Of a DNA stretch of 64,000 bases, positions 1 through 64,000 are shown piece after piece. Numbering within the stretch: the first letter of the stretch is position 1; every line of letters begins with the position of its first letter. Below the pieces are notes generated by a model. That model did no database searches. It worked only from the letters and a program-made list of their open reading frames with translations, and was not told the origin of the DNA. The DNA is from a virus (lineage: Duplodnaviria > Caudoviricetes). Location of the stretch: IMG/VR virus record IMGVR_UViG_3300030433_001574, positions 32,001-96,000 of that record; one strand, written 5' to 3'. A program made the translations under genes and the position numbers.

Positions 1-2
1 TG

Positions 3-299
3 ATGCTGGAGCACAGCCCTCACATCGAATTCCTACCAGTCGTCGGCTGGGGTTGGCAGTTTCCCGGCGGGGGTATCAACGGAGGCGACGGCCCTCTATG
101 GGATTACGAGAGTGTGAAAGGGCCGGGTGGTCGCTACGCTCCTAAGACCGTAGAGAAGAGACTCGTGCGATTGGTCGATGCACACTTGAAAGATGACTTC
201 CCTGCTGAGGCTCACGAGAACAAGTGTGCTTGGTGTGATTTCATGGAACTATGCCCTGCTTGGATGGGCGAGTTGGCTATTGACCCTGAAGACATGTGA
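3..299 (+). CDS. Cas4/AddB-like PD-(D/E)XK nuclease, C-terminal part (5' truncated by the window)
   Basis: C-terminal FP...C-x2-C-x5-C Fe-S motif (CAWCDFMELC); lies in the replication cluster. Confidence 0.65.
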   Translation: MLEHSPHIEFLPVVGWGWQFPGGGINGGDGPLWDYESVKGPGGRYAPKTVEKRLVRLVDAHLKDDFPAEAHENKCAWCDFMELCPAWMGELAIDPEDM

Positions 300-308
300 G
301 GTGAAGAT

Positions 309-614
309 ATGGATAGAGAGGGACTTATCACAGTCTGTAAACTCATGGAGAAGGCGTTAAGCAAGATATGGCCGTTCTACACGTTCACAGTCGAATACTC
401 ACTTCTTTCACGGAGTAGGCAAATCAGAATCCACACTACATCACGGATAATAAATGAAGATGATTTTGATGCCACAGTGGAGGTTAGAGGCTTGGTTTTT
501 GAAGTCCTTGTTCATCCGTCAAGACTGACATCACAATACATTGACGAAACCTTTGATGATGTCGTTAGTAGATTGTTAGAAGAAATCACACTCATAGAAA
601 GCGTAGAGGATTGA
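309..614 (+). CDS. Hypothetical protein
   Basis: GAGGTGA SD before ATG; tightly packed in the operon. Confidence 0.7.
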   Translation: MDREGLITVCKLMEKALSKIWPFYTFTVEYSLLSRSRQIRIHTTSRIINEDDFDATVEVRGLVFEVLVHPSRLTSQYIDETFDDVVSRLLEEITLIESVED

Positions 615-618
615 TACA

Positions 619-1734
619 ATGGGCTTCATCACACTGGACTTTCCTCGTGAGGTGCTTGAGATAGCATCAAACGGAAAGCAGGGTGGTCGCTACTGCGTAA
701 AGAACTGGCAAGAGTTGGAGCGATACTGGAAGGGCAAGAACGGTAGTGGTAACGTCTACTTCACAGCATACGGTTATCGTGCCACTAAACCACCGAGAAA
801 CCACAGAGTAGACTACGACACACCAATCATCCGTCACTTCGTCATGGACTTCGATTGTAAGGACTTCAAGCAGAGAGGTGCGGAGGTAGATTTTTCGTTC
901 ATGCACGAACAGGTTAAAAGGCTACATCGTTTTTTGCTCAGTGAAGACATTCGCCACTTCGTATGGTTCAGTGGCGGTGGCTTCCACATTTGGATTCCGC
1001 TACAGAACATACACACCCCATCAGATGGCTACAGCGTAGCGAGAGTCAAAGAGGGTGGTAGGAAACTCATAGCCTCGTGGCACAAGAAACTCTCACTCTC
1101 TTGCAACGACCCTACTGTCGCCTTCGATACGTCAGGTATGATTCGCATTCCGAACTCATACAACAGTAGACGAGGATGCTGGAGCATACCACTCGACTCT
1201 GATTCTATTCTCAACCTCACGCACGATGGCTTGATGGAGAAAGCCCAAGAGCCTGTCAGTGGTTACATCGAGCATGGTCAAAACAATGTTGCTATTAAAG
1301 TAGCAGAGCGTAGAAGTCCATTCAAGAAGACGATTGAGAAGGTCGAAGGGCTACCTGACATTACGTTGGGTGACATCATCGTGCTCCCATGTCTCGCACA
1401 GTCAGCCCTCGGTGAAGGTAACCCGACACACAAGGCGAGGTTTCACTTAGCATCGTATCTCGCCGCACGACTGCGTTGGTTTTATCCACCTGATGCCATC
1501 GAAGATGATGTGAAGGCTGAACATGTCAATCGCATCTGTGCCATCATAGAAGAGCAGGGATGGGTTGATTACTCCCCTCGTATTACTCGTGAACAAGTAG
1601 AGAACATCGTCTTTGGCGGCGCTGGTAACAACGGTTATTCAGCCGCATCGTGCGCTACGCTTGAATACGATGGGCTTTGCAGTGGTAGATGTCGATACTT
1701 TGACGGTAGCATAGGTGATACAGATGGTGACTAA
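619..1734 (+). CDS. Archaeo-eukaryotic DNA primase, PriS catalytic domain fused to a PriL-CTD-like Fe-S domain
   Basis: Motif I DFD, motif II SGGGFHIW, motif III D..GMIRIPNS; C-terminal LPCL...HKARFHLASYL...SC...C..RC. Confidence 0.88.
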   Translation: MGFITLDFPREVLEIASNGKQGGRYCVKNWQELERYWKGKNGSGNVYFTAYGYRATKPPRNHRVDYDTPIIRHFVMDFDCKDFKQRGAEVDFSFMHEQVKRLHRFLLSEDIRHFVWFSGGGFHIWIPLQNIHTPSDGYSVARVKEGGRKLIASWHKKLSLSCNDPTVAFDTSGMIRIPNSYNSRRGCWSIPLDSDSILNLTHDGLMEKAQEPVSGYIEHGQNNVAIKVAERRSPFKKTIEKVEGLPDITLGDIIVLPCLAQSALGEGNPTHKARFHLASYLAARLRWFYPPDAIEDDVKAEHVNRICAIIEEQGWVDYSPRITREQVENIVFGGAGNNGYSAASCATLEYDGLCSGRCRYFDGSIGDTDGD

Positions 1735-1972
1735 ACATAGAATGCATGGGTATCACTGCTCAGTATGTGGCGGTGCAACCAGTAGAAGAAACAGACAAAA
1801 GGTGAAGTTAAACATCTGTGCCACCTGTAAAGAAAACGTAGACGCACTCCCTGACCACTTTCGTTGTAAAGGCACGACCAGTAGGGGAACAAGATGCCGT
1901 CAAGTCGTTCACGATGACTATTGCCATAATCATAAACATCAAGCAAAGGGTGACAAAGATGCCGAAACCTGA
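1724..1972 (+). CDS. Small double zinc-finger protein
   Basis: CSVC...CATC and RCKGTTSRGTRC...YCHNH; GGTGA SD precedes ATG 1724. Confidence 0.65.
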   Translation: MVTKHRMHGYHCSVCGGATSRRNRQKVKLNICATCKENVDALPDHFRCKGTTSRGTRCRQVVHDDYCHNHKHQAKGDKDAET

Positions 1973-2669
1973 CCTAATTATTGACTCAAACGAAAGAGGA
2001 ACACTATGCGAATCAATAGAGCGTAGAGCCAAGAAAGAAGGATTGAACGTCGTTAGACAGCCTCTCGTTGTCGGTGACTACCTGTTAGGCGCTGCTTGCG
2101 TAGAGGCAAAGAGCGTTACGGACTTGTTTCAATCGAGTCACAGCGGTCATCTATGGCGACAATTGGACAACATGGATGCCAACTACGAGCGCTTCTTCCT
2201 CGTCATTCATGGCTCGATAGCCAAGTATGTGGCCTTCGCCAAGAAGCAGGGTCGATTCCTAACCCACAGTAGGGTGCAAAACGAACTCACTGGCACGATT
2301 GCTCGCATCATGGCTGACTTCGACTGTCAAGTTTTCTTCACTGCTAACGTCAGCGAAGCGGCCATGTTCATCACAAAGTTGCACAACAAGTTGCACAAAC
2401 CAGCCAGTAAGCATGGTGCTCATGCTATTCGTAGGGTATCTACGAATGACGTGCGTGTGGACATGTTGCTCACAATACCCGGTGTGGGTGCTGAGTTGGC
2501 TGAGCGTTTATTGGACAAGTGTGGTAACTTGGAAGAGATGTGCTTTCCTGAGTCATTGAAGCAGGTAAAGGGTCTTGGTGAGAAGAAAAGGCAACTCATT
2601 GTCAATGTTTTGACCAGCGAATCACCTGTTCATATTGAGCGAAAAGTCAGGCGCAAGAGGGGTATTTAA
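1959..2669 (+). CDS. XPF/ERCC4 structure-specific nuclease with HhH motifs
   Basis: IIDSNE, VGDY, VEAKS..DL..S, QL motifs; C-terminal IPGVG and VKGLG HhH; start re-called to ATG 1959 (GGGTGA SD). Confidence 0.88.
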   Translation: MPKPDLIIDSNERGTLCESIERRAKKEGLNVVRQPLVVGDYLLGAACVEAKSVTDLFQSSHSGHLWRQLDNMDANYERFFLVIHGSIAKYVAFAKKQGRFLTHSRVQNELTGTIARIMADFDCQVFFTANVSEAAMFITKLHNKLHKPASKHGAHAIRRVSTNDVRVDMLLTIPGVGAELAERLLDKCGNLEEMCFPESLKQVKGLGEKKRQLIVNVLTSESPVHIERKVRRKRGI

Positions 2670-2684
2670 AGCAACATCGTGATA

Positions 2685-2726
2685 CATAGTTGTATAGCCT
2701 GTCCGATGTCTTGTCTATACACTATG
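2685..2726. repeat. Imperfect inverted repeat in the longest intergenic gap
   Basis: CATAGTTGTATAG (2685-2697) pairs with CTATACACTATG (2715-2726), with one bulge. Confidence 0.6.
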
Positions 2727-2800
2727 ATTATATGCTGAGTAGAATAGAAGCATAATGTTCAGACGATACAACGGACAATCAAGACAACCAAGATTGAAAG

Positions 2801-2814
2801 TTGATATATAAAGG
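2801..2814 (+). promoter_or_regulatory. Archaeal BRE/TATA-like promoter for the helicase operon
   Basis: GAAAG-TTGATATATAAAG about 25-30 nt upstream of ATG 2837. Confidence 0.55.
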
Positions 2815-2836
2815 AACAGTAAGAGGTAGAGATATT

Positions 2837-4243
2837 ATGAGAGAAGCACAAGATTACATGGCAGTCAAGAACTACCCGTTCTTCGATGGCTACGTTGAAA
2901 GATTTAGTAGAACGAGTATTGACAACGACATCCCAGCGATGCTATCATTCTTTTACATACAAGGACAGATAGCCGCACCCTTCATTCGTATACCGTGGGA
3001 TGCAAGCCACCTTGACCCACGAGTCCACGTCTTTTGGATTCAACCATCAAGGACTGGTAAGTCCGTAGCATGGGAGTTTGTAGGTGACGTATTGAAGGAC
3101 TGCGGTTTAACTCAGGATATGTATACGTCAGGGTCTGACGCTGGGTTGATTGGTGGTGTCACCAATGAGACAGTGGTAGACGAGAACGGTAAGAAAGAAC
3201 AAATCGCTGTGCAAACAGAGGGAATGCTTGCTGGTCAGAAGGCACTGAACTTTGACGAGGGTAGTATCATCCTCAATCCCGGCAAGCACTCACAAGAGAC
3301 TGTCCTGTATCTACAGTCAGCGTGCAACCCGATTGGTAGCAACTCAAACATTCTTGTCAAGCACTTGAGTGGTCGTCGTATCGAGACTGAATCGCTTGTC
3401 TCACTGTGGATTACAACCTACCCACCTGCTGGTGTCAAGGAGTATGTTTTGACGAAGGGTATCTTCCAACGTGTTCTGTTGTATTGGTCTGACTGGGACA
3501 TGGACAGACGTATGGGAGTCAGTATGAAACGTATGGAGCGTGCATTCACGAAGACCCCTAAGCAAAAGTTGTCCTACGAGGAGATTATTGACTACTTCAC
3601 TGGGCTTGAAAAGCGACTGCGTGACCGAGTTCTGAACCTGACTGAGATTTCATTCACTGAATGGGATGGTATGACTCGTGAAGAACAAGAAGATGTCGTC
3701 CAGTCTGTCATGAACGAGATGTTCACAGCCGACGAGTCATTCTATGTGGCTACATACGACTTGGTTGAGGACTTGTATTCGCTACTGGATGGTTTGAACT
3801 TCGCTATCGGTAACGTCGTTGCATCGTTCATTCCCGCTATGGAGAACTACTCAGTCATCCTCGCTACTCACATCGCCATGATGGATGAGAAGTGGGTTAT
3901 CACTGGTGAGCATCTTGACATGGCGAAGGAGATTATCTACGACCTGTTCAAGAATCTGATTCTATGGCTTGAAGGTGAGGTTGAAGTCGGTGCTAAGCAA
4001 ACTGAGAAGGCCAACCATGCAAAGAACTGGGTCAATGCATACAACACAGTTGCACCAGTCGAATTGGATAAGCGTGGCGAAGGCTGGCGTAAGAAGTCGG
4101 CTGTCATCAAGCAATACTGTATCGCTGAGCAAGTTACTCGTGGCACTGCGTTCAATCGCTTCTCCAAGTGGGGCGCTCACATGTTCGATGCGGCTAAGGA
4201 TGGCTCTACCGTCTACATCCGTCAAAAGGAGGTGGATGCATGA
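2837..4243 (+). CDS. MCM-like AAA+ replicative helicase
   Basis: HVFWIQPSRTGKS (Walker A variant), SGSDAGLIGG (MCM-like S.AGL), LNFDEG (Walker B), FQR (Arg finger), probable C-terminal wHTH; start re-called to ATG 2837. Confidence 0.8.
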   Translation: MREAQDYMAVKNYPFFDGYVERFSRTSIDNDIPAMLSFFYIQGQIAAPFIRIPWDASHLDPRVHVFWIQPSRTGKSVAWEFVGDVLKDCGLTQDMYTSGSDAGLIGGVTNETVVDENGKKEQIAVQTEGMLAGQKALNFDEGSIILNPGKHSQETVLYLQSACNPIGSNSNILVKHLSGRRIETESLVSLWITTYPPAGVKEYVLTKGIFQRVLLYWSDWDMDRRMGVSMKRMERAFTKTPKQKLSYEEIIDYFTGLEKRLRDRVLNLTEISFTEWDGMTREEQEDVVQSVMNEMFTADESFYVATYDLVEDLYSLLDGLNFAIGNVVASFIPAMENYSVILATHIAMMDEKWVITGEHLDMAKEIIYDLFKNLILWLEGEVEVGAKQTEKANHAKNWVNAYNTVAPVELDKRGEGWRKKSAVIKQYCIAEQVTRGTAFNRFSKWGAHMFDAAKDGSTVYIRQKEVDA

Positions 4244-4404
4244 AGTGTGTCTGTTGCGAGAAAGAGGCAAAATTCGATGACCACACCGCTATAGGTGTGA
4301 GACATTTTTGTAGTGAGAAGTGCTGGGCTGAATACAATGGTGTGCCAGTCCAACCTGAAGGACACTACGGTTTCATCAACAAAGCAGTAGGATGGTGGGC
4401 ATGA
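4240..4404 (+). CDS. 54-aa TRASH/YHS-like metal-binding protein (absent from ORF track)
   Basis: MKCVCCEK...RHFCSEKCWAEY; ATGA overlap with the helicase stop; GGAGGTG SD. Confidence 0.7.
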   Translation: MKCVCCEKEAKFDDHTAIGVRHFCSEKCWAEYNGVPVQPEGHYGFINKAVGWWA

Positions 4405-4478
4405 TGGATAACTCCGAAGAATTGAAGGTTTACATTGAGACAGAGGAGTTCATCTACTGGGAATACTGGGAGGCATGA
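4401..4478 (+). CDS. 25-aa acidic/aromatic micropeptide (absent from ORF track)
   Basis: MMDNSEELKVYIETEEFIYWEYWEA; ATGA overlaps on both sides fill the gap exactly. Confidence 0.5.
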   Translation: MMDNSEELKVYIETEEFIYWEYWEA

Positions 4479-5092
4479 GTATGAGCGATGTAATGGCACT
4501 TGATATTGAAACTGGTAACTTCTCTTGGGAGATAGGTGGTTGGGACAAGCACAGTTTGTTTGAGCCTACAGTCGTCGCCACATGGGACGGCAACGATGGT
4601 CACGTCTTTGCCAAAGAAGACATTGAGATGGCTAACGCCACAGTGCATGACCTACACCCTCGCACGTTAGGTGACCACTTACAGAAGCACATCGACGGTG
4701 GTGGCAAGATTCTTGGTCACAACATTCGCAAGTTCGATTTACCAGTGCTAAACGCCGCACTGGACTGCTGGACAGCAGGTGAACTGATTGGTAAGAGCGA
4801 GAGTATCATTGATACCAAGATGTTGATTGATAAAGCAGCATTGAGTGTGGGTAAGGTTCACACGACGCTTGACACTCTTGTTCGCTCTACTCTCGATTCA
4901 TCGAAGAGTATGCAAAGTAGCGATGCGCCAACAGCATGGCGTGAAGGTAAATTCCTTGAGGTAGCCGACTACTGCCTCAAAGACTGCCAATTGACATACG
5001 ACCTCTACATGTATGGTCGTGACAATGGTATTGTAAAGAGCCGAAGTATGGACGACGGCTCTATAGTTGAAATTGAGGTAGATTGGATATGA
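4475..5092 (+). CDS. DEDD (DnaQ/RNase H-like) 3'-5' exonuclease
   Basis: Exo I LDIET, Exo II GHNIRKFD, Exo III YCLKD. Confidence 0.85.
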   Translation: MSMSDVMALDIETGNFSWEIGGWDKHSLFEPTVVATWDGNDGHVFAKEDIEMANATVHDLHPRTLGDHLQKHIDGGGKILGHNIRKFDLPVLNAALDCWTAGELIGKSESIIDTKMLIDKAALSVGKVHTTLDTLVRSTLDSSKSMQSSDAPTAWREGKFLEVADYCLKDCQLTYDLYMYGRDNGIVKSRSMDDGSIVEIEVDWI

Positions 5093-6600
5093 CGGATAAC
5101 AATGCAACACAGAGGCTAAACATTGAAGCAGTCAAGCGTATCGCTGAAACTGTAAGAACGACACTTGGGCCATTGGGTATGGACAAGATGATGGTGGATG
5201 GTGGTGGTAACGTCATCGTGACCAACGATGGTGCTACCATTCTACGAGAAGTAGACACTGCTCACCCTGCCGCCAAGATGGTGGTAGAAGTATCGAAGAT
5301 GCAAGAAGCAAACGCATACGATGGCACTACGAGCACAGTCGTTCTTGCGAGCCAATTGCTTGCTAACTCAGAGGGTCTATTCAGTAAGGGCTTACACCCT
5401 AACGTGATTATCAAGGGCTACTCAACAGCACGAAACATGGCTGTTGAGTGCCTGAGTGAGATGAGTATTATCTCTACACCATCGGATGAGTTACTCTTCG
5501 ATATAGCAAAGACTGCGATTACTGGTAAGTCCCTTGAAGCATCTGAAGAGAAGGTTGCTAAATTGTGCGTTGAGACTATCAAGACAATAGGAAACGCTCG
5601 TGACGTGAAAACGCTCGCTGTTCCCGGTGGCTCTCTTGCTGACTCATGGCTTTACAACGGTGTAGTGCTTGACAAAGACTTCATCGGTGGTGGTGATGAG
5701 TTCCGTAACTGGGACAACGAAGATGGTGTAGAGATACTGCTTCTCAATGGCGGTCTGACAGAAGGCAAAGAGAGCGCAAACGTATCTGTTCAGGTATCTG
5801 ATGCAAACTCCTACAGCCAAGTCCAAGCGATGGGTCGAGACAAACTGCTTGAAGCGGCTAAGGCCGTGGTCAATTGTGGTGCTGGAGTCGTTGTTTGTAG
5901 AGACTCCGTTCATGATACTGCGATTGCATATCTACGCAAGCAAGGTATCTCTGTCGTGCAACGTGTGCCTGAGAGCACAATGCGTAGACTGTCAAATGAG
6001 TTGATGAACACTCCAATCCACATGACTCCTGAGCCATCATCAACAACAGGCATAGGTCACATTGACCGTGTTATTCACAACGATGTCCCGTATCTGTATG
6101 TCAATTCATTAGCAAAGGAGTGCATGACCACACACAGAGAATCCACACTGATACTGAAGGGTGCTACACAATCTACTCTCGATGAGATTCAACGAGGATT
6201 TGACGACGCATTGGGTGTTGTGTCACTGGTCAAGAACGGCGACTCCATACGCTTCGGTGGTGGCTCTACATACGTCGCCATCGCTGCTCACTTGCGTGCT
6301 AACGCTTCTGAGGTTGGTGGACGTGCTCAGATGGCGATTGAAGCCTTTGCTGATGCACTTGAAGCCATCCCTGCTACCATCGCTGAGAACGCAGGTTATG
6401 ACCCACTCGATACAGTCTTGGCTATGCGACACAAACTTCCTGAGTTCTATGGCCCTGACGTAGAAAATGGAGGCGTGCGTAGCATGGCGGGTATATATGA
6501 ACCAACATCGCTTATTCGCAGTGCTATCGACGGGGCAACAGAAGTCTCATGTGCCATCCTACGCATTGATGATGTCATCGGGCGTAGAGGTGCTGAGTGA
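5089..6600 (+). CDS. Group II chaperonin (thermosome subunit)
   Basis: TTLGPLGMDKM, VTNDGATIL, HPAAK, YDGTTS, GGG, FADALEAIP, ILRIDDVI; ATG 5089 overlaps the exonuclease stop. Confidence 0.96.
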   Translation: MTDNNATQRLNIEAVKRIAETVRTTLGPLGMDKMMVDGGGNVIVTNDGATILREVDTAHPAAKMVVEVSKMQEANAYDGTTSTVVLASQLLANSEGLFSKGLHPNVIIKGYSTARNMAVECLSEMSIISTPSDELLFDIAKTAITGKSLEASEEKVAKLCVETIKTIGNARDVKTLAVPGGSLADSWLYNGVVLDKDFIGGGDEFRNWDNEDGVEILLLNGGLTEGKESANVSVQVSDANSYSQVQAMGRDKLLEAAKAVVNCGAGVVVCRDSVHDTAIAYLRKQGISVVQRVPESTMRRLSNELMNTPIHMTPEPSSTTGIGHIDRVIHNDVPYLYVNSLAKECMTTHRESTLILKGATQSTLDEIQRGFDDALGVVSLVKNGDSIRFGGGSTYVAIAAHLRANASEVGGRAQMAIEAFADALEAIPATIAENAGYDPLDTVLAMRHKLPEFYGPDVENGGVRSMAGIYEPTSLIRSAIDGATEVSCAILRIDDVIGRRGAE

Positions 6601-6773
6601 TGGGAAGACTCCTTGACAAACTCACAGTGAAGTGCAGGGCTTGCACACACAAGCACATTCCAAGAAGGCTACAAGCACGTTATCTTGATGGTGACCGTAA
6701 GCGCATAAGCCTGTGGCAGTGCAAAGAATGCGGTCACATATGGCAAGACAGCGTCTTCAATCGCCAATCGTAG
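6600..6773 (+). CDS. 57-aa TFS/TFIIS C-terminal-like zinc ribbon (absent from ORF track)
   Basis: CRAC-x8-LQARYLDGD-x8-CKECGHIW resembles the archaeal TFS pattern CPKC...LQTRxxDE...CxxCGxxW; TGATG coupling to the thermosome gene. Confidence 0.65.
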   Translation: MGRLLDKLTVKCRACTHKHIPRRLQARYLDGDRKRISLWQCKECGHIWQDSVFNRQS

Positions 6774-6831
6774 CGAGCCATGTCAGGACAAACCCTGCGA
6801 TGAATGCCAGTAGAGCCATTAACACCATCAT
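6757..6831 (-). CDS. 24-aa single-TM hydrophobic peptide (absent from ORF track)
   Basis: MMVLMALLAFIAGFVLTWLATIGD; ATGA overlap with the stop of the fibre gene. Confidence 0.45.
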   Translation of the reverse strand: MMVLMALLAFIAGFVLTWLATIGD

Positions 6832-9161
6832 GGTATCAATGCCGCCCCACCTAATGCTGCAATCTCAGTTGTAACATAGGATGCTATTCTATCAATAGCC
6901 TCTTGTATGGTTGCGGGAGCAGCACCAGCCCAAGCACCACCTGAACCAATAGGAGTAAACGGCTCGCTTTCAGACGCACCTGCTAACTGGTAAGCCCCAA
7001 GCGCACTCGTAAGAGCAACTGCTGTTCCTCCTACAGTGATATTGTGACCCGATGCAACCGCTACATCAGCGTTAATATCAACGCCACCACCGTCTTTGAA
7101 TTTCATTATCTCTTGACCATCAGGACTTCCATCTTCGTCACGAATGGATAAATCAGTTCCACCATTGGTCATTTGAATACGCCATTGTAACGAAGGAGTA
7201 GTAGCCATATCATCGTAGAACAACATAGCGGCATCGTAAGAGGAGTTCGCACGACCAAAACGCAAGTTAGCGTGTGAACCTGTGCTTGCTACTCTTGCAA
7301 TCGTAGTTGCTGCTTTTTTGACATCTAAATCTACATCAGGAGTAGATGTGCCGATACCAACTTTCCCAGTCTCGTCAATAATCATTCTCTCAGAGCCAGC
7401 GGTATCGAAGCGTATTTTGTCTTCATCAGAAGATGCTTCAACATCTATTTTCGTATCTGAATCAGCATCGGCTATGTTTGTGCCACCACCACCGCCACCA
7501 CCCAATGCCGCTATAGAAGTAGCAGTGACCGTCTTGATATTGTTGCTATCATCTGTGTCTTGTATCAACACTTTGTCGTTGGCGGCGACTGTCGCTGCTG
7601 TGTAAGTGTGACCAGCAATAGCAGCATTGACGTTTGTTGCATCAGTAACATCGGCTGAAGTCTCAATGCCTGTGAGTTTCGTGCGCTCACTTGAGGTTAT
7701 GATAGCGCCCGAACCTACGTTGCTCACATCACTTAGGTCAGTTACACTACTGGTAGAAAGAATCACTTCACCGTCAGTTCCAGCATCGTTTGTGAAGTAG
7801 AGTTCGTTTGGTGTAGAGTTTTTGACCCATAGTAGACCCTTACCAGCGGCTGTAGTATGCCCTGTAGCGGCGACATTGGCCTTCTCATCAATAACCAACC
7901 CAGTAGGGTCAATCAGTCCTGTAACAGTCAATTTACCATTGACAGTGAGTGTAGACGAGCCAGCAGTCCAAAACAACTTAGCATCGCTGTTGTGATTACC
8001 AGCACCGTCAGAGAACTGAATCAAGCCGACAGCACCGCTTGCGTTACTGACTGTTGTGGCACTCACCATGATTCGCTTCCAAGCAGTTCCGTTGTATACA
8101 AATAAAGCAGCATCGCCAGCAGTCAAAGCGGCGTTTAACCCACTGCTATCAAAAGTTACAGCGCTACCACTCGGCACACTGACAATAACTGTATGACCGG
8201 GTGGGAACGTCCCTGCTGGATTAAGATTGATTGCACCACCTGCGTTGCATTCAAACACCTGAGCCTCGTCAAAATCAAAGGTTACTGTTCCTGACGACGC
8301 TGTAATTGTCTTGATACGATTTGGGCCAAGCAAATGTGTGTGACGGTTTGACCCATCCTTAGCACTGAAGTAGAGGTTTGGTAGGTTGTCATCCTCGTTA
8401 TACGACAGCCATAGCACACCGTTAGCACCAAAGTCTCCGTGTTCACCACTACCATGTATTTGCTCCAAAGCAGTATGCCCGTTCAAGTGGTCTGTCGAGC
8501 CTACCGCACCCGTAGTTACGGGAGACAAATAGAATGGTGAAGGTCGAACAAAGACTCGCTTGTCGTTGAGTTCAGACAGTGTGAGTTTGAGGTCGTTTGC
8601 AACAGCGGCGCTACCGTTGAACGTAGCCCTGATGGTAGCCAAAACCACAGTTTGCTTATTTGAAGCAGCACTAACACCAGTCATCTTCAAGTAAGCATCT
8701 GCTACTGAGCCTGATATGTCTGAGTAAGCACCAGCGGCGGTTGTAACAGGCGTGGTTTGAACAAACTTCGCACCCAAAGAAGTGGCTACAATGACAAACA
8801 GACACTCCTTCCCTGATGTCAATGCAGTAGTGGTCGTCCCAGCGAGTAAATCACCTGTCGATGTCAAATTCAGTGTAACGTCACCACCTGAGCCGTTGTC
8901 AATGGTGTAAGGCACACCATCGAGAATAACACTGCAAGCCTTGACAACGACTTGATGAGCCACAGAACTCGATACAGCACCGGGTAGACTTGCTGGTGTG
9001 TTTCTGTGGCTACTACCAAAGGCTGTATCATGTGCATTGAGCACACCGTTGCCGTGTAGTCCTTCGTAGATGTTCGTTAGCGACGGAGATAGGATGTGGT
9101 CACCGTCTCGTAGTCCGTCGTTTGTCCCTGCTGTGTGTCCTGATATTGGATTGTCTGCCAT
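6828..9161 (-). CDS. Tail fibre / receptor-binding protein
   Basis: G/S/T/A-rich; Gly7 linker; ERMIID..GKVGIGTSTP fibre-type motif; last large gene of the tail module. Confidence 0.7.
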   Translation of the reverse strand: MADNPISGHTAGTNDGLRDGDHILSPSLTNIYEGLHGNGVLNAHDTAFGSSHRNTPASLPGAVSSSVAHQVVVKACSVILDGVPYTIDNGSGGDVTLNLTSTGDLLAGTTTTALTSGKECLFVIVATSLGAKFVQTTPVTTAAGAYSDISGSVADAYLKMTGVSAASNKQTVVLATIRATFNGSAAVANDLKLTLSELNDKRVFVRPSPFYLSPVTTGAVGSTDHLNGHTALEQIHGSGEHGDFGANGVLWLSYNEDDNLPNLYFSAKDGSNRHTHLLGPNRIKTITASSGTVTFDFDEAQVFECNAGGAINLNPAGTFPPGHTVIVSVPSGSAVTFDSSGLNAALTAGDAALFVYNGTAWKRIMVSATTVSNASGAVGLIQFSDGAGNHNSDAKLFWTAGSSTLTVNGKLTVTGLIDPTGLVIDEKANVAATGHTTAAGKGLLWVKNSTPNELYFTNDAGTDGEVILSTSSVTDLSDVSNVGSGAIITSSERTKLTGIETSADVTDATNVNAAIAGHTYTAATVAANDKVLIQDTDDSNNIKTVTATSIAALGGGGGGGTNIADADSDTKIDVEASSDEDKIRFDTAGSERMIIDETGKVGIGTSTPDVDLDVKKAATTIARVASTGSHANLRFGRANSSYDAAMLFYDDMATTPSLQWRIQMTNGGTDLSIRDEDGSPDGQEIMKFKDGGGVDINADVAVASGHNITVGGTAVALTSALGAYQLAGASESEPFTPIGSGGAWAGAAPATIQEAIDRIASYVTTEIAALGGAALIP

Positions 9162-9505
9162 TATTTCACCTCAATGAGTATCTGTATTCGTATCTCGTTT
9201 GATGTTGTTTTCGTAAACGATGCTATAGTGTGCCTCGCTATTGGAATAGTATTGAGTGCGCCTCTGAATTGGATAAAGACTTCTTTGAGTGACTCGTTGA
9301 AGGAATGCGATGCGTCTAAGAATCCCTCGACCAGTAGTGAAGAATCGCTTACGATACGCACTGTAGGATTGACAACCTTAGCGGGTCTACCAGCAGCGCC
9401 ATCGCTTTTCGTAGCAGGGTTACCGTCGAAACCAATGACCATCTCATTGATGTTATCAGCAATCGTCTCAATTAACAACCGTCTTACATGATTTGATACT
9501 GGCAT
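9161..9505 (-). CDS. Small tail-tip/baseplate protein
   Basis: Lies between hub and fibre; beta-rich with a C-terminal ARH..F.K motif; GGTGAG SD. Confidence 0.55.
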   Translation of the reverse strand: MPVSNHVRRLLIETIADNINEMVIGFDGNPATKSDGAAGRPAKVVNPTVRIVSDSSLLVEGFLDASHSFNESLKEVFIQFRGALNTIPIARHTIASFTKTTSNEIRIQILIEVK

Positions 9506-10933
9506 TCACTCACCTCTTTCTGTAAATCTTGCAGTTTTGCTACCGCCTATGACTTCTTTATCACCGCTTCTACCTACGACACCTCTACCCATACCTCGTC
9601 CTATGATGAAACCATCGCCTGAAACACCGTGTCCAACAACTTCTGTTATGACAACTGAGACAATCTCAATGTCACCAAACAGAGCCATGTTCTTCTCAAG
9701 AACCTGTTCAATAGTATCGTCTTGCTCACCAGTGTTCTTTGTGCCTTCAAGAATGCCTTGCAGCACACCTTCGATGCCACCTTCTACGCTCAAGAATACA
9801 AGGTCAGCGATGTTCTGAGATAATCTGTGTCTTACCTCGACCAAGATTTTTCTTTGTCCGTCATACTCGATAATCATACCCGGCCTCAAATCCCAACTGT
9901 TAGGGTGACCAGCGCTTGTGAGATTACCAAGCATAACCGCATTGGCCTTCAATATGTTACGACCAATCTCTCTTGCTTGCTCGTTGCTTCGCACAGTAAA
10001 GTCACCGACAACCTGTGGTTCTTCTAACACTTCACCAGCCCGACCTGACTGCTTCTCTGAGTTGTTTACCTCAGCAAAGGCAGTATCATTTACAGCCGTT
10101 GGTAGACCCTCTACGATGACCCTGTTCGATATGTTCTCAATTGGGTTATTGACAGCAGGGCCAGTGCGAGCGTTGTGGTCGATAAATCGACTCTTCTCTT
10201 CAAACTGGAACGGAACGTAAAGCAAGTTACCAAACCTGTCAAAGTGGATGACTCGACCATCATGGCGACTAATGAACCGTAGAGCATCAACAAGCGTGAT
10301 ACCGTGAAAGTCTACGCCGACGAAACTGTTGCTGTGTAGCCTTCTATCGACTTGGGAGTTGCTCGGACTCAATGGTAGTGCGATGTTCACGGACGTAAGA
10401 GAATCAGCGATGTCTCTACTAATGCGTATAGCCAAGTCTGTTGTTCTTAAGCCAGCATCAATTGGTTGTCCAAAGTGTGCTTGCCTCTGAGAAAAGCCAA
10501 CGTCATCGAGTGTCTTACCCTTCATGTTTCTTAGAGCGAATGTAGTTCCTGTTCCGCTATTGAGAACTGATGATGTTCGCAGTCGCTCACTTTCAGCACC
10601 TTTACCATAAAGCAACACTGGTTTGTTTTTATCACTGTCACTGGTAATGCTTGAACCCAAGTAGACCACAGAACCTTCGTAGTTTCGCCCATGCGTGCCT
10701 GTGTGCTTTAGGATAACAGAATCCTGTAGTTCTGTCATGGTGTAAGTATGTGGTGTAGAGACAGCATAGGTGGTGGTTTTGCGTTGTCTCACCGTGACCT
10801 TCTTCTCCAAGTTCTTCTGTGGCGTATACTCACCAAGATGAAGGGCGTTGTCCACGAACTTTGGTTTACGCACTGCTTTCATCACAACATCCGTGTCGGC
10901 TGTTGCTCGTTTGTCTTTGAGTAAACCCATCAT
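9506..10933 (-). CDS. Baseplate hub / Tal-like protein
   Basis: FDRFGNLLY, N.VIVEG, DLRPGMII, VEVRH pattern typical of hub proteins; position in the tail module. Confidence 0.6.
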   Translation of the reverse strand: MMGLLKDKRATADTDVVMKAVRKPKFVDNALHLGEYTPQKNLEKKVTVRQRKTTTYAVSTPHTYTMTELQDSVILKHTGTHGRNYEGSVVYLGSSITSDSDKNKPVLLYGKGAESERLRTSSVLNSGTGTTFALRNMKGKTLDDVGFSQRQAHFGQPIDAGLRTTDLAIRISRDIADSLTSVNIALPLSPSNSQVDRRLHSNSFVGVDFHGITLVDALRFISRHDGRVIHFDRFGNLLYVPFQFEEKSRFIDHNARTGPAVNNPIENISNRVIVEGLPTAVNDTAFAEVNNSEKQSGRAGEVLEEPQVVGDFTVRSNEQAREIGRNILKANAVMLGNLTSAGHPNSWDLRPGMIIEYDGQRKILVEVRHRLSQNIADLVFLSVEGGIEGVLQGILEGTKNTGEQDDTIEQVLEKNMALFGDIEIVSVVITEVVGHGVSGDGFIIGRGMGRGVVGRSGDKEVIGGSKTARFTERGE

Positions 10934-13900
10934 GCATCACCACTGTGGTCTGATGTATTGAACGATACATCCTCTTTATGTCCCTTGCTGTGCAACGATT
11001 GACTGAATCTTGGTTTGACGGTGTAATCTTTACTCTCACCAGTTCTTCTTGGAGCATCGCTCTTGAAGTGCTGTAGTGTGTTTTCACTGATAATGAGTCG
11101 AGTAACAGTGCTCTTCAGTGTTGTCTTGTCAAAGCCAGTAACCTCTGTTCCCGGTAACTTTGGCCCTTTCGATACTGGCACAGTGTCACTACTGCTCTCA
11201 ACGAGATACACTGGTTGGTATGGCGCTGATGTGTCAGGGTTGGTAGCACGCATGTATGACCCACTGCTTGCTCTACCGTTTGGAGTCGAGTAGGTAAACA
11301 GCCCATACTTACCACCAGCAGTGGCTGTAAACGCAGTGCTACCGTTTTGCTTACTACCGCTATGCAAAGCCAATGCTGGTCTAAATACAGCGATATGCTG
11401 GTTGTCAAGGAGTCGTATAGGTCGTAGCATAAACTGCACTGCATCGTCAGTCATGTTTGTCTGACTGGCTACAGAACTCGTTGTTTGGTATGGGTTGCTT
11501 GTCTTTGTGCCACTCATGCCACTTCGTCCCCAGCCTGTATCATCGAATGGGCTGGCGAAACTGCGAGCCTCCAAGATGTAAGTTCCACCCATAGGCTTGA
11601 AGTTGCTTGTGTGGCTGAATCGCATCACACCACCATGAGGCTGAGCAGCGAAGGACAAGGATGTCAGGTCGTAGTCACCAAGCGTCTGAGAACCTGACTG
11701 CATACCACCATGCAACACAACTCTCTGACCTACACCTCTGTTGGTGTGTAGGCTGTGTGCTTCTGAGTTGATGGCTACCATGTTGGCGTTGCTACCAGTC
11801 AAGGATTCTATGGTGTCTCCGTCAATACCAATTCGTGGTGAAGAGCGAGAAACAGCATCCTTGTGAACCGATGTTCCGCTGATGGATTCTACCTTGTCGC
11901 TAACCGTCGCTTCAGGTTTAAGCAAACCATCTTCATCAACTTCCAATCGAGCGCTGATACCTCTGACGATTTCACTTGGTTGCAGTGCGTCGTTTCTTGG
12001 CCGAATCAAACCTTGACCGAATGTAGGCTCAGCAGTGTTGCTTGATAACACCACACCTGAGTTTTGGTATACTGCGCTGAGTTCAACCAATCTGTCTTCA
12101 TTGAACTGTGTTGGGAATCGCACACCACGTCCGTTACCCATGTCTCCTACTCGTAGCGCATTGGTAGGAGCAAACACATCGACCAACGTGGTATCTGTGT
12201 TATTGTTACCAGTGTTCTTTCTACCACCAAAGCGAGGTATTGTAGCCGTTGGAGATGACAGCACGTTGCCGTTGCTGAAATCAACGATACCCTTCAGATT
12301 GAAGATAGGCTTGCCATTGTTCCAAACTCGCTCAAACGGCGTGCGGTTGTTGGTTCTGTCATACTCGTATGCGTCTCCAGCATCCCAAGACGGATTGATA
12401 CCAAAACTACGCACTGGGAAGCGACGGACATCCTCACCACGAGTGTTACCCCACCAGTCAATGAGATAATACGATACAGCATCTTTGTAATACAACAATC
12501 CCATACCAGCAGAATCACCCCACCAATCTCGTATGACTGTGCTGGAGTTTCGCAAAGTGCGTAGAGCACAACCAAATCCTCTTGTCATTCGTCGTCCATC
12601 GCTGTAGCGCACTTGCCATTCGTATTTGTCAGCATTCAACATACCAGCAGCCGTTGTGCTACGCTCAAGAATACCAACATAGGTAGTTGGTAGGTCAGTG
12701 TTGCTTTGTGTGCTGTCTCCACCAGCGTAAAGCCACCCGTTACTTGATATACTCTCATACTCAATTAGTGGCCCTGCTTTGTAGCCAACAGCAAGATTGC
12801 TTGCACCTGAGTGAGTGGCTTGCTCTTGGAATGCTCGCATACCATAGTGACCCCACTGAGGTCTGTTCCAAGCCTGTCGTAGTCCAAAGCGGTAACCAAA
12901 TGGATATGTGCGTAGAGCGCTGAGTGAGCCAGTGCTTACACCGTTAGCAACTGCATAACTACCGTCATCGTCATCGTCTTCCCAATGAATCCCACCATTG
13001 TGTGCGTAACTTTGCGGTAAGTGCCACGCCGCAGCGGCAGCAGCATAGCCATCTAATCGGCTAACGAGTGGGCCACCACGACTACCACACGGCCAGTAGT
13101 TTGAAAGCATAAACGTGCCACTTTGAGATGATAAACCACTGATAGCATTGATGCCTGAGCCACTCAAGACTTCGCCATCACCGTCAAGATAAACCTTATC
13201 GCCCGACACAAGATTGCTCTCAAATATCTTGGTGTAGAGCGTAATGTCAGCACCGCTTGTGCCGTTTACTCTACCAAGAACTCGACCCTTAGCGAACAAA
13301 ACATCTCCGTTACTTACGCCAGTAACCGTATCGGTCATTGTAATAACGGAGACAGTTGTAGTTGCAACCGAACTGACAGTTCCAGTAAGTGGCTTAGGAG
13401 GCACTGGTGTTTTCATTCGTAACGTAAGTGGGCCATGACTCGCTGCGTAATTGACATCTTGATAGTGGATTGTCTCAAAGTGCTGTGGCATACTGTTGTA
13501 TGCGGCGTTATTGACGGCTCTGTCTGAGGTATGATTGACACCGTTTGTAATCCAAGTCCGACTGGCATCTGAATAGAATGTGTGAGGCCGACCCAAGTTA
13601 GGACTCCAAGCACACAGATATGCGTCGGTTAGGAAAAGACTGTTTGTATCTCTTGTTCCTGTAAGCAACTGACCGAGATTCTTGGTCAATACGCTTTCGC
13701 TGTCGTTGTTGAAAATGTCGTTTACAGACTTTGTAGAATACGGTTTACTCAACGTCAGTTTTGTGCCATCGGCTATGGTAATCCCTGTTGGTAAATGGAA
13801 CACATCAGGCTCGTTCATCGTCGCTGAACTATGACTCAGACCTTGCCGAGTTGTGTAACTAAACGATACAGTTTTGCCCGTAGAAGGGTCAATGTATTGC

Positions 13901-16900
13901 AGTTTTTGTCCGTAATACGGTTTTTCAGGGAAGAGCGAAGCGTCATCAACTTGTATGGCAGTCGCTGAAGAATGTGCTCCGACGACTTTACATGTAGGAG
14001 CGAGGCTTACGTTCTCCATAATCTTGGAGTAGATGTCAGGATAGATGCTTGGGTAACCAGCCAATGTCAATTGGGCAGCGACTGCGCCGTAACTCGCTCG
14101 ACAGAATTGGTAGTAGTTGTCAATACGATACAGAGCAAGATGTCTGAAACCAACAGCCGATGCGTCAGACGGAGTGCCTTGATGCATGATACTCCACCAC
14201 GGTATGTTCGTGGTAAAGCCCGGTGTAGCGTCTTTGAACTCTATCTCAGGAGTTGTTGGGTGATACGGATGACCTCGCCGTGTAAACGAAGGACTCTCCG
14301 ACCCTTGAACTCCCAATGGGTTATAAAGCAACATCGGTGGGATGTTAGCCAACTGACTACCGTGGTCAGGGTCGTGGTCAAGGATGACCTCGTTCAAGAA
14401 TATCTCACAGCCTCTTACGTCAGCCAGTGTAGCCTCAGCAAGAATAAGCGTAACACCGCCGATGTTGGCAGAGTTTGTCAGACTTGAGTGTCGCTCTTCG
14501 TCGTATTTGATACCGATAACAAGATTGACTTGCTGACTGGTAAGACCTGATAGTTCTGTGCCAGCAGTTGGTAAACCTGTAGCATCAGCATTGTTGCGAT
14601 GGAATCCAGTGACTTGTTGTGAGCGTAGGTTTGGCTGAATGACGATTTGATATGCACCAACTTCAGCAGGGTCAGGGAAGTGATTAGCCTGAGTATAGTT
14701 ACCACCAGCCTCAAGGACAATTGAGTGTCCACCAGCCTTGTTCATGTCACCAGCAGTGCCTTTTGATGCGAGTATACCGTAGCCGTCATACTTGATTTTC
14801 GTCTCAAACATCAGCGTAAATGCACCACCGTGAATGTCGCTTGGGCCTGACGGATTGGCTGTGAGCGAACCTACTCTGAGCGCTGGGTTGAGTGGGAATA
14901 TCCTGTCTGTAACTGCGGTAGGAATAGAGGTCTGATTGTTCGTTGTGCCGTCTACCTCGACCAAGTTGTCAGCCAGTGTCGTATAATCTTCGTCAGGTAG
15001 TGACGCTAATTTGTCGCTGTTCGCTTTCTCGTATAGTCCTTGATAGGCTGGGTGCGCCCAGTGACCGGGCATCATTGGCATCGTTGCATTGACGAAGTGA
15101 TGACCCATACGAGGAATAGGCATTGGAGTAAGTTGTGGCTTACTGTATCGTGAGTGTATAGTTGTTTGAGCATCGCCGTCAAAGTAGAGAGTGTGAGCCA
15201 TGTCAGGGCTGTTACCGCTTACCTCAGCATGGTCACGCAGTCGGCGTGCAGCGAATATACGAGCACTACCAGCAGGGACATAGTATGACGGTGTGATAGT
15301 CAATGCACCAACAGCAAAATTATCAGCCATAAATTGAGTAAAGTCAATATCACCAACAAGGTCGTTAAACACATCTGAACTTATTGATTTATACGAAGCA
15401 ATAACACTCTCACCTGCTGCGTTGCTAATTCGTATGAATCGTCGGTTATCGGCTACTTCTTGTGTTCCAAAGCCAGTAGAGAATATGTTTTCGTTGATAG
15501 CAGCACTCGCTGTAATTGAGGTTGAAGTGTAGGAATCTACGGTAAGGGCTTGATTAACCACACCAGCGGTGTGAGTGTAGGTCGTCGGGAACTTTTCAGT
15601 GTGGCTGTGACCCATCTTTGTAATGTGGAAGTATAGTGCTCTGTCCTGTTGCTCGTAGGAACTGCGTAGTGTATTGTTACCAGTCGCTGCTACCCAGCCG
15701 TCACGAGTAGACTCAGGGAAGTTCTCATCTTGTGAGATGTGCTCCCATCCTACTTCGTTCATGGTTGGCCCTTTTCTTGGAGATTTGACCACGTTGTCAA
15801 ACAGATGACCAATATGACTTGCACCCAAGTCAGGGTGAATCATACCACCGTCACCGAATGTTTCTGTTTGGTATGCCTGTATTGGGTCGAAACCACTGCG
15901 AACAAGGATGTTACCGGGAATGGATTCAGGGTCAGGTAATTGAATCTCAAAGTTTGGAGGTATACCACTGTTTGCAGGGACTGGTTGTAGACCGCTTGCC
16001 AATCTTGTCGATGCAGGTTTATACGCTCTGATGACAATACCCAACGGTGAACCACCCTCAAGCGTATGCACCTGTCCTGTGTCGTCTACAACAGTGATGT
16101 CCTCAAACTGTATCTCTTCGTTTGGTATCTCAAGCACACCACCAAGAGCAATAGGATGTTCCTTTGCTAACGTAGGGTGGGCTATCTCTTGTGCTTGTAG
16201 AACTGGCATCATAGCCGAGTTTGTTGTCTCAAAAGAGAATCGAATGTTACCATACAACTTCTCGCCCATTGTGTGAGCGTTGCCACCTACTACACGAGTA
16301 ATCCACGGCACTGCACCTAAGCCACGAGCATTGGAGGCTGGCATGGTGACTGTTCCACCGTCCATTCGCTTCCATACAATATGCTCTGTGCTGAAGTTCT
16401 TGTGAGGGCTACGCTTCAATACATCGTAAGCATTGACATCACCAGCCCAAAAGATACCTGATTGAACATCATGAGAAGTTGATACCATATTATTCGATGG
16501 AGTGTTGGTTGATGTGATAAAATCAGTAGCAAGGTTACGCTCACCGATGTTTAATTCGTGATTTACAATTCCTACGTTTTTGTCAATATCGAAGAACAAA
16601 TCACCAGTTTCAGCACGACATGGCTCGGCATTTGACAACGAAGAGTCAGCGGAAAGAGAAGGGTGTAAGTAAACTTGAGCATTGAATGGAGCGCCGTCTA
16701 AGACAGTGCTCGTGGTGTAATCGCTAATGGTAGGAGGTGCTGTGTTGTCAGCAATCAAAGCCTCTACGTTTGGCCCAGCGTTAGCGGGTGCTACAAAGCG
16801 GTCACTGTGGTGAAATCGCTCGTCCCATTGGGTTGTGCCTCCAGCCAGCAAGTAGTCGCCTGTAGAGGTATGGTTGTCTCTGTCTTTCCTTGCCACCAAA

Positions 16901-19900
16901 CTCAACTCACCTTCGTGGGCTACAACGAGCAAAGCACGAGAGTAAGTGCCTTGAGCGTGAATCAACTCTTTCTGTATCTCAGGCATATCTCGCATAACTG
17001 GTGGGTTGTTGAACTGAGCGCCATCAGTCCAGCCCATAATGTATGTGCCAAATCCTACTGTATCATCAGTGCTGTAAGATACAGAGTCAGCCTCGGTATC
17101 GCCGTCACTTGGGAAGTTGCTGAGACTACCACCCGGTATGTCTGTCGGTGGCATACTTTCGGGAGAGTTAGGTAGAGGGGTTGTGTGAGGTAGATGACCA
17201 AGCATGTTGGCGCAAGACGAAGAGCCACCGTATGGTGAAAACCCAAGCATAGAATGCCAAGCACCAAGACCAGCCGAGAAACCACCGTCTACTGACAATG
17301 TGTTGAGGTAAGAGTATCGTTCACCATGCCACCCTACTGCTCCGACTGGCTTTGTTCTGTCTATTGCATCAGCGATACCACTGAAATGTGGTGCTCCGAT
17401 ACCGTAGTTTGAGAAACGACTACCTGCTGAGTTATCCACTCCGATGGTTGCGCTCTTTGACCATATCCATATTTTTGTCCCAACAGAAGGCGCAGGGTGT
17501 GGTAATGTTACTCCACTTACGTTTGAGCCGCCACCACTGTTGAACGCTACTGAAGTATTTGCGTAGATACGCCAAGCCTCTCCGTCTTCAAAGGCTTTCA
17601 AACCTGTAACCTTATTGTGTGACAAAAAGAATCGACAACGCAACGGGCTATCTACAGCGCTTCCGTCTCTGTAAAACGCACGACTATGATAAGAAGCCCA
17701 CGCCGATGACTTGACTGAACTACTTACAGACGCTCCATAGTCATGATTGGCTTCTGTTCGCAACCAACCTGATGCTGGCACACGATTTGCAACTGACTCT
17801 TCGTTTCCTGTTGCAGCACCAGTAATCTCAACGTCGATAAAGCAATCACCGTTCTTAAGACTCGCACCACCTGTTGCTGTGTTACCGAGTGTATTGCGGG
17901 TGAATGTAATTGTGACACCAGTGTTTGTAGCATTCGGGGCTGGGTTTATTGTGACAGTGTTTGCTGTTGAGTTAAAGGAAGCAACTACACTGTTGGCTTG
18001 AATACCAGTTCCGCTTACAGATTGACCCGCTTGTATCAAAGCAGGGAACGTCCCAGTGACTGCTATAGCAGCAACACCACTGGTGACGTTTGCAGTAAAC
18101 GTGCTGGTTGCTGTGCCGCTTCTGACCATAGGTGCGACACTTACTGTGTTGTTTGAATAACCATAATCAGTAACATCGCTATTCGCTGTAACTCCGCCTA
18201 CTGTTCCGTTTCCGTAAACGCCGCTTGGTATTGCTTTTGAAATACTTTCTATCCATCCATATCGGTCTTGGCGAGTAGCGTTACCCATTGATGGCATAAA
18301 CGTCCCACCAATAGCCTTGAGAGCACCTTTACCGGGAAACGTATTGATAGCAGCACCCAGCACACAAGCCAACTCTTCTCCGTTCTGACAACGTGTAGCA
18401 TCTACTACGATGTATTCGTGGTCTACGTCGCTTGCTGTCAATGTATCAGTGCTAAAGCCGGGAGAGCCTGAGTTGTCGTTTGAATGTAGCATCTTCGTTG
18501 CCAGCACACCAGCGACTCTGAATGCAGTCTTGTTGATACGACTAACATTTGTGTTCAAACTAATTCTTGTTGCAGCGCCCTGTAGTGGTGGATTCATAGT
18601 GATTTGATTATCCATCCAAGAACCACCGGGATGGTTACCGTTGTCCATATGCCAGCACAAGTCAGCGTTTTTGACCATACCTCCAGCGTAAAACATAGCG
18701 TGTCTACTGGGTTGAGCAACAGCATATGCTTTCGCTACGTCATCTGTAAAGTTAGAAGCAGTGCTGTAGTGGTCAAAGGCGTTAGCGGTAAACGAGTTAC
18801 CGTAGTTTCTACCATTCTCAGGTCGCTCTCGCAAAAACACAGTATCGGGTATACCGAGAGGCGACTCCCAGTTTAGCACTTGTCGGTAATGGAATCGGTG
18901 CTTAGCCAACTGTGTTGCTGCACGCTCAGGCATGTATTCTCCAGTAGAATTTTGAATGTGATTTGGTAAAAAGGCACGACCACCAGCCCCACTTGACATA
19001 TTCGGAACTTTTGACCAAGCGTTACCAGTGCTCACAGCCTCGCCGGGGTGTGGCTCAAACGCATTGTCGGGACTTGCTTTTTCTTGACAGAGAGGGAATG
19101 CTTGACCCGGCCCAAAAATGATGTATGTTGTCTTGTTGTCTACACTGTCACGATGGTCGTTGTATCGTGCGGTTGGGTGTGCAAAGCGCAACACCATAGG
19201 AGACGGCACTTGCATGTGAACCCCAGCGGTATATGGAGCAGCATTGGGGTGTATGTTACTCACACTTTGAGCACCTCTCTTGATGTCAGGAGACAAAATG
19301 TTGTCCTTGTTGTAAACTGGTGGATTGATACTACCACGATGTTGCTTTAACAAAGCAGTTGCTGGGAAGAAAGCCATGATAGCGTTACAGTCAAGTGTAG
19401 AGAATGAAGAAAGAATTTCATTGGCATTTTGAATACCAGCAGAGCCTGTTGGCCCATTAGCATACGGATGTGTGTTGTGCTCTGAGTAATCGTTCTGTGT
19501 CCCGTCATTGATGTCTACCACAGCGCCGCTGAAACCACCACCAAAGAACAGAGGAACGTAATTGTCAGGGCCATCACGAGCGCCAGTAAAGTGAATGATT
19601 GGTAAAGAATGCACGCTACCAAGAGAGCGCTTACCAGCAAACAAATACGCCCTTAAATCAGCGTATTTTTGGACAACAAGTGTCCCGCTTGGGTTTGATG
19701 AAGGCCAGTCTCCGCTTCTCAAATTAGAATCAAGTAATTGGCTAAACGTTTTCTCAGAAACATATCCACCACTATTTACATTCTGACTTTCTGTGACTGC
19801 TGTATGTGTGCCATAACTGATAGGAGTCTTTGTGCCAAAAGAATCTACTCTTGCGTAGTCTTGTGTTTGCCCTTGTTCAACGTGATTAACCGATGCTTCG

Positions 19901-22900
19901 TAACCAGCGGGTTTAGCGAAGTGCCACATTTCATTATCGCCGTGTAAAGCCATCATAGATGCAGAATGAACATTGGTCATCTTTAGTGTTGGATTGTCGA
20001 GATTTGGTAGAATCAAATCTCCGCTTGATTCAATAAAGTTTTCACCAATCAAATTCTTTCGCCATGTGCTGGTATTGATAGGATTGTTTTGCGAGTCTAC
20101 GATATTTGGCGTAGCAGTATTTGCATTATGTCCTCTACCCTTTGTTGTAATCTGTATAATCGTTGAAGGGATATAACCACAGTTCAGGCTTCGTCCTTTA
20201 GCAATCAAGCCATCGCCTACTGGTCGTGTCGCATCACCTGTTACAGTAACTCCGTCGTTGTTAATCTTCAGGCTCTCGACTTCACCATACTCAATGTGGC
20301 TGGCTCTGATACCAACGTCTTGTGAAAGACTCGCTGTAAAGAAGTCCGATATAGGCTCAATGTTGCCTTTTGTATTGTAGGCTTTGATTTTGATTGACTC
20401 ATCTGTAATACCCCATTCACCGAAAGTGCGACCATCAGCGGCATACATGTTGGTGCAATCAAAAGTCGTTTCTTCATTGGGGTCTGTTAGGTTGATGGCG
20501 GCAGCAGTTACGGCTGCCATTAGTTCGTCTGTGACAAGCGTAGTCCAGTTAGCAACTGGTGTTATCAAAGCAGAGATACCGTCTGTTTCTTCACCAACAA
20601 CAAAGTCACCAAGAGTGAGCGTGGGAGCAGTGTTGCTGTGAGTGTGAATTTTGTGTCGTGAGATGTATGTGTCTCCAGTTACACCGTGGAATACATGTGT
20701 TCCTGTTTTGTCGTTTCTTGTGCGGTGAGTGTAGGCAAACATGTTACCCCAGTTACCAGTAAGGGATGCATCGTTGTAAGGGTCTGATAAGTGAATGACA
20801 CCGTTTTCAGCAGGGAATCCCATGTAACCCAATACATCATGATGAGGGCAGTCATCGTATGGAGCATAGAGTGTAACTGTAATTGTTTTATCCGTTGTAT
20901 TGTAAACAACGTCTGTGTTGTAAGAAGCATTTGGAGCAGGTGCTCCTCGCCATAGGTTGCCTCGCCAGTTTGCAAGACCAGCGTTAGAAGGCGTGGCTGG
21001 GAATCGCCCTGTTGGGTCGCTTATACCATGCATGTGCTTACCAATCGTGAAACCACCTTGCGAGCAATCTTTGTGATTGAAGTAAACTACAATTTCATTC
21101 TCCAACGTCTTTGGTAGAAGCGTGTTGTCTAAGGCAAATTTCTCTCCCATGTTCTTGTAGATGTAACGTATACCATGCTCTACCCCTCTGTGGTCTTGCA
21201 ATCGTAGACCGTAGATAGGAGAATCGCCTATACTATCAGGGAATACCTGAGCAGTAGGAACGTGACCAGTATAGGTGGTAGCGGGTTCTGTGTCCACCAC
21301 CTTTGTGAGTTTACCATAGTCGTTAGCAAATCGCTCATCGCCCTTTCTACCAAAGCCCCACTTACCAGCGTCAGGTGCGAAGCCGGGGACACCAGCAGAG
21401 ACAAGACCACCGAAGTTTATTCGTGCCACAGCGTTTGTTCCGACACGCAAACCCTCTGTGAATGATGTGTTGAATCCCTCAATTTCAAGTGATTCAGTGT
21501 TGAGCGTATTGTGGTTTTGTCCACTACCGCTGTGCGCTGATACTGCACGCAGTCTTGGTGTCGTCGTCTCGTCATGGTTGTTGGAGAACTCACCTTTTGG
21601 AACGACGGCTTGCATGGACTCATCGGGTTGAGTATACTGTCTCAAAGAAGTAATCGGAGCAAACGGTCTTCCATGTTTATTAAGCGGCATTGGCGCTGGG
21701 TGCATGTTTTCTCCACTCAGTTCATCAGGCATACACCAAAATGTTCTGAAACGACCACCATGACCAATCATAAATTCAGGCTTGTAAGGAACTTGCCCTT
21801 TGCTGTTGTCGAGCCATACAGCAAAGTTACGCCCAGTAGCACCGGGAACTGTGCTGTGAATGATGATTGAGAATCCTTCTTCGTTACCGTCCACGTCTCT
21901 AACGACACGACCAAGATGAGCACGAATGTAACCCATGTGTGTTCCCTTATCGTGCGACTCAAACGCCTTGTCCTCATCCCACCATACAACAGGGTCGTGA
22001 GTAGAACCAGTTGTAGCAAAATCAGCCTCACCAACAACTTTCACAGGGTATTGTTTGTTTGTGTTGTTGCTGTGTGTGCGCCCTTTCTTTGCAGCGGCTT
22101 GATTTATCATACGCACAACTTCGGTAGCCGCCGCTTCGACGCTGGTGATACCATCTCTAACTGCGACTTCGCCCAAGTCAATAGTCATCCTTCTTGTGAA
22201 ATCCATCTGAGTCCATTGAGGTAGATGCTGTAGTCTTGTCTCAGTAGTCATGTTGGATAGGTCAAGAGCCTCTGAGCGAATGCCCTTGAGAGCAAGGAAG
22301 GCTGGGATGACACGAGTGCCGTCAGGTGTATCGAACAGCGTAGATGTTTCTTCGTTTCTTCTGTTCATAAACAGGGTAAAACTACCATCTTCGTTACCGC
22401 TTACATTCGCTGTGCCTGTTGGAAGAATGTAGAGGCTTCGGTCACCGATGAAAATGGTGTCACCTTCTTCGTAGAGACTGTCACCATGTCGATTTACAGT
22501 AGCGGTAACAACTGCGTTGCTTGCGATAGTGACATCAACGGTCATGCCACTGCCTTGACCATCTGTGGTTGTTTTTACATTGTAGAACGTGCCGTTGTTA
22601 TATCCGCTACCACCAGCCTTTAGCGTCAAAGTTTTGCCTTTTGAAATACGATGTTGCATTAAAGCCTTAATCAAAACGTCGTTGGATGAAAACAACTTTC
22701 TCGTTTTGTTATGTTCTTTGTTAGCATGGTATGGTATAGCAACCGCATTGTTGGTGCGAGATGTAATGCTATCACCCAGCGTGCGTTTCTTAGCCAGTGG
22801 GCCACCAGTATGGTAACCAGTGTGTATGAAGTGACCATGTGCTTTACCATAGAGAGCAGCCTGAGTCATAGAAGTTAGAGCATTGACGATGCCTGAAGTG

Positions 22901-25900
22901 GTTGTAAAGACCTTGAAAACTGCGTCATTGTTTCCACCTGTAATTCTGACTCGCCTTTCTTGTCCACTTCTTGAGTTGCTGTAACCACTTCCACCGTTTC
23001 TGACTACAATGTTGGTAATTTGTCCAGCAGACGCTGTAATGTCTACCGTTAGCCCTGTTCCACCAGCATTGATGTCAGTCGTAGACAAGTTATTGGCTGT
23101 TGAATAACCAGTTCCGTTTTGTCGGTGAAGCAAATTTGTTCCTAAAGACTCAAGCCTTGTGACAACCCCTGAAACTGGGCTTAACATCGCATCTGAGATG
23201 TTGTTGCCGATGTTGTGAGCGTATGCACTCTCCATGAAGTTGGATTGTTGATACGCTCTGATGTATTTGTTTTGAGAAGAATAGCCGTTAGCGACATCTA
23301 TTTGCGTGATAAATGGGTTCTGAGCACCGCCGTTGTATTTGATAGCGTAGTTGCTCAAGTCAATTTCATCTGTCCCATCGGCCACGTTGATTGACGATGA
23401 CAGCCTCTCAAAGCCCAACTCAGCAGCCTTTGGTGAAGTTTGGACTTGCATATGTATGTCTTGGAAAGCGATGAACTCACGGTCATGCGCTACGTCATAC
23501 AACAACACACGAGCGTGGCCTTCTGTAGCAAGATACGGGTCAAGGTAAGCCACAGTCGGTGGATTGCTCATACCCAGTTCATCGTAGTTCAACTCAATGG
23601 TTTTATTGACGTGCTGAACAAAGTTACGAGCCGTTTCGATACAACTATCACCAATCAAGAAGTTTTCAAGAGGGATTGAATCACGAGGCTCTGTAGCCAT
23701 AAGCCCTTGACCACCATTGAATCCCTTCCAAACAAGCGCTTCGTTAAGCACACCACGACTCTTAGCAAACATACCCTGAACAGCGTGAGGGTTGTTGTAG
23801 GTCATGTTCATCCATACAGTATCACCACGACGCAAACCACCTTGAGCGTAAGGGAACAACCACGTTCTGTTTAGACAAGCCTCTTCGTCATTCTTCATCA
23901 TCGAATGACATCCAGTTCGGAGGTATACTTTTTCCGTAGAAGGCGAAGCCGCTGCTTGAGTAATCATATTGTTGAGACTGGTCTTGTTGGCAGCAGGGAC
24001 TGCTGTTTTGAGGTAAATTTTCGTATTGACGGCTGGAATTGTTACTGGATTACCTCTGATTGCCCCTTCAACGATGTATTCAACTTGACCCAACAATGTC
24101 ACAGTAGTAGGACTTCCGCTAATTTCATGTTCGGCATAAATCCAATCGTTAGGTTTGACATTCAAATAGAGTGTATTGGCTTGTAGAAGTTGAGATTTTG
24201 TCTGACTCTCAAGAGTCAGTTCCTTATCACTCCCGCTAATGCCCGCTATCTCCCACGGCGATGAATAGAATGCGGCTCTACCAGTATGCGACTTGTTTAC
24301 TGTGTTGTCCAACTTTGTGTTGTATTTGTCGCTTGAGAAGAAAACATCGTAGCCGTATTTTGTCAGCGTGGCTGTCTCACCTTTCAGTGTGTCGTTCTTG
24401 AGATAAGAAGGAACTGTGTTGTTCTCTTTGGTCATCACTATGATGCTGGACAGTGTATCAAGAGAGTCAGTAGGTGTTAGACCACCACTAACCAACGTGC
24501 TCTTGTTTTTGTTCCCTTCTCCAAAGTAGACAAATATGTTTGAGTCAATCTCCAAACTGTAGTGTGCTTGTCCCATCTCCCACTCATAATCAGCGTTGAT
24601 ACTGTTCGGTTGCCTTTCGACAGATGGGAACTTGTCTACATCTTCCTGACTCATAATGAGATGAGCAAAACCAGTATACACCGAGCCATTCATGATTGGC
24701 TCTACACTCAAGACAGTTCCTGTTGCACGACCACTTTGCACTCTTGCGGCGTGAGGATTTGATAGCGGCCCTGCCTTAAACTCGACAGCGCTTACATACT
24801 GACGCAAACCGTAGTCGATGTTACCGCCTTGCGTCTTGACACTGGCTGCGTCGTAGTAGTATTCGCTTCTGTTCTCAAAGTCAGCAGCGGCGTTGAGCGC
24901 ATCACCCTTGAGTGGCACTAAGACCTCAGAGTCGTATGCATTCCCCATGAGAAGAGGCGTGCCTATGGTGAGTTGAGAGACAAAGCCTTTCGATACATAG
25001 GATTCTTCTTTTGTAATTTCTATGTAACCATCTGTTATTGGGTCATTGGAGTAGATAGCCCACTCTCCTGAAGGAAGGAAGACTCTACGGAACAGCAAGA
25101 CGTTATCGACGTTGTAGTGATTGGTGTTGGTCGTTGTTACATCACCTGCTGGGAACATGGCTGGATTACTAACATAGATTCGATAATTGGTTGAGTTCGT
25201 CTCAAAGTTCGTGATGTTCGACTGATTGTTCCTCTCGTTAGCGAGAATACTCTTTGCATACGCTCCGTATGCGCTTCTGTCTGATGGAGGTAGGTCTTGG
25301 TATCTACGCCCTACTGGTGAAGGATTCCATGTGTGTGCGGTCATGGTAGGGTCGATGTGAAGTTTCAACGAGTTGTCAGGGCTTGGGTAACTGTTGTTTT
25401 CTCTATCAGCAAAGAACTGACCTCTGAACAAAGGTATCTCAACCAAAGCACGAGTTGAAGCAAATTGAGTCCCAAGTTGATAATCATGTGATATGTTGTC
25501 CATTGATTGGAACATTCGGTCATTGACTGTCGTGCCGTCAGACTGTAGGTTTTCAATGAAGAAGTGACCGTCTCCCATGATGATTTCACCAAGAGGAAAA
25601 TCTTGAGACTGCGTGCCAGTTAGAACATCAGCATCCTTTCGCAAACCGCTACCAACTACCCAGTCTTGGAATGTGGCAACAGCGTTACCGTTGGGTAGTA
25701 GGAAACGACGAGTAGATACGTTAGAATCAGTGAACAAGAAACACGCACCAGTCTTGCTTTGATATTCCGCATTTGCTCCGTTTTTCAGGTAAATTCTTCC
25801 TACTTTCGGAAACGGATAAGTCCCCCAACTCGCTAAATCGGGGGAGTCGTTGTTAAGAGGAGACACTTCGATAAATTGCGTTCCGTTACTGGTGCTCAAA

Positions 25901-28860
25901 TCGACCCTTACTTTAGTAGCAAGACAAGAGAACCCTCTTCGACTACTGTATGGTAAATGAGCCAGTGTGCTTCTGTCAAACGATGGCTTTGTGTCGTATG
26001 CTCCTTGACCTACACCACCCAACGTAACACTCACGACAGGTGCGTTAGGGTCTATCTCTTTGACGACATGAGAGTCAGGGCTGCCTGAGCCTAACTCGTT
26101 GATGCTTCGTGTAGCAGCGACATCAGAAAGACCAACGCAGTGAACAAGCGTAGAACGCCCGTTTTCATCTTCTACTTGTTCAATCCCTCGCAACTTTGAG
26201 CGACCCATTAAGAACATGACAGTGGCTATGTTGCTGGAGTTAGGTCTGTCTTTTGTGGAATAGACGTATTGCAACTGATTTGTGCGTGTTCTGTCTGAGG
26301 GCTGGACAAAGAAACGATGTGTGATACCTACACTACCCTTAACTTCTACATTGTCGATAATGTCGAATATCTCGTGAATAGGAGAGGCTGAAGAGGTCAC
26401 ACCTATGTCAAACTGACCAGCGCTTGGACTGCTGTGAACTGTATGCGGTGTCATACGGTTGAACTCAGAAGACACAGTAAGAGAGCCGCTATCCGCTACT
26501 CTTTCAATCAGTATGCGATGGAATACAGAATCATGCTGGGCTTTGGTCGTATGCGATGCTGTCAGATTCTGAGGTGTTGTGTTACCGACAGTTCCCGCTG
26601 CTGTAAAATTAGCAGGTGTGCGTCGTTCATCCAACTCAACATCGGCCTCAAAACCCTCGCTGATGTCACCTACCAATGAGTGACTGAAATTGACTGAGCC
26701 TAAGTTTCCTTCTTTTGATTTACCAACGTCAATATAGCCACCAGCGGCGTAAAGCGTAGCGTTACCAGCAGCGACATCGGTTGCTATGTCATCATAGACA
26801 TACACACCGCTGGCAACTTCGTAGTTTGATGCTGGGACTGTTTTTTCAACCATGAGCATCGGTGCTGTCTTACTCATCGAAGCCCCTGTAAAATCAATAG
26901 CATTGTAGTGAACCTCAACATACGGCGCAAGCCCACGACTGGCGAGGGTAGGAACTTCCAGTAGGGCTACACGGCTGTCTCTCGATGGGTGTAAGTGAAA
27001 TTTACGAACATTATCGTCAATGTTGTTTATGTCTTGAGGCACTGGCCCTTTCAAAGCAAACGGTAGTGGGTCAAAGTCATTGTCGGTAGCACTCGCACCC
27101 CCCAACGCTATGAGCGTCCTATTTGCTCCGCTTAGTCCGTTGGAGACAATCTCATGAACAGTGCTGTTATTGACAACTCTTAGGATTTCAAACGCTGCTG
27201 TGTCTTTGTAGTAATCAACTTGAGAGTTGATAGGAAACATCGAATCAATACCTTTTGAAGCAGCATCGTATGTCAGTGTAAGAATGTCAGAATTACCAGC
27301 CTGTTGGTCAAGCGTTTCTTCATTGGCACGAGGCATGAGCCTGAGATACGGATGACCTTCAACGTGATTGAGTGTATGACGACCTGAGTGTCCTATCTGA
27401 AAACTCTCATCCAAATCGGTAGGCCAAGCCACTGCAAACGGGTTGTCTGTATCGACAGCAGTTGTAGACATACGGCTGGAATATACCATAGCGTGTTGCT
27501 CGTATAGCCCTTCATCAATCAACATCTGACCTGCTCTGTCAATCAATTGTGTAGAAAGATGAGGTGGTTGATACGGGCGACCTGTGCCGTTTTCGATGAG
27601 GCAATCGGCTGAGATAACAACAAATGAGTTTGCTCCATTAGCCGATGTGTGTGTTGAATGAAGAATGGGTCGCAGTCCATCGGTGTTGGTTGTTGTCTTG
27701 AAATCCAAGTGAATACTTGATACTAACAATCGACCTGATGAAATGTTGATGCGGTGCAAACGCACACGCTCAGGTGGTTTACCGTTTGGCTTCTTTGAGT
27801 CTTGGTTGATTGAGCCGGGATTGATGAGAAGATTGTAAGGAACGTGAGGCACGAGATGGTTGGTAGTCGTGCCGGGTGTGCTGTATCTGTCGATAACAGA
27901 GTAATTACCAGTTGAGTATGGGGAGACTGTAAAATCAACATAGGTGTCTGTAATTGTTTTACCAGTCAAAGCGTTAGCCAAAGATTGAGCATCAGCGGAA
28001 GAGATTGGTATTGAAGAAAGATGAGTTTCTGCTGAGGCTAATCCATCGTCATTGTAAGATGTTTCAATCACATCAGTTATGGTGTAAACACCACTTAGAG
28101 GTGAGATAGGCTCTTCAAATCTATACAACGATACAGTCTTATCACCAACCATTGATGGGTTACGAGTTATCATCTCGTTGTTAAACGATGAGGAGACGTG
28201 AATGCCTTCAATCACACCTCTAAACTCACCACCCTTACCACCAATGTAAACGTGTGAGTTCTTTGGTCTTAAGGCAGCATCGAGAGGAATTATTTGTTGG
28301 GCTACCAAATCCCCATTGACGTAAACTTCAGCCTTACCTCTATTGATACAAGCAACAAGATGGTAGAGTGGTCTTTGATTTTGACTTAGTGATGTTGCTT
28401 TATCCTTAGCACTATCAAAGCGGTTGTAAGAATCATCAAGCCCACCAAATGTAGTCACTGGGTAGACTTGTCCATCATACCCATTTGTCTCAGGCTGAGC
28501 GCTGCGAAGAAAAACCTTCATCGCACCTGTAGAGGCAGAGGTGAGATTGGCTTCAAACTCAACTGGGCCGGGTGTATCAACCGTTCCCATGCTAAGACGA
28601 AACTGACCTTCTTTCATGAGAATCACGCCACCACAATCAGGAACGACCCATGCTTCAATAGCCAAGCCATCACCTAACAAATCAGCAACCATACCTCTTC
28701 CCGTTGCGTGAGATACAATCGACGCTGAACTTCTACGGGTAATATCAGTTTCTTTGTCGTAGTCTTCTCCTACCCTACTGAAGTTGCCCTGTGGAATAAT
28801 GACGCTATCGCTCACGCCATCAAAGAACAAAGCGTGATTAGACTGAAGCATGATTGGCAC
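10930..28860 (-). CDS. Giant 5976-aa tail-associated protein with an N-terminal LamG/ConA-like domain
   Basis: Uninterrupted 17.9 kb ORF with GAGGTGA SD; ALFFDG..D, IEAWV, VYVNG, YIGG, FRGVI, LYRFEE LamG motifs; lies between the post-TMP gene and the hub. Confidence 0.8.
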   Translation of the reverse strand: MPIMLQSNHALFFDGVSDSVIIPQGNFSRVGEDYDKETDITRRSSASIVSHATGRGMVADLLGDGLAIEAWVVPDCGGVILMKEGQFRLSMGTVDTPGPVEFEANLTSASTGAMKVFLRSAQPETNGYDGQVYPVTTFGGLDDSYNRFDSAKDKATSLSQNQRPLYHLVACINRGKAEVYVNGDLVAQQIIPLDAALRPKNSHVYIGGKGGEFRGVIEGIHVSSSFNNEMITRNPSMVGDKTVSLYRFEEPISPLSGVYTITDVIETSYNDDGLASAETHLSSIPISSADAQSLANALTGKTITDTYVDFTVSPYSTGNYSVIDRYSTPGTTTNHLVPHVPYNLLINPGSINQDSKKPNGKPPERVRLHRINISSGRLLVSSIHLDFKTTTNTDGLRPILHSTHTSANGANSFVVISADCLIENGTGRPYQPPHLSTQLIDRAGQMLIDEGLYEQHAMVYSSRMSTTAVDTDNPFAVAWPTDLDESFQIGHSGRHTLNHVEGHPYLRLMPRANEETLDQQAGNSDILTLTYDAASKGIDSMFPINSQVDYYKDTAAFEILRVVNNSTVHEIVSNGLSGANRTLIALGGASATDNDFDPLPFALKGPVPQDINNIDDNVRKFHLHPSRDSRVALLEVPTLASRGLAPYVEVHYNAIDFTGASMSKTAPMLMVEKTVPASNYEVASGVYVYDDIATDVAAGNATLYAAGGYIDVGKSKEGNLGSVNFSHSLVGDISEGFEADVELDERRTPANFTAAGTVGNTTPQNLTASHTTKAQHDSVFHRILIERVADSGSLTVSSEFNRMTPHTVHSSPSAGQFDIGVTSSASPIHEIFDIIDNVEVKGSVGITHRFFVQPSDRTRTNQLQYVYSTKDRPNSSNIATVMFLMGRSKLRGIEQVEDENGRSTLVHCVGLSDVAATRSINELGSGSPDSHVVKEIDPNAPVVSVTLGGVGQGAYDTKPSFDRSTLAHLPYSSRRGFSCLATKVRVDLSTSNGTQFIEVSPLNNDSPDLASWGTYPFPKVGRIYLKNGANAEYQSKTGACFLFTDSNVSTRRFLLPNGNAVATFQDWVVGSGLRKDADVLTGTQSQDFPLGEIIMGDGHFFIENLQSDGTTVNDRMFQSMDNISHDYQLGTQFASTRALVEIPLFRGQFFADRENNSYPSPDNSLKLHIDPTMTAHTWNPSPVGRRYQDLPPSDRSAYGAYAKSILANERNNQSNITNFETNSTNYRIYVSNPAMFPAGDVTTTNTNHYNVDNVLLFRRVFLPSGEWAIYSNDPITDGYIEITKEESYVSKGFVSQLTIGTPLLMGNAYDSEVLVPLKGDALNAAADFENRSEYYYDAASVKTQGGNIDYGLRQYVSAVEFKAGPLSNPHAARVQSGRATGTVLSVEPIMNGSVYTGFAHLIMSQEDVDKFPSVERQPNSINADYEWEMGQAHYSLEIDSNIFVYFGEGNKNKSTLVSGGLTPTDSLDTLSSIIVMTKENNTVPSYLKNDTLKGETATLTKYGYDVFFSSDKYNTKLDNTVNKSHTGRAAFYSSPWEIAGISGSDKELTLESQTKSQLLQANTLYLNVKPNDWIYAEHEISGSPTTVTLLGQVEYIVEGAIRGNPVTIPAVNTKIYLKTAVPAANKTSLNNMITQAAASPSTEKVYLRTGCHSMMKNDEEACLNRTWLFPYAQGGLRRGDTVWMNMTYNNPHAVQGMFAKSRGVLNEALVWKGFNGGQGLMATEPRDSIPLENFLIGDSCIETARNFVQHVNKTIELNYDELGMSNPPTVAYLDPYLATEGHARVLLYDVAHDREFIAFQDIHMQVQTSPKAAELGFERLSSSINVADGTDEIDLSNYAIKYNGGAQNPFITQIDVANGYSSQNKYIRAYQQSNFMESAYAHNIGNNISDAMLSPVSGVVTRLESLGTNLLHRQNGTGYSTANNLSTTDINAGGTGLTVDITASAGQITNIVVRNGGSGYSNSRSGQERRVRITGGNNDAVFKVFTTTSGIVNALTSMTQAALYGKAHGHFIHTGYHTGGPLAKKRTLGDSITSRTNNAVAIPYHANKEHNKTRKLFSSNDVLIKALMQHRISKGKTLTLKAGGSGYNNGTFYNVKTTTDGQGSGMTVDVTIASNAVVTATVNRHGDSLYEEGDTIFIGDRSLYILPTGTANVSGNEDGSFTLFMNRRNEETSTLFDTPDGTRVIPAFLALKGIRSEALDLSNMTTETRLQHLPQWTQMDFTRRMTIDLGEVAVRDGITSVEAAATEVVRMINQAAAKKGRTHSNNTNKQYPVKVVGEADFATTGSTHDPVVWWDEDKAFESHDKGTHMGYIRAHLGRVVRDVDGNEEGFSIIIHSTVPGATGRNFAVWLDNSKGQVPYKPEFMIGHGGRFRTFWCMPDELSGENMHPAPMPLNKHGRPFAPITSLRQYTQPDESMQAVVPKGEFSNNHDETTTPRLRAVSAHSGSGQNHNTLNTESLEIEGFNTSFTEGLRVGTNAVARINFGGLVSAGVPGFAPDAGKWGFGRKGDERFANDYGKLTKVVDTEPATTYTGHVPTAQVFPDSIGDSPIYGLRLQDHRGVEHGIRYIYKNMGEKFALDNTLLPKTLENEIVVYFNHKDCSQGGFTIGKHMHGISDPTGRFPATPSNAGLANWRGNLWRGAPAPNASYNTDVVYNTTDKTITVTLYAPYDDCPHHDVLGYMGFPAENGVIHLSDPYNDASLTGNWGNMFAYTHRTRNDKTGTHVFHGVTGDTYISRHKIHTHSNTAPTLTLGDFVVGEETDGISALITPVANWTTLVTDELMAAVTAAAINLTDPNEETTFDCTNMYAADGRTFGEWGITDESIKIKAYNTKGNIEPISDFFTASLSQDVGIRASHIEYGEVESLKINNDGVTVTGDATRPVGDGLIAKGRSLNCGYIPSTIIQITTKGRGHNANTATPNIVDSQNNPINTSTWRKNLIGENFIESSGDLILPNLDNPTLKMTNVHSASMMALHGDNEMWHFAKPAGYEASVNHVEQGQTQDYARVDSFGTKTPISYGTHTAVTESQNVNSGGYVSEKTFSQLLDSNLRSGDWPSSNPSGTLVVQKYADLRAYLFAGKRSLGSVHSLPIIHFTGARDGPDNYVPLFFGGGFSGAVVDINDGTQNDYSEHNTHPYANGPTGSAGIQNANEILSSFSTLDCNAIMAFFPATALLKQHRGSINPPVYNKDNILSPDIKRGAQSVSNIHPNAAPYTAGVHMQVPSPMVLRFAHPTARYNDHRDSVDNKTTYIIFGPGQAFPLCQEKASPDNAFEPHPGEAVSTGNAWSKVPNMSSGAGGRAFLPNHIQNSTGEYMPERAATQLAKHRFHYRQVLNWESPLGIPDTVFLRERPENGRNYGNSFTANAFDHYSTASNFTDDVAKAYAVAQPSRHAMFYAGGMVKNADLCWHMDNGNHPGGSWMDNQITMNPPLQGAATRISLNTNVSRINKTAFRVAGVLATKMLHSNDNSGSPGFSTDTLTASDVDHEYIVVDATRCQNGEELACVLGAAINTFPGKGALKAIGGTFMPSMGNATRQDRYGWIESISKAIPSGVYGNGTVGGVTANSDVTDYGYSNNTVSVAPMVRSGTATSTFTANVTSGVAAIAVTGTFPALIQAGQSVSGTGIQANSVVASFNSTANTVTINPAPNATNTGVTITFTRNTLGNTATGGASLKNGDCFIDVEITGAATGNEESVANRVPASGWLRTEANHDYGASVSSSVKSSAWASYHSRAFYRDGSAVDSPLRCRFFLSHNKVTGLKAFEDGEAWRIYANTSVAFNSGGGSNVSGVTLPHPAPSVGTKIWIWSKSATIGVDNSAGSRFSNYGIGAPHFSGIADAIDRTKPVGAVGWHGERYSYLNTLSVDGGFSAGLGAWHSMLGFSPYGGSSSCANMLGHLPHTTPLPNSPESMPPTDIPGGSLSNFPSDGDTEADSVSYSTDDTVGFGTYIMGWTDGAQFNNPPVMRDMPEIQKELIHAQGTYSRALLVVAHEGELSLVARKDRDNHTSTGDYLLAGGTTQWDERFHHSDRFVAPANAGPNVEALIADNTAPPTISDYTTSTVLDGAPFNAQVYLHPSLSADSSLSNAEPCRAETGDLFFDIDKNVGIVNHELNIGERNLATDFITSTNTPSNNMVSTSHDVQSGIFWAGDVNAYDVLKRSPHKNFSTEHIVWKRMDGGTVTMPASNARGLGAVPWITRVVGGNAHTMGEKLYGNIRFSFETTNSAMMPVLQAQEIAHPTLAKEHPIALGGVLEIPNEEIQFEDITVVDDTGQVHTLEGGSPLGIVIRAYKPASTRLASGLQPVPANSGIPPNFEIQLPDPESIPGNILVRSGFDPIQAYQTETFGDGGMIHPDLGASHIGHLFDNVVKSPRKGPTMNEVGWEHISQDENFPESTRDGWVAATGNNTLRSSYEQQDRALYFHITKMGHSHTEKFPTTYTHTAGVVNQALTVDSYTSTSITASAAINENIFSTGFGTQEVADNRRFIRISNAAGESVIASYKSISSDVFNDLVGDIDFTQFMADNFAVGALTITPSYYVPAGSARIFAARRLRDHAEVSGNSPDMAHTLYFDGDAQTTIHSRYSKPQLTPMPIPRMGHHFVNATMPMMPGHWAHPAYQGLYEKANSDKLASLPDEDYTTLADNLVEVDGTTNNQTSIPTAVTDRIFPLNPALRVGSLTANPSGPSDIHGGAFTLMFETKIKYDGYGILASKGTAGDMNKAGGHSIVLEAGGNYTQANHFPDPAEVGAYQIVIQPNLRSQQVTGFHRNNADATGLPTAGTELSGLTSQQVNLVIGIKYDEERHSSLTNSANIGGVTLILAEATLADVRGCEIFLNEVILDHDPDHGSQLANIPPMLLYNPLGVQGSESPSFTRRGHPYHPTTPEIEFKDATPGFTTNIPWWSIMHQGTPSDASAVGFRHLALYRIDNYYQFCRASYGAVAAQLTLAGYPSIYPDIYSKIMENVSLAPTCKVVGAHSSATAIQVDDASLFPEKPYYGQKLQYIDPSTGKTVSFSYTTRQGLSHSSATMNEPDVFHLPTGITIADGTKLTLSKPYSTKSVNDIFNNDSESVLTKNLGQLLTGTRDTNSLFLTDAYLCAWSPNLGRPHTFYSDASRTWITNGVNHTSDRAVNNAAYNSMPQHFETIHYQDVNYAASHGPLTLRMKTPVPPKPLTGTVSSVATTTVSVITMTDTVTGVSNGDVLFAKGRVLGRVNGTSGADITLYTKIFESNLVSGDKVYLDGDGEVLSGSGINAISGLSSQSGTFMLSNYWPCGSRGGPLVSRLDGYAAAAAAWHLPQSYAHNGGIHWEDDDDDGSYAVANGVSTGSLSALRTYPFGYRFGLRQAWNRPQWGHYGMRAFQEQATHSGASNLAVGYKAGPLIEYESISSNGWLYAGGDSTQSNTDLPTTYVGILERSTTAAGMLNADKYEWQVRYSDGRRMTRGFGCALRTLRNSSTVIRDWWGDSAGMGLLYYKDAVSYYLIDWWGNTRGEDVRRFPVRSFGINPSWDAGDAYEYDRTNNRTPFERVWNNGKPIFNLKGIVDFSNGNVLSSPTATIPRFGGRKNTGNNNTDTTLVDVFAPTNALRVGDMGNGRGVRFPTQFNEDRLVELSAVYQNSGVVLSSNTAEPTFGQGLIRPRNDALQPSEIVRGISARLEVDEDGLLKPEATVSDKVESISGTSVHKDAVSRSSPRIGIDGDTIESLTGSNANMVAINSEAHSLHTNRGVGQRVVLHGGMQSGSQTLGDYDLTSLSFAAQPHGGVMRFSHTSNFKPMGGTYILEARSFASPFDDTGWGRSGMSGTKTSNPYQTTSSVASQTNMTDDAVQFMLRPIRLLDNQHIAVFRPALALHSGSKQNGSTAFTATAGGKYGLFTYSTPNGRASSGSYMRATNPDTSAPYQPVYLVESSSDTVPVSKGPKLPGTEVTGFDKTTLKSTVTRLIISENTLQHFKSDAPRRTGESKDYTVKPRFSQSLHSKGHKEDVSFNTSDHSGDA

Positions 28861-28869
28861 GTTGTCACC

Positions 28870-30096
28870 TCAGATAATCATGTCAATCGGAGCAAAGACC
28901 ATTTGATATGTGTAGTGCTGTTCTCCAGCGTTGTAACCCACATCGAATTTTTGTATTGTGCCTTGAATACCAGTTGTTTCATCAATAGTGCTAAATTCTT
29001 GATTAGCGCTGAAATCGTTGTTGTCAGAAATTTTATCGTTTGTGCTTTGAAAAAGACCAGTGCGAATCAAAAAGTTACGCACACTGTATTTTTTACCACC
29101 TTCAGCAGTAATCATTGAGTTGTAAGGTATCTGTAGACCGATGGGGTAGTCTCCGTTGAAAATTGTTTGAAGCCCACCTGTGGCCGCCACAGCGCCAGCA
29201 GCGGCGAGTGCTACCCCTCCTGATGCTATAGCCACTGTTGCACCAACGATTAAAGCGGCAGTGCCTCTATCTGTATTGTGTAAGATACCATACAAGTCTT
29301 GCACTTTATCTCCAGCCGATTTGTTATTGATGTCCGTAGCACTTGTGCCTCCGCTAAACGGCCTATGATATGGAGCATAGTCTCCTGAAGTGCGGAACAA
29401 TACTGAATCATTGGAGGTCATCTTTCCTGTTGTGCCTTGCGTGAGCGTAAGTTTTGAACTACCAGCAGCGGGTGCAAATTCAGATGTCGATACAGAGCCA
29501 GTGATTGTTGAATTAAGATGGCTACCGCCCAATGCTGTAATGACTGACTGGGCTATGACTGCTGGAGGAGTGAGTGTGGTGTGCGTGTAAATTTTTGTTC
29601 CTGAAGGAGAGCCGCTTGATGAGACATTCGATACACCGGGATTAGAAAAATCACCACTACCCGCTATGAACAAAATCTCCAATTCTGTTCCATCTTTTTG
29701 CGTCAAGGTTAATTCACGAAGATTATCGTAAAAAACTCGGTCTGCTACTTGAGTAAACTGCCCCACCGTATCAACTTGAGACTGGTCTACAGCAAAATCA
29801 ATGACAGATACAGCGGCTGTGGCGGCTGATGAGCGTCGGTTTACATCGTCATCGGTAAAAATACCTTCAATAACAATAGTAGAATTGACCATATTCAGGT
29901 CAATACCCATACGTTTTCCCCCGAAAAGAGGAATAGGCATACCACCCACTTTTCGCTCTACACTGAGAGCAATAGAAAGAGCCTGAAGTTCCATAGGAGG
30001 AAAAGGTGCTACATCAGCACCCAATTCACCAAGCAAATCCATACCTAACCCACCGTCAAAGTGGAGGCGAATTGGTGTGCCGTAGCCGTCGCTCAT
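28870..30096 (-). CDS. Distal tail (Dit-like) protein with insertion
   Basis: Directly follows the TMP; beta-rich termini flank a G/S/T-rich insert and an Ala/Gly hydrophobic stretch. Confidence 0.5.
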   Translation of the reverse strand: MSDGYGTPIRLHFDGGLGMDLLGELGADVAPFPPMELQALSIALSVERKVGGMPIPLFGGKRMGIDLNMVNSTIVIEGIFTDDDVNRRSSAATAAVSVIDFAVDQSQVDTVGQFTQVADRVFYDNLRELTLTQKDGTELEILFIAGSGDFSNPGVSNVSSSGSPSGTKIYTHTTLTPPAVIAQSVITALGGSHLNSTITGSVSTSEFAPAAGSSKLTLTQGTTGKMTSNDSVLFRTSGDYAPYHRPFSGGTSATDINNKSAGDKVQDLYGILHNTDRGTAALIVGATVAIASGGVALAAAGAVAATGGLQTIFNGDYPIGLQIPYNSMITAEGGKKYSVRNFLIRTGLFQSTNDKISDNNDFSANQEFSTIDETTGIQGTIQKFDVGYNAGEQHYTYQMVFAPIDMII

Positions 30097-31406
30097 CTAC
30101 CTGACCTCATTGTAGAGCCACCGCTGGCACGAGCAATCTCTTGTTGAATGGCGTTGCTTATTTGTCTTGCAAACTCACGCTTGTCTGTTCTGTCTGTCAT
30201 GCCTGACGCATTGATGCTAATGTTGAAGGTATTACCTCCACCACCGCCACCGCCGTTAATTTCAACAGGAATAGAACGACCACCTGATAGTGGAACAATT
30301 GCCTCTGTGCCGTGAAGAGTTACAGGATAACCGCTTTCAGGCCCACTGGCTACACCACCCTCAGAGAAGCCAAGAAACCCTCCTATTGCCCCGATACCGT
30401 CGCCAATGAAACCACCAATTGCATCTAAACCATCTAAAAGGGGTTCAAGTAAACCAGCCACATAGTCAATAGCATCACCAATCCAACCAAAAACAGGAGA
30501 TATGACGTTATCCCAAGCCCAAGTAAATCCAGCGACAATGCCATCCCAAGCAAGTTTGAAAGGTGTTAAGAGAATGTTAGCGTATGTTTTGATTCCTTCA
30601 AAGATTGGCTTTAAGAATCTCTCGTAGGCATTTTTCATTCCTAACATGACCAAATCCCAGTTGTTGAGAATAAATTTGATACTGTCGATAAGTGGGCCGA
30701 AGAGAGCCATTACAGGATTGACAATGTAAGAAGTCCATACGTTCTTGGCAGCATCAAATACCTTAAACCAAGCACTGCCAATAGCGCTTAGACCAGCAAG
30801 AAGAGCGTCAATGAGAGGATTGACAACTTTACCTATCGTGCCATTCCATACTTTCTTCATGCCCTCCATGACTCCATCCCAGTCACCTTTGGCAATCGCC
30901 ATACCAACTTTGAATAAATCAATAAACGGTTGAATGATTGGCATGATGACTGAATCCCATATACCACCCATCGCATCCATAACGCCTTCCCAGTCTCCTC
31001 GTATCAGCGCCATACCAGCGTTAAACAAGCCAGTGAAAATGTCGATAAGTGGTTGAACTGTTACGTCCCAAGCAACCTTCAGTAAATCAACTAACAGTTC
31101 CCACGCTATGACTAAACCATCAAATGCTAAACCAAAACTTTCTGTTACCAGTGTCGATATGAGTGTGATGATAGGTTCAGCAACAGCATAAAACGCATCC
31201 CAAATGGGCATGATGTTTTCGTCCCAAAAATCCTTTACACTCTGAAACTTTTCTTTGACAAACGATACAAGCCCACCAAATAGCCCACTGACTACTGAAA
31301 TTGCTCCACCAAAAATGCCACCAAGAGCACCAAAGATACCTGATACAGAAGCAGCACCAGTTGCCAGCCCACCAAGAGCAACGGTTAAGCCAGCCAGTGC
31401 TACCAT
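30093..31406 (-). CDS. Tape measure protein (short, 437 aa)
   Basis: Trp/Phe periodicity of about 11 residues, duplicated GDW(E/D)GVM, C-terminal FSEGG...HGTEAIVPL; follows the chaperone pair. Confidence 0.85.
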   Translation of the reverse strand: MVALAGLTVALGGLATGAASVSGIFGALGGIFGGAISVVSGLFGGLVSFVKEKFQSVKDFWDENIMPIWDAFYAVAEPIITLISTLVTESFGLAFDGLVIAWELLVDLLKVAWDVTVQPLIDIFTGLFNAGMALIRGDWEGVMDAMGGIWDSVIMPIIQPFIDLFKVGMAIAKGDWDGVMEGMKKVWNGTIGKVVNPLIDALLAGLSAIGSAWFKVFDAAKNVWTSYIVNPVMALFGPLIDSIKFILNNWDLVMLGMKNAYERFLKPIFEGIKTYANILLTPFKLAWDGIVAGFTWAWDNVISPVFGWIGDAIDYVAGLLEPLLDGLDAIGGFIGDGIGAIGGFLGFSEGGVASGPESGYPVTLHGTEAIVPLSGGRSIPVEINGGGGGGGNTFNISINASGMTDRTDKREFARQISNAIQQEIARASGGSTMRSGR

Positions 31407-31684
31407 CAGAAGTCCTCCCTATTGAGGAAGTCGTAGTCAAGAGATACTGTTTCTCGACCACCACTCTTTGCGGATTGATTGTTTCGCTTGTTGGCTTTTT
31501 CTTCTTCTCTACGAGCAACCATCGCCCATGTAAAGGACTGATAGAATTGCTGTGGAGTCATCTCTTGCACCTCTTTAATCGAAACTGAATAATGTTTTGC
31601 TACAATATAGGCTTGCATTTCAAGTGAGAGTTCTAAATCGGCAGGGTTTGCTATCGTGTTGCGACGAAGAAAATCTTCAATCAC
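31406..31684 (-). CDS. Tail assembly chaperone, gpT-like (likely C-terminal part of a frameshift product)
   Basis: Y.VAK.Y..SI.EV.EMTP.QF pattern; lies in the -1 frame relative to the upstream gene, just before the TMP. Confidence 0.65.
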   Translation of the reverse strand: MIEDFLRRNTIANPADLELSLEMQAYIVAKHYSVSIKEVQEMTPQQFYQSFTWAMVARREEEKANKRNNQSAKSGGRETVSLDYDFLNREDF

Positions 31685-32058
31685 ACGTTCCCGCCTTTCG
31701 TAAACCCCCCTGACATCATCTCACCAAGTTCGTTAGGACTCGGTAGAAGTGCCGAGATTTGTTCACCAATGTGGCCTTTGAGTTTCATCAAGTCATCACT
31801 TGACATAACTGGATTGGTTCGCACGACCCAGTTTGTAAAAGCATACTTGTAATACCCTTCAAGATTGAGAGACATCTGACCGTCTTTACCAATGTTGAAC
31901 ATCTCTTGTGCGGCTTTCTGAATATCAAAGAAAGAGACATCACGCACCCAAACCTCCATGATGACGTTGGGGTCATCGGGGTCTACGCTAATCTCGTGCT
32001 TCTGTTCATCATGCCGTCTCATCAAGAGGTTCTTGTTCGCTACTATTGTTTTCGTCAT
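31681..32058 (-). CDS. Tail assembly chaperone, gpG-like
   Basis: Between tube and TMP; GGTGA SD before ATG 32058; G6 run near the 3' end. Confidence 0.7.
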   Translation of the reverse strand: MTKTIVANKNLLMRRHDEQKHEISVDPDDPNVIMEVWVRDVSFFDIQKAAQEMFNIGKDGQMSLNLEGYYKYAFTNWVVRTNPVMSSDDLMKLKGHIGEQISALLPSPNELGEMMSGGFTKGGNV

Positions 32059-32554
32059 TTGTCTCACCATTGGTCACAGCCGCTTCTTCAGCGGGGGTGT
32101 CCGACTCTACATCAGCAGCCGATTCTTCGGGGGCTTCAGTCTCAGTCGTGGACTCGGATATGCCTTCATCGTCACGCTTCAAGCGTAGAGCGATTTCAGC
32201 CTTTGTGCCGTAGACAGGTAGTCCACGGTCTTTGCATAGTGCCTGAAGTTCTTTGACGGTCATAGCGTCATACGTCAGTTCTGTTGGAAAATCTTCGCTG
32301 TCACCAATGTCTTCAGGAGCAGCCAAATCTGATGTTGCTTCATATACTGTTTCTGTTACCTCATCAGCGACCTCTTCCTCGACCACTGTAGGCAAAAGCG
32401 CAGCAACAGCGTCTTCGATAAGCCCCAGTGTGCGCTTTTTACCAGCAGCAATAATGTCGCCTTCGGTCACGCCAATTTGAGAAGCATACCAAAGAGCATA
32501 CTCTTCATGAGAAAGTTCGCCGTATTTTTTTGCTCGTAGTGCGGGTGTTAGCAT
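32009..32554 (-). CDS. Acidic SAP-domain protein
   Basis: YDAMTVKELQALCKDRGLPVYGTKAEIALRL is a SAP consensus; start re-called to ATG 32554 (GAGGTGA SD). Confidence 0.8.
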   Translation of the reverse strand: MLTPALRAKKYGELSHEEYALWYASQIGVTEGDIIAAGKKRTLGLIEDAVAALLPTVVEEEVADEVTETVYEATSDLAAPEDIGDSEDFPTELTYDAMTVKELQALCKDRGLPVYGTKAEIALRLKRDDEGISESTTETEAPEESAADVESDTPAEEAAVTNGETNDENNSSEQEPLDETA

Positions 32555-32564
32555 ATTGGTCACC

Positions 32565-34574
32565 TCAAGAATGCAGCATGGTGTCTCGTGAGACGACACG
32601 CAAAGCCTTTGGTTGAATCTTCAGGGCTGATTTGATAACGCCCTTGTCTTCGGGAACTGGGAGTGGTGCTTCTGTAATGTAAAAGTCATCCAATATGATG
32701 TCAAGTTGCTCACGAGGCGTGTCTGAACCGGGCTTTGTGAATGACAAACGAATGAGGTTACCATCTTGAGATGGGTGGTCTACAGCACGTCGAACCTTGT
32801 GATACATCACAGGGTCATCAACAATGATTTCACAGTCCATACTATACTCAGTTTTACCCTCTATGGCAAGAGAAGCGTTACGAGAGCCACCAAACGGCAC
32901 TTGGTCAGTAGCACTATCGCTTGTAGCAGCACCGTTAATGGTGTAGAATTGTTGCACACCAGTGTTACCAGTGACCGTAAACGAAACAACTTGACCTACG
33001 TTTACTCCAGCGATAACAACTGTTCCGTTGTAGAACATGAAAGGCTTCTGTGTGCCTATTTCAATACCAGCCTCTTTTCGTGTAACAGCATCCTTTGCTG
33101 TTTCTTCAAACATACGATGCGTCTTGTATCGGTCACCTTTCGTGCCACTTGAATAGTTGGCTACAGCACTGGTTTCAAGACGACCAGTATCTGTGTAGCA
33201 GTGGGCTGAATCAAAGTTTACGCTCAATCGTAGAGCAGCGTCGGTATCAGCAGTCATAGAGAAGTCCTTGACTTTGCATCCCTTAAACACACGAGTAAGT
33301 TGCTTAGGGTCTGTTGCTCCACCGTCTGTAACATCAGCCTCAGCGCCTTCAACATCACGACGACGAATACTGACTTCCATAGCAAACGATGGTAGAGAGT
33401 CACGAGAGTAAAGCAATCGACTGATAGGGTAGGTAAGAGCGCCTGTTGATGCACGATGAGGACTGCCTGTGTAGGTTGCTCCTCCTCCGTCTCCTTGATA
33501 GCGAATGATACGCACTTTAGCAGTTGCTTCGTGAGAATAACAAAGACCGTCATCAAGGAAAATACTGTTACCACTGATAGCGGCAATTCTACGAATCTCA
33601 TTCTTTTGAGTGGTGTCGAAAAAGTCATCGCCTTCGATGTTCACTGCTCCGAAGGCACTACCAGTTGCAGTTGTGCCTTCACGATGCGTTACAATGTCCT
33701 CTACCTCTGTGTCGATGATAAGAATGTAATCACCAGCAGCAGCAGCGTCAGCACCACCAAGAGGATTTGCAGCATCGGTAAACTCAAGTGCTCCGCTTAC
33801 CGTAATGAGCGATTGACCCTTTTCAACAGCAGCGCCCAGTGTGCGAGTATTGGACATAAGTGCGTCGTATAGAGTTTCAGCAGCACCATTCGCTCTGAAT
33901 GACACAGACTCCATACCCAAGCAGTAATACAACCATCGTGGATTGTGTAGATTGACTTCAAATGACCCACCTTCATTCAAGAAACGACCCGGCACTTGTA
34001 TGGCCGTGTCACGACCAAGACCAACGATATGGTATCGCTTGAGGTCTACCTTTGTTTCAGGTAGTGTCACAGCGGCAGCAAGACCGAGGAACTGGTCAGT
34101 AAGCACACGCTCGCTACTGGAGGCCGCCGTGATGTTCCATCCAGCCATGTTTGCATCAAAAGTCGGTGCGCCAAAAGAGTTGATGATGAGTATGTCATTT
34201 GTGCTTGAACTGACGATTCCTGTTTTCAAAGCAGGGGTAACAGTCAGTTGAGTTCCGTTGGAACTGTGGTTTTTGTGCTCCAAAATAGTGTAAGTGCGAC
34301 CAGTATTATGAGAATCATCGGCTTGAAAGTTTGTAATACCGACAATTGAAATCTTGCACCCAACAAGCATACCGACTGGGTATCGCAAGAGTCCTGATTC
34401 ACAAGGCAACGAAGAAGCACCGCCTTGAAACCCGATAACACTGGTATTTGCGTTGCTATCTGTAGACACATGCTTGAATAAAAATGACCCAGCAAAGTTG
34501 TGTTTCAATTCTAACGCTGTCTCGTGACCGAATGAAACTTCGGTTAAATCTCCTTTGTATACTGTCGATGGCAT
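32565..34574 (-). CDS. Major tail tube protein with inserted domains
   Basis: N-terminal FG.ET; C-terminal FKGCKV..F.M, PFMF..G, and L.F.. strands typical of tube proteins; lies between terminator and chaperones. Confidence 0.7.
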   Translation of the reverse strand: MPSTVYKGDLTEVSFGHETALELKHNFAGSFLFKHVSTDSNANTSVIGFQGGASSLPCESGLLRYPVGMLVGCKISIVGITNFQADDSHNTGRTYTILEHKNHSSNGTQLTVTPALKTGIVSSSTNDILIINSFGAPTFDANMAGWNITAASSSERVLTDQFLGLAAAVTLPETKVDLKRYHIVGLGRDTAIQVPGRFLNEGGSFEVNLHNPRWLYYCLGMESVSFRANGAAETLYDALMSNTRTLGAAVEKGQSLITVSGALEFTDAANPLGGADAAAAGDYILIIDTEVEDIVTHREGTTATGSAFGAVNIEGDDFFDTTQKNEIRRIAAISGNSIFLDDGLCYSHEATAKVRIIRYQGDGGGATYTGSPHRASTGALTYPISRLLYSRDSLPSFAMEVSIRRRDVEGAEADVTDGGATDPKQLTRVFKGCKVKDFSMTADTDAALRLSVNFDSAHCYTDTGRLETSAVANYSSGTKGDRYKTHRMFEETAKDAVTRKEAGIEIGTQKPFMFYNGTVVIAGVNVGQVVSFTVTGNTGVQQFYTINGAATSDSATDQVPFGGSRNASLAIEGKTEYSMDCEIIVDDPVMYHKVRRAVDHPSQDGNLIRLSFTKPGSDTPREQLDIILDDFYITEAPLPVPEDKGVIKSALKIQPKALRVVSRDTMLHS

Positions 34575-34585
34575 GGCGGCTCAAC

Positions 34586-35032
34586 TCAAGGCACTAACTC
34601 CGCAAAGATAACTACTTCTATCTGAAAGGTCATTCGGAATAAAACCTTCGACCTATCAGATAAGTCGGTTCGGGTCTTGTAAACCATGCGGTCAAAGTTT
34701 ACACCGTCCCCTTTTCTTACTGCGTGAATCAATCTTCGTATCTCGTTTTCCATCAATTGTAGATGCTTACGTCCTTTCGCTGTGCGAGCATCAACAGTGA
34801 TGTTGAGACGAGTGGTGACAAAATCATAGAGCAGTTCAGGTGCTTCTTCGTTGTGCGCCGTTTCGTAGCACAGAACGTAATCGTGACGTGACAAATCAAT
34901 TCTCTTACCACGCTCAGCACCAAGCGTAGCAATATCGGCTATGATTGGCTTGATGTTACCAGTGTTAGCACGATTCCAGTCATTCAACGTATTGATGACC
35001 ATATCAAGGGATTCAGTAAACGTAGCAACCAT
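34586..35032 (-). CDS. Tail terminator/completion protein
   Basis: Size, position directly before the tube gene and alpha/beta pattern (ITVDART...EIRRLI). Confidence 0.55.
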   Translation of the reverse strand: MVATFTESLDMVINTLNDWNRANTGNIKPIIADIATLGAERGKRIDLSRHDYVLCYETAHNEEAPELLYDFVTTRLNITVDARTAKGRKHLQLMENEIRRLIHAVRKGDGVNFDRMVYKTRTDLSDRSKVLFRMTFQIEVVIFAELVP

Positions 35033-35036
35033 GTTA

Positions 35037-35375
35037 TCACTCCGCCTTTACCTTCATGTAGGCTGCTTTGTCAGGAAGTAGCATACCGCCTTTGAATACC
35101 AACTTTTGCTCAATCAACATCGGTGACTCACGAAGCATACGCTTGTCAGCCCTTTCTAAAGCAGCATCGACCTCGTTTTGAGGCGCTGGCTGGCTACCTT
35201 TCTTGTAGCCTTCATCGGTTTTTCTGATACTGCTCATGCCTAATTCTTGAGCCTCTACCTTTTCTCTGTATGCTTGAGGTCGTTGCGTGATGAGAGCACG
35301 CAACTCTTTCTGATACTTTGCAGTGGACATCTCTTCTGTTAGCAAATCCAAAAACTCTTTTTGCTCCCTCGACAT
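35037..35375 (-). CDS. Hypothetical neck-region protein
   Basis: Packed ORF; start re-called to ATG 35375. Confidence 0.6.
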   Translation of the reverse strand: MSREQKEFLDLLTEEMSTAKYQKELRALITQRPQAYREKVEAQELGMSSIRKTDEGYKKGSQPAPQNEVDAALERADKRMLRESPMLIEQKLVFKGGMLLPDKAAYMKVKAE

Positions 35376-35379
35376 GTTA

Positions 35380-36942
35380 TCACTCAAACACAACAATTTC
35401 AACATAACGTGCCAAGATACTGTCTACTTCAGCCCGTAGCAACTGAATCTTTGCAGTCAAATCGACGTTCTGAGTGCCTTCAGGAATCAAGACACTTCGG
35501 TCATCTGACATCAGAACGTCAATGGCTACCATTTTTGTAGCAGCCTCTTCAATGGCTTTCTCCAAGTATCGCTCACCATAGATGTAAGAACACTTGATAG
35601 CATTCCATTCAAAGAAAGGATAGGAGTTGTTGAAGTAGATAATACCCATCTCATAGTCAGCCCACCAGTCTCTTAGACGGGCGTTATCACCTTGACTTGA
35701 GCCACCTTGCAAGTCGATGGTAAAGGTGTCTTGACTAATCTGACCATTAAGGTCTGAAAGAGCGCTTCCTCTGACAACAACGCAGTTGGTAAAAGATGTA
35801 GCAGTCTTTGCGCTGTAGCGGAAAACAGTGTCGCCTTTTACGCAAACGCCAGCATGAGCAAAGGAACTTGTGTCGTCTACATTGACGGTAGTAGATACAA
35901 CGCTCGTAATGGTTGCTGTGTGATTGGTGGTTTGCTTGAGTTGGATGTTGCTATCAGTGGTAACAATAGAGCACGTCTCACCACCTTTACCAGCACGCAT
36001 ACTGGTGACTTTGACAATGCCAGTCCCATAATCAGCGTTTGCTGTAGCAAGGAACTCGTTATCGACATTGATGTTGCTTGAAGAACCCTCCAGTTGATAT
36101 GGTGGTGCAAACGCAACCGCTGCTTTGCTTACTCTGTCTTCTTTGTTGATGAGGTCAGCAAGGTTTTGTGCGCTGGTAGCAGGGTCAAAGTCAGCACGCC
36201 ATTGAGTGTTACCCGTTCCAATCTCCAGTTCAGCGGCAGAGCCGTTACCTGATGATACTACAATAGCACCTGATAGCGCTCTTACGTCATCAGGGATATG
36301 AATACGAGCCTCAGCACTGCATATCTCTCGATAGTCGTCACCCTGCCACAGTTCAAGACGAAGGATTTGTTGGACGTTTCTAAACAAAAGTGGTGCAGTT
36401 CCAACATAATCTGTGTAGTATCGTCGTCGGTATGGCTTGTATGTGTCGAAGTTGATGTATTCAGCACTTACAAGATAGGGTCGCCAAGCGTTGTGTGTGA
36501 GGTTGTCAATCTTGTCCTGTGCTTCTTTGATACGAGCCTCTACGACTGACTTCTTCATACCACGAGTTTTACCGTTGGTAAACGATGCTGTGTTTTGAAC
36601 ATAGGTGTTGTCAGCCGCTTGATAATCAGAGGCAGTGATTGTGTCAGAGAAGTTGAGTTGAACACCACTTGCGCTTGTGCCTATTGTTGTAATGACTCTC
36701 TCAATACCAAGTGGGTCAGCATCTGAGTAGATAAGAATGGTATCACCAGCCTCAAAGCCAATGGTTCTGTAATCAGCGCCAGTAACAAAAACGGCAGTAG
36801 TAGTGCTGTCAGCACTGACTAAAACGGCTTCCTGTGGGCCTATTGAGAGAAAATCAGCGACCTTCTGTGCAGTAGTATAGACAATAGCCGAAGGGTCAAG
36901 TGGTCGTGTTTCAGCCTCACCGGGATTAAACACTATTGGCAT
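35380..36942 (-). CDS. Head-tail adaptor (connector) with large insertions
   Basis: N-terminal YTTAQKV..FL, I.EAQ..ID..T...W and C-terminal Y.YG.....I.EA..KMVA adaptor motifs. Confidence 0.7.
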   Translation of the reverse strand: MPIVFNPGEAETRPLDPSAIVYTTAQKVADFLSIGPQEAVLVSADSTTTAVFVTGADYRTIGFEAGDTILIYSDADPLGIERVITTIGTSASGVQLNFSDTITASDYQAADNTYVQNTASFTNGKTRGMKKSVVEARIKEAQDKIDNLTHNAWRPYLVSAEYINFDTYKPYRRRYYTDYVGTAPLLFRNVQQILRLELWQGDDYREICSAEARIHIPDDVRALSGAIVVSSGNGSAAELEIGTGNTQWRADFDPATSAQNLADLINKEDRVSKAAVAFAPPYQLEGSSSNINVDNEFLATANADYGTGIVKVTSMRAGKGGETCSIVTTDSNIQLKQTTNHTATITSVVSTTVNVDDTSSFAHAGVCVKGDTVFRYSAKTATSFTNCVVVRGSALSDLNGQISQDTFTIDLQGGSSQGDNARLRDWWADYEMGIIYFNNSYPFFEWNAIKCSYIYGERYLEKAIEEAATKMVAIDVLMSDDRSVLIPEGTQNVDLTAKIQLLRAEVDSILARYVEIVVFE

Positions 36943-37046
36943 TTTTTATCCCCCGTTACAAAGCACTTCTTGGTTTTCTCTTCAGCCTCATCGACTTCTT
37001 TCGACTTAGCATCAAACCATTCATCAAGGAGTTTACAACGGGTCAT
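36933..37046 (-). CDS. 37-aa hypothetical protein (absent from ORF track)
   Basis: MTRCKLLDEWFDAKSKEVDEAEEKTKKCFVTGDKKCQ; ATGA overlap and GAGGAGG SD. Confidence 0.55.
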   Translation of the reverse strand: MTRCKLLDEWFDAKSKEVDEAEEKTKKCFVTGDKKCQ

Positions 37047-37342
37047 GCTCTTGCCTCCTCATCAATAGAAGCAAGATTGTATTCCATAGGCTTGTTACAA
37101 GCACCGCATGTTTCTCGCCATAGGAAGTGAAGCATACCACAGTGTTGGCATCGAGTGCCTGAGCCAATGTTGAGAACGTCGCTGGCCTCAAGGTTACGCT
37201 TACGTTGTTGCGAAGTAATGCCCCTCAGTGGGTTCTCTTCGTCAATGACCTTACCAAGAAGTGTCTGAGCGTCAGAACGAATGCCTTGTTTCTGTAAACG
37301 CTCGATGTCAGAAAGGTCAATCTCTTGTTCCTTCAACGACAT
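37043..37342 (-). CDS. Zinc-ribbon protein
   Basis: RCQHCG...TCGAC; GAGGAG SD. Confidence 0.7.
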   Translation of the reverse strand: MSLKEQEIDLSDIERLQKQGIRSDAQTLLGKVIDEENPLRGITSQQRKRNLEASDVLNIGSGTRCQHCGMLHFLWRETCGACNKPMEYNLASIDEEARA

Positions 37343-37357
37343 ACATACTCCTCACGC

Positions 37358-37531
37358 TCAACTGGTAGTGACAAATATGTAAATGTTACCAAGAACAAGA
37401 TGGGGGTCACACGATACACAAGTGTTAGAACCGATAGCAGTGCTAATTGCAGTCGCTATAGCAGTTCTTTCTGTATCGTCTTGAAAATCCTTTGGTGGAA
37501 AAGGCCCAAGAATTGATACTGACTTTGCCAT
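37358..37531 (-). CDS. 57-aa hypothetical protein (absent from ORF track)
   Basis: MAKSVSILGPFPPKDF...NIYIFVTTS; GAGGTGA SD; fills the gap between neighbours. Confidence 0.65.
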   Translation of the reverse strand: MAKSVSILGPFPPKDFQDDTERTAIATAISTAIGSNTCVSCDPHLVLGNIYIFVTTS

Positions 37532-37542
37532 TTGCCGTCACC

Positions 37543-37773
37543 TCAAGAGCGACGACCCATAGCAACAAAAGTGCAAGCCGCACCAACATTGAGTGTAGCC
37601 CCGTTGATTCCCGATGTTGGGGCTGGAGCCGCACTACCGATATTGTTCACCATCGCACCGTCAATAGATGCTAAAAGGCTACTCAAGTCAATCGCTTCAG
37701 CACCATCGGTGCTACCTGTTACAATCATTCGGTCACCAAAGTAGGTTGGTCGTGGGTCAATAGTTACTGCCAT
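37543..37773 (-). CDS. Small putative virion protein
   Basis: G/A/T-rich ORF downstream of the MCP with GGAGATG SD. Confidence 0.6.
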   Translation of the reverse strand: MAVTIDPRPTYFGDRMIVTGSTDGAEAIDLSSLLASIDGAMVNNIGSAAPAPTSGINGATLNVGAACTFVAMGRRS

Positions 37774-37775
37774 AT

Positions 37776-38150
37776 TTATTCATCTCCTGTTGTTTCTTCT
37801 TCAGCACTCTCTTCAATCAGTGCCTCTGTCTCTTGAACGCCGTCAGGACTCATAACAGTCTCAACGAGTTCAAGTAGAGTAGTTTTTGTTGCATAGCCCT
37901 TTGGCTTGATGTCATACTTAGCGAGCCATTCTACGATGTCGCCACGCTTCCAACCAGCATCAGGGATGTCGTCGTTTCCTTCATCAACTGATTCATAGCC
38001 TTTGATAATGAAATCATCGCTAAGACGATGACCCCACTTGTCAAGCCATGCTGTCGTGACTTCAAGGGGAACGCCCTTTTTGAAATCAGGATAGTTGCCG
38101 TCAATGTTCCTTACAGACCAAGAACGACCCATGTAGGTTACCGTAGGCAA
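37776..38150 (-). CDS. Protein with a HeH/LEM-like domain
   Basis: W.RGDI.EWL..Y.I......TK..LLELV helix-extension-helix; TTG start with GAGG SD. Confidence 0.6.
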   Translation of the reverse strand: MPTVTYMGRSWSVRNIDGNYPDFKKGVPLEVTTAWLDKWGHRLSDDFIIKGYESVDEGNDDIPDAGWKRGDIVEWLAKYDIKPKGYATKTTLLELVETVMSPDGVQETEALIEESAEEETTGDE

Positions 38151-38161
38151 GTTACCTCACC

Positions 38162-38557
38162 TCAAGAGTAAAACACGAGTAATTGTCCACTGGTCACTGC
38201 GCCTGTTGCTTCAAAGGTAACGGTCTTACCGCTAAAGGAAAGTCCAGCGGTTTGACCGTTGTTTGCTGTGAAGGTTGTAAGAAATGCACCTGTGATTGCA
38301 CTAATGCCTCCACCAAGTTCCACTGTGTTGGAATCAGCGATATTTGCACAAGTGATAATTGCCATCTTTGGTGCTGGTGTGTAACCGTTTGTTGCGTCAG
38401 TCTGTAGCGCATTGAATGAGTCAATGTTACCGGGATAAGTTCCACCACGAGCCAAGTAATCAGTCGTGTCGTGCGACCCTGCTCGTAGTTCCCATGCCCC
38501 TGTAACTGCTGCTGTTAGTGAGCCACCTGCTGCTGTTGCTGTCAATTGTTCTGCCAT
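38162..38557 (-). CDS. Putative capsid decoration/minor head protein
   Basis: Directly after the MCP; A/T/G-rich beta protein with a strong leader. Confidence 0.55.
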   Translation of the reverse strand: MAEQLTATAAGGSLTAAVTGAWELRAGSHDTTDYLARGGTYPGNIDSFNALQTDATNGYTPAPKMAIITCANIADSNTVELGGGISAITGAFLTTFTANNGQTAGLSFSGKTVTFEATGAVTSGQLLVFYS

Positions 38558-38592
38558 TTTTCATCATCTCCATATTTTTGTGTTTTGTGTCC

Positions 38593-39768
38593 TCACTTCA
38601 AGTCACGAATGCTTGCTTGTGCTCCAAAGAAAGTTGTCCAAATCTCACCCATTGTTCGGTAAAGTCCTTCTTGACCGAGGCGGTTGATTGCGAATGGGTC
38701 ACCAGTTTCGATACCTGACTCAAAGTATTGAGTAGGGATTGCTGTGCTGAAATACATGTAGTCAGTGTCCAAGAGATACATACGGCTTAGTCCGTCTGTC
38801 TTTACAACGTCCTTAGAAGGAATGATTGGGACACCGTTGTAGGTTGCGACAATGAAACCTGCTTCGATACCCGGAACACCCTTTACACCGTTGTAGGTAG
38901 GGGTGACACGCTTCTCTTCCATGAAACGCTGTTGCGCTTGGAGGAGTTGTTGTAGACGCATCAAAGTGTCATATCCAGTTAGGATGACCTTCGGGTTACC
39001 ACCACGTTCCCAAACTTGTTGGAATGTGGTGTCGAGGTGGTCGAGTGAAAGAACACGCTTGTTACCAGCAGTGGTATCAGCAGCGCAGTTTACTTCAGCA
39101 CTTGACCAAGTGTTGGTTCGTCGGTCAATACTGTAGATGTCAAGGTCACCGTCGTCAGCGTGGTTGTTACCTGATGTGGTTTTCAAGGTCGTTGCTGAAC
39201 CTGAACCGTCAGCGGCTTCAGCAGCGGTGATACGGTCAAGAGACTCAAAGTTGTTACCTGCTGTTGTAGAACAGTCAGTCAAGAGCATCTTGTTTACCAT
39301 CTCAGCGTGGTGCTTACCCATCTCTTCCTTGAGAACTGAGCGCATGTCACCAAGACCGTCATCCTTGTCAGCAAGGAAGACAGCGACTTCGCTTACATCG
39401 AATGAGTGAGCGATGGTCTTTGGCTTTGCAGCAACGTGCTGGAAGACTGGCTTAACAGTCTCAGGTAGTGTGCCGTTCTCAGCGATACCGCCGTGAACTG
39501 TGCCTGAGTTTGGCTTGTCAGTGATGACTCGCCATCCACTTCGCTCCCACGGCTTCTTTGGTAGAATCGAGAATGCGTTGAACTCTTGGTTGAGTTGTGA
39601 CCAAACCTTGCGACCATAGATTGCTTGGTATGTTCCAGCGGTGGTGCTTAGCATTGGTGAGTCGGCTTTGAGAAGTTCGCTACCAGTGTATGTGTAACCC
39701 ATTGAGTTACCTGCTCCGTAGTAGTATCGCTCCATATCTGTTACTGTCCTTACATAGTTTCGTGCCAT
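38593..39768 (-). CDS. Major capsid protein (HK97 fold)
   Basis: Follows the protease-scaffold; E-loop GGIAENG, spine helix EMGKHHAEMVNKML, P-domain YNGVPII; start may be 39777. Confidence 0.9.
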   Translation of the reverse strand: MARNYVRTVTDMERYYYGAGNSMGYTYTGSELLKADSPMLSTTAGTYQAIYGRKVWSQLNQEFNAFSILPKKPWERSGWRVITDKPNSGTVHGGIAENGTLPETVKPVFQHVAAKPKTIAHSFDVSEVAVFLADKDDGLGDMRSVLKEEMGKHHAEMVNKMLLTDCSTTAGNNFESLDRITAAEAADGSGSATTLKTTSGNNHADDGDLDIYSIDRRTNTWSSAEVNCAADTTAGNKRVLSLDHLDTTFQQVWERGGNPKVILTGYDTLMRLQQLLQAQQRFMEEKRVTPTYNGVKGVPGIEAGFIVATYNGVPIIPSKDVVKTDGLSRMYLLDTDYMYFSTAIPTQYFESGIETGDPFAINRLGQEGLYRTMGEIWTTFFGAQASIRDLK

Positions 39769-39807
39769 ATTGTTCATCTCCTTTTTTTGTTGTTATTGTA
39801 TGAGTCC

Positions 39808-40659
39808 TCACTCACTGCGGTATAGTCCTCCAGCAAGTTGGTGAACTTCGTCCCAACTCATGTTTGCCAAGTCTTGTGTGCTTGGCACTTCAATGGCTGG
39901 GGTGGCTGACTTAGCGATTGTTTCGCCAGCGCCACTGGAAAGGTTGTCGATTCGCTCATTAAGTGCTCCGAGAGCCTTCATGACTTCATCGAGAGGGCCA
40001 CGAGCGTCGAACTCTGCTGCTTGAGCCTTTGCGAGTTCAGCAGCGGATTCTTGAGCGTATCGGCCTTCAAAGTTTTGTTCAAGGGACTTGCGGAACTCTT
40101 CTTCTTGCTTTGCAGCCTTGAAGACTCCGTATGCCTCTTCGATTCGGTGAGCGTCGATGTCATGACCAGTAATGAAGTCAGACTTTTCGATGCTTCCACC
40201 ACCGCTTAGTCCAGCACGCTGGATAGCGTTGGTAGATGGGTTGCCTCCTTCTTGAGCACGACCCTTGACTTGTCCAGCAAAGTAATCAGCACCATCGCCA
40301 ATTGCTTCAGGGGTAGAACCGAGGTTTGCTTTTGCTACTGTGTCGAAGTGAGCACGAGCAGCGATTGTATCAACACCTGCGGATTTGAGAGTGTTTTCCA
40401 TCCAGTCGAGATATTCAGAAGTAATAACGTCAGAGAACTCAGACTTCATCTTGTCGTCTTTCTTCTCATCCTTCTTGTCGTCTTCTTTGTCTTCCATGTA
40501 GTTACCCTTTTCCTTGTCGTCTTTGTCCTCAGATTCTTCTTTCTTTTTCTTCTGAGCGTCTTTCAAGGCTTGAGGTAGTTCTCCTTTCTCCATAGAGTCC
40601 AGTCGTCCCTCAAGTCGGGTCAATACATCGTTCATTTGTTCCATTACATCGTCGGTCAT
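39808..40659 (-). CDS. Nested scaffold protein from an internal in-frame start
   Basis: AAGGTGAACAAA-ATG 40659 (MTDDVMEQ) sits exactly after the protease domain, as in lambda C/Nu3. Confidence 0.6.
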   Translation of the reverse strand: MTDDVMEQMNDVLTRLEGRLDSMEKGELPQALKDAQKKKKEESEDKDDKEKGNYMEDKEDDKKDEKKDDKMKSEFSDVITSEYLDWMENTLKSAGVDTIAARAHFDTVAKANLGSTPEAIGDGADYFAGQVKGRAQEGGNPSTNAIQRAGLSGGGSIEKSDFITGHDIDAHRIEEAYGVFKAAKQEEEFRKSLEQNFEGRYAQESAAELAKAQAAEFDARGPLDEVMKALGALNERIDNLSSGAGETIAKSATPAIEVPSTQDLANMSWDEVHQLAGGLYRSE

Positions 40660-41193
40660 TTTGTTCACCTTGTTTTTGTCTTCCTTTAGTATGTTGAATG
40701 TGGCTTCGGGGTTAATTCCTTTTTCGCATATTGTGATTTCGTGTAGTTCCAGTTTTGATATTTCTTGATATGAGCCGTGGGATTTGTCGCTTTTGTTTAC
40801 TCGCTTGAATGCTTGTCCTCCGATACTGAATCCTGTTAGGTTTCCTTTTCGGATTTCACTTGCTACTTCTCGTGCCTTCTCGATGTCGTTTCTTAATTTT
40901 ACCACAACAAACATTCCAGCATCGTCTACTTCGCTTTTCCACAACCTCCCTTGATTATCTGTATAATTTGAAATTACTTCTCCTACTTGTATATTTGAAT
41001 GTGCTAATTGGACGTTTCGATACTTTGGGTCTGACATGAATTTTTTGAAAGCGTCTTTCAATGCTGCCCTTGTAATTAAATCTCCTTGCTTGTCTACGAG
41101 TTCAACAGAGGCATACCCTGCCACAATGAGGTCATTGACCCCCTTGAGGAGTTCGATACCATTTCTCCGCTGACTTCGCAACACACTATCCAC
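39808..41193 (-). CDS. Prohead serine protease fused to scaffold
   Basis: GYASVELVDKQGD, catalytic H (LAHSN), GFSIGG (Ser), LHEITI...NPEA, then a charged coiled-coil scaffold. Confidence 0.9.
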   Translation of the reverse strand: MDSVLRSQRRNGIELLKGVNDLIVAGYASVELVDKQGDLITRAALKDAFKKFMSDPKYRNVQLAHSNIQVGEVISNYTDNQGRLWKSEVDDAGMFVVVKLRNDIEKAREVASEIRKGNLTGFSIGGQAFKRVNKSDKSHGSYQEISKLELHEITICEKGINPEATFNILKEDKNKVNKMTDDVMEQMNDVLTRLEGRLDSMEKGELPQALKDAQKKKKEESEDKDDKEKGNYMEDKEDDKKDEKKDDKMKSEFSDVITSEYLDWMENTLKSAGVDTIAARAHFDTVAKANLGSTPEAIGDGADYFAGQVKGRAQEGGNPSTNAIQRAGLSGGGSIEKSDFITGHDIDAHRIEEAYGVFKAAKQEEEFRKSLEQNFEGRYAQESAAELAKAQAAEFDARGPLDEVMKALGALNERIDNLSSGAGETIAKSATPAIEVPSTQDLANMSWDEVHQLAGGLYRSE

Positions 41194-41214
41194 TCCTGTG
41201 TTTGTTCACCTACA

Positions 41215-41222
41215 TAAATAAA
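41215..41222 (-). promoter_or_regulatory. TATA-like box for the protease-scaffold-MCP operon
   Basis: TTTATTTA 22-29 nt upstream of GTG 41193. Confidence 0.45.
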
Positions 41223-41228
41223 GCGGCA

Positions 41229-44200
41229 TCACTCTTCTTCATCCTCATCGTCCAAATCGCTGTGCTGCTTGCGTTTTTTTCGCTCTAAGCGTTTGTTACG
41301 CACATGCTCGTATTCTTCTTCCGAATCTTCTGTCGGGCGCTCAATCATGTCCCAGTCGGGAACACTTTCTTCACTGGTCAGGCTGGTTGGGCCTCGTGGT
41401 GATTCAACTGCATCACCTACGTCGATACCCAATCCTTGAGCCGCTACTCGACCTGACATCTTTTCTTTCTGTAGGTTGTCAATTCGTTCTGTCAAGTCAG
41501 CGATACGAGTAATTGTCTTGAGCATTGTTTTCATACTGGGCTTCATGATGTTCATTTCATCATCGGCATCAATGATACCAGCCGATTGTTTTTCGCTGTG
41601 CCTTCTGTCTTTTTCAGAATGCATGGAATGATAGGTCTTGTCAGGAATAATCTCTTCGACTACAGTATCGTCTTTCTTATCGACTCCTTTGAGCATCAAC
41701 GACACAGCCTGATTCCATAGCGGTCTAACGCTTTCGGCCAGTTGAAGCGTGTAGTCAGACTGGCTCAACTCACCCATAACAGAGTGTGGCGAGTGCGCCC
41801 AATTTCCAGTATGACTGGATTCTGCCTTGTAAACAACCTCGTCTAAGCCATCAAAAACAATGGATATTCTGTCATCTTTGAGAGTAATATCGTATGGAAC
41901 TGGGATAACTGGGTGAGATTTTGCCAGTAGAGATAGCGTCTCAAGACTTGCTGGACTCTCGGCATCAGCCTCTCCTACTATCTTTGAAGAGGTTACATCG
42001 TAGATTGTTTTCCCGTTTCGATTCCGCTTTTTAACACCCGATACAGATATGGAAACCGTGTCACCTTCTTTGAATGGCTTGGGGCTTTTGATAGTCCCAA
42101 CATCGAGATACTGCTTACCATCATAATCAACACCTCGATTACCAAAGCCTTCTGAGTCGAGTGGCCCTGCTCCTAAACGATAGGTGTATGGCCCTTTACC
42201 TCGTGCATCCAAGATAATGAAACTGACATTCTTGTTCTTACGAAGCAAGAACCACTTTGGATGTCTACGCTCTCCTCGCATGTAAGTTGAATTGCCATCA
42301 CGGAGCAGTAGTTGCTTGTGCTCTTCTTGTAAACTCTCTACTGTAGCCTGAAGTCCACCATCTTCTGTGATGCGAGTATCATAAGGGCCGGGAACTAAGA
42401 CGTTATCGTGACTGTCGAACTGACCCCTTAGAATTTTGAGTCGCTCTCTTACTGTCATATCTGACACATTTGTGTCATCGTAGTCAAGCAGGTCAATGAT
42501 GTGGATGTTGTCTTTCATTTGCACTGCGTCGATAATGTAGTTCTTCTCGGTCAGTTTCTTGAGACTCGCTTTGTTTTCTTCACTTATCGGCACTGCGTTA
42601 TTATCGCCGTCGTAAGCAGTAAAGCGATTCCCCTTTCGCATGATTATCATACGCTCACCATCGTAGAATGCTGAGACAACCCAATCACCGCTAAACCCTC
42701 GCAGTGCTTCAAAATCTTTGAGACTGAAGATACGATGCATTGGTAGAATAGGAGGAGGGCGAGCCTTGTCTTCTTTCAACAAAGCATCAGGGTTCATCAA
42801 CACCATCAGTGTTTCAGATGGGTCGCTTGTCGAGATATTCATAGCGTCAATGTTTGGAGGTAGACCAGTGATGTCAGGACGATTCATGTTGGTAGTAGCA
42901 ACAGGAACTTGATAGCCTGATGACAATACTTGTTGAACTGCGTCTTGACCATGAACAGCGGTCATCAACTCTTCAGGAATGCTGTGCAAATACTCAGGCT
43001 CTGTGTTTGTGCCTACCATGATGGTTTTGTTACCGGGGAACTCAGCACCAACAGATGGATGCAATTGTGCGTAACCGCTGTCCATTGTGCCTGACACAAA
43101 CATATCTTGGACACTAACGCCTCGACCACCCACAGCAGGGTGAATTGGGAACATACCAAAGTTTGCTTCTTGGATTTTTGTAGGAGGTGCTACTACCTTT
43201 TCCATCGTCTGTGCTTTCGTTGGGTCGAATACAAAGAGGTCGTGAACCTTGCTTTTGGCGTTGTTGATTGGTTGGTTCATATGCCCTTTTAGACTACCAA
43301 TAGCATTCATTTTCTTACCGTAGTCTCTTTCACGGTCTGTAAGTTGAACACGACTTAGACCATGTAAGTTGAGTTGATTTTGTTGGTTAGGTCTGAAGAG
43401 TGTCTCTAACTGTGTCAAACTTTTTCCATACTTATCTCGGAAAACACCAGCGAATTTTCTATCAGCCTTCATTCTACCAGTAGGGTCTTCTTTAGCCGAT
43501 GGTCGAGTTTGGATATGCTCTCTTAGAATAGACTCAATCGCTTCGTGATGGTCGTCGGTGGTAAACATGTCATTTGTTTCTTCACCAGTGAAACTAACAC
43601 CTGAGCCTAACAAATCACCATGTCGTAGAACTTTGACAGGTGCATCCATACCTTCAAGCAATCTTGTAATCATGTGATTGTGAGCATCATCGTTTGGTAA
43701 ATTAAGAAGAGAGCGAACCTTTTCAGGAGAGTGTGTAGGTAAAATCTCTTTACCAGCAGCACCCAAGACGCTTGCTATAGTGTGGTGAGGCGATACAACA
43801 TCTTCGCCTTGAGAAAGCAATTCACTGGCGCTTTTTTGCTCTCTCATGATTTCACCATAACCATGCGTCTCTAAGCCATGCGTCTCATGAGGTAATCGCA
43901 ACAAAGCAAGGTTAGCATCCTTGAATAAGCGAGAAGTATTTGCTATGAACTTGTCAGGGAACTCAGGGTTGAAAGCATCGGGGTCGGCCTTTTCATATTC
44001 AGGCTTTATTTTCTGAGCCATAGCCAAAATAGCATTTAGGTCGGCTTCGTCTTTTGCTTCTGAATGGTTTGCTAAATGCTCAAACTGATTAAGAAAATCA
44101 GGTTGAGCCTGTGCATGAATGTCATCAATTTCAGCCTCTATTTCATGCAGTCGTAGATTGGCTTGTGCGTATTCATCGCTACCCTGTTCCATACTTTCGA

Positions 44201-46733
44201 TGGCGATGCTAATATCATCATACTCATCATCCAATTCTTGAACAGCATCTCGTTGCGATTCAGTTAGCATTCCCTTTACGTCATCTTTCTTTTTCTTATG
44301 TCCTTGATGAATACGAAACAGTTCTTTGCTATTTTCATTATGACTCAGCCTCGCATCAGCAGGTAGATTGCTTCGACTAAGACGACGATGCTGCTTCATA
44401 GGCTCGTGTGGGGGATGAAGACGACCACCCATTGTTGCATTGCGATGAGATTTTACTGAGTTTGTATGCGATTGTGTAAGTTGCATACCCATACCACCTA
44501 TAGCGTTGATTGGATTTGAACTAAAGTGATTTTCTGAATCTTTGAGTGTATTTAGAGCAGCACCGTTGTAGTAAATCTCTCTTTCTTTATCGCTCATGTA
44601 ACGAATCGCATTCGCATATTCTCCGTTCAAAGAAGATGCTTGTCGAAAGGGCATGTTCTTGTTGTTTCTTGGTTTACGATGAATGTGATTTGAAGCATCC
44701 CATAGAGAAGCGATACCATGTCCTCCAATGTGCTCTCTTATGATTTTTGAATACAGAGAAGGAACGTATCGACCCCAAAGCCCTATTGTCTTTGCATTAG
44801 GAATAAACTCATTACCCTCAACTTTACCGATGACTGAAAAACCCTGAGCGTCTTTTGGTAAGGAGTCATGTATCATCTCCAAATAATGCACGACGTTTCT
44901 ACCCATACCACCTTGATGATGAAACTCATCAGCAAAGTGAGCACCAAGCCCAATGATGTTACCCATATCGTCTGTGAGGTAATGTTCTCTTTCATCTACT
45001 GGAATATCAGTGATGTCGTAACCGTTTGAGCCTCCATGATGAAACCAATCGTGATTACGAACTGGCTTCTGTTCTTTGTTCTCCTTAGCCAACTCTTGCG
45101 CTCTGTCTATGATTTGCTTGATTTTAGTCTGAGAAACAAGTGGCCCTTCATATCCAAGTAGTAGAGGGTGTGAGTCCATTTCAGTCATGTCTTCATTGTA
45201 ACCCATAAGAGCCAGCATTGTTTTTACATCTACAAAATTTTGCTCTTTTTCATCAAGCACCTTCAACTCCTGAAGAATACCTTCACCATGATGAAGTGGA
45301 TGTGCCTTTGCACCTTCGTGAATTTTTGCACCCTGTCGCATCGCTCTAACTGGTAGTTGGTTGATGAAATCTTCATCTTCATCGGGCGGTTTTTCAAACG
45401 CACCAACATCAAGAGCATCCTTGTGCTCAGTAAGAAGTTCATTGTATTCACTCAAAAGGTTGTCATAGACAGATATTGAAGACTCGTTATCGCTATCAAA
45501 AGGCGTATCTTGCATCGCCTGTATCAAGGATTGATTAAGGAATCTCTGTTCTCCGTTTGGAACGTCATCAATTGTTTCGTAGTGTCTCCTAACATTCGCA
45601 CCATGAATGTGCTGTGGTCGCATGTAGTGGTCAAACTCACCAGTAAATCGCTGAGCAAGGTTTCGTTTAATACGCCCAGCGCTGATGCTCATACCATTAC
45701 CTAAGTCGATGTTTTGAACATCGTGAGCATCTGTGCCTTTTTCGTGAATGTGGTCGATAACCTTCTGTCTTTCAAGCGGAGATAAAAATTCCAAACCGTA
45801 GAGATAGCCCTCATATCCCAGCGCTTCTCTAAGCGGTTTTGCTTCAAGGTCAGCCTCACTTGCGCCGCTGTAAAGATAGTCTTGAATCTCTTGTTCTGTC
45901 ATACCCTCCTTTGGGTCATACATCTCACTGTGATACTGGTCGCCTTCCCATCTGTCAGCAGCGTCTTCAAAGTGCATCAATTGTAGAGCGTGCTCGTGCT
46001 CAGCAGGTATGGGGTATTTGTCCATCATTTCATTGACGGCCGCTGGGTTTTCTCCTTTCCATCGTTCAAAGTCTCGGAGATAAAGGTCGTAGGCATAGTT
46101 GTCTTTCAAAGGCCCAAGATGATTGTAGTGCTTAACATCCTTACCTACTGCGTTGTCAAACTTTGTCTTACCAATTACCGACAAGTTGTTTTGCTTTTGC
46201 TCATAACTTTCTTTGCCTTTTTCGGCTTCTTTGTATCGTTCAGCCAAACTCTTACCACCCGGTTCAGATGGTAAGTAGAAGCGTCGTAACTTTTCTGTCA
46301 TTTTTGACCTACCAGTTATGGCGTGCTTCTGACGTAGAGGATGGTGGTTTTTGTGATGAGGATGCGACTCAGGATAATGTTGCCCTTGAGCGAACTCAGC
46401 ATGAGGGAACGAAGAAGCCAAATCAAACAAGGAGCGCTCTCTCATACGTCCTTGCCACGGATGGTTACCAATCCGCATCTCTGCGCCTCGTTCAAAACTA
46501 AACACACCCTTCTGTTTCTTATCGAATCGGTGTCGCTTTTTCTTGGCTTGCTTGAGCAACGAATCACAGATTTCATCCATAGGTGTCGCATCAATACGAA
46601 TGCCGTGATTTTCTAAATTCATCTTAGCAAAGTGAAAGTCTCCAACAGCGTTAGGAATGTCGATACCATCTATGATTGATTTGAGAAGTTCGTTACGACT
46701 TCTGTAATACCAATCAGATGGCGTTTCAATCAA
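41229..46733 (-). CDS. 1834-aa putative internal head protein with a degenerate ATP-dependent DNA ligase (NTase+OB) domain
   Basis: WVVSAFYDGER (motif I K to F), IIDAVQ, IIDLL, ERLKIL, KQLLLRD..STY..G.R...WFLLRK, then an OB-like region at about 41930-42760. Confidence 0.8.
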   Translation of the reverse strand: MIETPSDWYYRSRNELLKSIIDGIDIPNAVGDFHFAKMNLENHGIRIDATPMDEICDSLLKQAKKKRHRFDKKQKGVFSFERGAEMRIGNHPWQGRMRERSLFDLASSFPHAEFAQGQHYPESHPHHKNHHPLRQKHAITGRSKMTEKLRRFYLPSEPGGKSLAERYKEAEKGKESYEQKQNNLSVIGKTKFDNAVGKDVKHYNHLGPLKDNYAYDLYLRDFERWKGENPAAVNEMMDKYPIPAEHEHALQLMHFEDAADRWEGDQYHSEMYDPKEGMTEQEIQDYLYSGASEADLEAKPLREALGYEGYLYGLEFLSPLERQKVIDHIHEKGTDAHDVQNIDLGNGMSISAGRIKRNLAQRFTGEFDHYMRPQHIHGANVRRHYETIDDVPNGEQRFLNQSLIQAMQDTPFDSDNESSISVYDNLLSEYNELLTEHKDALDVGAFEKPPDEDEDFINQLPVRAMRQGAKIHEGAKAHPLHHGEGILQELKVLDEKEQNFVDVKTMLALMGYNEDMTEMDSHPLLLGYEGPLVSQTKIKQIIDRAQELAKENKEQKPVRNHDWFHHGGSNGYDITDIPVDEREHYLTDDMGNIIGLGAHFADEFHHQGGMGRNVVHYLEMIHDSLPKDAQGFSVIGKVEGNEFIPNAKTIGLWGRYVPSLYSKIIREHIGGHGIASLWDASNHIHRKPRNNKNMPFRQASSLNGEYANAIRYMSDKEREIYYNGAALNTLKDSENHFSSNPINAIGGMGMQLTQSHTNSVKSHRNATMGGRLHPPHEPMKQHRRLSRSNLPADARLSHNENSKELFRIHQGHKKKKDDVKGMLTESQRDAVQELDDEYDDISIAIESMEQGSDEYAQANLRLHEIEAEIDDIHAQAQPDFLNQFEHLANHSEAKDEADLNAILAMAQKIKPEYEKADPDAFNPEFPDKFIANTSRLFKDANLALLRLPHETHGLETHGYGEIMREQKSASELLSQGEDVVSPHHTIASVLGAAGKEILPTHSPEKVRSLLNLPNDDAHNHMITRLLEGMDAPVKVLRHGDLLGSGVSFTGEETNDMFTTDDHHEAIESILREHIQTRPSAKEDPTGRMKADRKFAGVFRDKYGKSLTQLETLFRPNQQNQLNLHGLSRVQLTDRERDYGKKMNAIGSLKGHMNQPINNAKSKVHDLFVFDPTKAQTMEKVVAPPTKIQEANFGMFPIHPAVGGRGVSVQDMFVSGTMDSGYAQLHPSVGAEFPGNKTIMVGTNTEPEYLHSIPEELMTAVHGQDAVQQVLSSGYQVPVATTNMNRPDITGLPPNIDAMNISTSDPSETLMVLMNPDALLKEDKARPPPILPMHRIFSLKDFEALRGFSGDWVVSAFYDGERMIIMRKGNRFTAYDGDNNAVPISEENKASLKKLTEKNYIIDAVQMKDNIHIIDLLDYDDTNVSDMTVRERLKILRGQFDSHDNVLVPGPYDTRITEDGGLQATVESLQEEHKQLLLRDGNSTYMRGERRHPKWFLLRKNKNVSFIILDARGKGPYTYRLGAGPLDSEGFGNRGVDYDGKQYLDVGTIKSPKPFKEGDTVSISVSGVKKRNRNGKTIYDVTSSKIVGEADAESPASLETLSLLAKSHPVIPVPYDITLKDDRISIVFDGLDEVVYKAESSHTGNWAHSPHSVMGELSQSDYTLQLAESVRPLWNQAVSLMLKGVDKKDDTVVEEIIPDKTYHSMHSEKDRRHSEKQSAGIIDADDEMNIMKPSMKTMLKTITRIADLTERIDNLQKEKMSGRVAAQGLGIDVGDAVESPRGPTSLTSEESVPDWDMIERPTEDSEEEYEHVRNKRLERKKRKQHSDLDDEDEEE

Positions 46734-46745
46734 TCAAAGACCCCC

Positions 46746-47567
46746 TCAATAGGGGCTGTTGCTGAGAACCCCGTTGTTGTCAAGACGGCTTACTCCGCCA
46801 CCTTCGTGTGGGTTCAACATAGAGGCCAACTTGTCAAGACTGACTTGCACTGATGTAGCGCCTTTGTTGGCAACGTCTTCAGCGTTGTATGGATATTGAT
46901 TAGTTGTGTAGTAGGCGTTTCTTGTTTGACCACCAGTTTCAGACATAAACATGACACCCATTGGGGAAGAGTCATACGATGTAGCAAAGCCGGGTTGAGA
47001 ACCTTCGGCAACTGCTTTTTCGACTGTCACTCTTGGGCTTTTATCACTCAAAGGCATTTGCTCGTTGCTTCGGAAGCCGGGTCGCTTGACTGCGACACCA
47101 CGCCTTTCACCACGCTTTTGCTGTCGAGGTGGGCCTTCGTTCATTCTGAAATCACTTTCACCAGTATCTTCTCGCATAGGCATTTCAGCCATTGGAGACA
47201 TGTCAGGGTTATCAGGGAAACTTCGTGGTTGTCGTGGTTCGGGGGCTTCACCCATGTTTCTCTTTTGTGCGTCAGCGATTGTGAATGTGTTGGCTTTCAT
47301 TTTGTCGTCTTTGTCAGCCTTTGATTTCATATCTTTTGCACCCTTACCATCAGCGGCAAATTTAGGAACTTTCTTACCATCATGTTCAACCATTTCAAGA
47401 CCCTTTTCCATAGCGTTGCAACCAGTCTTACAACTTCCCATTTTGGTCATTTTACCGCACTCATCGCATTTTGCTTTTTCAAGTGTATCAATACGCTCAG
47501 AAAGATACTGGGCTTTGTTCATCAGGTCAAGTGCTTGTCTACTCATTGGGGATGGTATTGGCTTCAT
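46746..47567 (-). CDS. Putative internal head protein (K/M/D-rich, disordered)
   Basis: Between portal and protease; repeated LEKA, MEKG, MKS, VEKA motifs. Confidence 0.55.
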   Translation of the reverse strand: MKPIPSPMSRQALDLMNKAQYLSERIDTLEKAKCDECGKMTKMGSCKTGCNAMEKGLEMVEHDGKKVPKFAADGKGAKDMKSKADKDDKMKANTFTIADAQKRNMGEAPEPRQPRSFPDNPDMSPMAEMPMREDTGESDFRMNEGPPRQQKRGERRGVAVKRPGFRSNEQMPLSDKSPRVTVEKAVAEGSQPGFATSYDSSPMGVMFMSETGGQTRNAYYTTNQYPYNAEDVANKGATSVQVSLDKLASMLNPHEGGGVSRLDNNGVLSNSPY

Positions 47568-47911
47568 TGTGTCACCTCTGTTGATTTTGCTTGTTCGGCC
47601 ATTTCATGAATTTCCTCCCAAGACATTAAGTGAATTTCGTTGTTTGTGTATTCGTTCTGACTCTTCAATAAAGCAGAATCATCAGACGTTCCTACACCGA
47701 TGTCTCCTCTAAATGCGTCAGTGGAAACATCTTGGCTTAGCGGTGTCATAGTGGCTACAAACCCTGCTTTTCTTAGCATTGAAATAGGGTCACTCAAAGC
47801 CTGTTTGAGTTGTATGTTTTCTGTTTTCAAAACCTGAAGGTCGCTGTCCATGTTTTCCATTTTTGTAATCAGAGCATTCATCAAACGCTCAGCAGTGGAT
47901 TCTTCGGACAT
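47564..47911 (-). CDS. Scaffold-like coiled-coil protein
   Basis: N-terminal heptads, LLKS, and C-terminal MSWEEIHEMA matching the scaffold's MSWDEVHQLA. Confidence 0.6.
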   Translation of the reverse strand: MSEESTAERLMNALITKMENMDSDLQVLKTENIQLKQALSDPISMLRKAGFVATMTPLSQDVSTDAFRGDIGVGTSDDSALLKSQNEYTNNEIHLMSWEEIHEMAEQAKSTEVTQ

Positions 47912-47921
47912 TTAATCACCT

Positions 47922-48269
47922 TCATTGAACGTAACGACCAAACGTGCCAGTGTGCTTTGTAAATCCACGACCTACTCGACCTGAGATAATTGTGCCGGGT
48001 AGCACGTCGCTTCGTTGAACAGAGTTGAGGCGCTCTCCAGTTTCGTTCATCTTCATCAGAGTCGATTCGCCGGGTGCGACAACAGCAACTGCGTTTTCCG
48101 CTTTCTTGATAGCCGAATGAATATCATCGTTCAAATATCCAGCGAACTTTAGAATTTCATTGAGATGCTGTTGTGCAGCAAACGGGTCACTGCTCTCCAA
48201 TGCTTTGTTAAAAGCATCTGTGTGAACAGTTAGTTTTCGTGCCATAGGATTCATTTTGATTAAGTCCAT
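47922..48269 (-). CDS. Hypothetical head-module protein
   Basis: Follows the portal; LIKM, IKKA and LMKM motifs. Confidence 0.6.
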   Translation of the reverse strand: MDLIKMNPMARKLTVHTDAFNKALESSDPFAAQQHLNEILKFAGYLNDDIHSAIKKAENAVAVVAPGESTLMKMNETGERLNSVQRSDVLPGTIISGRVGRGFTKHTGTFGRYVQ

Positions 48270-48314
48270 AATCTCGCCTCTACTGTAATCGTAGTGATAC
48301 CACCCTAAATAGTG

Positions 48315-50081
48315 TTACTGTCCTCTCAACCTTCTACTGTTCTGTAATCTCGATGCATTTTGCTGAGGGAGAGTTGGTTGTAGACCTCGTTGTTGAACGC
48401 TGGTTACAGGAGCACCAGCGCCGGGACTACCCCTTTGCTGAGGTCTTGCTGGTGAACGTGGAGTTCGTATTCCCATGCCTTCACCACCGGGCTGAGATGG
48501 AGGCATCATCTGAGGAGGCATTCGACCACCTTGCATCATTTGAGGAGGCATACCGCCTTGCGGTAGCGGCATGGCCTGTCTTGGCGGCATACCTCCGCCC
48601 GGCGGCATACCTCCACCGCCCGGTGGCATTCCACCTGCTGGTGGTTGAGCGCCTTGTTGCTCCTCTTGTTTTCGATAAATGAAGCGAATGTCACGTTCAC
48701 CCTCTTCCATCAGTTCAGGTTTGTAACCAAGCATAGCCATACGCTGAGCGAGATTAACCTCCATCTCGTCACGGCGTAGTCTTGTGATTTCATCTTCTTC
48801 TTCGTTTGGATAAAGTGTGAGTTTCCAATCTGTAACATCCAACTCTTTGAGCATACGAGGGAACAGAACTTCAGTATACACCTTCTGTCCATATTCTACT
48901 GCTCGGTTTGTTACAAGAATCTGTAGACCCTCGTTGTTCAAACCGCCAGCCTTACCATTGTCAATCATAAAAATAGAAGAGACACCATAGAAAGCAGCGA
49001 TGCGGTTTCGTATTTCATCACGCACAGCGATGTATTGCATCTCTTCAAGTGTGTCCATGAACTTAATCCAATTGACACCACCACGACCCGATGCTGACTC
49101 AATACCAACTTTTGGAATGTAATGAGGGTCACGTTCCATCTTTTCATCAACACCCTTCCAAAACGATTTCATTGATTCAAGGTTGTCAGTGGTGACACTC
49201 ACAATACCCTTTGGAATCCTACGCTTCTGATAGGCTGTGTAGATGTAGTTGTCCATAGCGGTCAGCGTCATGGCCTGTCGCCAAAGTGTATTGACAGGAG
49301 CACGACCATACAATTTACCGGGATTGTATTTTGAAAGATGAATCACCTCGCCTTTCATGAAGTATTGATTCTTACCTGAACCTGCCATATTGACATAGTG
49401 AGCATCGACCAAACGAGAGCCACAGACCTGACACTTTGGTTCTTGACCGGGATAAGCAACTTGGTCACGATGAATACGGCAAATCTTGTATCGACCACCA
49501 CGGACACCACGTTTATCAGCGATGATTCTCATGAAGATAGGGTCACCACGAATCAATTCTTTGATTCTGTAAAACTGCACTTCTCCAGTTTTTTCATCGA
49601 CGTAATACTCCTTAATCATCAGAAGAAACGCATCGTCTACAATGTTGAGGTCACGTTCAATCTCATGGAGAACTTGCATGAAACTTTGTTCCATAGAGTT
49701 CTCTTGTTGCAACAGCCATTTACCGTATACAACTTGTTCAGGGTCAGGGTCACGAACTTCCCCACCACATGATGTGCATTCAGTAACTTCGTGTTGAAAC
49801 TCTTCTTCACATTCAACACACTTCTTACGAAACTTCTTTTCCCAAAAGTAACCTCTACGGAATATCTCTTGACCGAGTTTTGTGATGACAGTTCTGAGAA
49901 TAAGATTCTCATTTGAAACAGCATACAGCGCTGGTAAGGTGATACCTTGTGCTAAGACTGGCTCTTGTATACCAGTGGTATACAATGGCATTTGAGGTTG
50001 AGGTGTTGTTCTTCTTCTGAAAGGGTTGGCTAATGTGCTAAGGAATCGACCAACAATACCTTTTTGTTCATCAGCCATCAT
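48315..50081 (-). CDS. Portal protein with Zn-ribbon inserts and a P/G/M/Q-rich tail
   Basis: D..IVDDAF, EVIH......LYGRAP, P.GIV, MQY...R....IAAFYGV portal motifs. Confidence 0.9.
   Translation of the reverse strand: MMADEQKGIVGRFLSTLANPFRRRTTPQPQMPLYTTGIQEPVLAQGITLPALYAVSNENLILRTVITKLGQEIFRRGYFWEKKFRKKCVECEEEFQHEVTECTSCGGEVRDPDPEQVVYGKWLLQQENSMEQSFMQVLHEIERDLNIVDDAFLLMIKEYYVDEKTGEVQFYRIKELIRGDPIFMRIIADKRGVRGGRYKICRIHRDQVAYPGQEPKCQVCGSRLVDAHYVNMAGSGKNQYFMKGEVIHLSKYNPGKLYGRAPVNTLWRQAMTLTAMDNYIYTAYQKRRIPKGIVSVTTDNLESMKSFWKGVDEKMERDPHYIPKVGIESASGRGGVNWIKFMDTLEEMQYIAVRDEIRNRIAAFYGVSSIFMIDNGKAGGLNNEGLQILVTNRAVEYGQKVYTEVLFPRMLKELDVTDWKLTLYPNEEEDEITRLRRDEMEVNLAQRMAMLGYKPELMEEGERDIRFIYRKQEEQQGAQPPAGGMPPGGGGMPPGGGMPPRQAMPLPQGGMPPQMMQGGRMPPQMMPPSQPGGEGMGIRTPRSPARPQQRGSPGAGAPVTSVQQRGLQPTLPQQNASRLQNSRRLRGQ
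48540..48640 (-). repeat. GGMPP coding tandem repeats in the portal C-terminus
   Basis: GGCGGCATACCTCC repeated on the + strand; protein GGMPPGGGGMPPGGGMPP. Confidence 0.8.
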
Positions 50082-51310
50082 AGTCCCTCCCTGTATTTAC
50101 CGATTGTATCTACGTCAATTCCCCAACCATCTAACAAAGCACGAGATTTTTTCCTGTCATCTTTCCAGTTTTCATATCGCACTAAGCGTTTGAGTTCTTC
50201 TTTACGAGTCTTATCTTTCTCGTCAAGATATGCCAAAACAGCCTTTGCTTGAGTAGACTTCATCTTGAGATGAGGGGACACCCCATCAAGTAACTTTCGT
50301 AAATCAGCCTTTGAGTAGAATTGTAAACGATGTTGGCTTCTCTGAGAATCTTTGTAGACTTTGTTATCAACAGAGAGAACACCGCATTCTAATGTCTTGA
50401 ACAAATCTTCACAATGCACTTTACCTCTATCACCAGTTGCTATCATACCAGCACGAGGTTCACCACGCTCTGTGATTGTAATGTAACCATCAGCATCAAT
50501 AAAACCAGCGCTATACGACCACACATCTTTCATTACCAAACCGTCACTGGCGATGATAACATATTCACCACGACGAGGTGCTTTGACAATATCGTAATCT
50601 TCACCATACATATTCATGAGTGTTGTGAGTTTTCTGTCTGTTTGCGCTTTCTTCAACATACCAGCATCAGAAAAATTACTGCGTATGGTCGTGACCTTCA
50701 TTGGCCCTTTTTCCATCAGTTCTTTTGCAGCAAACTGTAGAAAGTCTTGTTCGGCTTTCTTCAGTTTGTCCGTTGGTTGTAATGTAGAAGACCACATTTT
50801 ACGAGCCTCGCTTCTGTCTCGCATAGCACCAGCCCAAGCCTGTTGCTCTTCAACTCCCCAAACATCTTCATGCTCATCCAACATCTTCAGCGTCTGTTCA
50901 GCGTTATCCCATAGCATACATGCACGCTCAAGATTAACACATCGAGATTCACCGAATTTGCGTAGACTCTTGAGTTTACGGTCATCAAGACCGAGTTGCT
51001 TAATGATGTCTTCATAGCCATCAGCCCAAGAAAGTGAATTGATTGTCATATCGGTTTCAAGCGACTTAATCATACGGACATCTTTGATGAAGTTGTCAAT
51101 CTCATCACGATTGTCTTTGTTCGCTCTTCGTGCCTTTCGCAAACGCTTTACCAATGTCTCAGCGTTACAACCGAGTGTTGCTTCAAACCAACCGTCTCCG
51201 TTAGGAGCGAAGTGATGTTGCTTCTTAATCGGCTTGACCTCTTCGTAAGGAACAGGCGTAAACGACACGACTTCACCAAAGTCATCTTCAATCAACGCTG
51301 ACCCCCACAT
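50078..51310 (-). CDS. Protein with an unknown N-terminal domain and a C-terminal LAGLIDADG endonuclease-like domain
   Basis: YSAGFIDADGYI, then L....G.L, L.P.L.MK..QA pattern; no intein termini. Confidence 0.8.
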   Translation of the reverse strand: MWGSALIEDDFGEVVSFTPVPYEEVKPIKKQHHFAPNGDGWFEATLGCNAETLVKRLRKARRANKDNRDEIDNFIKDVRMIKSLETDMTINSLSWADGYEDIIKQLGLDDRKLKSLRKFGESRCVNLERACMLWDNAEQTLKMLDEHEDVWGVEEQQAWAGAMRDRSEARKMWSSTLQPTDKLKKAEQDFLQFAAKELMEKGPMKVTTIRSNFSDAGMLKKAQTDRKLTTLMNMYGEDYDIVKAPRRGEYVIIASDGLVMKDVWSYSAGFIDADGYITITERGEPRAGMIATGDRGKVHCEDLFKTLECGVLSVDNKVYKDSQRSQHRLQFYSKADLRKLLDGVSPHLKMKSTQAKAVLAYLDEKDKTRKEELKRLVRYENWKDDRKKSRALLDGWGIDVDTIGKYREGL

Positions 51311-51334
51311 AATTTGACCTCACTATTGACCTAT

Positions 51335-52189
51335 TTACCATTTGCTACTCAGGAGAGGCTTACTGTAGATTTTTGCAATTTCATTGAGTTCAACAATATC
51401 CAATCCAGTTTCATAACCCATTTTGTCTAAAAATCGAACCATGTCGTTTGTTGAAAGATTGCTACCGCTACCATGAACGAAAGGACAACCACCCAAACCA
51501 CCAATGCTGGTATCAAATTCAGTGATACCCCATTCCAAAGCAGTTTGAATGTTAGCAAACATGTTGTCTTTCTTGTCCTTTCGGTGATGCAAATGCAACG
51601 CTATGTCAGCATCAATATGCCTTGACAACTCAAGAGTTCGATAGATAATAGAAGGATGTGCCTTACCAACTGTGTCACAAAGAACTACAGTATCACCCAT
51701 GTGCTGAGCCGCTTGCATAGCCTCCAGCACCTTACGCTCATTGACGCTTTCATTGGGTGCTCCAAAGGCACAAGAAACATACGCTCTGACATTTTTTGTA
51801 TCAGTATCTTGGAGCATCGAGTCCAACTCACCTACAATTTCATCCATGTTTTTTCCTAAGTTGGCTTGATTGAAACTGTCAGATGCTGAGAAAAAGACAT
51901 TTACTTTTTCAGCCCCAGCAGCCTTTGCTCTGTCCATTCCTCTTTGATTTGGAACAAGAACAGCAAAATTGTCGATGTCACGAGTGGCCTGAAACACTTC
52001 TTCAGCGTCAGCCATGTTTGGAACATACTTAGGATGAACAAATGATGTAATCTCCATTTGCTTTAAACCAACATCGTAGAGTCGATGTATCAAGTCAATT
52101 TTTTCATTTGTCGGTGTGAACTCCTCTATGTTTTGCAGACCATCACGAGGCCCAACTTCGTAGAGGTTTACATCACTCACCTTGCTCAC
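51335..52189 (-). CDS. Hydroxymethylglutaryl-CoA lyase (DRE-TIM family), auxiliary metabolic gene
   Basis: EVGPRDGLQN, EITSFVHPKYVP.MAD, LVPN.RG, LCDTVG, HLH, GGLGGCPF (catalytic Cys); exact GTG start uncertain (52189 or 52180). Confidence 0.93.
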   Translation of the reverse strand: MSKVSDVNLYEVGPRDGLQNIEEFTPTNEKIDLIHRLYDVGLKQMEITSFVHPKYVPNMADAEEVFQATRDIDNFAVLVPNQRGMDRAKAAGAEKVNVFFSASDSFNQANLGKNMDEIVGELDSMLQDTDTKNVRAYVSCAFGAPNESVNERKVLEAMQAAQHMGDTVVLCDTVGKAHPSIIYRTLELSRHIDADIALHLHHRKDKKDNMFANIQTALEWGITEFDTSIGGLGGCPFVHGSGSNLSTNDMVRFLDKMGYETGLDIVELNEIAKIYSKPLLSSKW

Positions 52190-53075
52190 CCATTACCCTT
52201 CGGTCAGCAAAAAATCTTGATGGGTCTTCAGCAATAAGTCGTTGAAGTGCTTCTTGAGCAGCCAACTCTTGAGCGTTCACTCTTTGTTTACCTCGTGCTA
52301 AAGCGCTGATAGCACTCATGAATGGCTTTCTACCTTCACCGAGATACGAAGGGTCTGAACGTGCTTCGATGTAGTCAGGGTTGTTCTTACCTTCTTGGAA
52401 CATCATTTCACCCATACCTTCAGCCGATGCCATCTCAGGATGCGTCATGGCTAACGCATTGGTAGCCTGAGTCCCAAAACGGTCAATCAAACTTTGACGT
52501 AGTGCTGGTGCTCGTTGCATAGCGGAGGCTACATCTGAAAACTGTCTTGCTGTTGCTTTATCACCTGCGTCTCTAAGAGAACTGGCTTCTTGGAACAAGT
52601 CGTCAATGCTGGCTTTTTTCAGAGCCTTTGCTTTCATTTCATTAAAGATAGCATCGTAAAGATTTTCTTCCTTAGTCTTAGCGGGAACAGATTCTTGCAC
52701 TGCTTCAGGTTCAGGTTGATTTAACTTTTCAAACTCGTTATGCATCGCAAGCAAACGATTGAACTCGTCAGCCTGTTCAGGAGTCATACCAGCGTATGGG
52801 TCGCCGTGTTTTTCACGAATATCTTTTATCGGTTTAACCCCAACGTATCTATCAACATCTGCACCTAATTTTTCTCTGAAATCTTCTTGTCCTGATGCTT
52901 CGTCGGCTGTGCCATATTTTCCATAATGGTCATCTCTTGTGCGGATTCCTTTCTTTTTTGAATCAGGGTCAGCAGCGTGCATAGGGTCTTTGTCACCCTT
53001 CTTACCCACTGAGATAATCAGCACCATACCGTGTTTCTTTCCGCCCATTTTCTTTTCTTTCATGGTATCATCCAT
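52173..53075 (-). CDS. Hypothetical protein (possible internal head protein)
   Basis: Charged helical ORF overlapping the TerL end; LKKA and MKA motifs. Confidence 0.6.
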   Translation of the reverse strand: MDDTMKEKKMGGKKHGMVLIISVGKKGDKDPMHAADPDSKKKGIRTRDDHYGKYGTADEASGQEDFREKLGADVDRYVGVKPIKDIREKHGDPYAGMTPEQADEFNRLLAMHNEFEKLNQPEPEAVQESVPAKTKEENLYDAIFNEMKAKALKKASIDDLFQEASSLRDAGDKATARQFSDVASAMQRAPALRQSLIDRFGTQATNALAMTHPEMASAEGMGEMMFQEGKNNPDYIEARSDPSYLGEGRKPFMSAISALARGKQRVNAQELAAQEALQRLIAEDPSRFFADRRVMGEQGE

Positions 53076-54544
53076 CCTCTACTCGGTTTTCCAGTAATAA
53101 TGTTGTCAAGACCCGGCAAGATGTCATCGAGGAGGACAATCGAGCCTTTGAACTCTTTTGTTCCCCAGTTTGCCAACGCCAGCGACATAGCCAAGTCATC
53201 ATGCACGCCCACGCTTTCCAGTCTCCCGTTCTTTTGCATTCCAAACCTGTTCAATTCCTCTTCTAACTTGTGAGTAAACTGCCTACTTATTTCATTACCA
53301 TAAGGTGTTTTGATTTGGCCCTGTTCAAAAGCCATGAGCAAAGACATGAAGAGGCTTTCCTTTCTTGTCTTGGTTGTCATGAAGGTTCGGATAGGAATAT
53401 CTTCTCGCATATCCTTGAGTTCCATAGCAAACATACGCTGGAAGTTGTTGCCTTCAAGTTCAATCAAGTCGGGTTGGAATCGTTGATTCAATAGAATGAT
53501 TTGTCGCTTCTGTGCTACAGAACTCATACCACGCTCATGCACAACGCCGACAATCTGTTTGACGTTATCATCAGGTAGAGTTCGTAGAACAGTCATAGCA
53601 GTAAAGTCAGCATTCTTGTCCGATGCAATCGCTGTGTCCCAGCCAATGAAATGCTGACCGAACAGACCCATGCTGTTGCCATCTTCATCATACTCGTGTT
53701 CAGCATGGTCAAGGAGAACCAACTCAGGGTCACGAGCCTTTTCCAATATCGTCATCGGGAACATACTGGCTACGTCATGGATTGGTTCACAGAGATACTC
53801 ACGAGTAAACTGAATCGCTGGCATTGAAAGTCGTCGCTGGTCAAGTGCTTCAAGACTCCAACGCTGAGGCCACAGCGGTTCACCCTCTCGATTGATAGCG
53901 GGATATGTCTCAACTCGGAACGTCTCTTTCTTTTCCAACTCAGCATACAAGTCATTGTAACTGAACGGAGTTCCTACCATCATCAGTCTACCTGTGTGGT
54001 GGAGAACTGGGAGCAATACACCATAGAACCAGTCGGCTGCTCGTTGCAACTCACTACCCGTTGTTCCCCACAGAATGTCATCACATACGACGACATCAGG
54101 GTGGAAACCACGAGTTCCTCCGCCAACCGACTTTGCCATGATACGGCTACCGTTGGTGAACTCAAAATAGGTCTTTCGCCACGGTATACCACCGGGCTTA
54201 AGATGGTGCAAACAAGGTGCTCCGTCGATGTTGTTACGAATGAAACGCATGTGCTCCAGTGTCTGTTCCAATGAGTGACTGAACACCATGATGTGTGTGT
54301 TGGGTCGGAACGCCGCTATCCACAGAGCATACGACATGAAGAATACAGACTTACCGTGGTCACGAGACGCTTTGACACAGTAGTAACGATTCTCTTCCAA
54401 GCCCTCATCCCACTGAGCGTGGTGGTCAGCGTAGTCAAAACCCAACACTGTTTCAAAAAAATACTTGAAAGAGCGCTGAGACATTTTTCTGTCCATCTCA
54501 ACGATGAGTTCTTTCATTTGCTCTTCTTCTTCTCGCTTACCCAT
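53060..54544 (-). CDS. terL: Terminase large subunit
   Basis: Walker A ASRDHGKS, Walker B VVVCDD, VGTP, nuclease IGWD.A and HDDLAMSLALA. Confidence 0.95.
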   Translation of the reverse strand: MGKREEEEQMKELIVEMDRKMSQRSFKYFFETVLGFDYADHHAQWDEGLEENRYYCVKASRDHGKSVFFMSYALWIAAFRPNTHIMVFSHSLEQTLEHMRFIRNNIDGAPCLHHLKPGGIPWRKTYFEFTNGSRIMAKSVGGGTRGFHPDVVVCDDILWGTTGSELQRAADWFYGVLLPVLHHTGRLMMVGTPFSYNDLYAELEKKETFRVETYPAINREGEPLWPQRWSLEALDQRRLSMPAIQFTREYLCEPIHDVASMFPMTILEKARDPELVLLDHAEHEYDEDGNSMGLFGQHFIGWDTAIASDKNADFTAMTVLRTLPDDNVKQIVGVVHERGMSSVAQKRQIILLNQRFQPDLIELEGNNFQRMFAMELKDMREDIPIRTFMTTKTRKESLFMSLLMAFEQGQIKTPYGNEISRQFTHKLEEELNRFGMQKNGRLESVGVHDDLAMSLALANWGTKEFKGSIVLLDDILPGLDNIITGKPSRGWMIP

Positions 54545-55665
54545 CAGACCACCCCAACGAGCATTTTTCTTTTGTCATCTTTGTTTGTCATAGATGCCGA
54601 TGACATTGATGCGTTTGCTGCCTTTTCTTGTGCTTTTTGTGCTTGTTCAAGACTTTGTTGAATTGTATTACCAGCACCACTGTCTAACTCTTCTTCTTCA
54701 GTTTTACCAGTTGTGTTAGCAGCAATTGTTTCACCTATCTGTTCAGGAGACATTTCAGGAGTTGGCGAAGCAACAGCAACAGGTGCGGCAGGGGTTTGCT
54801 CCACACCATCTTCACCTATTACTCTGAATCTGCCGTCTCCTCTCATTGGACTGAGAGGCATTTGAAGTGGATTATCCGTAACACCAATCAAGTTCGTTGC
54901 ATCTTGTTGTGTTTGTTGAAGTCGAGACTCAGCATCAGCCCCATAATGACCTAATGCTTGAGCAGCATCTGATGGATTGTATGTGTCTCTCAAAGCCCTG
55001 TTTCGTGCTTCTTCACTGTCAATAGGAACTAAATTACCATCTAAACCTTCGACCATCACTGGTTGTCGTGTAGGAGGAGCAACTTGAGGAGTAGGCTCAG
55101 CAACTTGAGGTTGAGTTACACCGACTTTGTTTGCGGCACGTCTTGCTGCTCGCTCTCCAGCACGACCACTTGTTTGTTGAACTTGTTGTGATGTTGCTTG
55201 ATATTGTCCAGCAGCCCCTAAGCCACCACTAAATGCATCTTGACCAGCAGCACCAGCATTCGCAAGACCAATTACCCCTGCTAAAAAGCCGAGTGCATTC
55301 GCATCAGCGTCTCTTTTACGATGTGCTGCTTCTCCAGCCCGACCAGCCGTTTCAAACACTTTTTGCTGAGCCAAAGCAGTCCTGTTACCCTCTTCTGTAT
55401 TCGGGGCATTATCCAAGTCCATTCGCTGGTTCATACCAGTAGTCCCATAAATATCGGCTAATCTACGACTTCCAGCATCATCTAATTTTGGTGCTTGATA
55501 TTGAAAATTACCCGATGCATCGGGTGGTGTTTGAGTCATTTGCGACATTTGACTTTGACCGGGAAGATAAGGAACTTCACCAGTCGGGTCTAAATTATAC
55601 ATTATCTCCGGGCCTCTTGAAGAGATGACATTCATAATGCTCTTACGAACTAAAACGTCGCCCAT
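54544..55665 (-). CDS. Q/A/G-rich hypothetical protein (possible ejection protein)
   Basis: N-terminal VLVRKS shared with the neighbouring gene; hydrophobic ALGFLAGVIGLA segment. Confidence 0.6.
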   Translation of the reverse strand: MGDVLVRKSIMNVISSRGPEIMYNLDPTGEVPYLPGQSQMSQMTQTPPDASGNFQYQAPKLDDAGSRRLADIYGTTGMNQRMDLDNAPNTEEGNRTALAQQKVFETAGRAGEAAHRKRDADANALGFLAGVIGLANAGAAGQDAFSGGLGAAGQYQATSQQVQQTSGRAGERAARRAANKVGVTQPQVAEPTPQVAPPTRQPVMVEGLDGNLVPIDSEEARNRALRDTYNPSDAAQALGHYGADAESRLQQTQQDATNLIGVTDNPLQMPLSPMRGDGRFRVIGEDGVEQTPAAPVAVASPTPEMSPEQIGETIAANTTGKTEEEELDSGAGNTIQQSLEQAQKAQEKAANASMSSASMTNKDDKRKMLVGVV

Positions 55666-57998
55666 CAGACACCACCTACGCTTACTTTGACAACCTTGAC
55701 AACATCAGTAGAAACATTGAGTCGCTTTGCAATTCGCTCCCAATCACCAGTGGCATGTGCTATTGAACGAACATCAACGGGCGTGAGGTCTACGCTCTTA
55801 GCAAGATAGTGCATACCACGACGGTCACTAACATTGATTGGTCGAGTCAATGCGTGCTTCATGATTTTGCTGTCGTTGCGAGCATCGTCCAACTGCATAT
55901 CTTCCATAGCCTTCATGACTCTATCCATCGGAGAGAGTTCAGTCGGTTGAGACTTCATGTATTGAGTGAGCAAGCGTTGGCGTGGGTCGCCCATGAGTTG
56001 TTGGTAACGCTGCTCTTGAGGTGAAAGTTGCATACCCTGTCCTTGAGGCACTCTTGCGCCAGCGGCTTCTATGATTCTACGAAGCGATGCTGGGTCAGCC
56101 TGTCCGACACGGCTTCGTGCCGCTGCCATTTCAGCACTTTGCGGTGTGAAACCGGGTGCTCCCCGTTGAGGGACAGACGGAGGTAGCGTCGTCTGCTGAG
56201 GTGCTGGGGGAGCAACAGCAACCTCAGTGGGAGTAGGTTGTGGACGTGGAGCAGGTCGCTCAGTTGATGCAGTCGCAGCGGGTCTTGTAACCGATGCTCT
56301 TTCAACTGGGGCGAGTGCTACGTCGTGGTGATACGGAACGTGCTCAGGTAGGTTTTCAATAAGTTGTTCAGGATATTGCATGTAGCGAGAAGACAAACCA
56401 GTGGTCGGAAGCGACTCAGGCAACTGGCGACGGGTCTGATGACCAAACGCTTCGCTAAGTAAATCAGCCAAAGCCTGAGTTCCTTGTCTACGTTGCTCGA
56501 CAGTATCATAACTTTGGAGATTCAAACCCATGTCTTGAATGATAGCAGCGTCGATGTTACCTTCAGCATCTCTTGGCATGTAGGCTCGTAACTCGCTGTC
56601 GTGCTCATCATGTGCTCCACTTAGCATGGCCTTAGCATAAAATTTAGCAGCGTTTTCGTGAGTCCCCAAACCTCGTGTTGGTCTATGTCCATCGAGCGTT
56701 TCCAAATGAGGGCCGGGAACAGCATGGCTTCGCATGTTGTCAAATCCAACCTCGTGGTCTTTTCCAAAGACTTCAAGGATGTGTTGAAACGCTCGCTTGC
56801 CCGGTCCGGGTCTTGCTTTTGACCCACTAATGATACGACCAAACAACATGTTGAAGGCTGGGGTTCGTGATAATTCGTTAATCATGTTTTCAGTGCTGGC
56901 TGGACTTCGCAACACGGTTCTTAGGTTCATCATTGTATATTGAGGAGAGCCAGTTGTGCCGGGAGTTGTGTTAATCGGCACATCAACGTCAGGAATTTTA
57001 TCAGGGTCAATGACCTTTAGCGCTTCAGCGATGTGAACTTTTGCGCTGTCGATTGAGTTTTTTGGCCCTGTCTGTTGGCGACCAGCCATCATATGCATAA
57101 AATCAGGGGTGTGATTCATAACTTCCCAAGACTGGATTCCAGTGTGGGCCGCATTATGGGAAACACCGGGAGGAGCGTTGGTGATGTGTGTGCCGGGTAG
57201 CATAAACCCTTGAGGCGTTTGGATGATAGCGTCACCACCTCGGCCACGAATACGACTACCACGAGGGTGCAAATCTTTGATGTCAATGTGAGGATTGTCA
57301 AGGAACTCAGCACCAACCAAGTCTTTGATACCAAGTGTTTCAAGTAGAATCTTCTGTAGATTGTGATTGTAAGGAACGGCGTAGGACTCAATCATAGCAC
57401 CAATTTTTTCGTTACGATTTGCACGATTGGTATAAGCAGTGATGTATTCTCCACTTTGAGCACGATGAGGTCGTGATGTTGGTTTTCGACCACCATATGG
57501 TGCTACTACGATTTTACGATGCTGCATGTCATCAACATCGGGAATATGGTGAAAACCGCTTTTGTCATCATGTTCAAGATTTGTCATCTCAATGGCACGC
57601 TGAACAATGTTTCGACCAGTAAGTTGTCCCAACTCAGGATGGTCTTGACCAAGCAAACCGTTTTTCTCAAGAGCCTCACCAATAGCGTGTATCACACCGT
57701 CAATTCCGTGATGATGTGATTCTCCATTATGGTCAAGGTAAACCATTTCATCGTGTTTACCTTTAACGAATTTACCGGGAATCAATTCACCCATACCAAA
57801 GTGTCCTGATGGGTGTGGCTTTGCCGCACCGTAGTGAGCGTAGACAGGAACGTCAGGCGTGTTTGGGTCAGGGTGTATTGCTTCAGGAGGTGGAGAAGTT
57901 TTCAGATACGGAGTAAGTCGCCCCGTCTCAGGATGAGGATAGTAACCGTAAACACCGTCACCTTTGAGAAGAAGTGATTTACGAACTAAGACATTCAA
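55665..57998 (-). CDS. His/Pro-rich hypothetical protein with a C-terminal HTH-like region
   Basis: TTG start overlapping the upstream stop; VLVRKS-LLLKG N-terminus; WERIAKRLNVS. Confidence 0.65.
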   Translation of the reverse strand: MNVLVRKSLLLKGDGVYGYYPHPETGRLTPYLKTSPPPEAIHPDPNTPDVPVYAHYGAAKPHPSGHFGMGELIPGKFVKGKHDEMVYLDHNGESHHHGIDGVIHAIGEALEKNGLLGQDHPELGQLTGRNIVQRAIEMTNLEHDDKSGFHHIPDVDDMQHRKIVVAPYGGRKPTSRPHRAQSGEYITAYTNRANRNEKIGAMIESYAVPYNHNLQKILLETLGIKDLVGAEFLDNPHIDIKDLHPRGSRIRGRGGDAIIQTPQGFMLPGTHITNAPPGVSHNAAHTGIQSWEVMNHTPDFMHMMAGRQQTGPKNSIDSAKVHIAEALKVIDPDKIPDVDVPINTTPGTTGSPQYTMMNLRTVLRSPASTENMINELSRTPAFNMLFGRIISGSKARPGPGKRAFQHILEVFGKDHEVGFDNMRSHAVPGPHLETLDGHRPTRGLGTHENAAKFYAKAMLSGAHDEHDSELRAYMPRDAEGNIDAAIIQDMGLNLQSYDTVEQRRQGTQALADLLSEAFGHQTRRQLPESLPTTGLSSRYMQYPEQLIENLPEHVPYHHDVALAPVERASVTRPAATASTERPAPRPQPTPTEVAVAPPAPQQTTLPPSVPQRGAPGFTPQSAEMAAARSRVGQADPASLRRIIEAAGARVPQGQGMQLSPQEQRYQQLMGDPRQRLLTQYMKSQPTELSPMDRVMKAMEDMQLDDARNDSKIMKHALTRPINVSDRRGMHYLAKSVDLTPVDVRSIAHATGDWERIAKRLNVSTDVVKVVKVSVGGV

Positions 57999-59863
57999 AC
58001 TCGCCCACTCCCTCTACCAACAAGAGCGCCGGGGTCAAGCCCGAAGTCTCGTGGTTCATTGTTTACATCTTCCGTAGCGCCTTCGTTTCGATTTGTTTGC
58101 TTTGGACTGTTGGCTGGATAATTTGGTAGTGTGCTCGCTGCACCAGCGGTGTCAGGTTCACCCTTACCCTTCTTTTTGCTGTCCTTGTCTTTCTTTTCAC
58201 GCATCAGTTCACGAATCTCTTTGAGAGCAATTCGCATCAATGCTGCTTGATATGCATTGGCTTTGAGAATGTCACTGTGTTGAGGAATGTCCTCACTCAT
58301 TGTAATCATACTCGGCATCTTAGGTCGTGCTAAGTGTGGTCGCTTGAGTTGCGGTGGCACAATGCTTGGCGCACGAACTGGTCGAAGTCGTGGTCTTGGG
58401 ACACGAGGGTATTGGAGTGTGTTGGTCAAGCGACCACCACCCGTATCACCAGCGATATACGAGCGTTGGCTGTGACGCATGTGTGGTGTGTATACTGTTC
58501 TTACACCGCCCAAGAGTTTACGAGCATCTTGTGAAGCGAGATAGGGTCTGTATTGTTGAGGGTCTTTTGATGGAGGTTGCTTGCTGGCAAGACCTCGGTG
58601 AGAGAACTCAACAGAAAGATGTGGCCTCATTAGCCCAGTTTTACGCCCCAGTGGTAGGTTACGACTGATGTTCTTGGAACGTCTTGACGTGATGTTTCGT
58701 GGGTCGCCTCCACCTTTTGGCTTCTCAAACTGACCAGTAGATGGTCGCCATTTAGCGTAGCCTTCTTTCTTGCGTCGTCGCTTTACGGAGCGCTTTGACT
58801 CTTTTTTTTTAATCGTGTCCGATTTGAGCAATTGCCAAGCGATGTCCATAGGCTCGCTCGCATATTTCATTTGAAAATTATGTTCACTTTGAGGTGTGGG
58901 TGTGAAAGGAGGTGCAAGTTGCTCGATAAATCCCACACCTTTAGGATAGGGGAATGCATCAAAAACAGATTCGTTATCAGGCATTATGTTGCGTAAATCT
59001 TTTGTTGCATTATTTTCAAACTCGACAGCATCTTTTATGTTGTCAAGGGTTAATCCTTGAGCAAAACGAGCCATAGCCTCACGCTCTCCTCCAAATTCGC
59101 TTCTTGCGTCTTTATAGGAATTGATGTAGTTTTGAGCCGCCTCCGCACCAGCATTTTCCAAAATATACTGATACACCTCATTTGGGTCTAATGGTTCTCC
59201 AAAGTATGTCGAATGGTCATGGTTAGAAACCTCATCATGAGTATCTGCTACTCTTTCACCAAACATCTCCTCAAGCATATATGCGGGAGGGTGATTCATA
59301 CGATAGTATTCAGCCAATCTATCCATAGCCCTTTTTCTTTCTTCATTTTTAAGTTCAGGATTATCGCCAGCAAATCTTGCTCGGTCTATCTCATAATCTG
59401 TCATTTCTGACATATCACGCTTTAGCAAATTACTCCAAGCATTATCCATAGGCTCAGACATCTGAACCATCTGACCGCCAGCAGCACCCGGCCCTTTTGC
59501 TCCCATAGCAAGACTGGTAAGGAAACCACCAGCACCTGATGGCATTGTTTGATTTGCTGGATTATCAGTAGAACCACGAGGCTTGAACTTCTCCTCTTCC
59601 TCTTCTACTGGCTCATCAGGTTTTTCGCCATCAATACCAAGATGATGTCTACGGACTTTGATGTGACGGATTTTGTTGTCCTCTTTCTCTTCTCGTTCAC
59701 GCTTGGCTTGCTTCTTGTCCTTGCGCTTTTCCTTGTCTTTGGCATCTTCGACACCGCTGGGTGGACGCTCATCTTCATGATTCGCCCTGAACATCTCGGA
59801 GGATTCTGAGCGAGGATTATACATCCTCGTGTCAGAGGTTCGACCCATCATCCCCTCCGTCAT
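57995..59863 (-). CDS. Basic/low-complexity protein with a duplicated SEPMDxAWx(1-2)LLK motif
   Basis: SEPMDNAWSNLLKR and SEPMDIAWQLLKS; K/R-rich tracts. Confidence 0.7.
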   Translation of the reverse strand: MTEGMMGRTSDTRMYNPRSESSEMFRANHEDERPPSGVEDAKDKEKRKDKKQAKREREEKEDNKIRHIKVRRHHLGIDGEKPDEPVEEEEEKFKPRGSTDNPANQTMPSGAGGFLTSLAMGAKGPGAAGGQMVQMSEPMDNAWSNLLKRDMSEMTDYEIDRARFAGDNPELKNEERKRAMDRLAEYYRMNHPPAYMLEEMFGERVADTHDEVSNHDHSTYFGEPLDPNEVYQYILENAGAEAAQNYINSYKDARSEFGGEREAMARFAQGLTLDNIKDAVEFENNATKDLRNIMPDNESVFDAFPYPKGVGFIEQLAPPFTPTPQSEHNFQMKYASEPMDIAWQLLKSDTIKKKESKRSVKRRRKKEGYAKWRPSTGQFEKPKGGGDPRNITSRRSKNISRNLPLGRKTGLMRPHLSVEFSHRGLASKQPPSKDPQQYRPYLASQDARKLLGGVRTVYTPHMRHSQRSYIAGDTGGGRLTNTLQYPRVPRPRLRPVRAPSIVPPQLKRPHLARPKMPSMITMSEDIPQHSDILKANAYQAALMRIALKEIRELMREKKDKDSKKKGKGEPDTAGAASTLPNYPANSPKQTNRNEGATEDVNNEPRDFGLDPGALVGRGSGRV

Positions 59864-60261
59864 GAATTATCCCCCACGATATGATGTTCAAAACATTGTC
59901 GCAACTTTTGCGCCATTTTTCTATAGAACGATGCTACTCTTGGACTGTCTTGGAATGCATGTGTCATGTTCTCAATTGTGTGCTCAAACTCTTCAAGCAA
60001 ACGAGGAATGAGTTCGTAAGCAGGGAAAAATGTCACAGGGTCGTCATCCTCAAACACTGTCTCAAACGATTTCGCCAGCAACTTGAACAAGTCAGGTGGT
60101 GTAACGTCCAACTCACCATAGTGTTCAAATCGCTTTGTGACACAACGGCAAAAATCAAGATACACTGGAACAGCGTTTTCAGAGATTGGTCGGTCACACT
60201 CTACGAATGTAAACGCAGGGTGCGTCATTTGCAATAAGTCAGGAACTGGAACTGGCATCAA
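59860..60261 (-). CDS. Hypothetical protein
   Basis: Coupled overlaps on both sides; GGTGA SD. Confidence 0.6.
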   Translation of the reverse strand: MMPVPVPDLLQMTHPAFTFVECDRPISENAVPVYLDFCRCVTKRFEHYGELDVTPPDLFKLLAKSFETVFEDDDPVTFFPAYELIPRLLEEFEHTIENMTHAFQDSPRVASFYRKMAQKLRQCFEHHIVGDNS

Positions 60262-60941
60262 TTCATATCACCTGCGTGTTCCAATAACGACTCACGGATT
60301 CTCGCCCATGAGTCAGGGCTTTCTTTTCCAAGTTCGACTTTGAGAATGTTAATCGTGTTATTGACTTGACTGTTCTCAGATGTAGGACTCCATTGTTCGT
60401 TCATCTTTAGCAAGTCCTTTATTGACTCTCTGACTTCTTTGTGCAGTGACACTGCATCTTTGACGAAACCATCTTCATGAACACTGCCCTCATTGAGCAG
60501 TTCAGACAATTTATGGTTGAGCAATTCGACGTTTGACCTGAGTGCATTTATCTCTTCTCCTACGACTAATGTTATTTCAGCAGCGGCGCTTCTTTGAACT
60601 AACGGTTGAAAGTGATGTTTCATGTGATGGTATACCGATGCTTCAGAGATGCCAAGTTCTTCAGCAATAGCCTCTGACTCAGCACCGTCATTGAAGAATC
60701 GACGCTCAAAGTCGGCTCTTTCAACGTGAGCGCATACCTTGCATTGAGGATTTGATGCCATGTGGTATTGACCCATGTGATTGCGAAAGTGGCGGTCTGT
60801 CGTATTGAGTCGCCAGCCCATGTCTTTGTCGAGTTGTTTTGGTGATATTTCACCATCCAGTAGTCCTTTTTCTAAGTCAGCACGACTCGGATGCTGGCAC
60901 AAAGGGCAAGACCTTTTTGTGATAGCACCGCCCTCCGCCAT
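60258..60941 (-). CDS. Putative terminase small subunit / DNA-binding protein with tandem Zn-HTH repeats
   Basis: Two CxxC-H...HTH...HxxxH units, then a coiled coil and N.TINI tail; first gene of the packaging operon. Confidence 0.55.
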   Translation of the reverse strand: MAEGGAITKRSCPLCQHPSRADLEKGLLDGEISPKQLDKDMGWRLNTTDRHFRNHMGQYHMASNPQCKVCAHVERADFERRFFNDGAESEAIAEELGISEASVYHHMKHHFQPLVQRSAAAEITLVVGEEINALRSNVELLNHKLSELLNEGSVHEDGFVKDAVSLHKEVRESIKDLLKMNEQWSPTSENSQVNNTINILKVELGKESPDSWARIRESLLEHAGDMN

Positions 60942-61000
60942 GACACGCTTAAAGCAACATTACCCATAACCCTTTTTCTTCTGAACCTCTTCGTAGTAAC

Positions 61001-61276
61001 ATGCTCCCACCATACGAGAGAGTTCCAAAACAACCTCTCAAGAAACGTGGAAAAGACTTGCTCAAGGCTTCAAAAGACGCACTGCAAGGTCGTAGAGTTT
61101 CAACGTCAGAATACATGGAGCGACTGGACAAATGCTACAGTTGTCCTTACATGCAAAAACGAATGGGGACTTGCCAACTCTGTAGTTGCGTTATGAAAAT
61201 CAAAGCCCTCGCACCCTCGGTTGGGTGTCCAATAGGAAAGTGGTTACCGAGTGATTCGGGAGTAAAGCGTGGTTAA
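61001..61276 (+). CDS. Small Cys-rich protein
   Basis: ERLDKCYSC...CQLCSC.M..K......CP.GKW pattern; divergent from the packaging operon. Confidence 0.7.
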   Translation: MLPPYERVPKQPLKKRGKDLLKASKDALQGRRVSTSEYMERLDKCYSCPYMQKRMGTCQLCSCVMKIKALAPSVGCPIGKWLPSDSGVKRG

Positions 61277-61483
61277 GAAAATAAGCGCTCCAAAGATGCC
61301 TACAACGAAAACGCTAACGTCTCCGCTACTCATTTCATCTCCTTTGAAAACCAAAATAGACACACCAGCGATAATCACAGAGATGAACTGAACCATTATC
61401 ATCTCAACAATGATGTTTCGACTCGGAGCAAAAATCGAACTGCTCGCCTGACTCAATTTTATTCCATAATCACTTGGTTGCAT
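61244..61483 (-). CDS. Two-TM membrane protein
   Basis: Hydrophobic segments IIVEMIMVQFISVIIAGVSILVF and VSVFVVGIFGALIFLTTLY; GAGGTGA SD. Confidence 0.7.
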   Translation of the reverse strand: MQPSDYGIKLSQASSSIFAPSRNIIVEMIMVQFISVIIAGVSILVFKGDEMSSGDVSVFVVGIFGALIFLTTLYSRITR

Positions 61484-61492
61484 TCTATCACC

Positions 61493-62158
61493 TCAGTTTC
61501 TTGGTAGCCCAATAAGACCACGAGCAACGCTACCAATACCGCTACCCACTTTTTGCATTGTTCCTTCATCAGCCATAGCCGCTGCCAAAGCACCACCCAT
61601 CATTGACTGTTGAGACATAGCCATAATTTGCTGACGTTGCATTTCAGCCTCTTGGAATTTTTGATTGCTCTGAGCCGTCATGTTGTTGAGAATCATGCTA
61701 ACATTCTCAGCGCTCAGTGTTTGTAAATCAGATGGCAGTGTAGCAGGGTCAAGTTTCATGACACCAGTATCTTCGTCCAATGAGAATGAGGCGTTTTTCA
61801 ATATGTTGAGTAAACTAAGGCTGGTTGTAGCGGCAACCAACTCTATGAGTGTTTGAAGCCCACCATCTCTGATGAAACGATGAATTGGGTTTTGTGATTG
61901 TAGCAAAGCCGACAAAAGTTCCATCTCACTCGGCGGAGCAAACTGTCCGTTTTGCATCATCATTTGTTGTTGCGGAGTCATACCCATACCACCCATCATT
62001 CCACTCATGAATGGATTTGATTGCTGCTGTTGCTGAGCACCAAGAGAAAAACCGTTTTGAGCACCAGTGCCTGTGGTTATCTGACTAATGCTACCGCCAC
62101 CTGTTTGAGACAGGTTAAAACCACTTTGCTGAGGTTGTTGGTTACCAAAGTTGAACAT
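61493..62158 (-). CDS. Q/G/M/F low-complexity protein with an amphipathic C-terminus
   Basis: FNFGNQQ..GFNL..GFSLG..NPF; C-terminal KVGSGIGSVARGLIG. Confidence 0.7.
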   Translation of the reverse strand: MFNFGNQQPQQSGFNLSQTGGGSISQITTGTGAQNGFSLGAQQQQQSNPFMSGMMGGMGMTPQQQMMMQNGQFAPPSEMELLSALLQSQNPIHRFIRDGGLQTLIELVAATTSLSLLNILKNASFSLDEDTGVMKLDPATLPSDLQTLSAENVSMILNNMTAQSNQKFQEAEMQRQQIMAMSQQSMMGGALAAAMADEGTMQKVGSGIGSVARGLIGLPRN

Positions 62159-62162
62159 CGTA

Positions 62163-63095
62163 TCAAACCTCCCCAGTGCCTAATCCACCATCAAGGTTCT
62201 GTTGCATTTTAGCGTTTTCAACATTAAGCAACTCTTGAAACGCTTGCGTCGGCATGTTCATTTGTTGCAACTCCATTTGGAAGATACGCAAATCAAAAAC
62301 CACCATCGTAACGTCGTTCTGTCCAGTTGCTGGATTTGCATAATGAAGGATATTGATGCCCTTTGTTTTACCTGAATCTCTTTCCAACTCAGCAAAAAAT
62401 GGTTCATACTTCTGTAGCATGGCTGGTGTAGGGTCGTTTTTCTTGACAGATGAAATAGGAACTGTCACAATTGACACACCTCTTTTCACTTTATCACGAA
62501 GGCGATTTGGATTCATCTCGTTTTGTTTGTCCTCTTCGGCCTCCCACTTGTTCAAAAGATGGTAAAGATGCATATGCTCAGGACAGTATGTGCCACGCAT
62601 TTTCTTACCACTGGTAACTCTGTCCTGAGCGATAAATGCTTCAGGCTGCCCTGTTACTGGGTTTTGCCAATACATCTCCCATAGAGAGCGACCTGTTTCT
62701 TCATCGCTGATTTTCATGTAGAGATTATCATGTTGAATCAAATTTGCACAGTTACACCCATCGACAACGCACGTTCCCGTATCTTTGTTGTAACGATACT
62801 TTCGACCTAACGCCCATCGGAACGGGTTTATCCAAGAACGCTTTGCTGGTTGGAGAAGTTTGTATGCTTGCTTGATGTCTTTACGACGAGCCTTCTTTGG
62901 GTCAGGATGACGTGATGGGTAAAAATTGACTTTGGGAACTTCGATGTTTTGAGCAGCGGCAACCTCTTGCATACCTTGTTGAGCCATCAACATCTCTTGA
63001 AGAGCCGCCTGAGTAAGTTGATTGTTACCTTGTGCAGCGAGTATAGCAAGTTCGGCTTCAGTTAGATTCTGTTGAGGTCTGTTCCATGACATCAC
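62163..63095 (-). CDS. Hypothetical protein with a putative Zn site
   Basis: CVVDGC...YCPEH; Q-rich termini; ATGA-type coupling to the AbrB gene. Confidence 0.7.
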   Translation of the reverse strand: MMSWNRPQQNLTEAELAILAAQGNNQLTQAALQEMLMAQQGMQEVAAAQNIEVPKVNFYPSRHPDPKKARRKDIKQAYKLLQPAKRSWINPFRWALGRKYRYNKDTGTCVVDGCNCANLIQHDNLYMKISDEETGRSLWEMYWQNPVTGQPEAFIAQDRVTSGKKMRGTYCPEHMHLYHLLNKWEAEEDKQNEMNPNRLRDKVKRGVSIVTVPISSVKKNDPTPAMLQKYEPFFAELERDSGKTKGINILHYANPATGQNDVTMVVFDLRIFQMELQQMNMPTQAFQELLNVENAKMQQNLDGGLGTGEV

Positions 63096-63289
63096 GCTAT
63101 CACGACCTGCTCAGTCGTAGGAGTCATGACTACAACAATGTGTCCCTCTTGAACGACAAATTTCCAATCTACGCTGTCACCAGCGGTCAAGCCAAAATGC
63201 TCAACAATCCACATTGGCACAGTTGTTCTGAGACTACGACTACCGCCACCAGTAGAGACGAGTGTTGTTGAAGAGTTCTTGCCTGTCAT
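63092..63289 (-). CDS. AbrB/MazE/SpoVT-family DNA-binding protein
   Basis: SLRTTVP.WIVEHFGLTAGD.V.W swapped-hairpin pattern. Confidence 0.8.
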   Translation of the reverse strand: MTGKNSSTTLVSTGGGSRSLRTTVPMWIVEHFGLTAGDSVDWKFVVQEGHIVVVMTPTTEQVVIA

Positions 63290-63344
63290 AATTACACCGA
63301 AACCATTGTTATTGAAAAGGCTACCTATGGGGTCATTTTTTGGG

Positions 63345-64000
63345 TCATGAGGTAAGTAGACTCACCATTGTCTTCTCAACATTCCATCCAATTCTTGTTG
63401 CCATAAACGACCTGCGAGTGGGAATACCTGCTTTCTGTAACCTGATTAAGTCATCTCTGAACGGGTCGAATATCTTATGTTCACCTATGCGACCATCGTG
63501 CCAAAGTTTTGAAGCGGTTTCATCAAAGAAACGGTCAGCCTTGTTTGCAACCAGCATGATAACTCTTGGATGATACTTTCTTCCCTTAAGTCTCGACCAA
63601 AGAGAACGATAGCGATAATTTCGTTTAATGAGGCAATCAACAAGATAACGAAACCCTGCTATTTGCTGAAGACCTTCATCTCCTCCTTTGAAGGCTCGAT
63701 GGTCGAACATGTAAACAATGGCCTCGCATTTACGAGTTACCATGTCTTCAATCCAAAGATTCCAAAAACGCTCTTGTCCTCCTATGTCGGCTGAATAAAC
63801 AACTCGCTTTTCGCCTTGCCAAGATACTCTCTTTCTCGTTGGCTTTGGCATTTTGAATTTACCAATTTTGAGAATACGAGAGTGTGTTGTTCGCTCGTCT
63901 TCAGGTATCTCTTCCATTTCACCGGGCGTGGTGAGATAACGGTCAAGCGTTGTCTTACCAACCATTGGTGCTCCATAAACACCAACTCTTCGTGGCTTAT
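63345..64000 (-). CDS. Ras/Arf-like small GTPase (5' end beyond the window)
   Basis: Frame is open to the window edge: RVGVYGAPMVGKTT (G1), T (G2), DIGGQ (G3), LVANKAD (G4), MAT..G.NV (G5). Confidence 0.88.
   Translation of the reverse strand, partial: KPRRVGVYGAPMVGKTTLDRYLTTPGEMEEIPEDERTTHSRILKIGKFKMPKPTRKRVSWQGEKRVVYSADIGGQERFWNLWIEDMVTRKCEAIVYMFDHRAFKGGDEGLQQIAGFRYLVDCLIKRNYRYRSLWSRLKGRKYHPRVIMLVANKADRFFDETASKLWHDGRIGEHKIFDPFRDDLIRLQKAGIPTRRSFMATRIGWNVEKTMVSLLTS

Follow-up and report, generated by a model that had tools for sequence, protein, structure and literature searches.

Sequence analysis of a magrovirus-like archaeal tailed virus suggests that its head proteins are handled by a system resembling the "load into head, then clip" strategy of phage T4: a pattern of leaders and portable tags, many of them closing in Leu-Leu-Lys, is shared by the capsid protein, the head protease, and numerous unannotated proteins. 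We consider the combination of an HK97-type protease that cuts after Lys with a head-loading tag akin to the T4 capsid-targeting sequence (CTS) to be the best explanation of this pattern, and assign it a probability of roughly 55%. The head protease probably cuts after this Leu-Leu-Lys ending.

Magroviruses infect marine group II archaea and count among the archaeal viruses of highest abundance in the surface ocean, and most of their genes are orphans. The window analyzed here (the whole stretch of 64,000 nt, positions 32,001 to 96,000 of IMG/VR record IMGVR_UViG_3300030433_001574) belongs to a genome of 107,203 bp and includes a head module with genes for TerL, portal, an S78 protease fused to the scaffold, and an HK97-fold major capsid protein (MCP). 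Three features identify the virus as magrovirus-like, namely, a halovirus-related MCP, portal, and protease, a genome of ~100 kb, and a ligase-like gene in the structural module. More specifically, the MCP is 33 to 35% identical to those of HVTV-1, HCTV-1, and HCTV-5 by tblastn (34% to the HVTV-1 MCP), the HVTV-1-type portal and protease also match those of the window, and the ligase-like domain is embedded in the structural module within a protein of 1,834 aa. Genome size, position of the ligase-like gene, and the presence of relatives in marine metagenomes are shared with the magroviruses (Philosof et al. 2017, PMC5434244) and the HVTV-1 group (Druskaviridae; PMC8651126), and we found no description of leaders, tags, or cleavage sites in the literature searched. 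The features discussed below are listed in Table 1.

Table 1. Features of the head module and neighboring genes in the window, with position, strand, and basis of assignment; arrows mark predicted cut sites
Feature	Position	Strand	Basis
MCP, 394 aa, HK97 fold	38593..39777	-	phrog_24667 (5.8e-59); Pfam SU10_MCP
MCP leader, aa 1-37, ending ELLK↓AD; predicted propeptide	39667..39777	-	Homologue conservation, AF2, HK97 offset
S78 prohead protease-scaffold fusion, 461 aa	39808..41193	-	Pfam Peptidase_S78; phrog head maturation protease
Protease leader, aa 1-17, ending ELLK↓G, 5 residues ahead of protease domain	41143..41193	-	Conservation
Protease domain, aa 18-170, ending NILK↓E	40684..41142	-	Pfam match, aa 23-177
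Scaffold part, aa 171-461; hydrophobic-x-K↓S/A/G at aa 203, 271, 288, 337, 359, 389, 406, 428	39811..40683	-	Enrichment and conservation
Tag-like scaffold element RIEEAYGVFK↓A, aa 350-359	40117..40146	-	Motif match and conservation
Scaffold C-terminal tail after IAK↓S, carrying MSWDEVHQLAGG	39811..39909	-	Conserved in 57 homologues
1834-aa protein between portal and protease	41229..46733	-	Head-module position; weak Pfam DNA_ligase_A_M match, aa 1401-1494
1834-aa protein, leader, aa 1-18, ending ELLK↓S	46680..46733	-	LLK[SA] in 37/38 homologues having the N-terminus, flanks divergent
1834-aa protein, internal tag copy PMDEICDSLLK↓Q, aa 51-61	46551..46583	-	Homologues: variable-length insertion directly after [LIV][LIV]K
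273-aa protein, N-terminal aa 1-18, ending A[LF]DLMNK↓A; weaker, tag-like leader candidate	47514..47567	-	Conserved in 32 homologues
115-aa scaffold-like protein: coiled coil, ALLK↓S (aa 83), C-tail MSWEEIHEMA	47564..47911	-	Scaffold-like tail
Second 115-aa protein, leader MDLIK↓M, aa 1-5	48255..48269	-	MDL.K↓M[NDH]PMARK in 28 homologues
373-aa protein, leader MGDVLVRK↓S, aa 1-8	55642..55665	-	VL(V)R[KS][SQ] pattern
777-aa protein, leader MNVLVRK↓SLLLK↓G, aa 1-12	57963..57998	-	[IL][IL][LR]K↓GDGVY in 11/13 homologues
622-aa protein, internal tag copy 2, EPMDIAWQLLK↓S, aa 337-347	58823..58855	-	Kept as PM[DN].A[WY].LLK, variable insertion behind
622-aa protein, internal tag copy 1, EPMDNAWSNLLK↓R, aa 137-148	59420..59455	-	Homologues: variable-length module directly after LLK

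Lysine sites in the capsid protein, protease, and scaffold

The predicted MCP structure has the HK97 fold: its AF2 model (pLDDT 82) matched the capsid protein of cyanophage A-1(L) with a VIA Z of 21.2 (rmsd 3.8, 290 aligned) and HK97 gp5 (1ohg) with a VIA Z of 16.7 (rmsd 3.9, 254 aligned). The leader in this model consists of a helix (residues 12 to 20) and a disordered stretch (23 to 35), and the model is confident from residue ~40. Because residue 52 of the model aligns with HK97 residue 118, A38 corresponds by offset to HK97 S104, and the capsid maturation cut of HK97 falls at K103↓S104 (PMC10275583). The MCP propeptide is predicted to come off at K37↓A38. This site was present as SELLK[AS]D in 77 of 77 close homologues. 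Among 121 divergent homologues (32 to 56% identity), it followed a variable-length linker and preceded the conserved N-arm, P1 was basic in 108 (89%; K in 94, R in 14), P3 was hydrophobic in 79%, P1' was A, S, or T, and P2' was D in 79%.

The protease belongs to the S78 family, as its Peptidase_S78 match (PF04586) scored 41.2 bits against a cutoff of 21; matches to protease families in Pfam were limited to S78 and the related S78_2 (PF14550), and its phrog matches were phrog_23555 and phrog_80 (head maturation protease). Residues H65 and S123 were invariant across 31 aligned proteases, down to 20% identity, and by family membership would form the catalytic pair. The leader site was kept as LLK[GAS] in 80 of 80 homologues though the leader sequence varies, and it recurs at the same place relative to the domain as DF[IL]LK↓[AS] in a second magrovirus group and as PVFK↓S in HVTV-1. 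Likewise, the border at NILK↓E has counterparts in the divergent loci L100 (VLK↓G) and L105 (ELAK↓S) and in HVTV-1 (VVSK↓AD). Two hydrophobic residues, Lys, and a small residue mark both borders of the protease domain in the window, the second magrovirus group, L100, L105, and HVTV-1.

Across the whole protease-scaffold ORF, [LIMV]xK[SAG] was observed 12 times against 2.2 expected (z 7). The Lys residues of the scaffold sites were 98 to 100% conserved, with flanks at 61 to 86%, and K288 was invariant in the 31-sequence alignment. The scaffold tail is likely its capsid-binding end. In the divergent scaffolds of L100, L104, and L105, K↓S likewise precedes a [ST]W..[IV]H.[LM]A tail, and in four divergent scaffolds, as well as in the 115-aa scaffold-like protein, K↓S lies 12 to 20 residues ahead of a common C-terminal, W-containing helix. 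The tail of that 115-aa protein matched the scaffold tail by BLASTP (10/10 positives, E 0.003), and its K83 was 100% conserved versus 48% in the flanks.

Given this deep conservation, the equivalence to HK97 K103↓S104, and the invariant S78 His and Ser, the MCP, protease-border, and scaffold sites are best read as places where the prohead protease would cut after Lys in a hydrophobic context. The pattern, position, and conservation of the sites were seen in the sequences, as were the family of the protease, its invariant and presumably catalytic H65 and S123, and the offset match between the MCP site and that of HK97; from these we infer cleavage. The S78 (HK97 gp4-type) serine protease would prefer a hydrophobic P3, often also a hydrophobic P2 (LLK here), and in structural substrates a small P1' residue. 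It would remove the 37-residue leader from the MCP, release itself from its own 17-residue leader and, at K170, from the scaffold, cut up the scaffold at ~8 conserved K↓S/A/G sites, and cut the presumed capsid-binding C-terminal tails off both the scaffold and the 115-aa scaffold-like protein. HK97 itself, in which the gp4 protease acts in gp5 maturation (Duda et al. 2013, as cited in PMC9024508), has the same protease family and capsid fold, and the predicted Lys↓small cut lies similarly in an unstructured stretch just before the N-arm. In contrast, the HK97 scaffold is the delta domain of the capsid protein, whereas here it is fused to the protease and the MCP leader has only 37 residues; moreover, HK97 has no known set of tagged cargo, whereas many proteins here have matching leaders.

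Leaders and a portable tag ending in Leu-Leu-Lys

The first-pass annotation had proposed that a hydrophobic-x-K motif followed by S, A, G, or E recurs across the head module, and that head proteins are diced at these sites by the protease. The peptides it quoted are present in the MCP (ELLK↓AD, aa 37), the protease (ELLK↓G, aa 17; NILK↓E, aa 170), and the 1834-aa (ELLK↓S, aa 18), 777-aa (LLLK↓G, aa 12), 115-aa (LLK↓S, aa 83), and 622-aa proteins (LLK↓R and LLK↓S). When residues were shuffled within each of 14 head-module proteins, [LIMV]xK[SAG] was enriched overall (43 versus 20.8 expected, z 5.0), with 12 of the 43 contributed by the protease-scaffold, the sole protein in which the motif as first written was enriched. 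The 1834-, 777-, 622-, and 373-aa proteins showed no enrichment (12 versus 9.5 expected, z 0.8), a ratio below that of the remaining 28 window proteins (41 versus 29.3, 1.4-fold). Lys was followed by S, A, or G in 20% of cases in the 1834-aa and 14% in the 622-aa protein, no excess over the genome background of 22%, and the LLK tripeptide (9 versus 2.5 expected, rank 8 among all tripeptides) was not significant after correction. Because the big unannotated proteins are at background, most of the listed internal sites are attributable to chance; LLAK↓S, MLK↓G, YMK↓S, VMK↓A, LAK↓S, and ILK↓A in the 1834-, 777-, and 622-aa proteins were no more frequent than expected. The motif as first written is too loose, and the signal above chance resides in the position and conservation of sites. 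What survives of the processing proposal are the MCP, protease-border, and scaffold sites and several LLK leaders and tags, but not dicing at many internal sites. The suggested conservation across related genomes did hold for the leader sites, which were kept in 38 to 80 related IMG/VR loci and in the second magrovirus group.

Short leaders ending in two hydrophobic residues and Lys were found on the MCP, the protease, the 1834-, 777-, 373-, and 273-aa proteins, and one 115-aa protein. LLK occurred within the first 40 residues in 8 of 32 genes of the head-plus-tag block versus 1 of 83 other genes (Fisher 1.3e-4, for statistics defined after the data were seen), where the internal rate predicts 0.48 rather than 8; internal [LIV][LIVF]K density was equal inside and outside the block (2.8 versus 2.7 per 1,000 aa). 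Other lineages encode a homologous large protein in the same slot as the 1834-aa protein, which is a candidate processed head protein with a ligase-like domain. VL(V)R[KS][SQ] has three occurrences in the genome, each at residues 3-4 of the protease, 373-aa, and 777-aa proteins. Counterparts in the second magrovirus group are MNDLILK↓A and MSDDLVLR↓A for the 373-aa leader, RFLIIK↓GEGV and YLIRK↓GHGV for the 777-aa leader, and longer leaders ending in IITK↓MDPMARR or IIAK↓MDPMARR for the second 115-aa protein. The likeness of the 273-aa leader to the tag described below was judged by eye only.

The tag comprises 12 residues with the consensus M-[T/S]-A-F-D-x-A-W-x-L-L-K, or P-M-D-x-A-W-x-L-L-K when internal. 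Six copies in this genome are N-terminal, on genes immediately upstream of the window, and six or more are internal; two related genomes have at least 12 to 15 N-terminal copies. In IMG/VR, the tag opens 105 ORFs in 87 stretches, with cargos falling into 54 BLAST-unrelated clusters; one cargo family has an ADP-ribosyltransferase-like fold. Near-complete genomes hold 5 to 8 strict copies each, all on the MCP strand, with zero control matches, and the same MCP family was found on 4 of 5 tag contigs tested. The tag was modeled by AF2 as a separate N-terminal helix (aa 3 to 11). Its LLK ending equals P3 to P1 of the predicted MCP, protease, and 1834-aa sites under the specificity presumed for the protease. 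The scaffold element RIEEAYGVFK↓A is one of only three matches in the genome to h-[DE]-x-A-[WYF]-x-h-h-K (h, hydrophobic), and scaffold homologues keep it as LE.AY.VFK.

The leaders and internal tags ending in LLK on unannotated head-module proteins fit processed, capsid-targeted proteins. An LLK-type ending would also close the N-terminal leaders of the 1834-, 777-, 373-, 273-, and second 115-aa proteins, and the amphipathic tag, portable and with the same ending, would serve the 622- and 1834-aa proteins internally and the six upstream genes. By analogy with the T4 CTS, it may co-assemble cargo with the scaffold core, in which the tag-like scaffold segment lies, and would then be clipped, with the mature proteins staying in the head.

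Alternative explanations and known systems

A competing view, which we hold to be less likely, is that only ordinary HK97-style maturation of MCP, protease, and scaffold takes place. LLK would then be coincidental, the internal sites chance, and the other leaders and the tag would serve something else, for example as an amphipathic helix binding a host or viral factor, a signal for localization or turnover, or a trait of early proteins. The background frequency of the loose motif in the big proteins agrees with this view, as does the brevity of the shared element: the MCP, protease, and 1834-aa leaders have only LLK, three residues, in common with the tag. The tag is followed by mixed P1' residues (A in 35% and M in 21%, with E, S, N, and Q next), unlike the A/S/G of the MCP and scaffold sites, and the P1' rule of S/A/G/E put forward in the first-pass annotation fails for the tag. 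The tag block also lies 25 to 30 kb upstream of the MCP at the genome end, at the very start of a long co-directional gene array, with regulators and a GTPase cluster between it and the head genes; its genes could therefore be early rather than late. Against ordinary maturation alone, the head-module 622- and 1834-aa proteins themselves carry internal tag copies, the scaffold tag-like segment ends in a conserved K↓A, N-terminal LLK enrichment is confined to the head-plus-tag block, the variable-length leaders before the conserved Met of the small 115-aa protein look removable, and all tag genes are on the late-gene strand. The MCP site was LLK in every tag-bearing lineage sampled, and lineages with IAK, TAK, LTK, or MSK at this site had no tags in the short stretches searched.

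It is a good deal less probable that tag and leaders target proteins to the procapsid uncleaved, comparable to the signals at the N-terminus of P1 DarB or the C-terminus of the HK97 protease, with the terminal Lys forming part of a binding helix rather than P1. The first 30 residues of P1 DarB direct its targeting, with signal removal not reported in that account (PMC9024508), and the mixed P1' residues are easier to accept if no protease reads the tag. However, Lys is invariant at the tag end, whereas Arg or another residue could be accommodated in a helix; immediately behind the tag there is often a Met-Pro that looks like a native start; internal copies lie exactly at module borders with indels after the Lys; and the tag ending is the one seen at the predicted MCP maturation site. 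A nucleotide-level element (a translation start or recombination cassette) without any peptide signal is very improbable and largely refuted: several copies within one genome are nearly identical in DNA, but 84 distinct copies differ freely in their choice of synonymous codons (GCA/GCC/GCT/GCG, TTT/TTC, six Leu codons, AAA/AAG) with the residues fixed, so that selection acts on the peptide, a Shine-Dalgarno-like G-run stands apart at -12 to -8, and in-frame internal copies exist.

Returning to a head-loading tag that would be clipped after Lys, T4 is among the closest parallels. The T4 protease cuts after Glu (L/I-x-E), Alt is a packaged ADP-ribosyltransferase, and phages of the phiKZ/SPN3US type use a T4-type protease with a motif ending in Glu. 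The T4 CTS of internal proteins IPI-III and Alt is removed by the prohead protease gp21 (PMC3012670; Mullaney and Black 1996, as cited in PMC9024508). As in T4, one short N-terminal peptide is common to many unrelated, fast-evolving proteins of the same virus, it ends in the presumed head-protease motif of capsid and scaffold proteins, and the magrovirus tag set includes an ADP-ribosyltransferase-like cargo family. In contrast to T4, the host is archaeal, the tag has no sequence relation to the CTS, further copies lie within multi-module proteins, and the system is predicted from sequence. A gp21-family protease and cleavage after Glu were not found, Pfam matches being only to S78 and S78_2 and the predicted P1 being Lys (LLK↓); the tag is therefore CTS-like in its presumed working but no member of the T4 system.

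In P1, an N-terminal signal brings DarB (~250 kDa) into an HK97-fold head, where a partner protein is trimmed by the head protease (PMC9024508). The 1834-aa protein is of similar scale and lies in the head module, but it has no sequence relation to DarB, and the P1 signal sits on one protein, whereas the magrovirus tag is portable on dozens. In giant phages of the phiKZ/SPN3US type, numerous proteins of the head and of the ejected set are processed by the prohead protease (PMC7411985, PMC10052503), a scheme of one protease, one short motif, and many head proteins that the first-pass annotation had proposed here; those are bacterial jumbo phages with cut sites mapped by mass spectrometry, whereas the present sites are predicted.

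Implications for magroviruses

Targeting of proteins to the capsid by the tag and ejection of cargo into the host are further steps that we infer, with capsid packaging and delivery drawn from analogy with T4, P1, and phiKZ-type phages. As a tentative extension, possible but somewhat short of even odds, magroviruses may possess a modular protein-delivery system in which a scaffold-mimicking tag loads dozens of unrelated, fast-turnover proteins, including ADP-ribosyltransferase-fold enzymes and the 622- and 1834-aa multi-module "polyproteins," the S78 protease clips the tag after LLK, and the cargo is carried into the archaeal host together with the DNA.

The modest part of these results, namely, the prediction of a mature MCP N-terminus at A38 and of a cut-after-Lys specificity, is already useful for annotating and modeling this capsid family, and the tag, being short and portable, is easily tested by reporter fusion. 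If true, the full proposal would represent the first archaeal-virus system of internal or ejected proteins and the first case of an S78 protease reading a CTS-like code, and would indicate that the T4-type "tag, load, clip" strategy has arisen, or has been retained, in archaeal viruses that use an HK97-type protease. One short code would then give a capsid location and a processing step to a large share of the magrovirus orphan genes, and would point to the set of proteins acting first in the infected archaeon.

Organization of the head module and the loose lysine motif

Close relatives of the window (bases 32001 to 96000 of a 107,203-bp record) are marine IMG/VR contigs, and its major capsid protein (MCP) shares 33 to 35% identity with the MCPs of three viruses of haloarchaea, HVTV-1, HCTV-1, and HCTV-5; a PDB sequence search with the MCP as query returned no match. 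The published description of magroviruses matches this arrangement, including the ligase gene within the structural module (PMC5434244). An HMGL-like gene of the HMG-CoA lyase family (Pfam, 2.4e-31) lies between the terminase and portal genes, and its counterpart adjoins tag genes in a second magrovirus group (G002 and G005; 41 to 44% identity). In HVTV-1 (KC117377, 60084-93232), portal and protease likewise flank very large proteins, of 1048 aa and 1313 aa (the latter annotated zeta toxin); across the wider family, this position seems to be occupied by big accessory head proteins. A single 5976-aa open frame in the tail region has neither a leader nor a motif excess.

Positions of the features considered. 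A slash marks a predicted cut; the leaders listed (short N-terminal stretches) are conserved in homologues.
Feature	Position	Strand	Leader (last residue)	Basis
622-, 777-, and 373-aa proteins, function not assigned	from 59863 downward	minus	777 aa: MNVLVRK/SLLLK/G (aa 7 and 12); 373 aa: MGDVLVRK/S (aa 8)	
TerL	53060-54544	minus		
300-aa protein, HMGL-like enzyme, HNH-containing 410-aa protein	between TerL and portal (HMGL-like, 51335-52189)	minus		
Portal	48315-50081	minus		
Two 115-aa proteins and 273-aa protein	between portal and 1834-aa protein (first 115-aa protein, 47564-47911)	minus	second 115 aa: MDLIK/M (aa 5); 273 aa, weaker candidate: ...DLMNK/A (aa 18)	
1834-aa protein, weak ATP-dependent ligase-like domain	41229-46733	minus	...NELLK/S (aa 18)	
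S78 prohead protease fused to scaffold	39808-41193	minus		
MCP	38593-39777	minus		
5976-aa open frame	10930-28860	minus		
475-aa protein	9506-10933			
DUF6321/DUF5872 pair	L106:1829-2143 and L106:2140-2454 (genome 97829-98454), just outside the window			Pfam
Tagged LLK/MPYHGT family	L179:3240-3716, L154:209-835			

The first-pass annotation had proposed that a hydrophobic-x-Lys motif followed by Ser, Ala, Gly, or Glu marks protease cut sites across the head module, and all of the peptides it quoted are present in the sequences. By shuffling within each protein, we found [LIMV]xK[SAG] 43 times in the 14 head-module proteins versus 20.8 expected (z 5), 12 of these sites (2.2 expected) being in the protease-scaffold alone. 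The four large proteins of unassigned function gave 12 versus 9.5 (z 0.8). The remaining 28 window proteins also showed a 1.4-fold excess (41 versus 29.3 in shuffles). The proportion of Lys followed by Ser, Ala, or Gly in the 1834-aa (20%), 622-aa (14%), and 777-aa (28%) proteins did not differ from that of the genome (22%). Enrichment in the big proteins was ruled out by these shuffles and background-level shares, and most of the internal sites listed for them are therefore chance occurrences; hydrophobic-x-K-[SAGE] is a pattern of low information content. When every tripeptide was counted without preselection, LLK ranked eighth (9 versus 2.5) and was not significant after correction.

Two of the big proteins have domain features of their own. 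Residues ~1340 to 1500 of the 1834-aa protein form a ligase-like nucleotidyltransferase domain without the motif I lysine (SAFYDGER versus KxDG of ligases), preceded directly by a conserved PDALLK site. The lysine is missing in all 50 aligned homologues (SAFYDG, SAYPEG, SMLPEG), and its loss is thus a family trait rather than a recent mutation. The C terminus of the 777-aa protein (DWERIAKRLNVSTDVVK; aa ~735 to 777; 55665-57998) is helix-turn-helix-like and nearly invariant in 13 homologues; encoded just upstream of the terminase, this protein could be a DNA-binding head or packaging protein, namely a small-terminase-like factor. A resemblance of its GVYGYYPH to GIYGYYPF of HVTV-1 gp114 was dropped, as BLAST gives no support.

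Lysine sites in the capsid protein, protease, and scaffold

The MCP is very probably cut at K37/A38, a site that is invariant in 77 close homologues. We aligned 121 full-length MCP homologues of 32 to 56% identity (HVTV-1 plus 120 representatives obtained by searching 1.8 billion cluster representatives), in which the K37 column holds Lys in 94 and Arg in 14. Around it, P3 is Leu, Ile, Phe, Val, or Met in 79%, P2 is free, P1' is mostly Ala, Ser, or Thr, and P2' is Asp in 79%; HVTV-1 reads GGMSK/ADNLL at the aligned position. The linker ahead of the site varies in length and sequence, and the well-conserved start of the N-arm comes after it. In an AF2 model (pLDDT 82), residues 12 to 20 form a helix, residues 23 to 35 are disordered, and the prediction is confident from about residue 40. 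Structural comparison paired model residue 52 with HK97 gp5 residue 118 (Z 16.7) and residue 53 with T5 pb8 residue 177. Counting back from the 52/118 pair, A38 would be the equivalent of HK97 S104, an assignment made by offset arithmetic in which the N-arm itself is not aligned. The HK97 maturation cut is K103/S104, within an unstructured stretch (PMC10275583).

The protease and scaffold probably process themselves at conserved Lys sites as well. H65 and S123 do not vary across 31 proteases with identity down to 20%, and a hydrophobic-x-K site followed by a small residue lies five or six residues ahead of the protease domain: ELLK/G in the window, DFILK/S and DFLLK/S in the second magrovirus group, and PVFK/S in HVTV-1, where the leader has about 170 residues versus 17 in the window. 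Sites of this kind also occur at the domain end (NILK/E in the window; VLK/G, ELAK/S, and VVSK/AD in relatives). The scaffold carries about eight sites of Lys followed by Ser, Ala, or Gly, with Lys conserved at 98 to 100% and the flanks less so; it also contains a tag-like segment, IEEAYGVFK/A, kept as LE.AY.VFK. Its last site, IAK/S, lies 18 residues ahead of the C-terminal MSWDEVHQLAGG. Divergent scaffolds (L100, L104, and L105) follow the same plan, i.e., K/S, 12 to 20 residues, and then [ST]-W/F-x-[DE]-[IVL]-H/A-x-[LM]-A, and the first 115-aa protein has a scaffold-like plan as well (ALLK/S, then MSWEEIHEMA). This fits a protease that would free scaffold-type proteins from a putative capsid-binding tail. 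The scaffolds of P22 and 80alpha offer a parallel to such a tail, and SaPI1 CpmB copies the C terminus of the 80alpha scaffold. A W-[DE]-x-[IV] pattern near the C terminus (at most 41 residues away in each case) was matched by four proteins, of which only the scaffold/115-aa pair was retained: the 777-aa match sits in the helix-turn-helix-like segment (DWERIAKRLNVS), and the 1834-aa match (PDWDMIERPTED), albeit conserved, is not clearly the same motif.

N-terminal leaders and a portable tag

Several other head-module proteins open with short leaders ending in hydrophobic residues and Lys (see table), and in the second magrovirus group (MCP 60 to 65% identical), which we reached via records G002 and G005, the counterparts likewise open with short leaders ending hh(x)K (h, hydrophobic). 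These are MNDLILK/A, RFLIIK/GEGV, TPEGSLLK/D, IITK/MDPMARR (16 residues versus 5), and FDVLLLK/A followed by EAFDLVWDDLEK/G. We looked for a leader of this kind in TerL, the portal, the HNH protein, the HMGL-like enzyme, and the 300-aa protein and found none. LLK occurs within the first 40 residues of 8/32 genes in the block that begins with the MCP and extends to the right end of the genome versus 1/83 elsewhere (Fisher 1.3e-4; 0.48 expected), and internal [LIV][LIVF]K density is equal in the block and outside, both comparisons having been framed after seeing the data. The sole gene beyond the head-plus-tag block with such an LLK encodes the 475-aa protein right after the 5976-aa frame; its start, MMGLLK/D, may be chance or mark an additional protease substrate. 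Three head-module proteins (39808-41193, 54544-55665, and 55665-57998) share a further signature within their first 8 residues, M-x-(x)-V-L-(V)-R-[KS]-[SQ]; it occurs nowhere else in the genome, lies at residues 3 to 4 in each, and ends in a possible K/S site.

Six genes at window-equivalent 65 to 73.7 kb (L106, the same genome just outside the window) begin with the tag M-[ST]-[AD]-(x)-F-x-x-A-[WFY]-x-[LI]-[LI]-K, and three more genes of this genome carry additional internal copies. Internal copies also lie in the 622-aa protein (EPMDNAWSNLLK and EPMDIAWQLLK) and in the 1834-aa protein (PMDEICDSLLK), with insertions of widely differing length directly after them in the homologues. We surveyed IMG/VR with a DNA pattern back-translated from M-[ST]-A-F-x-x-A-W-x-L-L-K and obtained 105 matches in 87 stretches, every one at an ORF start, with a G-rich Shine-Dalgarno-like run at -12 to -8. 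Series of consecutive tagged ORFs reach five members (L179). Codons within the tag differ freely at synonymous positions, and thus it is the peptide that is conserved. The 93 cargos (tagged proteins) of at least 45 residues fell into 54 clusters with no BLAST relation between them. Near-complete genomes hold five to eight strict copies each, or at least 12 to 15 by eye, all on the MCP strand and about 30 kb upstream; the reversed control pattern gave zero matches. Of five tag contigs checked, four encode an MCP of the window's family, with DLLK/AD, and the fifth is a fragment; short stretches of the divergent lineages L100, L103, L105, and HVTV-1 had no tags. After the tag, P1' is Ala (35%) or Met (21%), then Glu, Ser, Asn, and Gln; starts of the type LLK/MP... 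look like a tag placed before a complete protein.

Pfam assigns the tagged 104-aa protein to DUF6321 (7.5e-18) and its untagged neighbour to DUF5872 (3.4e-11), and no other tag-block protein has a Pfam family; among ten tagged cargos, the sole Pfam match was a sub-threshold one to PARP. Searches for related loci found none with the 799-aa tagged protein and one short locus with P0005. In the tagged LLK/MPYHGT family (the two tabulated members plus six relatives, on IMG/VR contigs), an AF2 model places the tag as a separate helix (aa 3 to 11) ahead of the domain, whose best PDB matches all have the ADP-ribosyltransferase fold (Tpt1/KptA, Rhs ART toxins, and DarT), at a modest level (Foldseek E 7e-4, TM 0.42).

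Possible head loading or early expression, and comparison with known systems

The simplest account covering all of these observations is that a protease of the HK97 type would cut after Lys, and that the leader or tag would load proteins into the head and end in the cut site of that protease. We put the probability that leaders and tag mark proteins loaded into the head and then clipped at about 0.5. Against this reading, LLK is too short to be very informative, the residue at P1' after the tag varies, and the tag block opens a long gene array and adjoins regulators; because of that last position, early expression of the tag genes is possible. Ejection of any leader-bearing or tagged protein into the host would be a more tentative step than loading and clipping, drawn by analogy.

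A leader or tag ending in the site of the virus's own protease would share its working principle with the capsid-targeting sequence and gp21 of T4 (PMC3012670), a phage already known to place one portable tag on many cargos, and would be akin to the N-terminal signal that takes P1 DarB into the capsid (PMC9024508). Cleavage after Lys ahead of the N-arm is the same pattern as in HK97, and both the protease and the capsid protein are typical of their families. The literature searched contained no description of a capsid-targeting sequence in magroviruses or other archaeal viruses. What look new are the occurrence in an archaeal virus, an S78 protease with a predicted P1 Lys, and an unrelated tag that is also found inside multi-module proteins.

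Follow-up and report, generated by a model that had tools for sequence, protein, structure and literature searches.

One of the known systems that come closest to the locus reported here is the ArvA/OapA operon of Euryarchaeota, in which an Arf-like GTPase is encoded with two small partner proteins and for which a membrane-deforming role has been proposed (PMC10927574). For archaeal tailed viruses, the egress machinery has been described as completely uncharacterised (PMC10791045). Among archaeal viruses, magroviruses are reported to dominate in surface ocean waters, and the same work describes "group D" elements of unresolved nature (PMC5434244). No searchable paper or supplement connects magroviruses or viruses of Poseidoniales with a GTPase, and the gene cassette considered below is described in no searchable paper.

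The cassette is located in the 107-kb genome of a tailed virus whose hosts, marine group II archaea, are uncultured. This virus encodes a thermosome subunit, the RFC small subunit, PolB and an SNF2 helicase together with TerL, portal, S78 protease and an HK97-type MCP, in agreement with the description of magrovirus group A (PMC5434244). In the GenBank phage collection, TerL matches distant bacteriophage terminases only, and the GTPase has no tblastn match. The window (the whole stretch of DNA that was analysed, 64,000 nucleotides) contains the last two thirds, on the downstream side, of a viral transcription unit of seven genes centred on a GTP-binding switch of Arf/Sar type. The five co-directional minus-strand ORFs that the initial annotation placed there were confirmed; they are listed here with the GTPase start and the convergent neighbour.

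64067 (window-equivalent; L002 6068), minus strand, beyond the window edge: likely ATG start of the GTPase gene, or TTG at 64088
63345..64000, minus strand: Arf-like small GTPase, the C-terminal ~218 codons of which lie inside the window; the gene runs past the edge
63092..63289, minus strand: 65-aa AbrB/MazE/SpoVT-type protein, with a MazE_antitoxin match below cut-off; optional in the cassette
62163..63095, minus strand: conserved orphan protein of 310 aa, whose gene always comes straight after that for the GTPase or for AbrB
61493..62158, minus strand: 221-aa Q-rich protein; its N-terminal ~75 aa are Q/G/M-rich and of low complexity, its middle is helical and its C-terminal tail is rich in Gly
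61244..61483, minus strand: two-TM hairpin membrane protein of 79 aa, encoded by the final gene of the cassette
61001..61276, plus strand: 91-aa Cys-rich ORF (DUF6171-like), convergent, overlapping the 2-TM gene at its 3' end

Since the window edge cuts the GTPase gene, its N-terminal helix is not visible in the window alone. The upstream sequence called for by the initial annotation was recovered, and it adds the hydrophobic N-terminal helix of the GTPase, two further genes for membrane proteins and, upstream, a palindromic element. The ATG 68 nt past base 64000 is the likely start and gives a full-length protein of 240 aa (247 aa from the TTG). The complete cassette encodes, in order, a 2-TM/coiled-coil protein, a 1-TM protein, the GTPase, the 310-aa protein, the Q-rich protein and the 2-TM protein.

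The GTPase has a G-domain fold and carries GxxxxGKT, a switch-I Thr, DxGGQ, NKxD and an (M/I)A(T/A) G5-like box. Its G1, DxGG and NKxD motifs are 99-100% conserved among 89 family members: in the P-loop GxxxxGK[ST], G39, G44 and K45 are found in 100% and T46 in 99% of the sequences, followed by D101 and G104 (100%), N182 and K183 (100%) and D185 (99%). Judged from these alignments, all residues required for guanine nucleotide binding are retained. The earlier description of an intact G1-G5 set holds for these motifs; the site corresponding to the catalytic Gln (Gln-105) varies, being Q in 80% of the 89 sequences and E, D, H or A otherwise, so that fast GTP hydrolysis may not be the point of this protein. 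Sar1 carries His at the same position. Switch II reads DxGG(Q/H) from D101 onward, with a nearly invariant, Arf/Sar-like Trp at +7 (W112). A long insert of ~16 extra residues follows the switch-I Thr, and an Arf-type interswitch toggle is thus not to be assumed. The basic insert noticed at the outset is present at residues ~160-171, before beta-5, where it varies in sequence across the family and remains polybasic. In the structure model the N-terminal helix comprises residues 5-30; in all full-length family members it is hydrophobic yet below the TM threshold (peak hydropathy 0.7-1.3 versus ~1.6). The top PDB profile match is the Asgard protein GerdArfR1, and the alignment takes in the N-terminal helix of GerdArfR1. 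The Pfam Arf family PF00025 gives 12 bits against a curated cut-off of 22.3, which is not reached, and its best E value among 12 family members is 0.0048. An Arf-like assignment is supported by fold and profile, and the protein is a real yet very divergent Arf-type small GTPase.

The cassette is retained with the same order in hundreds of IMG/VR contigs. Gene order is identical in 80/80 close loci, and all five partners were found in 64/73 broader loci with space for them. The order persists from 95% to 38% GTPase identity, the lower end being represented by L087, a thermosome/resolvase/TFB element that has nothing else detectable in common with this virus and in which no capsid gene was seen within the 43 kb of sequence examined. 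Within the same loci of the broader set, median identity is 65% for the GTPase versus 75% for TerL. The cassette is virus-owned, with a conservation nearly that of the terminase. The 1-TM gene and that for the GTPase share a TGATG stop-start overlap, by which the GTPase is translationally coupled to the 1-TM protein; its transcriptional coupling to small integral membrane proteins is likewise supported. One metatranscriptome library has contigs of a 95-99% relative that span the cassette, although such contigs prove neither transcription nor its strand or level.

The partner proteins are less well defined. The two TM helices assigned earlier to the 79-aa protein are real, reaching hydropathy maxima of 2.57 and 2.27 (Kyte-Doolittle, 19-residue window), and its gene was detected in 80/80 close and 69/79 broader loci and has a homologue in L087. 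The ORF annotated as AbrB is present; its match to Pfam MazE_antitoxin (PF04014) scores 23.1 bits against a cut-off of 24.7 (E 7e-5), and its gene is optional, occurring in 70/80 close and 34/79 broader loci and missing from the distant cassette in L087. The 310-aa protein had been read as a Zn-site protein sharing a segment with the GTPase insert. Neither claim holds for the family: its Cys and His residues are not kept, a single Cys being nearly invariant, so a Zn site is no family feature, and the RSWINPFRWALGRK segment is an insertion confined to one subgroup, so its resemblance to the insert in the GTPase is no conserved trait. An analogy to Zn-finger GAPs was dropped on the same Cys/His evidence. 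No GAP, GEF or effector fold was recognisable in the 310-aa protein, nor did it match OapC, and Protein Atlas searches gave nothing usable for it or for the Q-rich protein. The latter gave no Pfam lead. Its composition is kept in 71 distinct homologues, which share LNLSxTG and PPSE(M/T)E motifs, and a homologue is present in the L087 cassette; of the FG/NPF/Q-rich disorder first described, the Q/G/M-rich low-complexity N-terminus stands, and NPF is found in 22/71 and FG near the N-terminus in 31/71 of these homologues. For P0014, a pattern search of IMG/VR gave no close relatives. The DUF6171-like ORF (Pfam DUF6171 E 7.5e-5, below cut-off) keeps its position and orientation in 50/80 close and 62/79 broader loci and delimits the cassette on its downstream side.

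The cassette would be a membrane-acting GTP switch, a conclusion well supported by inference from the sequences. What the initial annotation called a GTP-switched membrane system thus keeps its Arf-like GTPase, now with a conserved N-terminal helix, and its membrane-protein genes, and loses the Zn site, the shared segment and NPF. The host has no murein wall. We propose, tentatively and with somewhat less than even confidence, that the most likely purpose of this Arf/Sar-type cassette is virion release from such a host; egress is our favoured guess among its possible roles. The GTPase is always accompanied by the 2-TM/coiled-coil, 310-aa orphan, Q-rich low-complexity and 2-TM hairpin proteins. 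The 310-aa and Q-rich proteins may act as its regulator or effector, and the assembly would deform or breach the host membrane; a GTP-timed system would take the place of the bacterial holin-endolysin logic. The stronger proposal, that this is the long-sought egress machine of archaeal tailed viruses, with the GTPase timing and placing membrane rupture by the co-encoded membrane proteins, is speculative and rather doubtful at present. The claim that no endolysin or holin is recognisable holds for the cassette proteins, none of which has a lysis-type match in Pfam, PHROG, NCBIfam or PADLOC, and no further lysis candidate was recognised within the cassette. PADLOC also returned no defence-system match. 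The occurrence of the cassette in L087, with no capsid gene seen in 43 kb, is as compatible with a general membrane role as with lysis.

The same membrane-acting switch might instead work early or in mid-infection, by building a platform for replication or assembly that is anchored in the membrane, or by changing the cell surface so that superinfection is excluded, a reading that we regard as possible though unlikely. An inverted repeat with 12-nt arms lies upstream of the first gene of the cassette in 41/75 loci versus 5/216 random windows, a result that we count towards the preferred reading. The early or middle reading draws on further copies of the palindrome in this genome, one where the replicative gene block begins and one preceding the thermosome block, which suggests regulation shared with non-late genes; expression could accordingly be early or middle rather than late, which would speak against egress. 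In three complete relatives the strict pattern has its sole copy upstream of the cassette, and the three-copy layout is therefore shown for this genome only. The flanking genes on both sides carry A[WFY]xxLK tags that the cassette lacks, placing it outside the flanking virion-protein set, and the Q-rich low-complexity protein might serve as the scaffold of a compartment. As evidence against such timing, the cassette sits within the long minus-strand arm of morphogenetic genes, directly upstream of an HTH protein and TerL, and is linked to no replication protein.

Virus-owned vesiculation, in which host vesicles serve as decoys, spread the element or weaken the envelope, is improbable in our estimate. 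Its model is haloarchaeal ArvA, a GTPase of Arf-like type that has an amphipathic helix at its N-terminus and is required for vesicle formation (PMC10927574); the viral GTPase shares this architecture. The thermosome/resolvase element, with no capsid gene seen in 43 kb, also recalls the "group D" elements (PMC5434244). However, ArvB (OapB, PF09846) and ArvC (OapC, PF09845) have no match in the 107-kb genome, whereas the control genomes, Haloferax and Methanosarcina, match; the link to ArvA drawn initially survives as an analogy and does not extend to its operon partners. Moreover, tailed virions are not known to exit in vesicles.

It is quite improbable that the GTPase has no membrane role, acting for example as a folding, assembly or translation factor beside functionally unrelated membrane-protein genes. 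Weak sub-threshold Pfam matches to MMR_HSR1 and GTP_EFTU are in keeping with this, but the gene order is retained from high to low identity of the GTPase and on another genome backbone, the gene is stop-start coupled to a TM-protein gene, and the hydrophobic N-terminal helix recurs in every full-length member. A recently captured host gene (auxiliary gene) is scarcely credible: the magrovirus thermosome gene is thought to be a recent acquisition from the host (PMC5434244) and capture thus occurs in the lineage, but phmmer against 1.84 billion cluster representatives returned 76 hits only, every one in this family, the three "MAG" matches from a scan of cellular genome contigs proved to be end-to-end collinear with this virus and binned into unrelated taxa, and no family member examined reached any Pfam GTPase threshold. 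The GTPase family is virus-restricted. The initial annotation would have yielded to a failure of the genes to co-occur in relatives or to a recent solitary host capture, and neither describes a gene set that co-occurs across such deep divergence.

Egress remains the reading we prefer. A virus-owned cassette with nearly terminase-level conservation and an Arf-like switch bearing a membrane helix is a concrete, clonable candidate for how archaeal tailed viruses open their hosts and, on sequence grounds, a putative means of viral action on, or exit through, the host membrane. If true, it would be a GTP-switched lysis system that has no bacteriophage counterpart and also occurs in elements of these hosts that are non-tailed or unresolved. 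Like holin-endolysin cassettes, it encodes small 1- or 2-TM membrane proteins with charged tails in the structural-gene arm; unlike them, it serves a virus of a murein-free host, has the GTPase and two soluble orphans at its centre, and contains no wall-degrading enzyme, no hydrolase having been found in it by Pfam, PHROG or NCBIfam and no holin family match among its proteins. With the ArvA/OapA operon, compared by architecture, it shares an Arf-like GTPase in an archaeal context with an N-terminal amphipathic helix and a proposed membrane-deforming role, and it differs in having integral membrane proteins, the 310-aa orphan and the Q-rich protein instead of OapB and OapC. Compared with the Arf family (eukaryotic Arl6, Arl8, Arl3, Arf1, Arl1 and Sar1; Asgard ArfR1, PDB 8OUN/8OUM/8OUK), the viral GTPase is about 15-20% identical and below the PF00025 threshold, has ~16 residues after the switch-I Thr and a polybasic insert before beta-5, varies at the catalytic Gln, lacks Gly2 for myristoylation, is virus-restricted and has partners with no relation to any known GAP, GEF or coat. 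It resembles Arf, Arl and Sar proteins in the N-terminal amphipathic helix ahead of G1 and in DxGGQ/H with its Trp, and it widens the range of the Arf-type GTPases that act on membranes, which characterise trafficking in eukaryotes and were recently found in Asgard archaea and in haloarchaea, to include viruses of Euryarchaeota.

The core of the cassette is a conserved predicted Arf-type guanine-nucleotide-binding protein whose N-terminal helix is of membrane type. Its gene lies in a putative operon and is inherited together with those of three small integral membrane proteins and two soluble orphan proteins. In order, the genes of the cassette are:

Beyond the window, upstream of the GTPase gene, minus strand: 205-aa protein, TM helices at the N-terminus and then a charged coiled-coil region
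Beyond the window, directly upstream of the GTPase gene, minus strand: 85-aa protein, a single TM helix, tail rich in Trp
63345-64000+, minus strand: GTPase, the ORF running past the window edge
63092-63289, minus strand: 65-aa AbrB-like protein ("AbrB")
62163-63095, minus strand: 310-aa protein
61493-62158, minus strand: 221-aa protein (Q-rich)
61244-61483, minus strand: 79-aa protein (2-TM)

The grouping of these genes, of which the initial annotation read those inside the window as a candidate membrane-remodelling or egress module, recurs in relatives: their order is identical in 80/80 of the closest loci, and a broader set that reaches down to 41% GTPase identity has all five partners detectable in 64 of the 73 loci with room for them. 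The GTPase and the 310-aa protein have median identities of 65% and 63% in the broader set, against 75% for TerL, indicating that conservation of the cassette comes close to that of a hallmark gene. AbrB occurs in 70/80 close and 34/79 broader loci, and this patchy presence marks it as optional. The longest GTPase ORF has a TTG start and encodes 247 aa; relatives start at a Met eight codons after the TTG, and this ATG shares bases with the stop codon of the preceding 85-aa ORF (TGATG), which makes a 240-aa protein translationally coupled to the 85-aa gene the most likely arrangement.

Pfam matches of the GTPase are all sub-threshold (Roc at 18 bits vs a 27-bit cut-off; also MMR_HSR1 and Arf), none of 12 diverse family members passes a Pfam threshold, and PHROGs, NCBIfam and PADLOC gave no match for it. 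The intact GTPase motifs reported earlier are nevertheless borne out by the family. Counted over 89 sequences, the P-loop Gly/Gly/Lys, the Asp and second Gly of DxGG and the NK of NKxD are conserved in 100%, the Thr after the P-loop Lys and the D of NKxD in 99%, the switch-I Thr in 95.5% and a G5-like MAT in 93%; the catalytic position after DxGG is Gln in 80% and otherwise E, D, H or A. The AlphaFold model, for which 12 sequences were aligned, is confident (pLDDT 85, pTM 0.82) and places an N-terminal helix (residues 5-30) ahead of the G domain. By family profile the best solved relatives are GerdArfR1 (8oun, E 4e-6; the structure is identified as such in bioRxiv 10.1101/2024.02.28.582541) and Arl8 (8e-5), and the GerdArfR1 alignment begins within the N-terminal helix. 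Arf/Sar hallmarks are also found in the family, namely DxGG(Q/H), an invariant Trp seven residues past the Gln and a conserved Asp ending beta-4. Taken together, motifs, model, profile matches and hallmarks argue for a real guanine-nucleotide binder, predicted to represent a new, very divergent Arf-like family. The maximal 19-residue hydropathy of the N-terminus is 0.7-1.3 in all full-length members, too low for a membrane-spanning helix and consistent with an interfacial one. As for the basic insert noted earlier in the GTPase, its polybasic character holds in all members but its sequence varies.

A recent solitary host capture, the alternative raised by the initial annotation, is contradicted by a phmmer search against 1.84 billion cluster representatives, in which all 76 matches fell within the viral GTPase family. 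Three matches in GTDB species genomes were rejected as cellular homologues. The contigs that carry them, 8-16 kb long, had been assigned to Parvibaculum, Maricaulis and an Asgard MAG, but all three are collinear with the virus end to end and are therefore viral sequence placed in the wrong bins. At least 296 stretches in IMG/VR encode a GTPase relative. Judged from these searches, the GTPase is not a host gene.

The two orphan partners bear less of their earlier description. The Zn site proposed for the 310-aa protein falls away, since the Cys/His residues behind it are not conserved: a single Cys is nearly invariant in the family, the CxC pair varies even between close relatives, and the more distant half of the family has SP(D/E)L in place of CPEH. 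The segment thought to be shared with the GTPase insert, RSWINPFRWALGRK, is an insertion restricted to a close subgroup, so that the likeness is not a conserved feature. The model of the 310-aa protein is only moderate (pLDDT 67), and a search with it gave no structural neighbour above noise. For the Q-rich protein, described as FG/NPF/Q-rich, a low-complexity Q/G/M composition is conserved together with the short motifs LNLSxTG and PPSE(M/T)E, but NPF is found in only 22/71 homologues; no structural lead was found for this protein. In one database protein, P0225, a single frame runs from the C-terminal half of a 310-aa-family protein into a Q-rich-family protein; a natural fusion would explain this, as would an artefact of a frameshift or of gene calling.

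Features at the boundaries of the cassette, in its flanks and related to them elsewhere in the genome are listed below; window-equivalent positions continue the window numbering past 64000 and L002 and L003 are the flanking sequence beyond the window end and the genome start:

Genome 96969-97052 (window-equivalent 64969-65052; L002 6970-7053): palindromic element of ~85 bp, directly upstream of the 205-aa gene
Genome 259-351 (L003): palindrome copy at the head of the plus-strand block
Genome ~34,695-34,790 (window 2695-2790): palindrome copy before genes leading to the thermosome
Window 61001-61276, plus strand: 91-aa Cys-rich ORF, DUF6171-like (E 7.5e-5, below cut-off)
Window 60258-60941, minus strand: 227-aa protein with two CxxC...HTH repeats (HTH_20, 31 bits)
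L002 7055-15656 and window 57995-59863, minus strand: A[WFY]xxLK-tagged genes
L002 7830-8455, minus strand: two adjacent 104-aa basic proteins, DUF6321 (65 bits) and DUF5872 (44 bits)

In the three related palindromes (~85-93 bp), an AT-rich centre separates paired TTGTCY boxes from paired RGACAA boxes; with one copy standing before a gene cassette, a shared operator or promoter fits the element at least as well as an origin. Within the 160 nt preceding the first cassette gene, an inverted repeat (12-nt arms, at most one mismatch) is present in 41/75 relatives vs 5/216 random windows, with arm sequences that differ from lineage to lineage. Downstream, the convergent Cys-rich ORF overlaps the 3' end of the 2-TM gene and sits between the 2-TM and HTH genes; it is found at the same place in 50/80 close and 62/79 broader loci and marks the boundary of the cassette. 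N-terminal or internal A[WFY]xxLK tags occur on both flanks (257-, 350-, 522-, 321-, 799-, 180- and 622-aa proteins) and are absent from every cassette gene, indicating that the cassette forms a unit of its own within the structural arm. The 227-aa HTH protein, present in every relative, is the first gene of the next unit, leading into TerL, and could be the small terminase subunit. The two 104-aa basic proteins show 87-89% identity in the relatives that have them, far above the conservation of their neighbours.

More distant versions of the cassette are also found. L087, a 59-kb contig (ENA k141_745542, 59.4 kb; also L179 1-4450 and L175/L177), carries one at 38% GTPase identity. Homologues of the 205-aa, 310-aa, Q-rich and 2-TM proteins can still be recognised there, with a 70-aa TM protein where the 85-aa protein would stand, no AbrB and an inserted acidic protein. 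Besides the cassette, the 43 kb examined have genes for a thermosome, glycosyltransferases, a resolvase, a DNA methylase and a 2658-aa DUF5754 protein as well as a TFB-like gene, with no recognisable morphogenetic or capsid gene, and outside the cassette tblastn found no gene matching this virus. This element resembles the 'group D' magrovirus elements, whose nature was left open by Philosof et al. (PMC5434244). A third version, L085, at 32% GTPase identity, is likewise preceded by several small TM proteins in a row. Together, the versions of the cassette indicate that the association of the GTPase with small membrane proteins and two orphan proteins is old and independent of the genome backbone.

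The window corresponds to bases 32001-96000 of an IMG/VR virus record of 107,203 bp, complete by CheckV estimate. Genes in the plus-strand third of this genome code for an SNF2 helicase, a clamp loader resembling the RFC small subunit, PolB, a Cas4-like nuclease and a thermosome subunit (403 bits vs thermosome models, 93 bits vs GroEL), and the long minus-strand arm encodes TerL, portal, S78 protease, HK97-type capsid protein and tail tube protein. One ORF of 5976 aa lies in the tail region of this arm (window 10930-28860, minus strand). Group A magroviruses of marine group II archaea likewise combine a thermosome and SNF2 helicase with a tailed-virus structural block (Philosof et al., PMC5434244), and this match indicates that the host is an archaeon without murein.

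We propose that the GTPase would cycle on the host membrane and, with its partners, remodel or breach it. Egress is the favoured purpose, because the virus is tailed and presumably lytic and its host wall-less, because no other lysis candidate was recognised in the cassette, and because the field is without any candidate for the egress step of archaeal tailed viruses (PMC10791045). Caution is called for by the shared palindrome, which points to possible co-regulation with non-late genes, by the variable catalytic Gln and by the presence of the cassette in L087, where no capsid gene was seen in 43 kb; an early membrane role and a role in vesiculation are live rivals to egress. A GTPase is mentioned in none of the searchable magrovirus or archaeal-virus papers and supplements.

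One parallel is ArvA of Haloferax, an Arf-like GTPase that carries an amphipathic helix at its N-terminus, is needed for extracellular vesicle formation and shares an operon with its partners ArvB (OapB) and ArvC (OapC) (PMC10927574). OapB and OapC have no match in this virus genome, although control genomes match. By its partners, the viral cassette is thus not a member of the ArvA system; the viral GTPase is nonetheless also Arf-like with a membrane-type N-terminal helix, and by analogy the cassette may work like ArvA.
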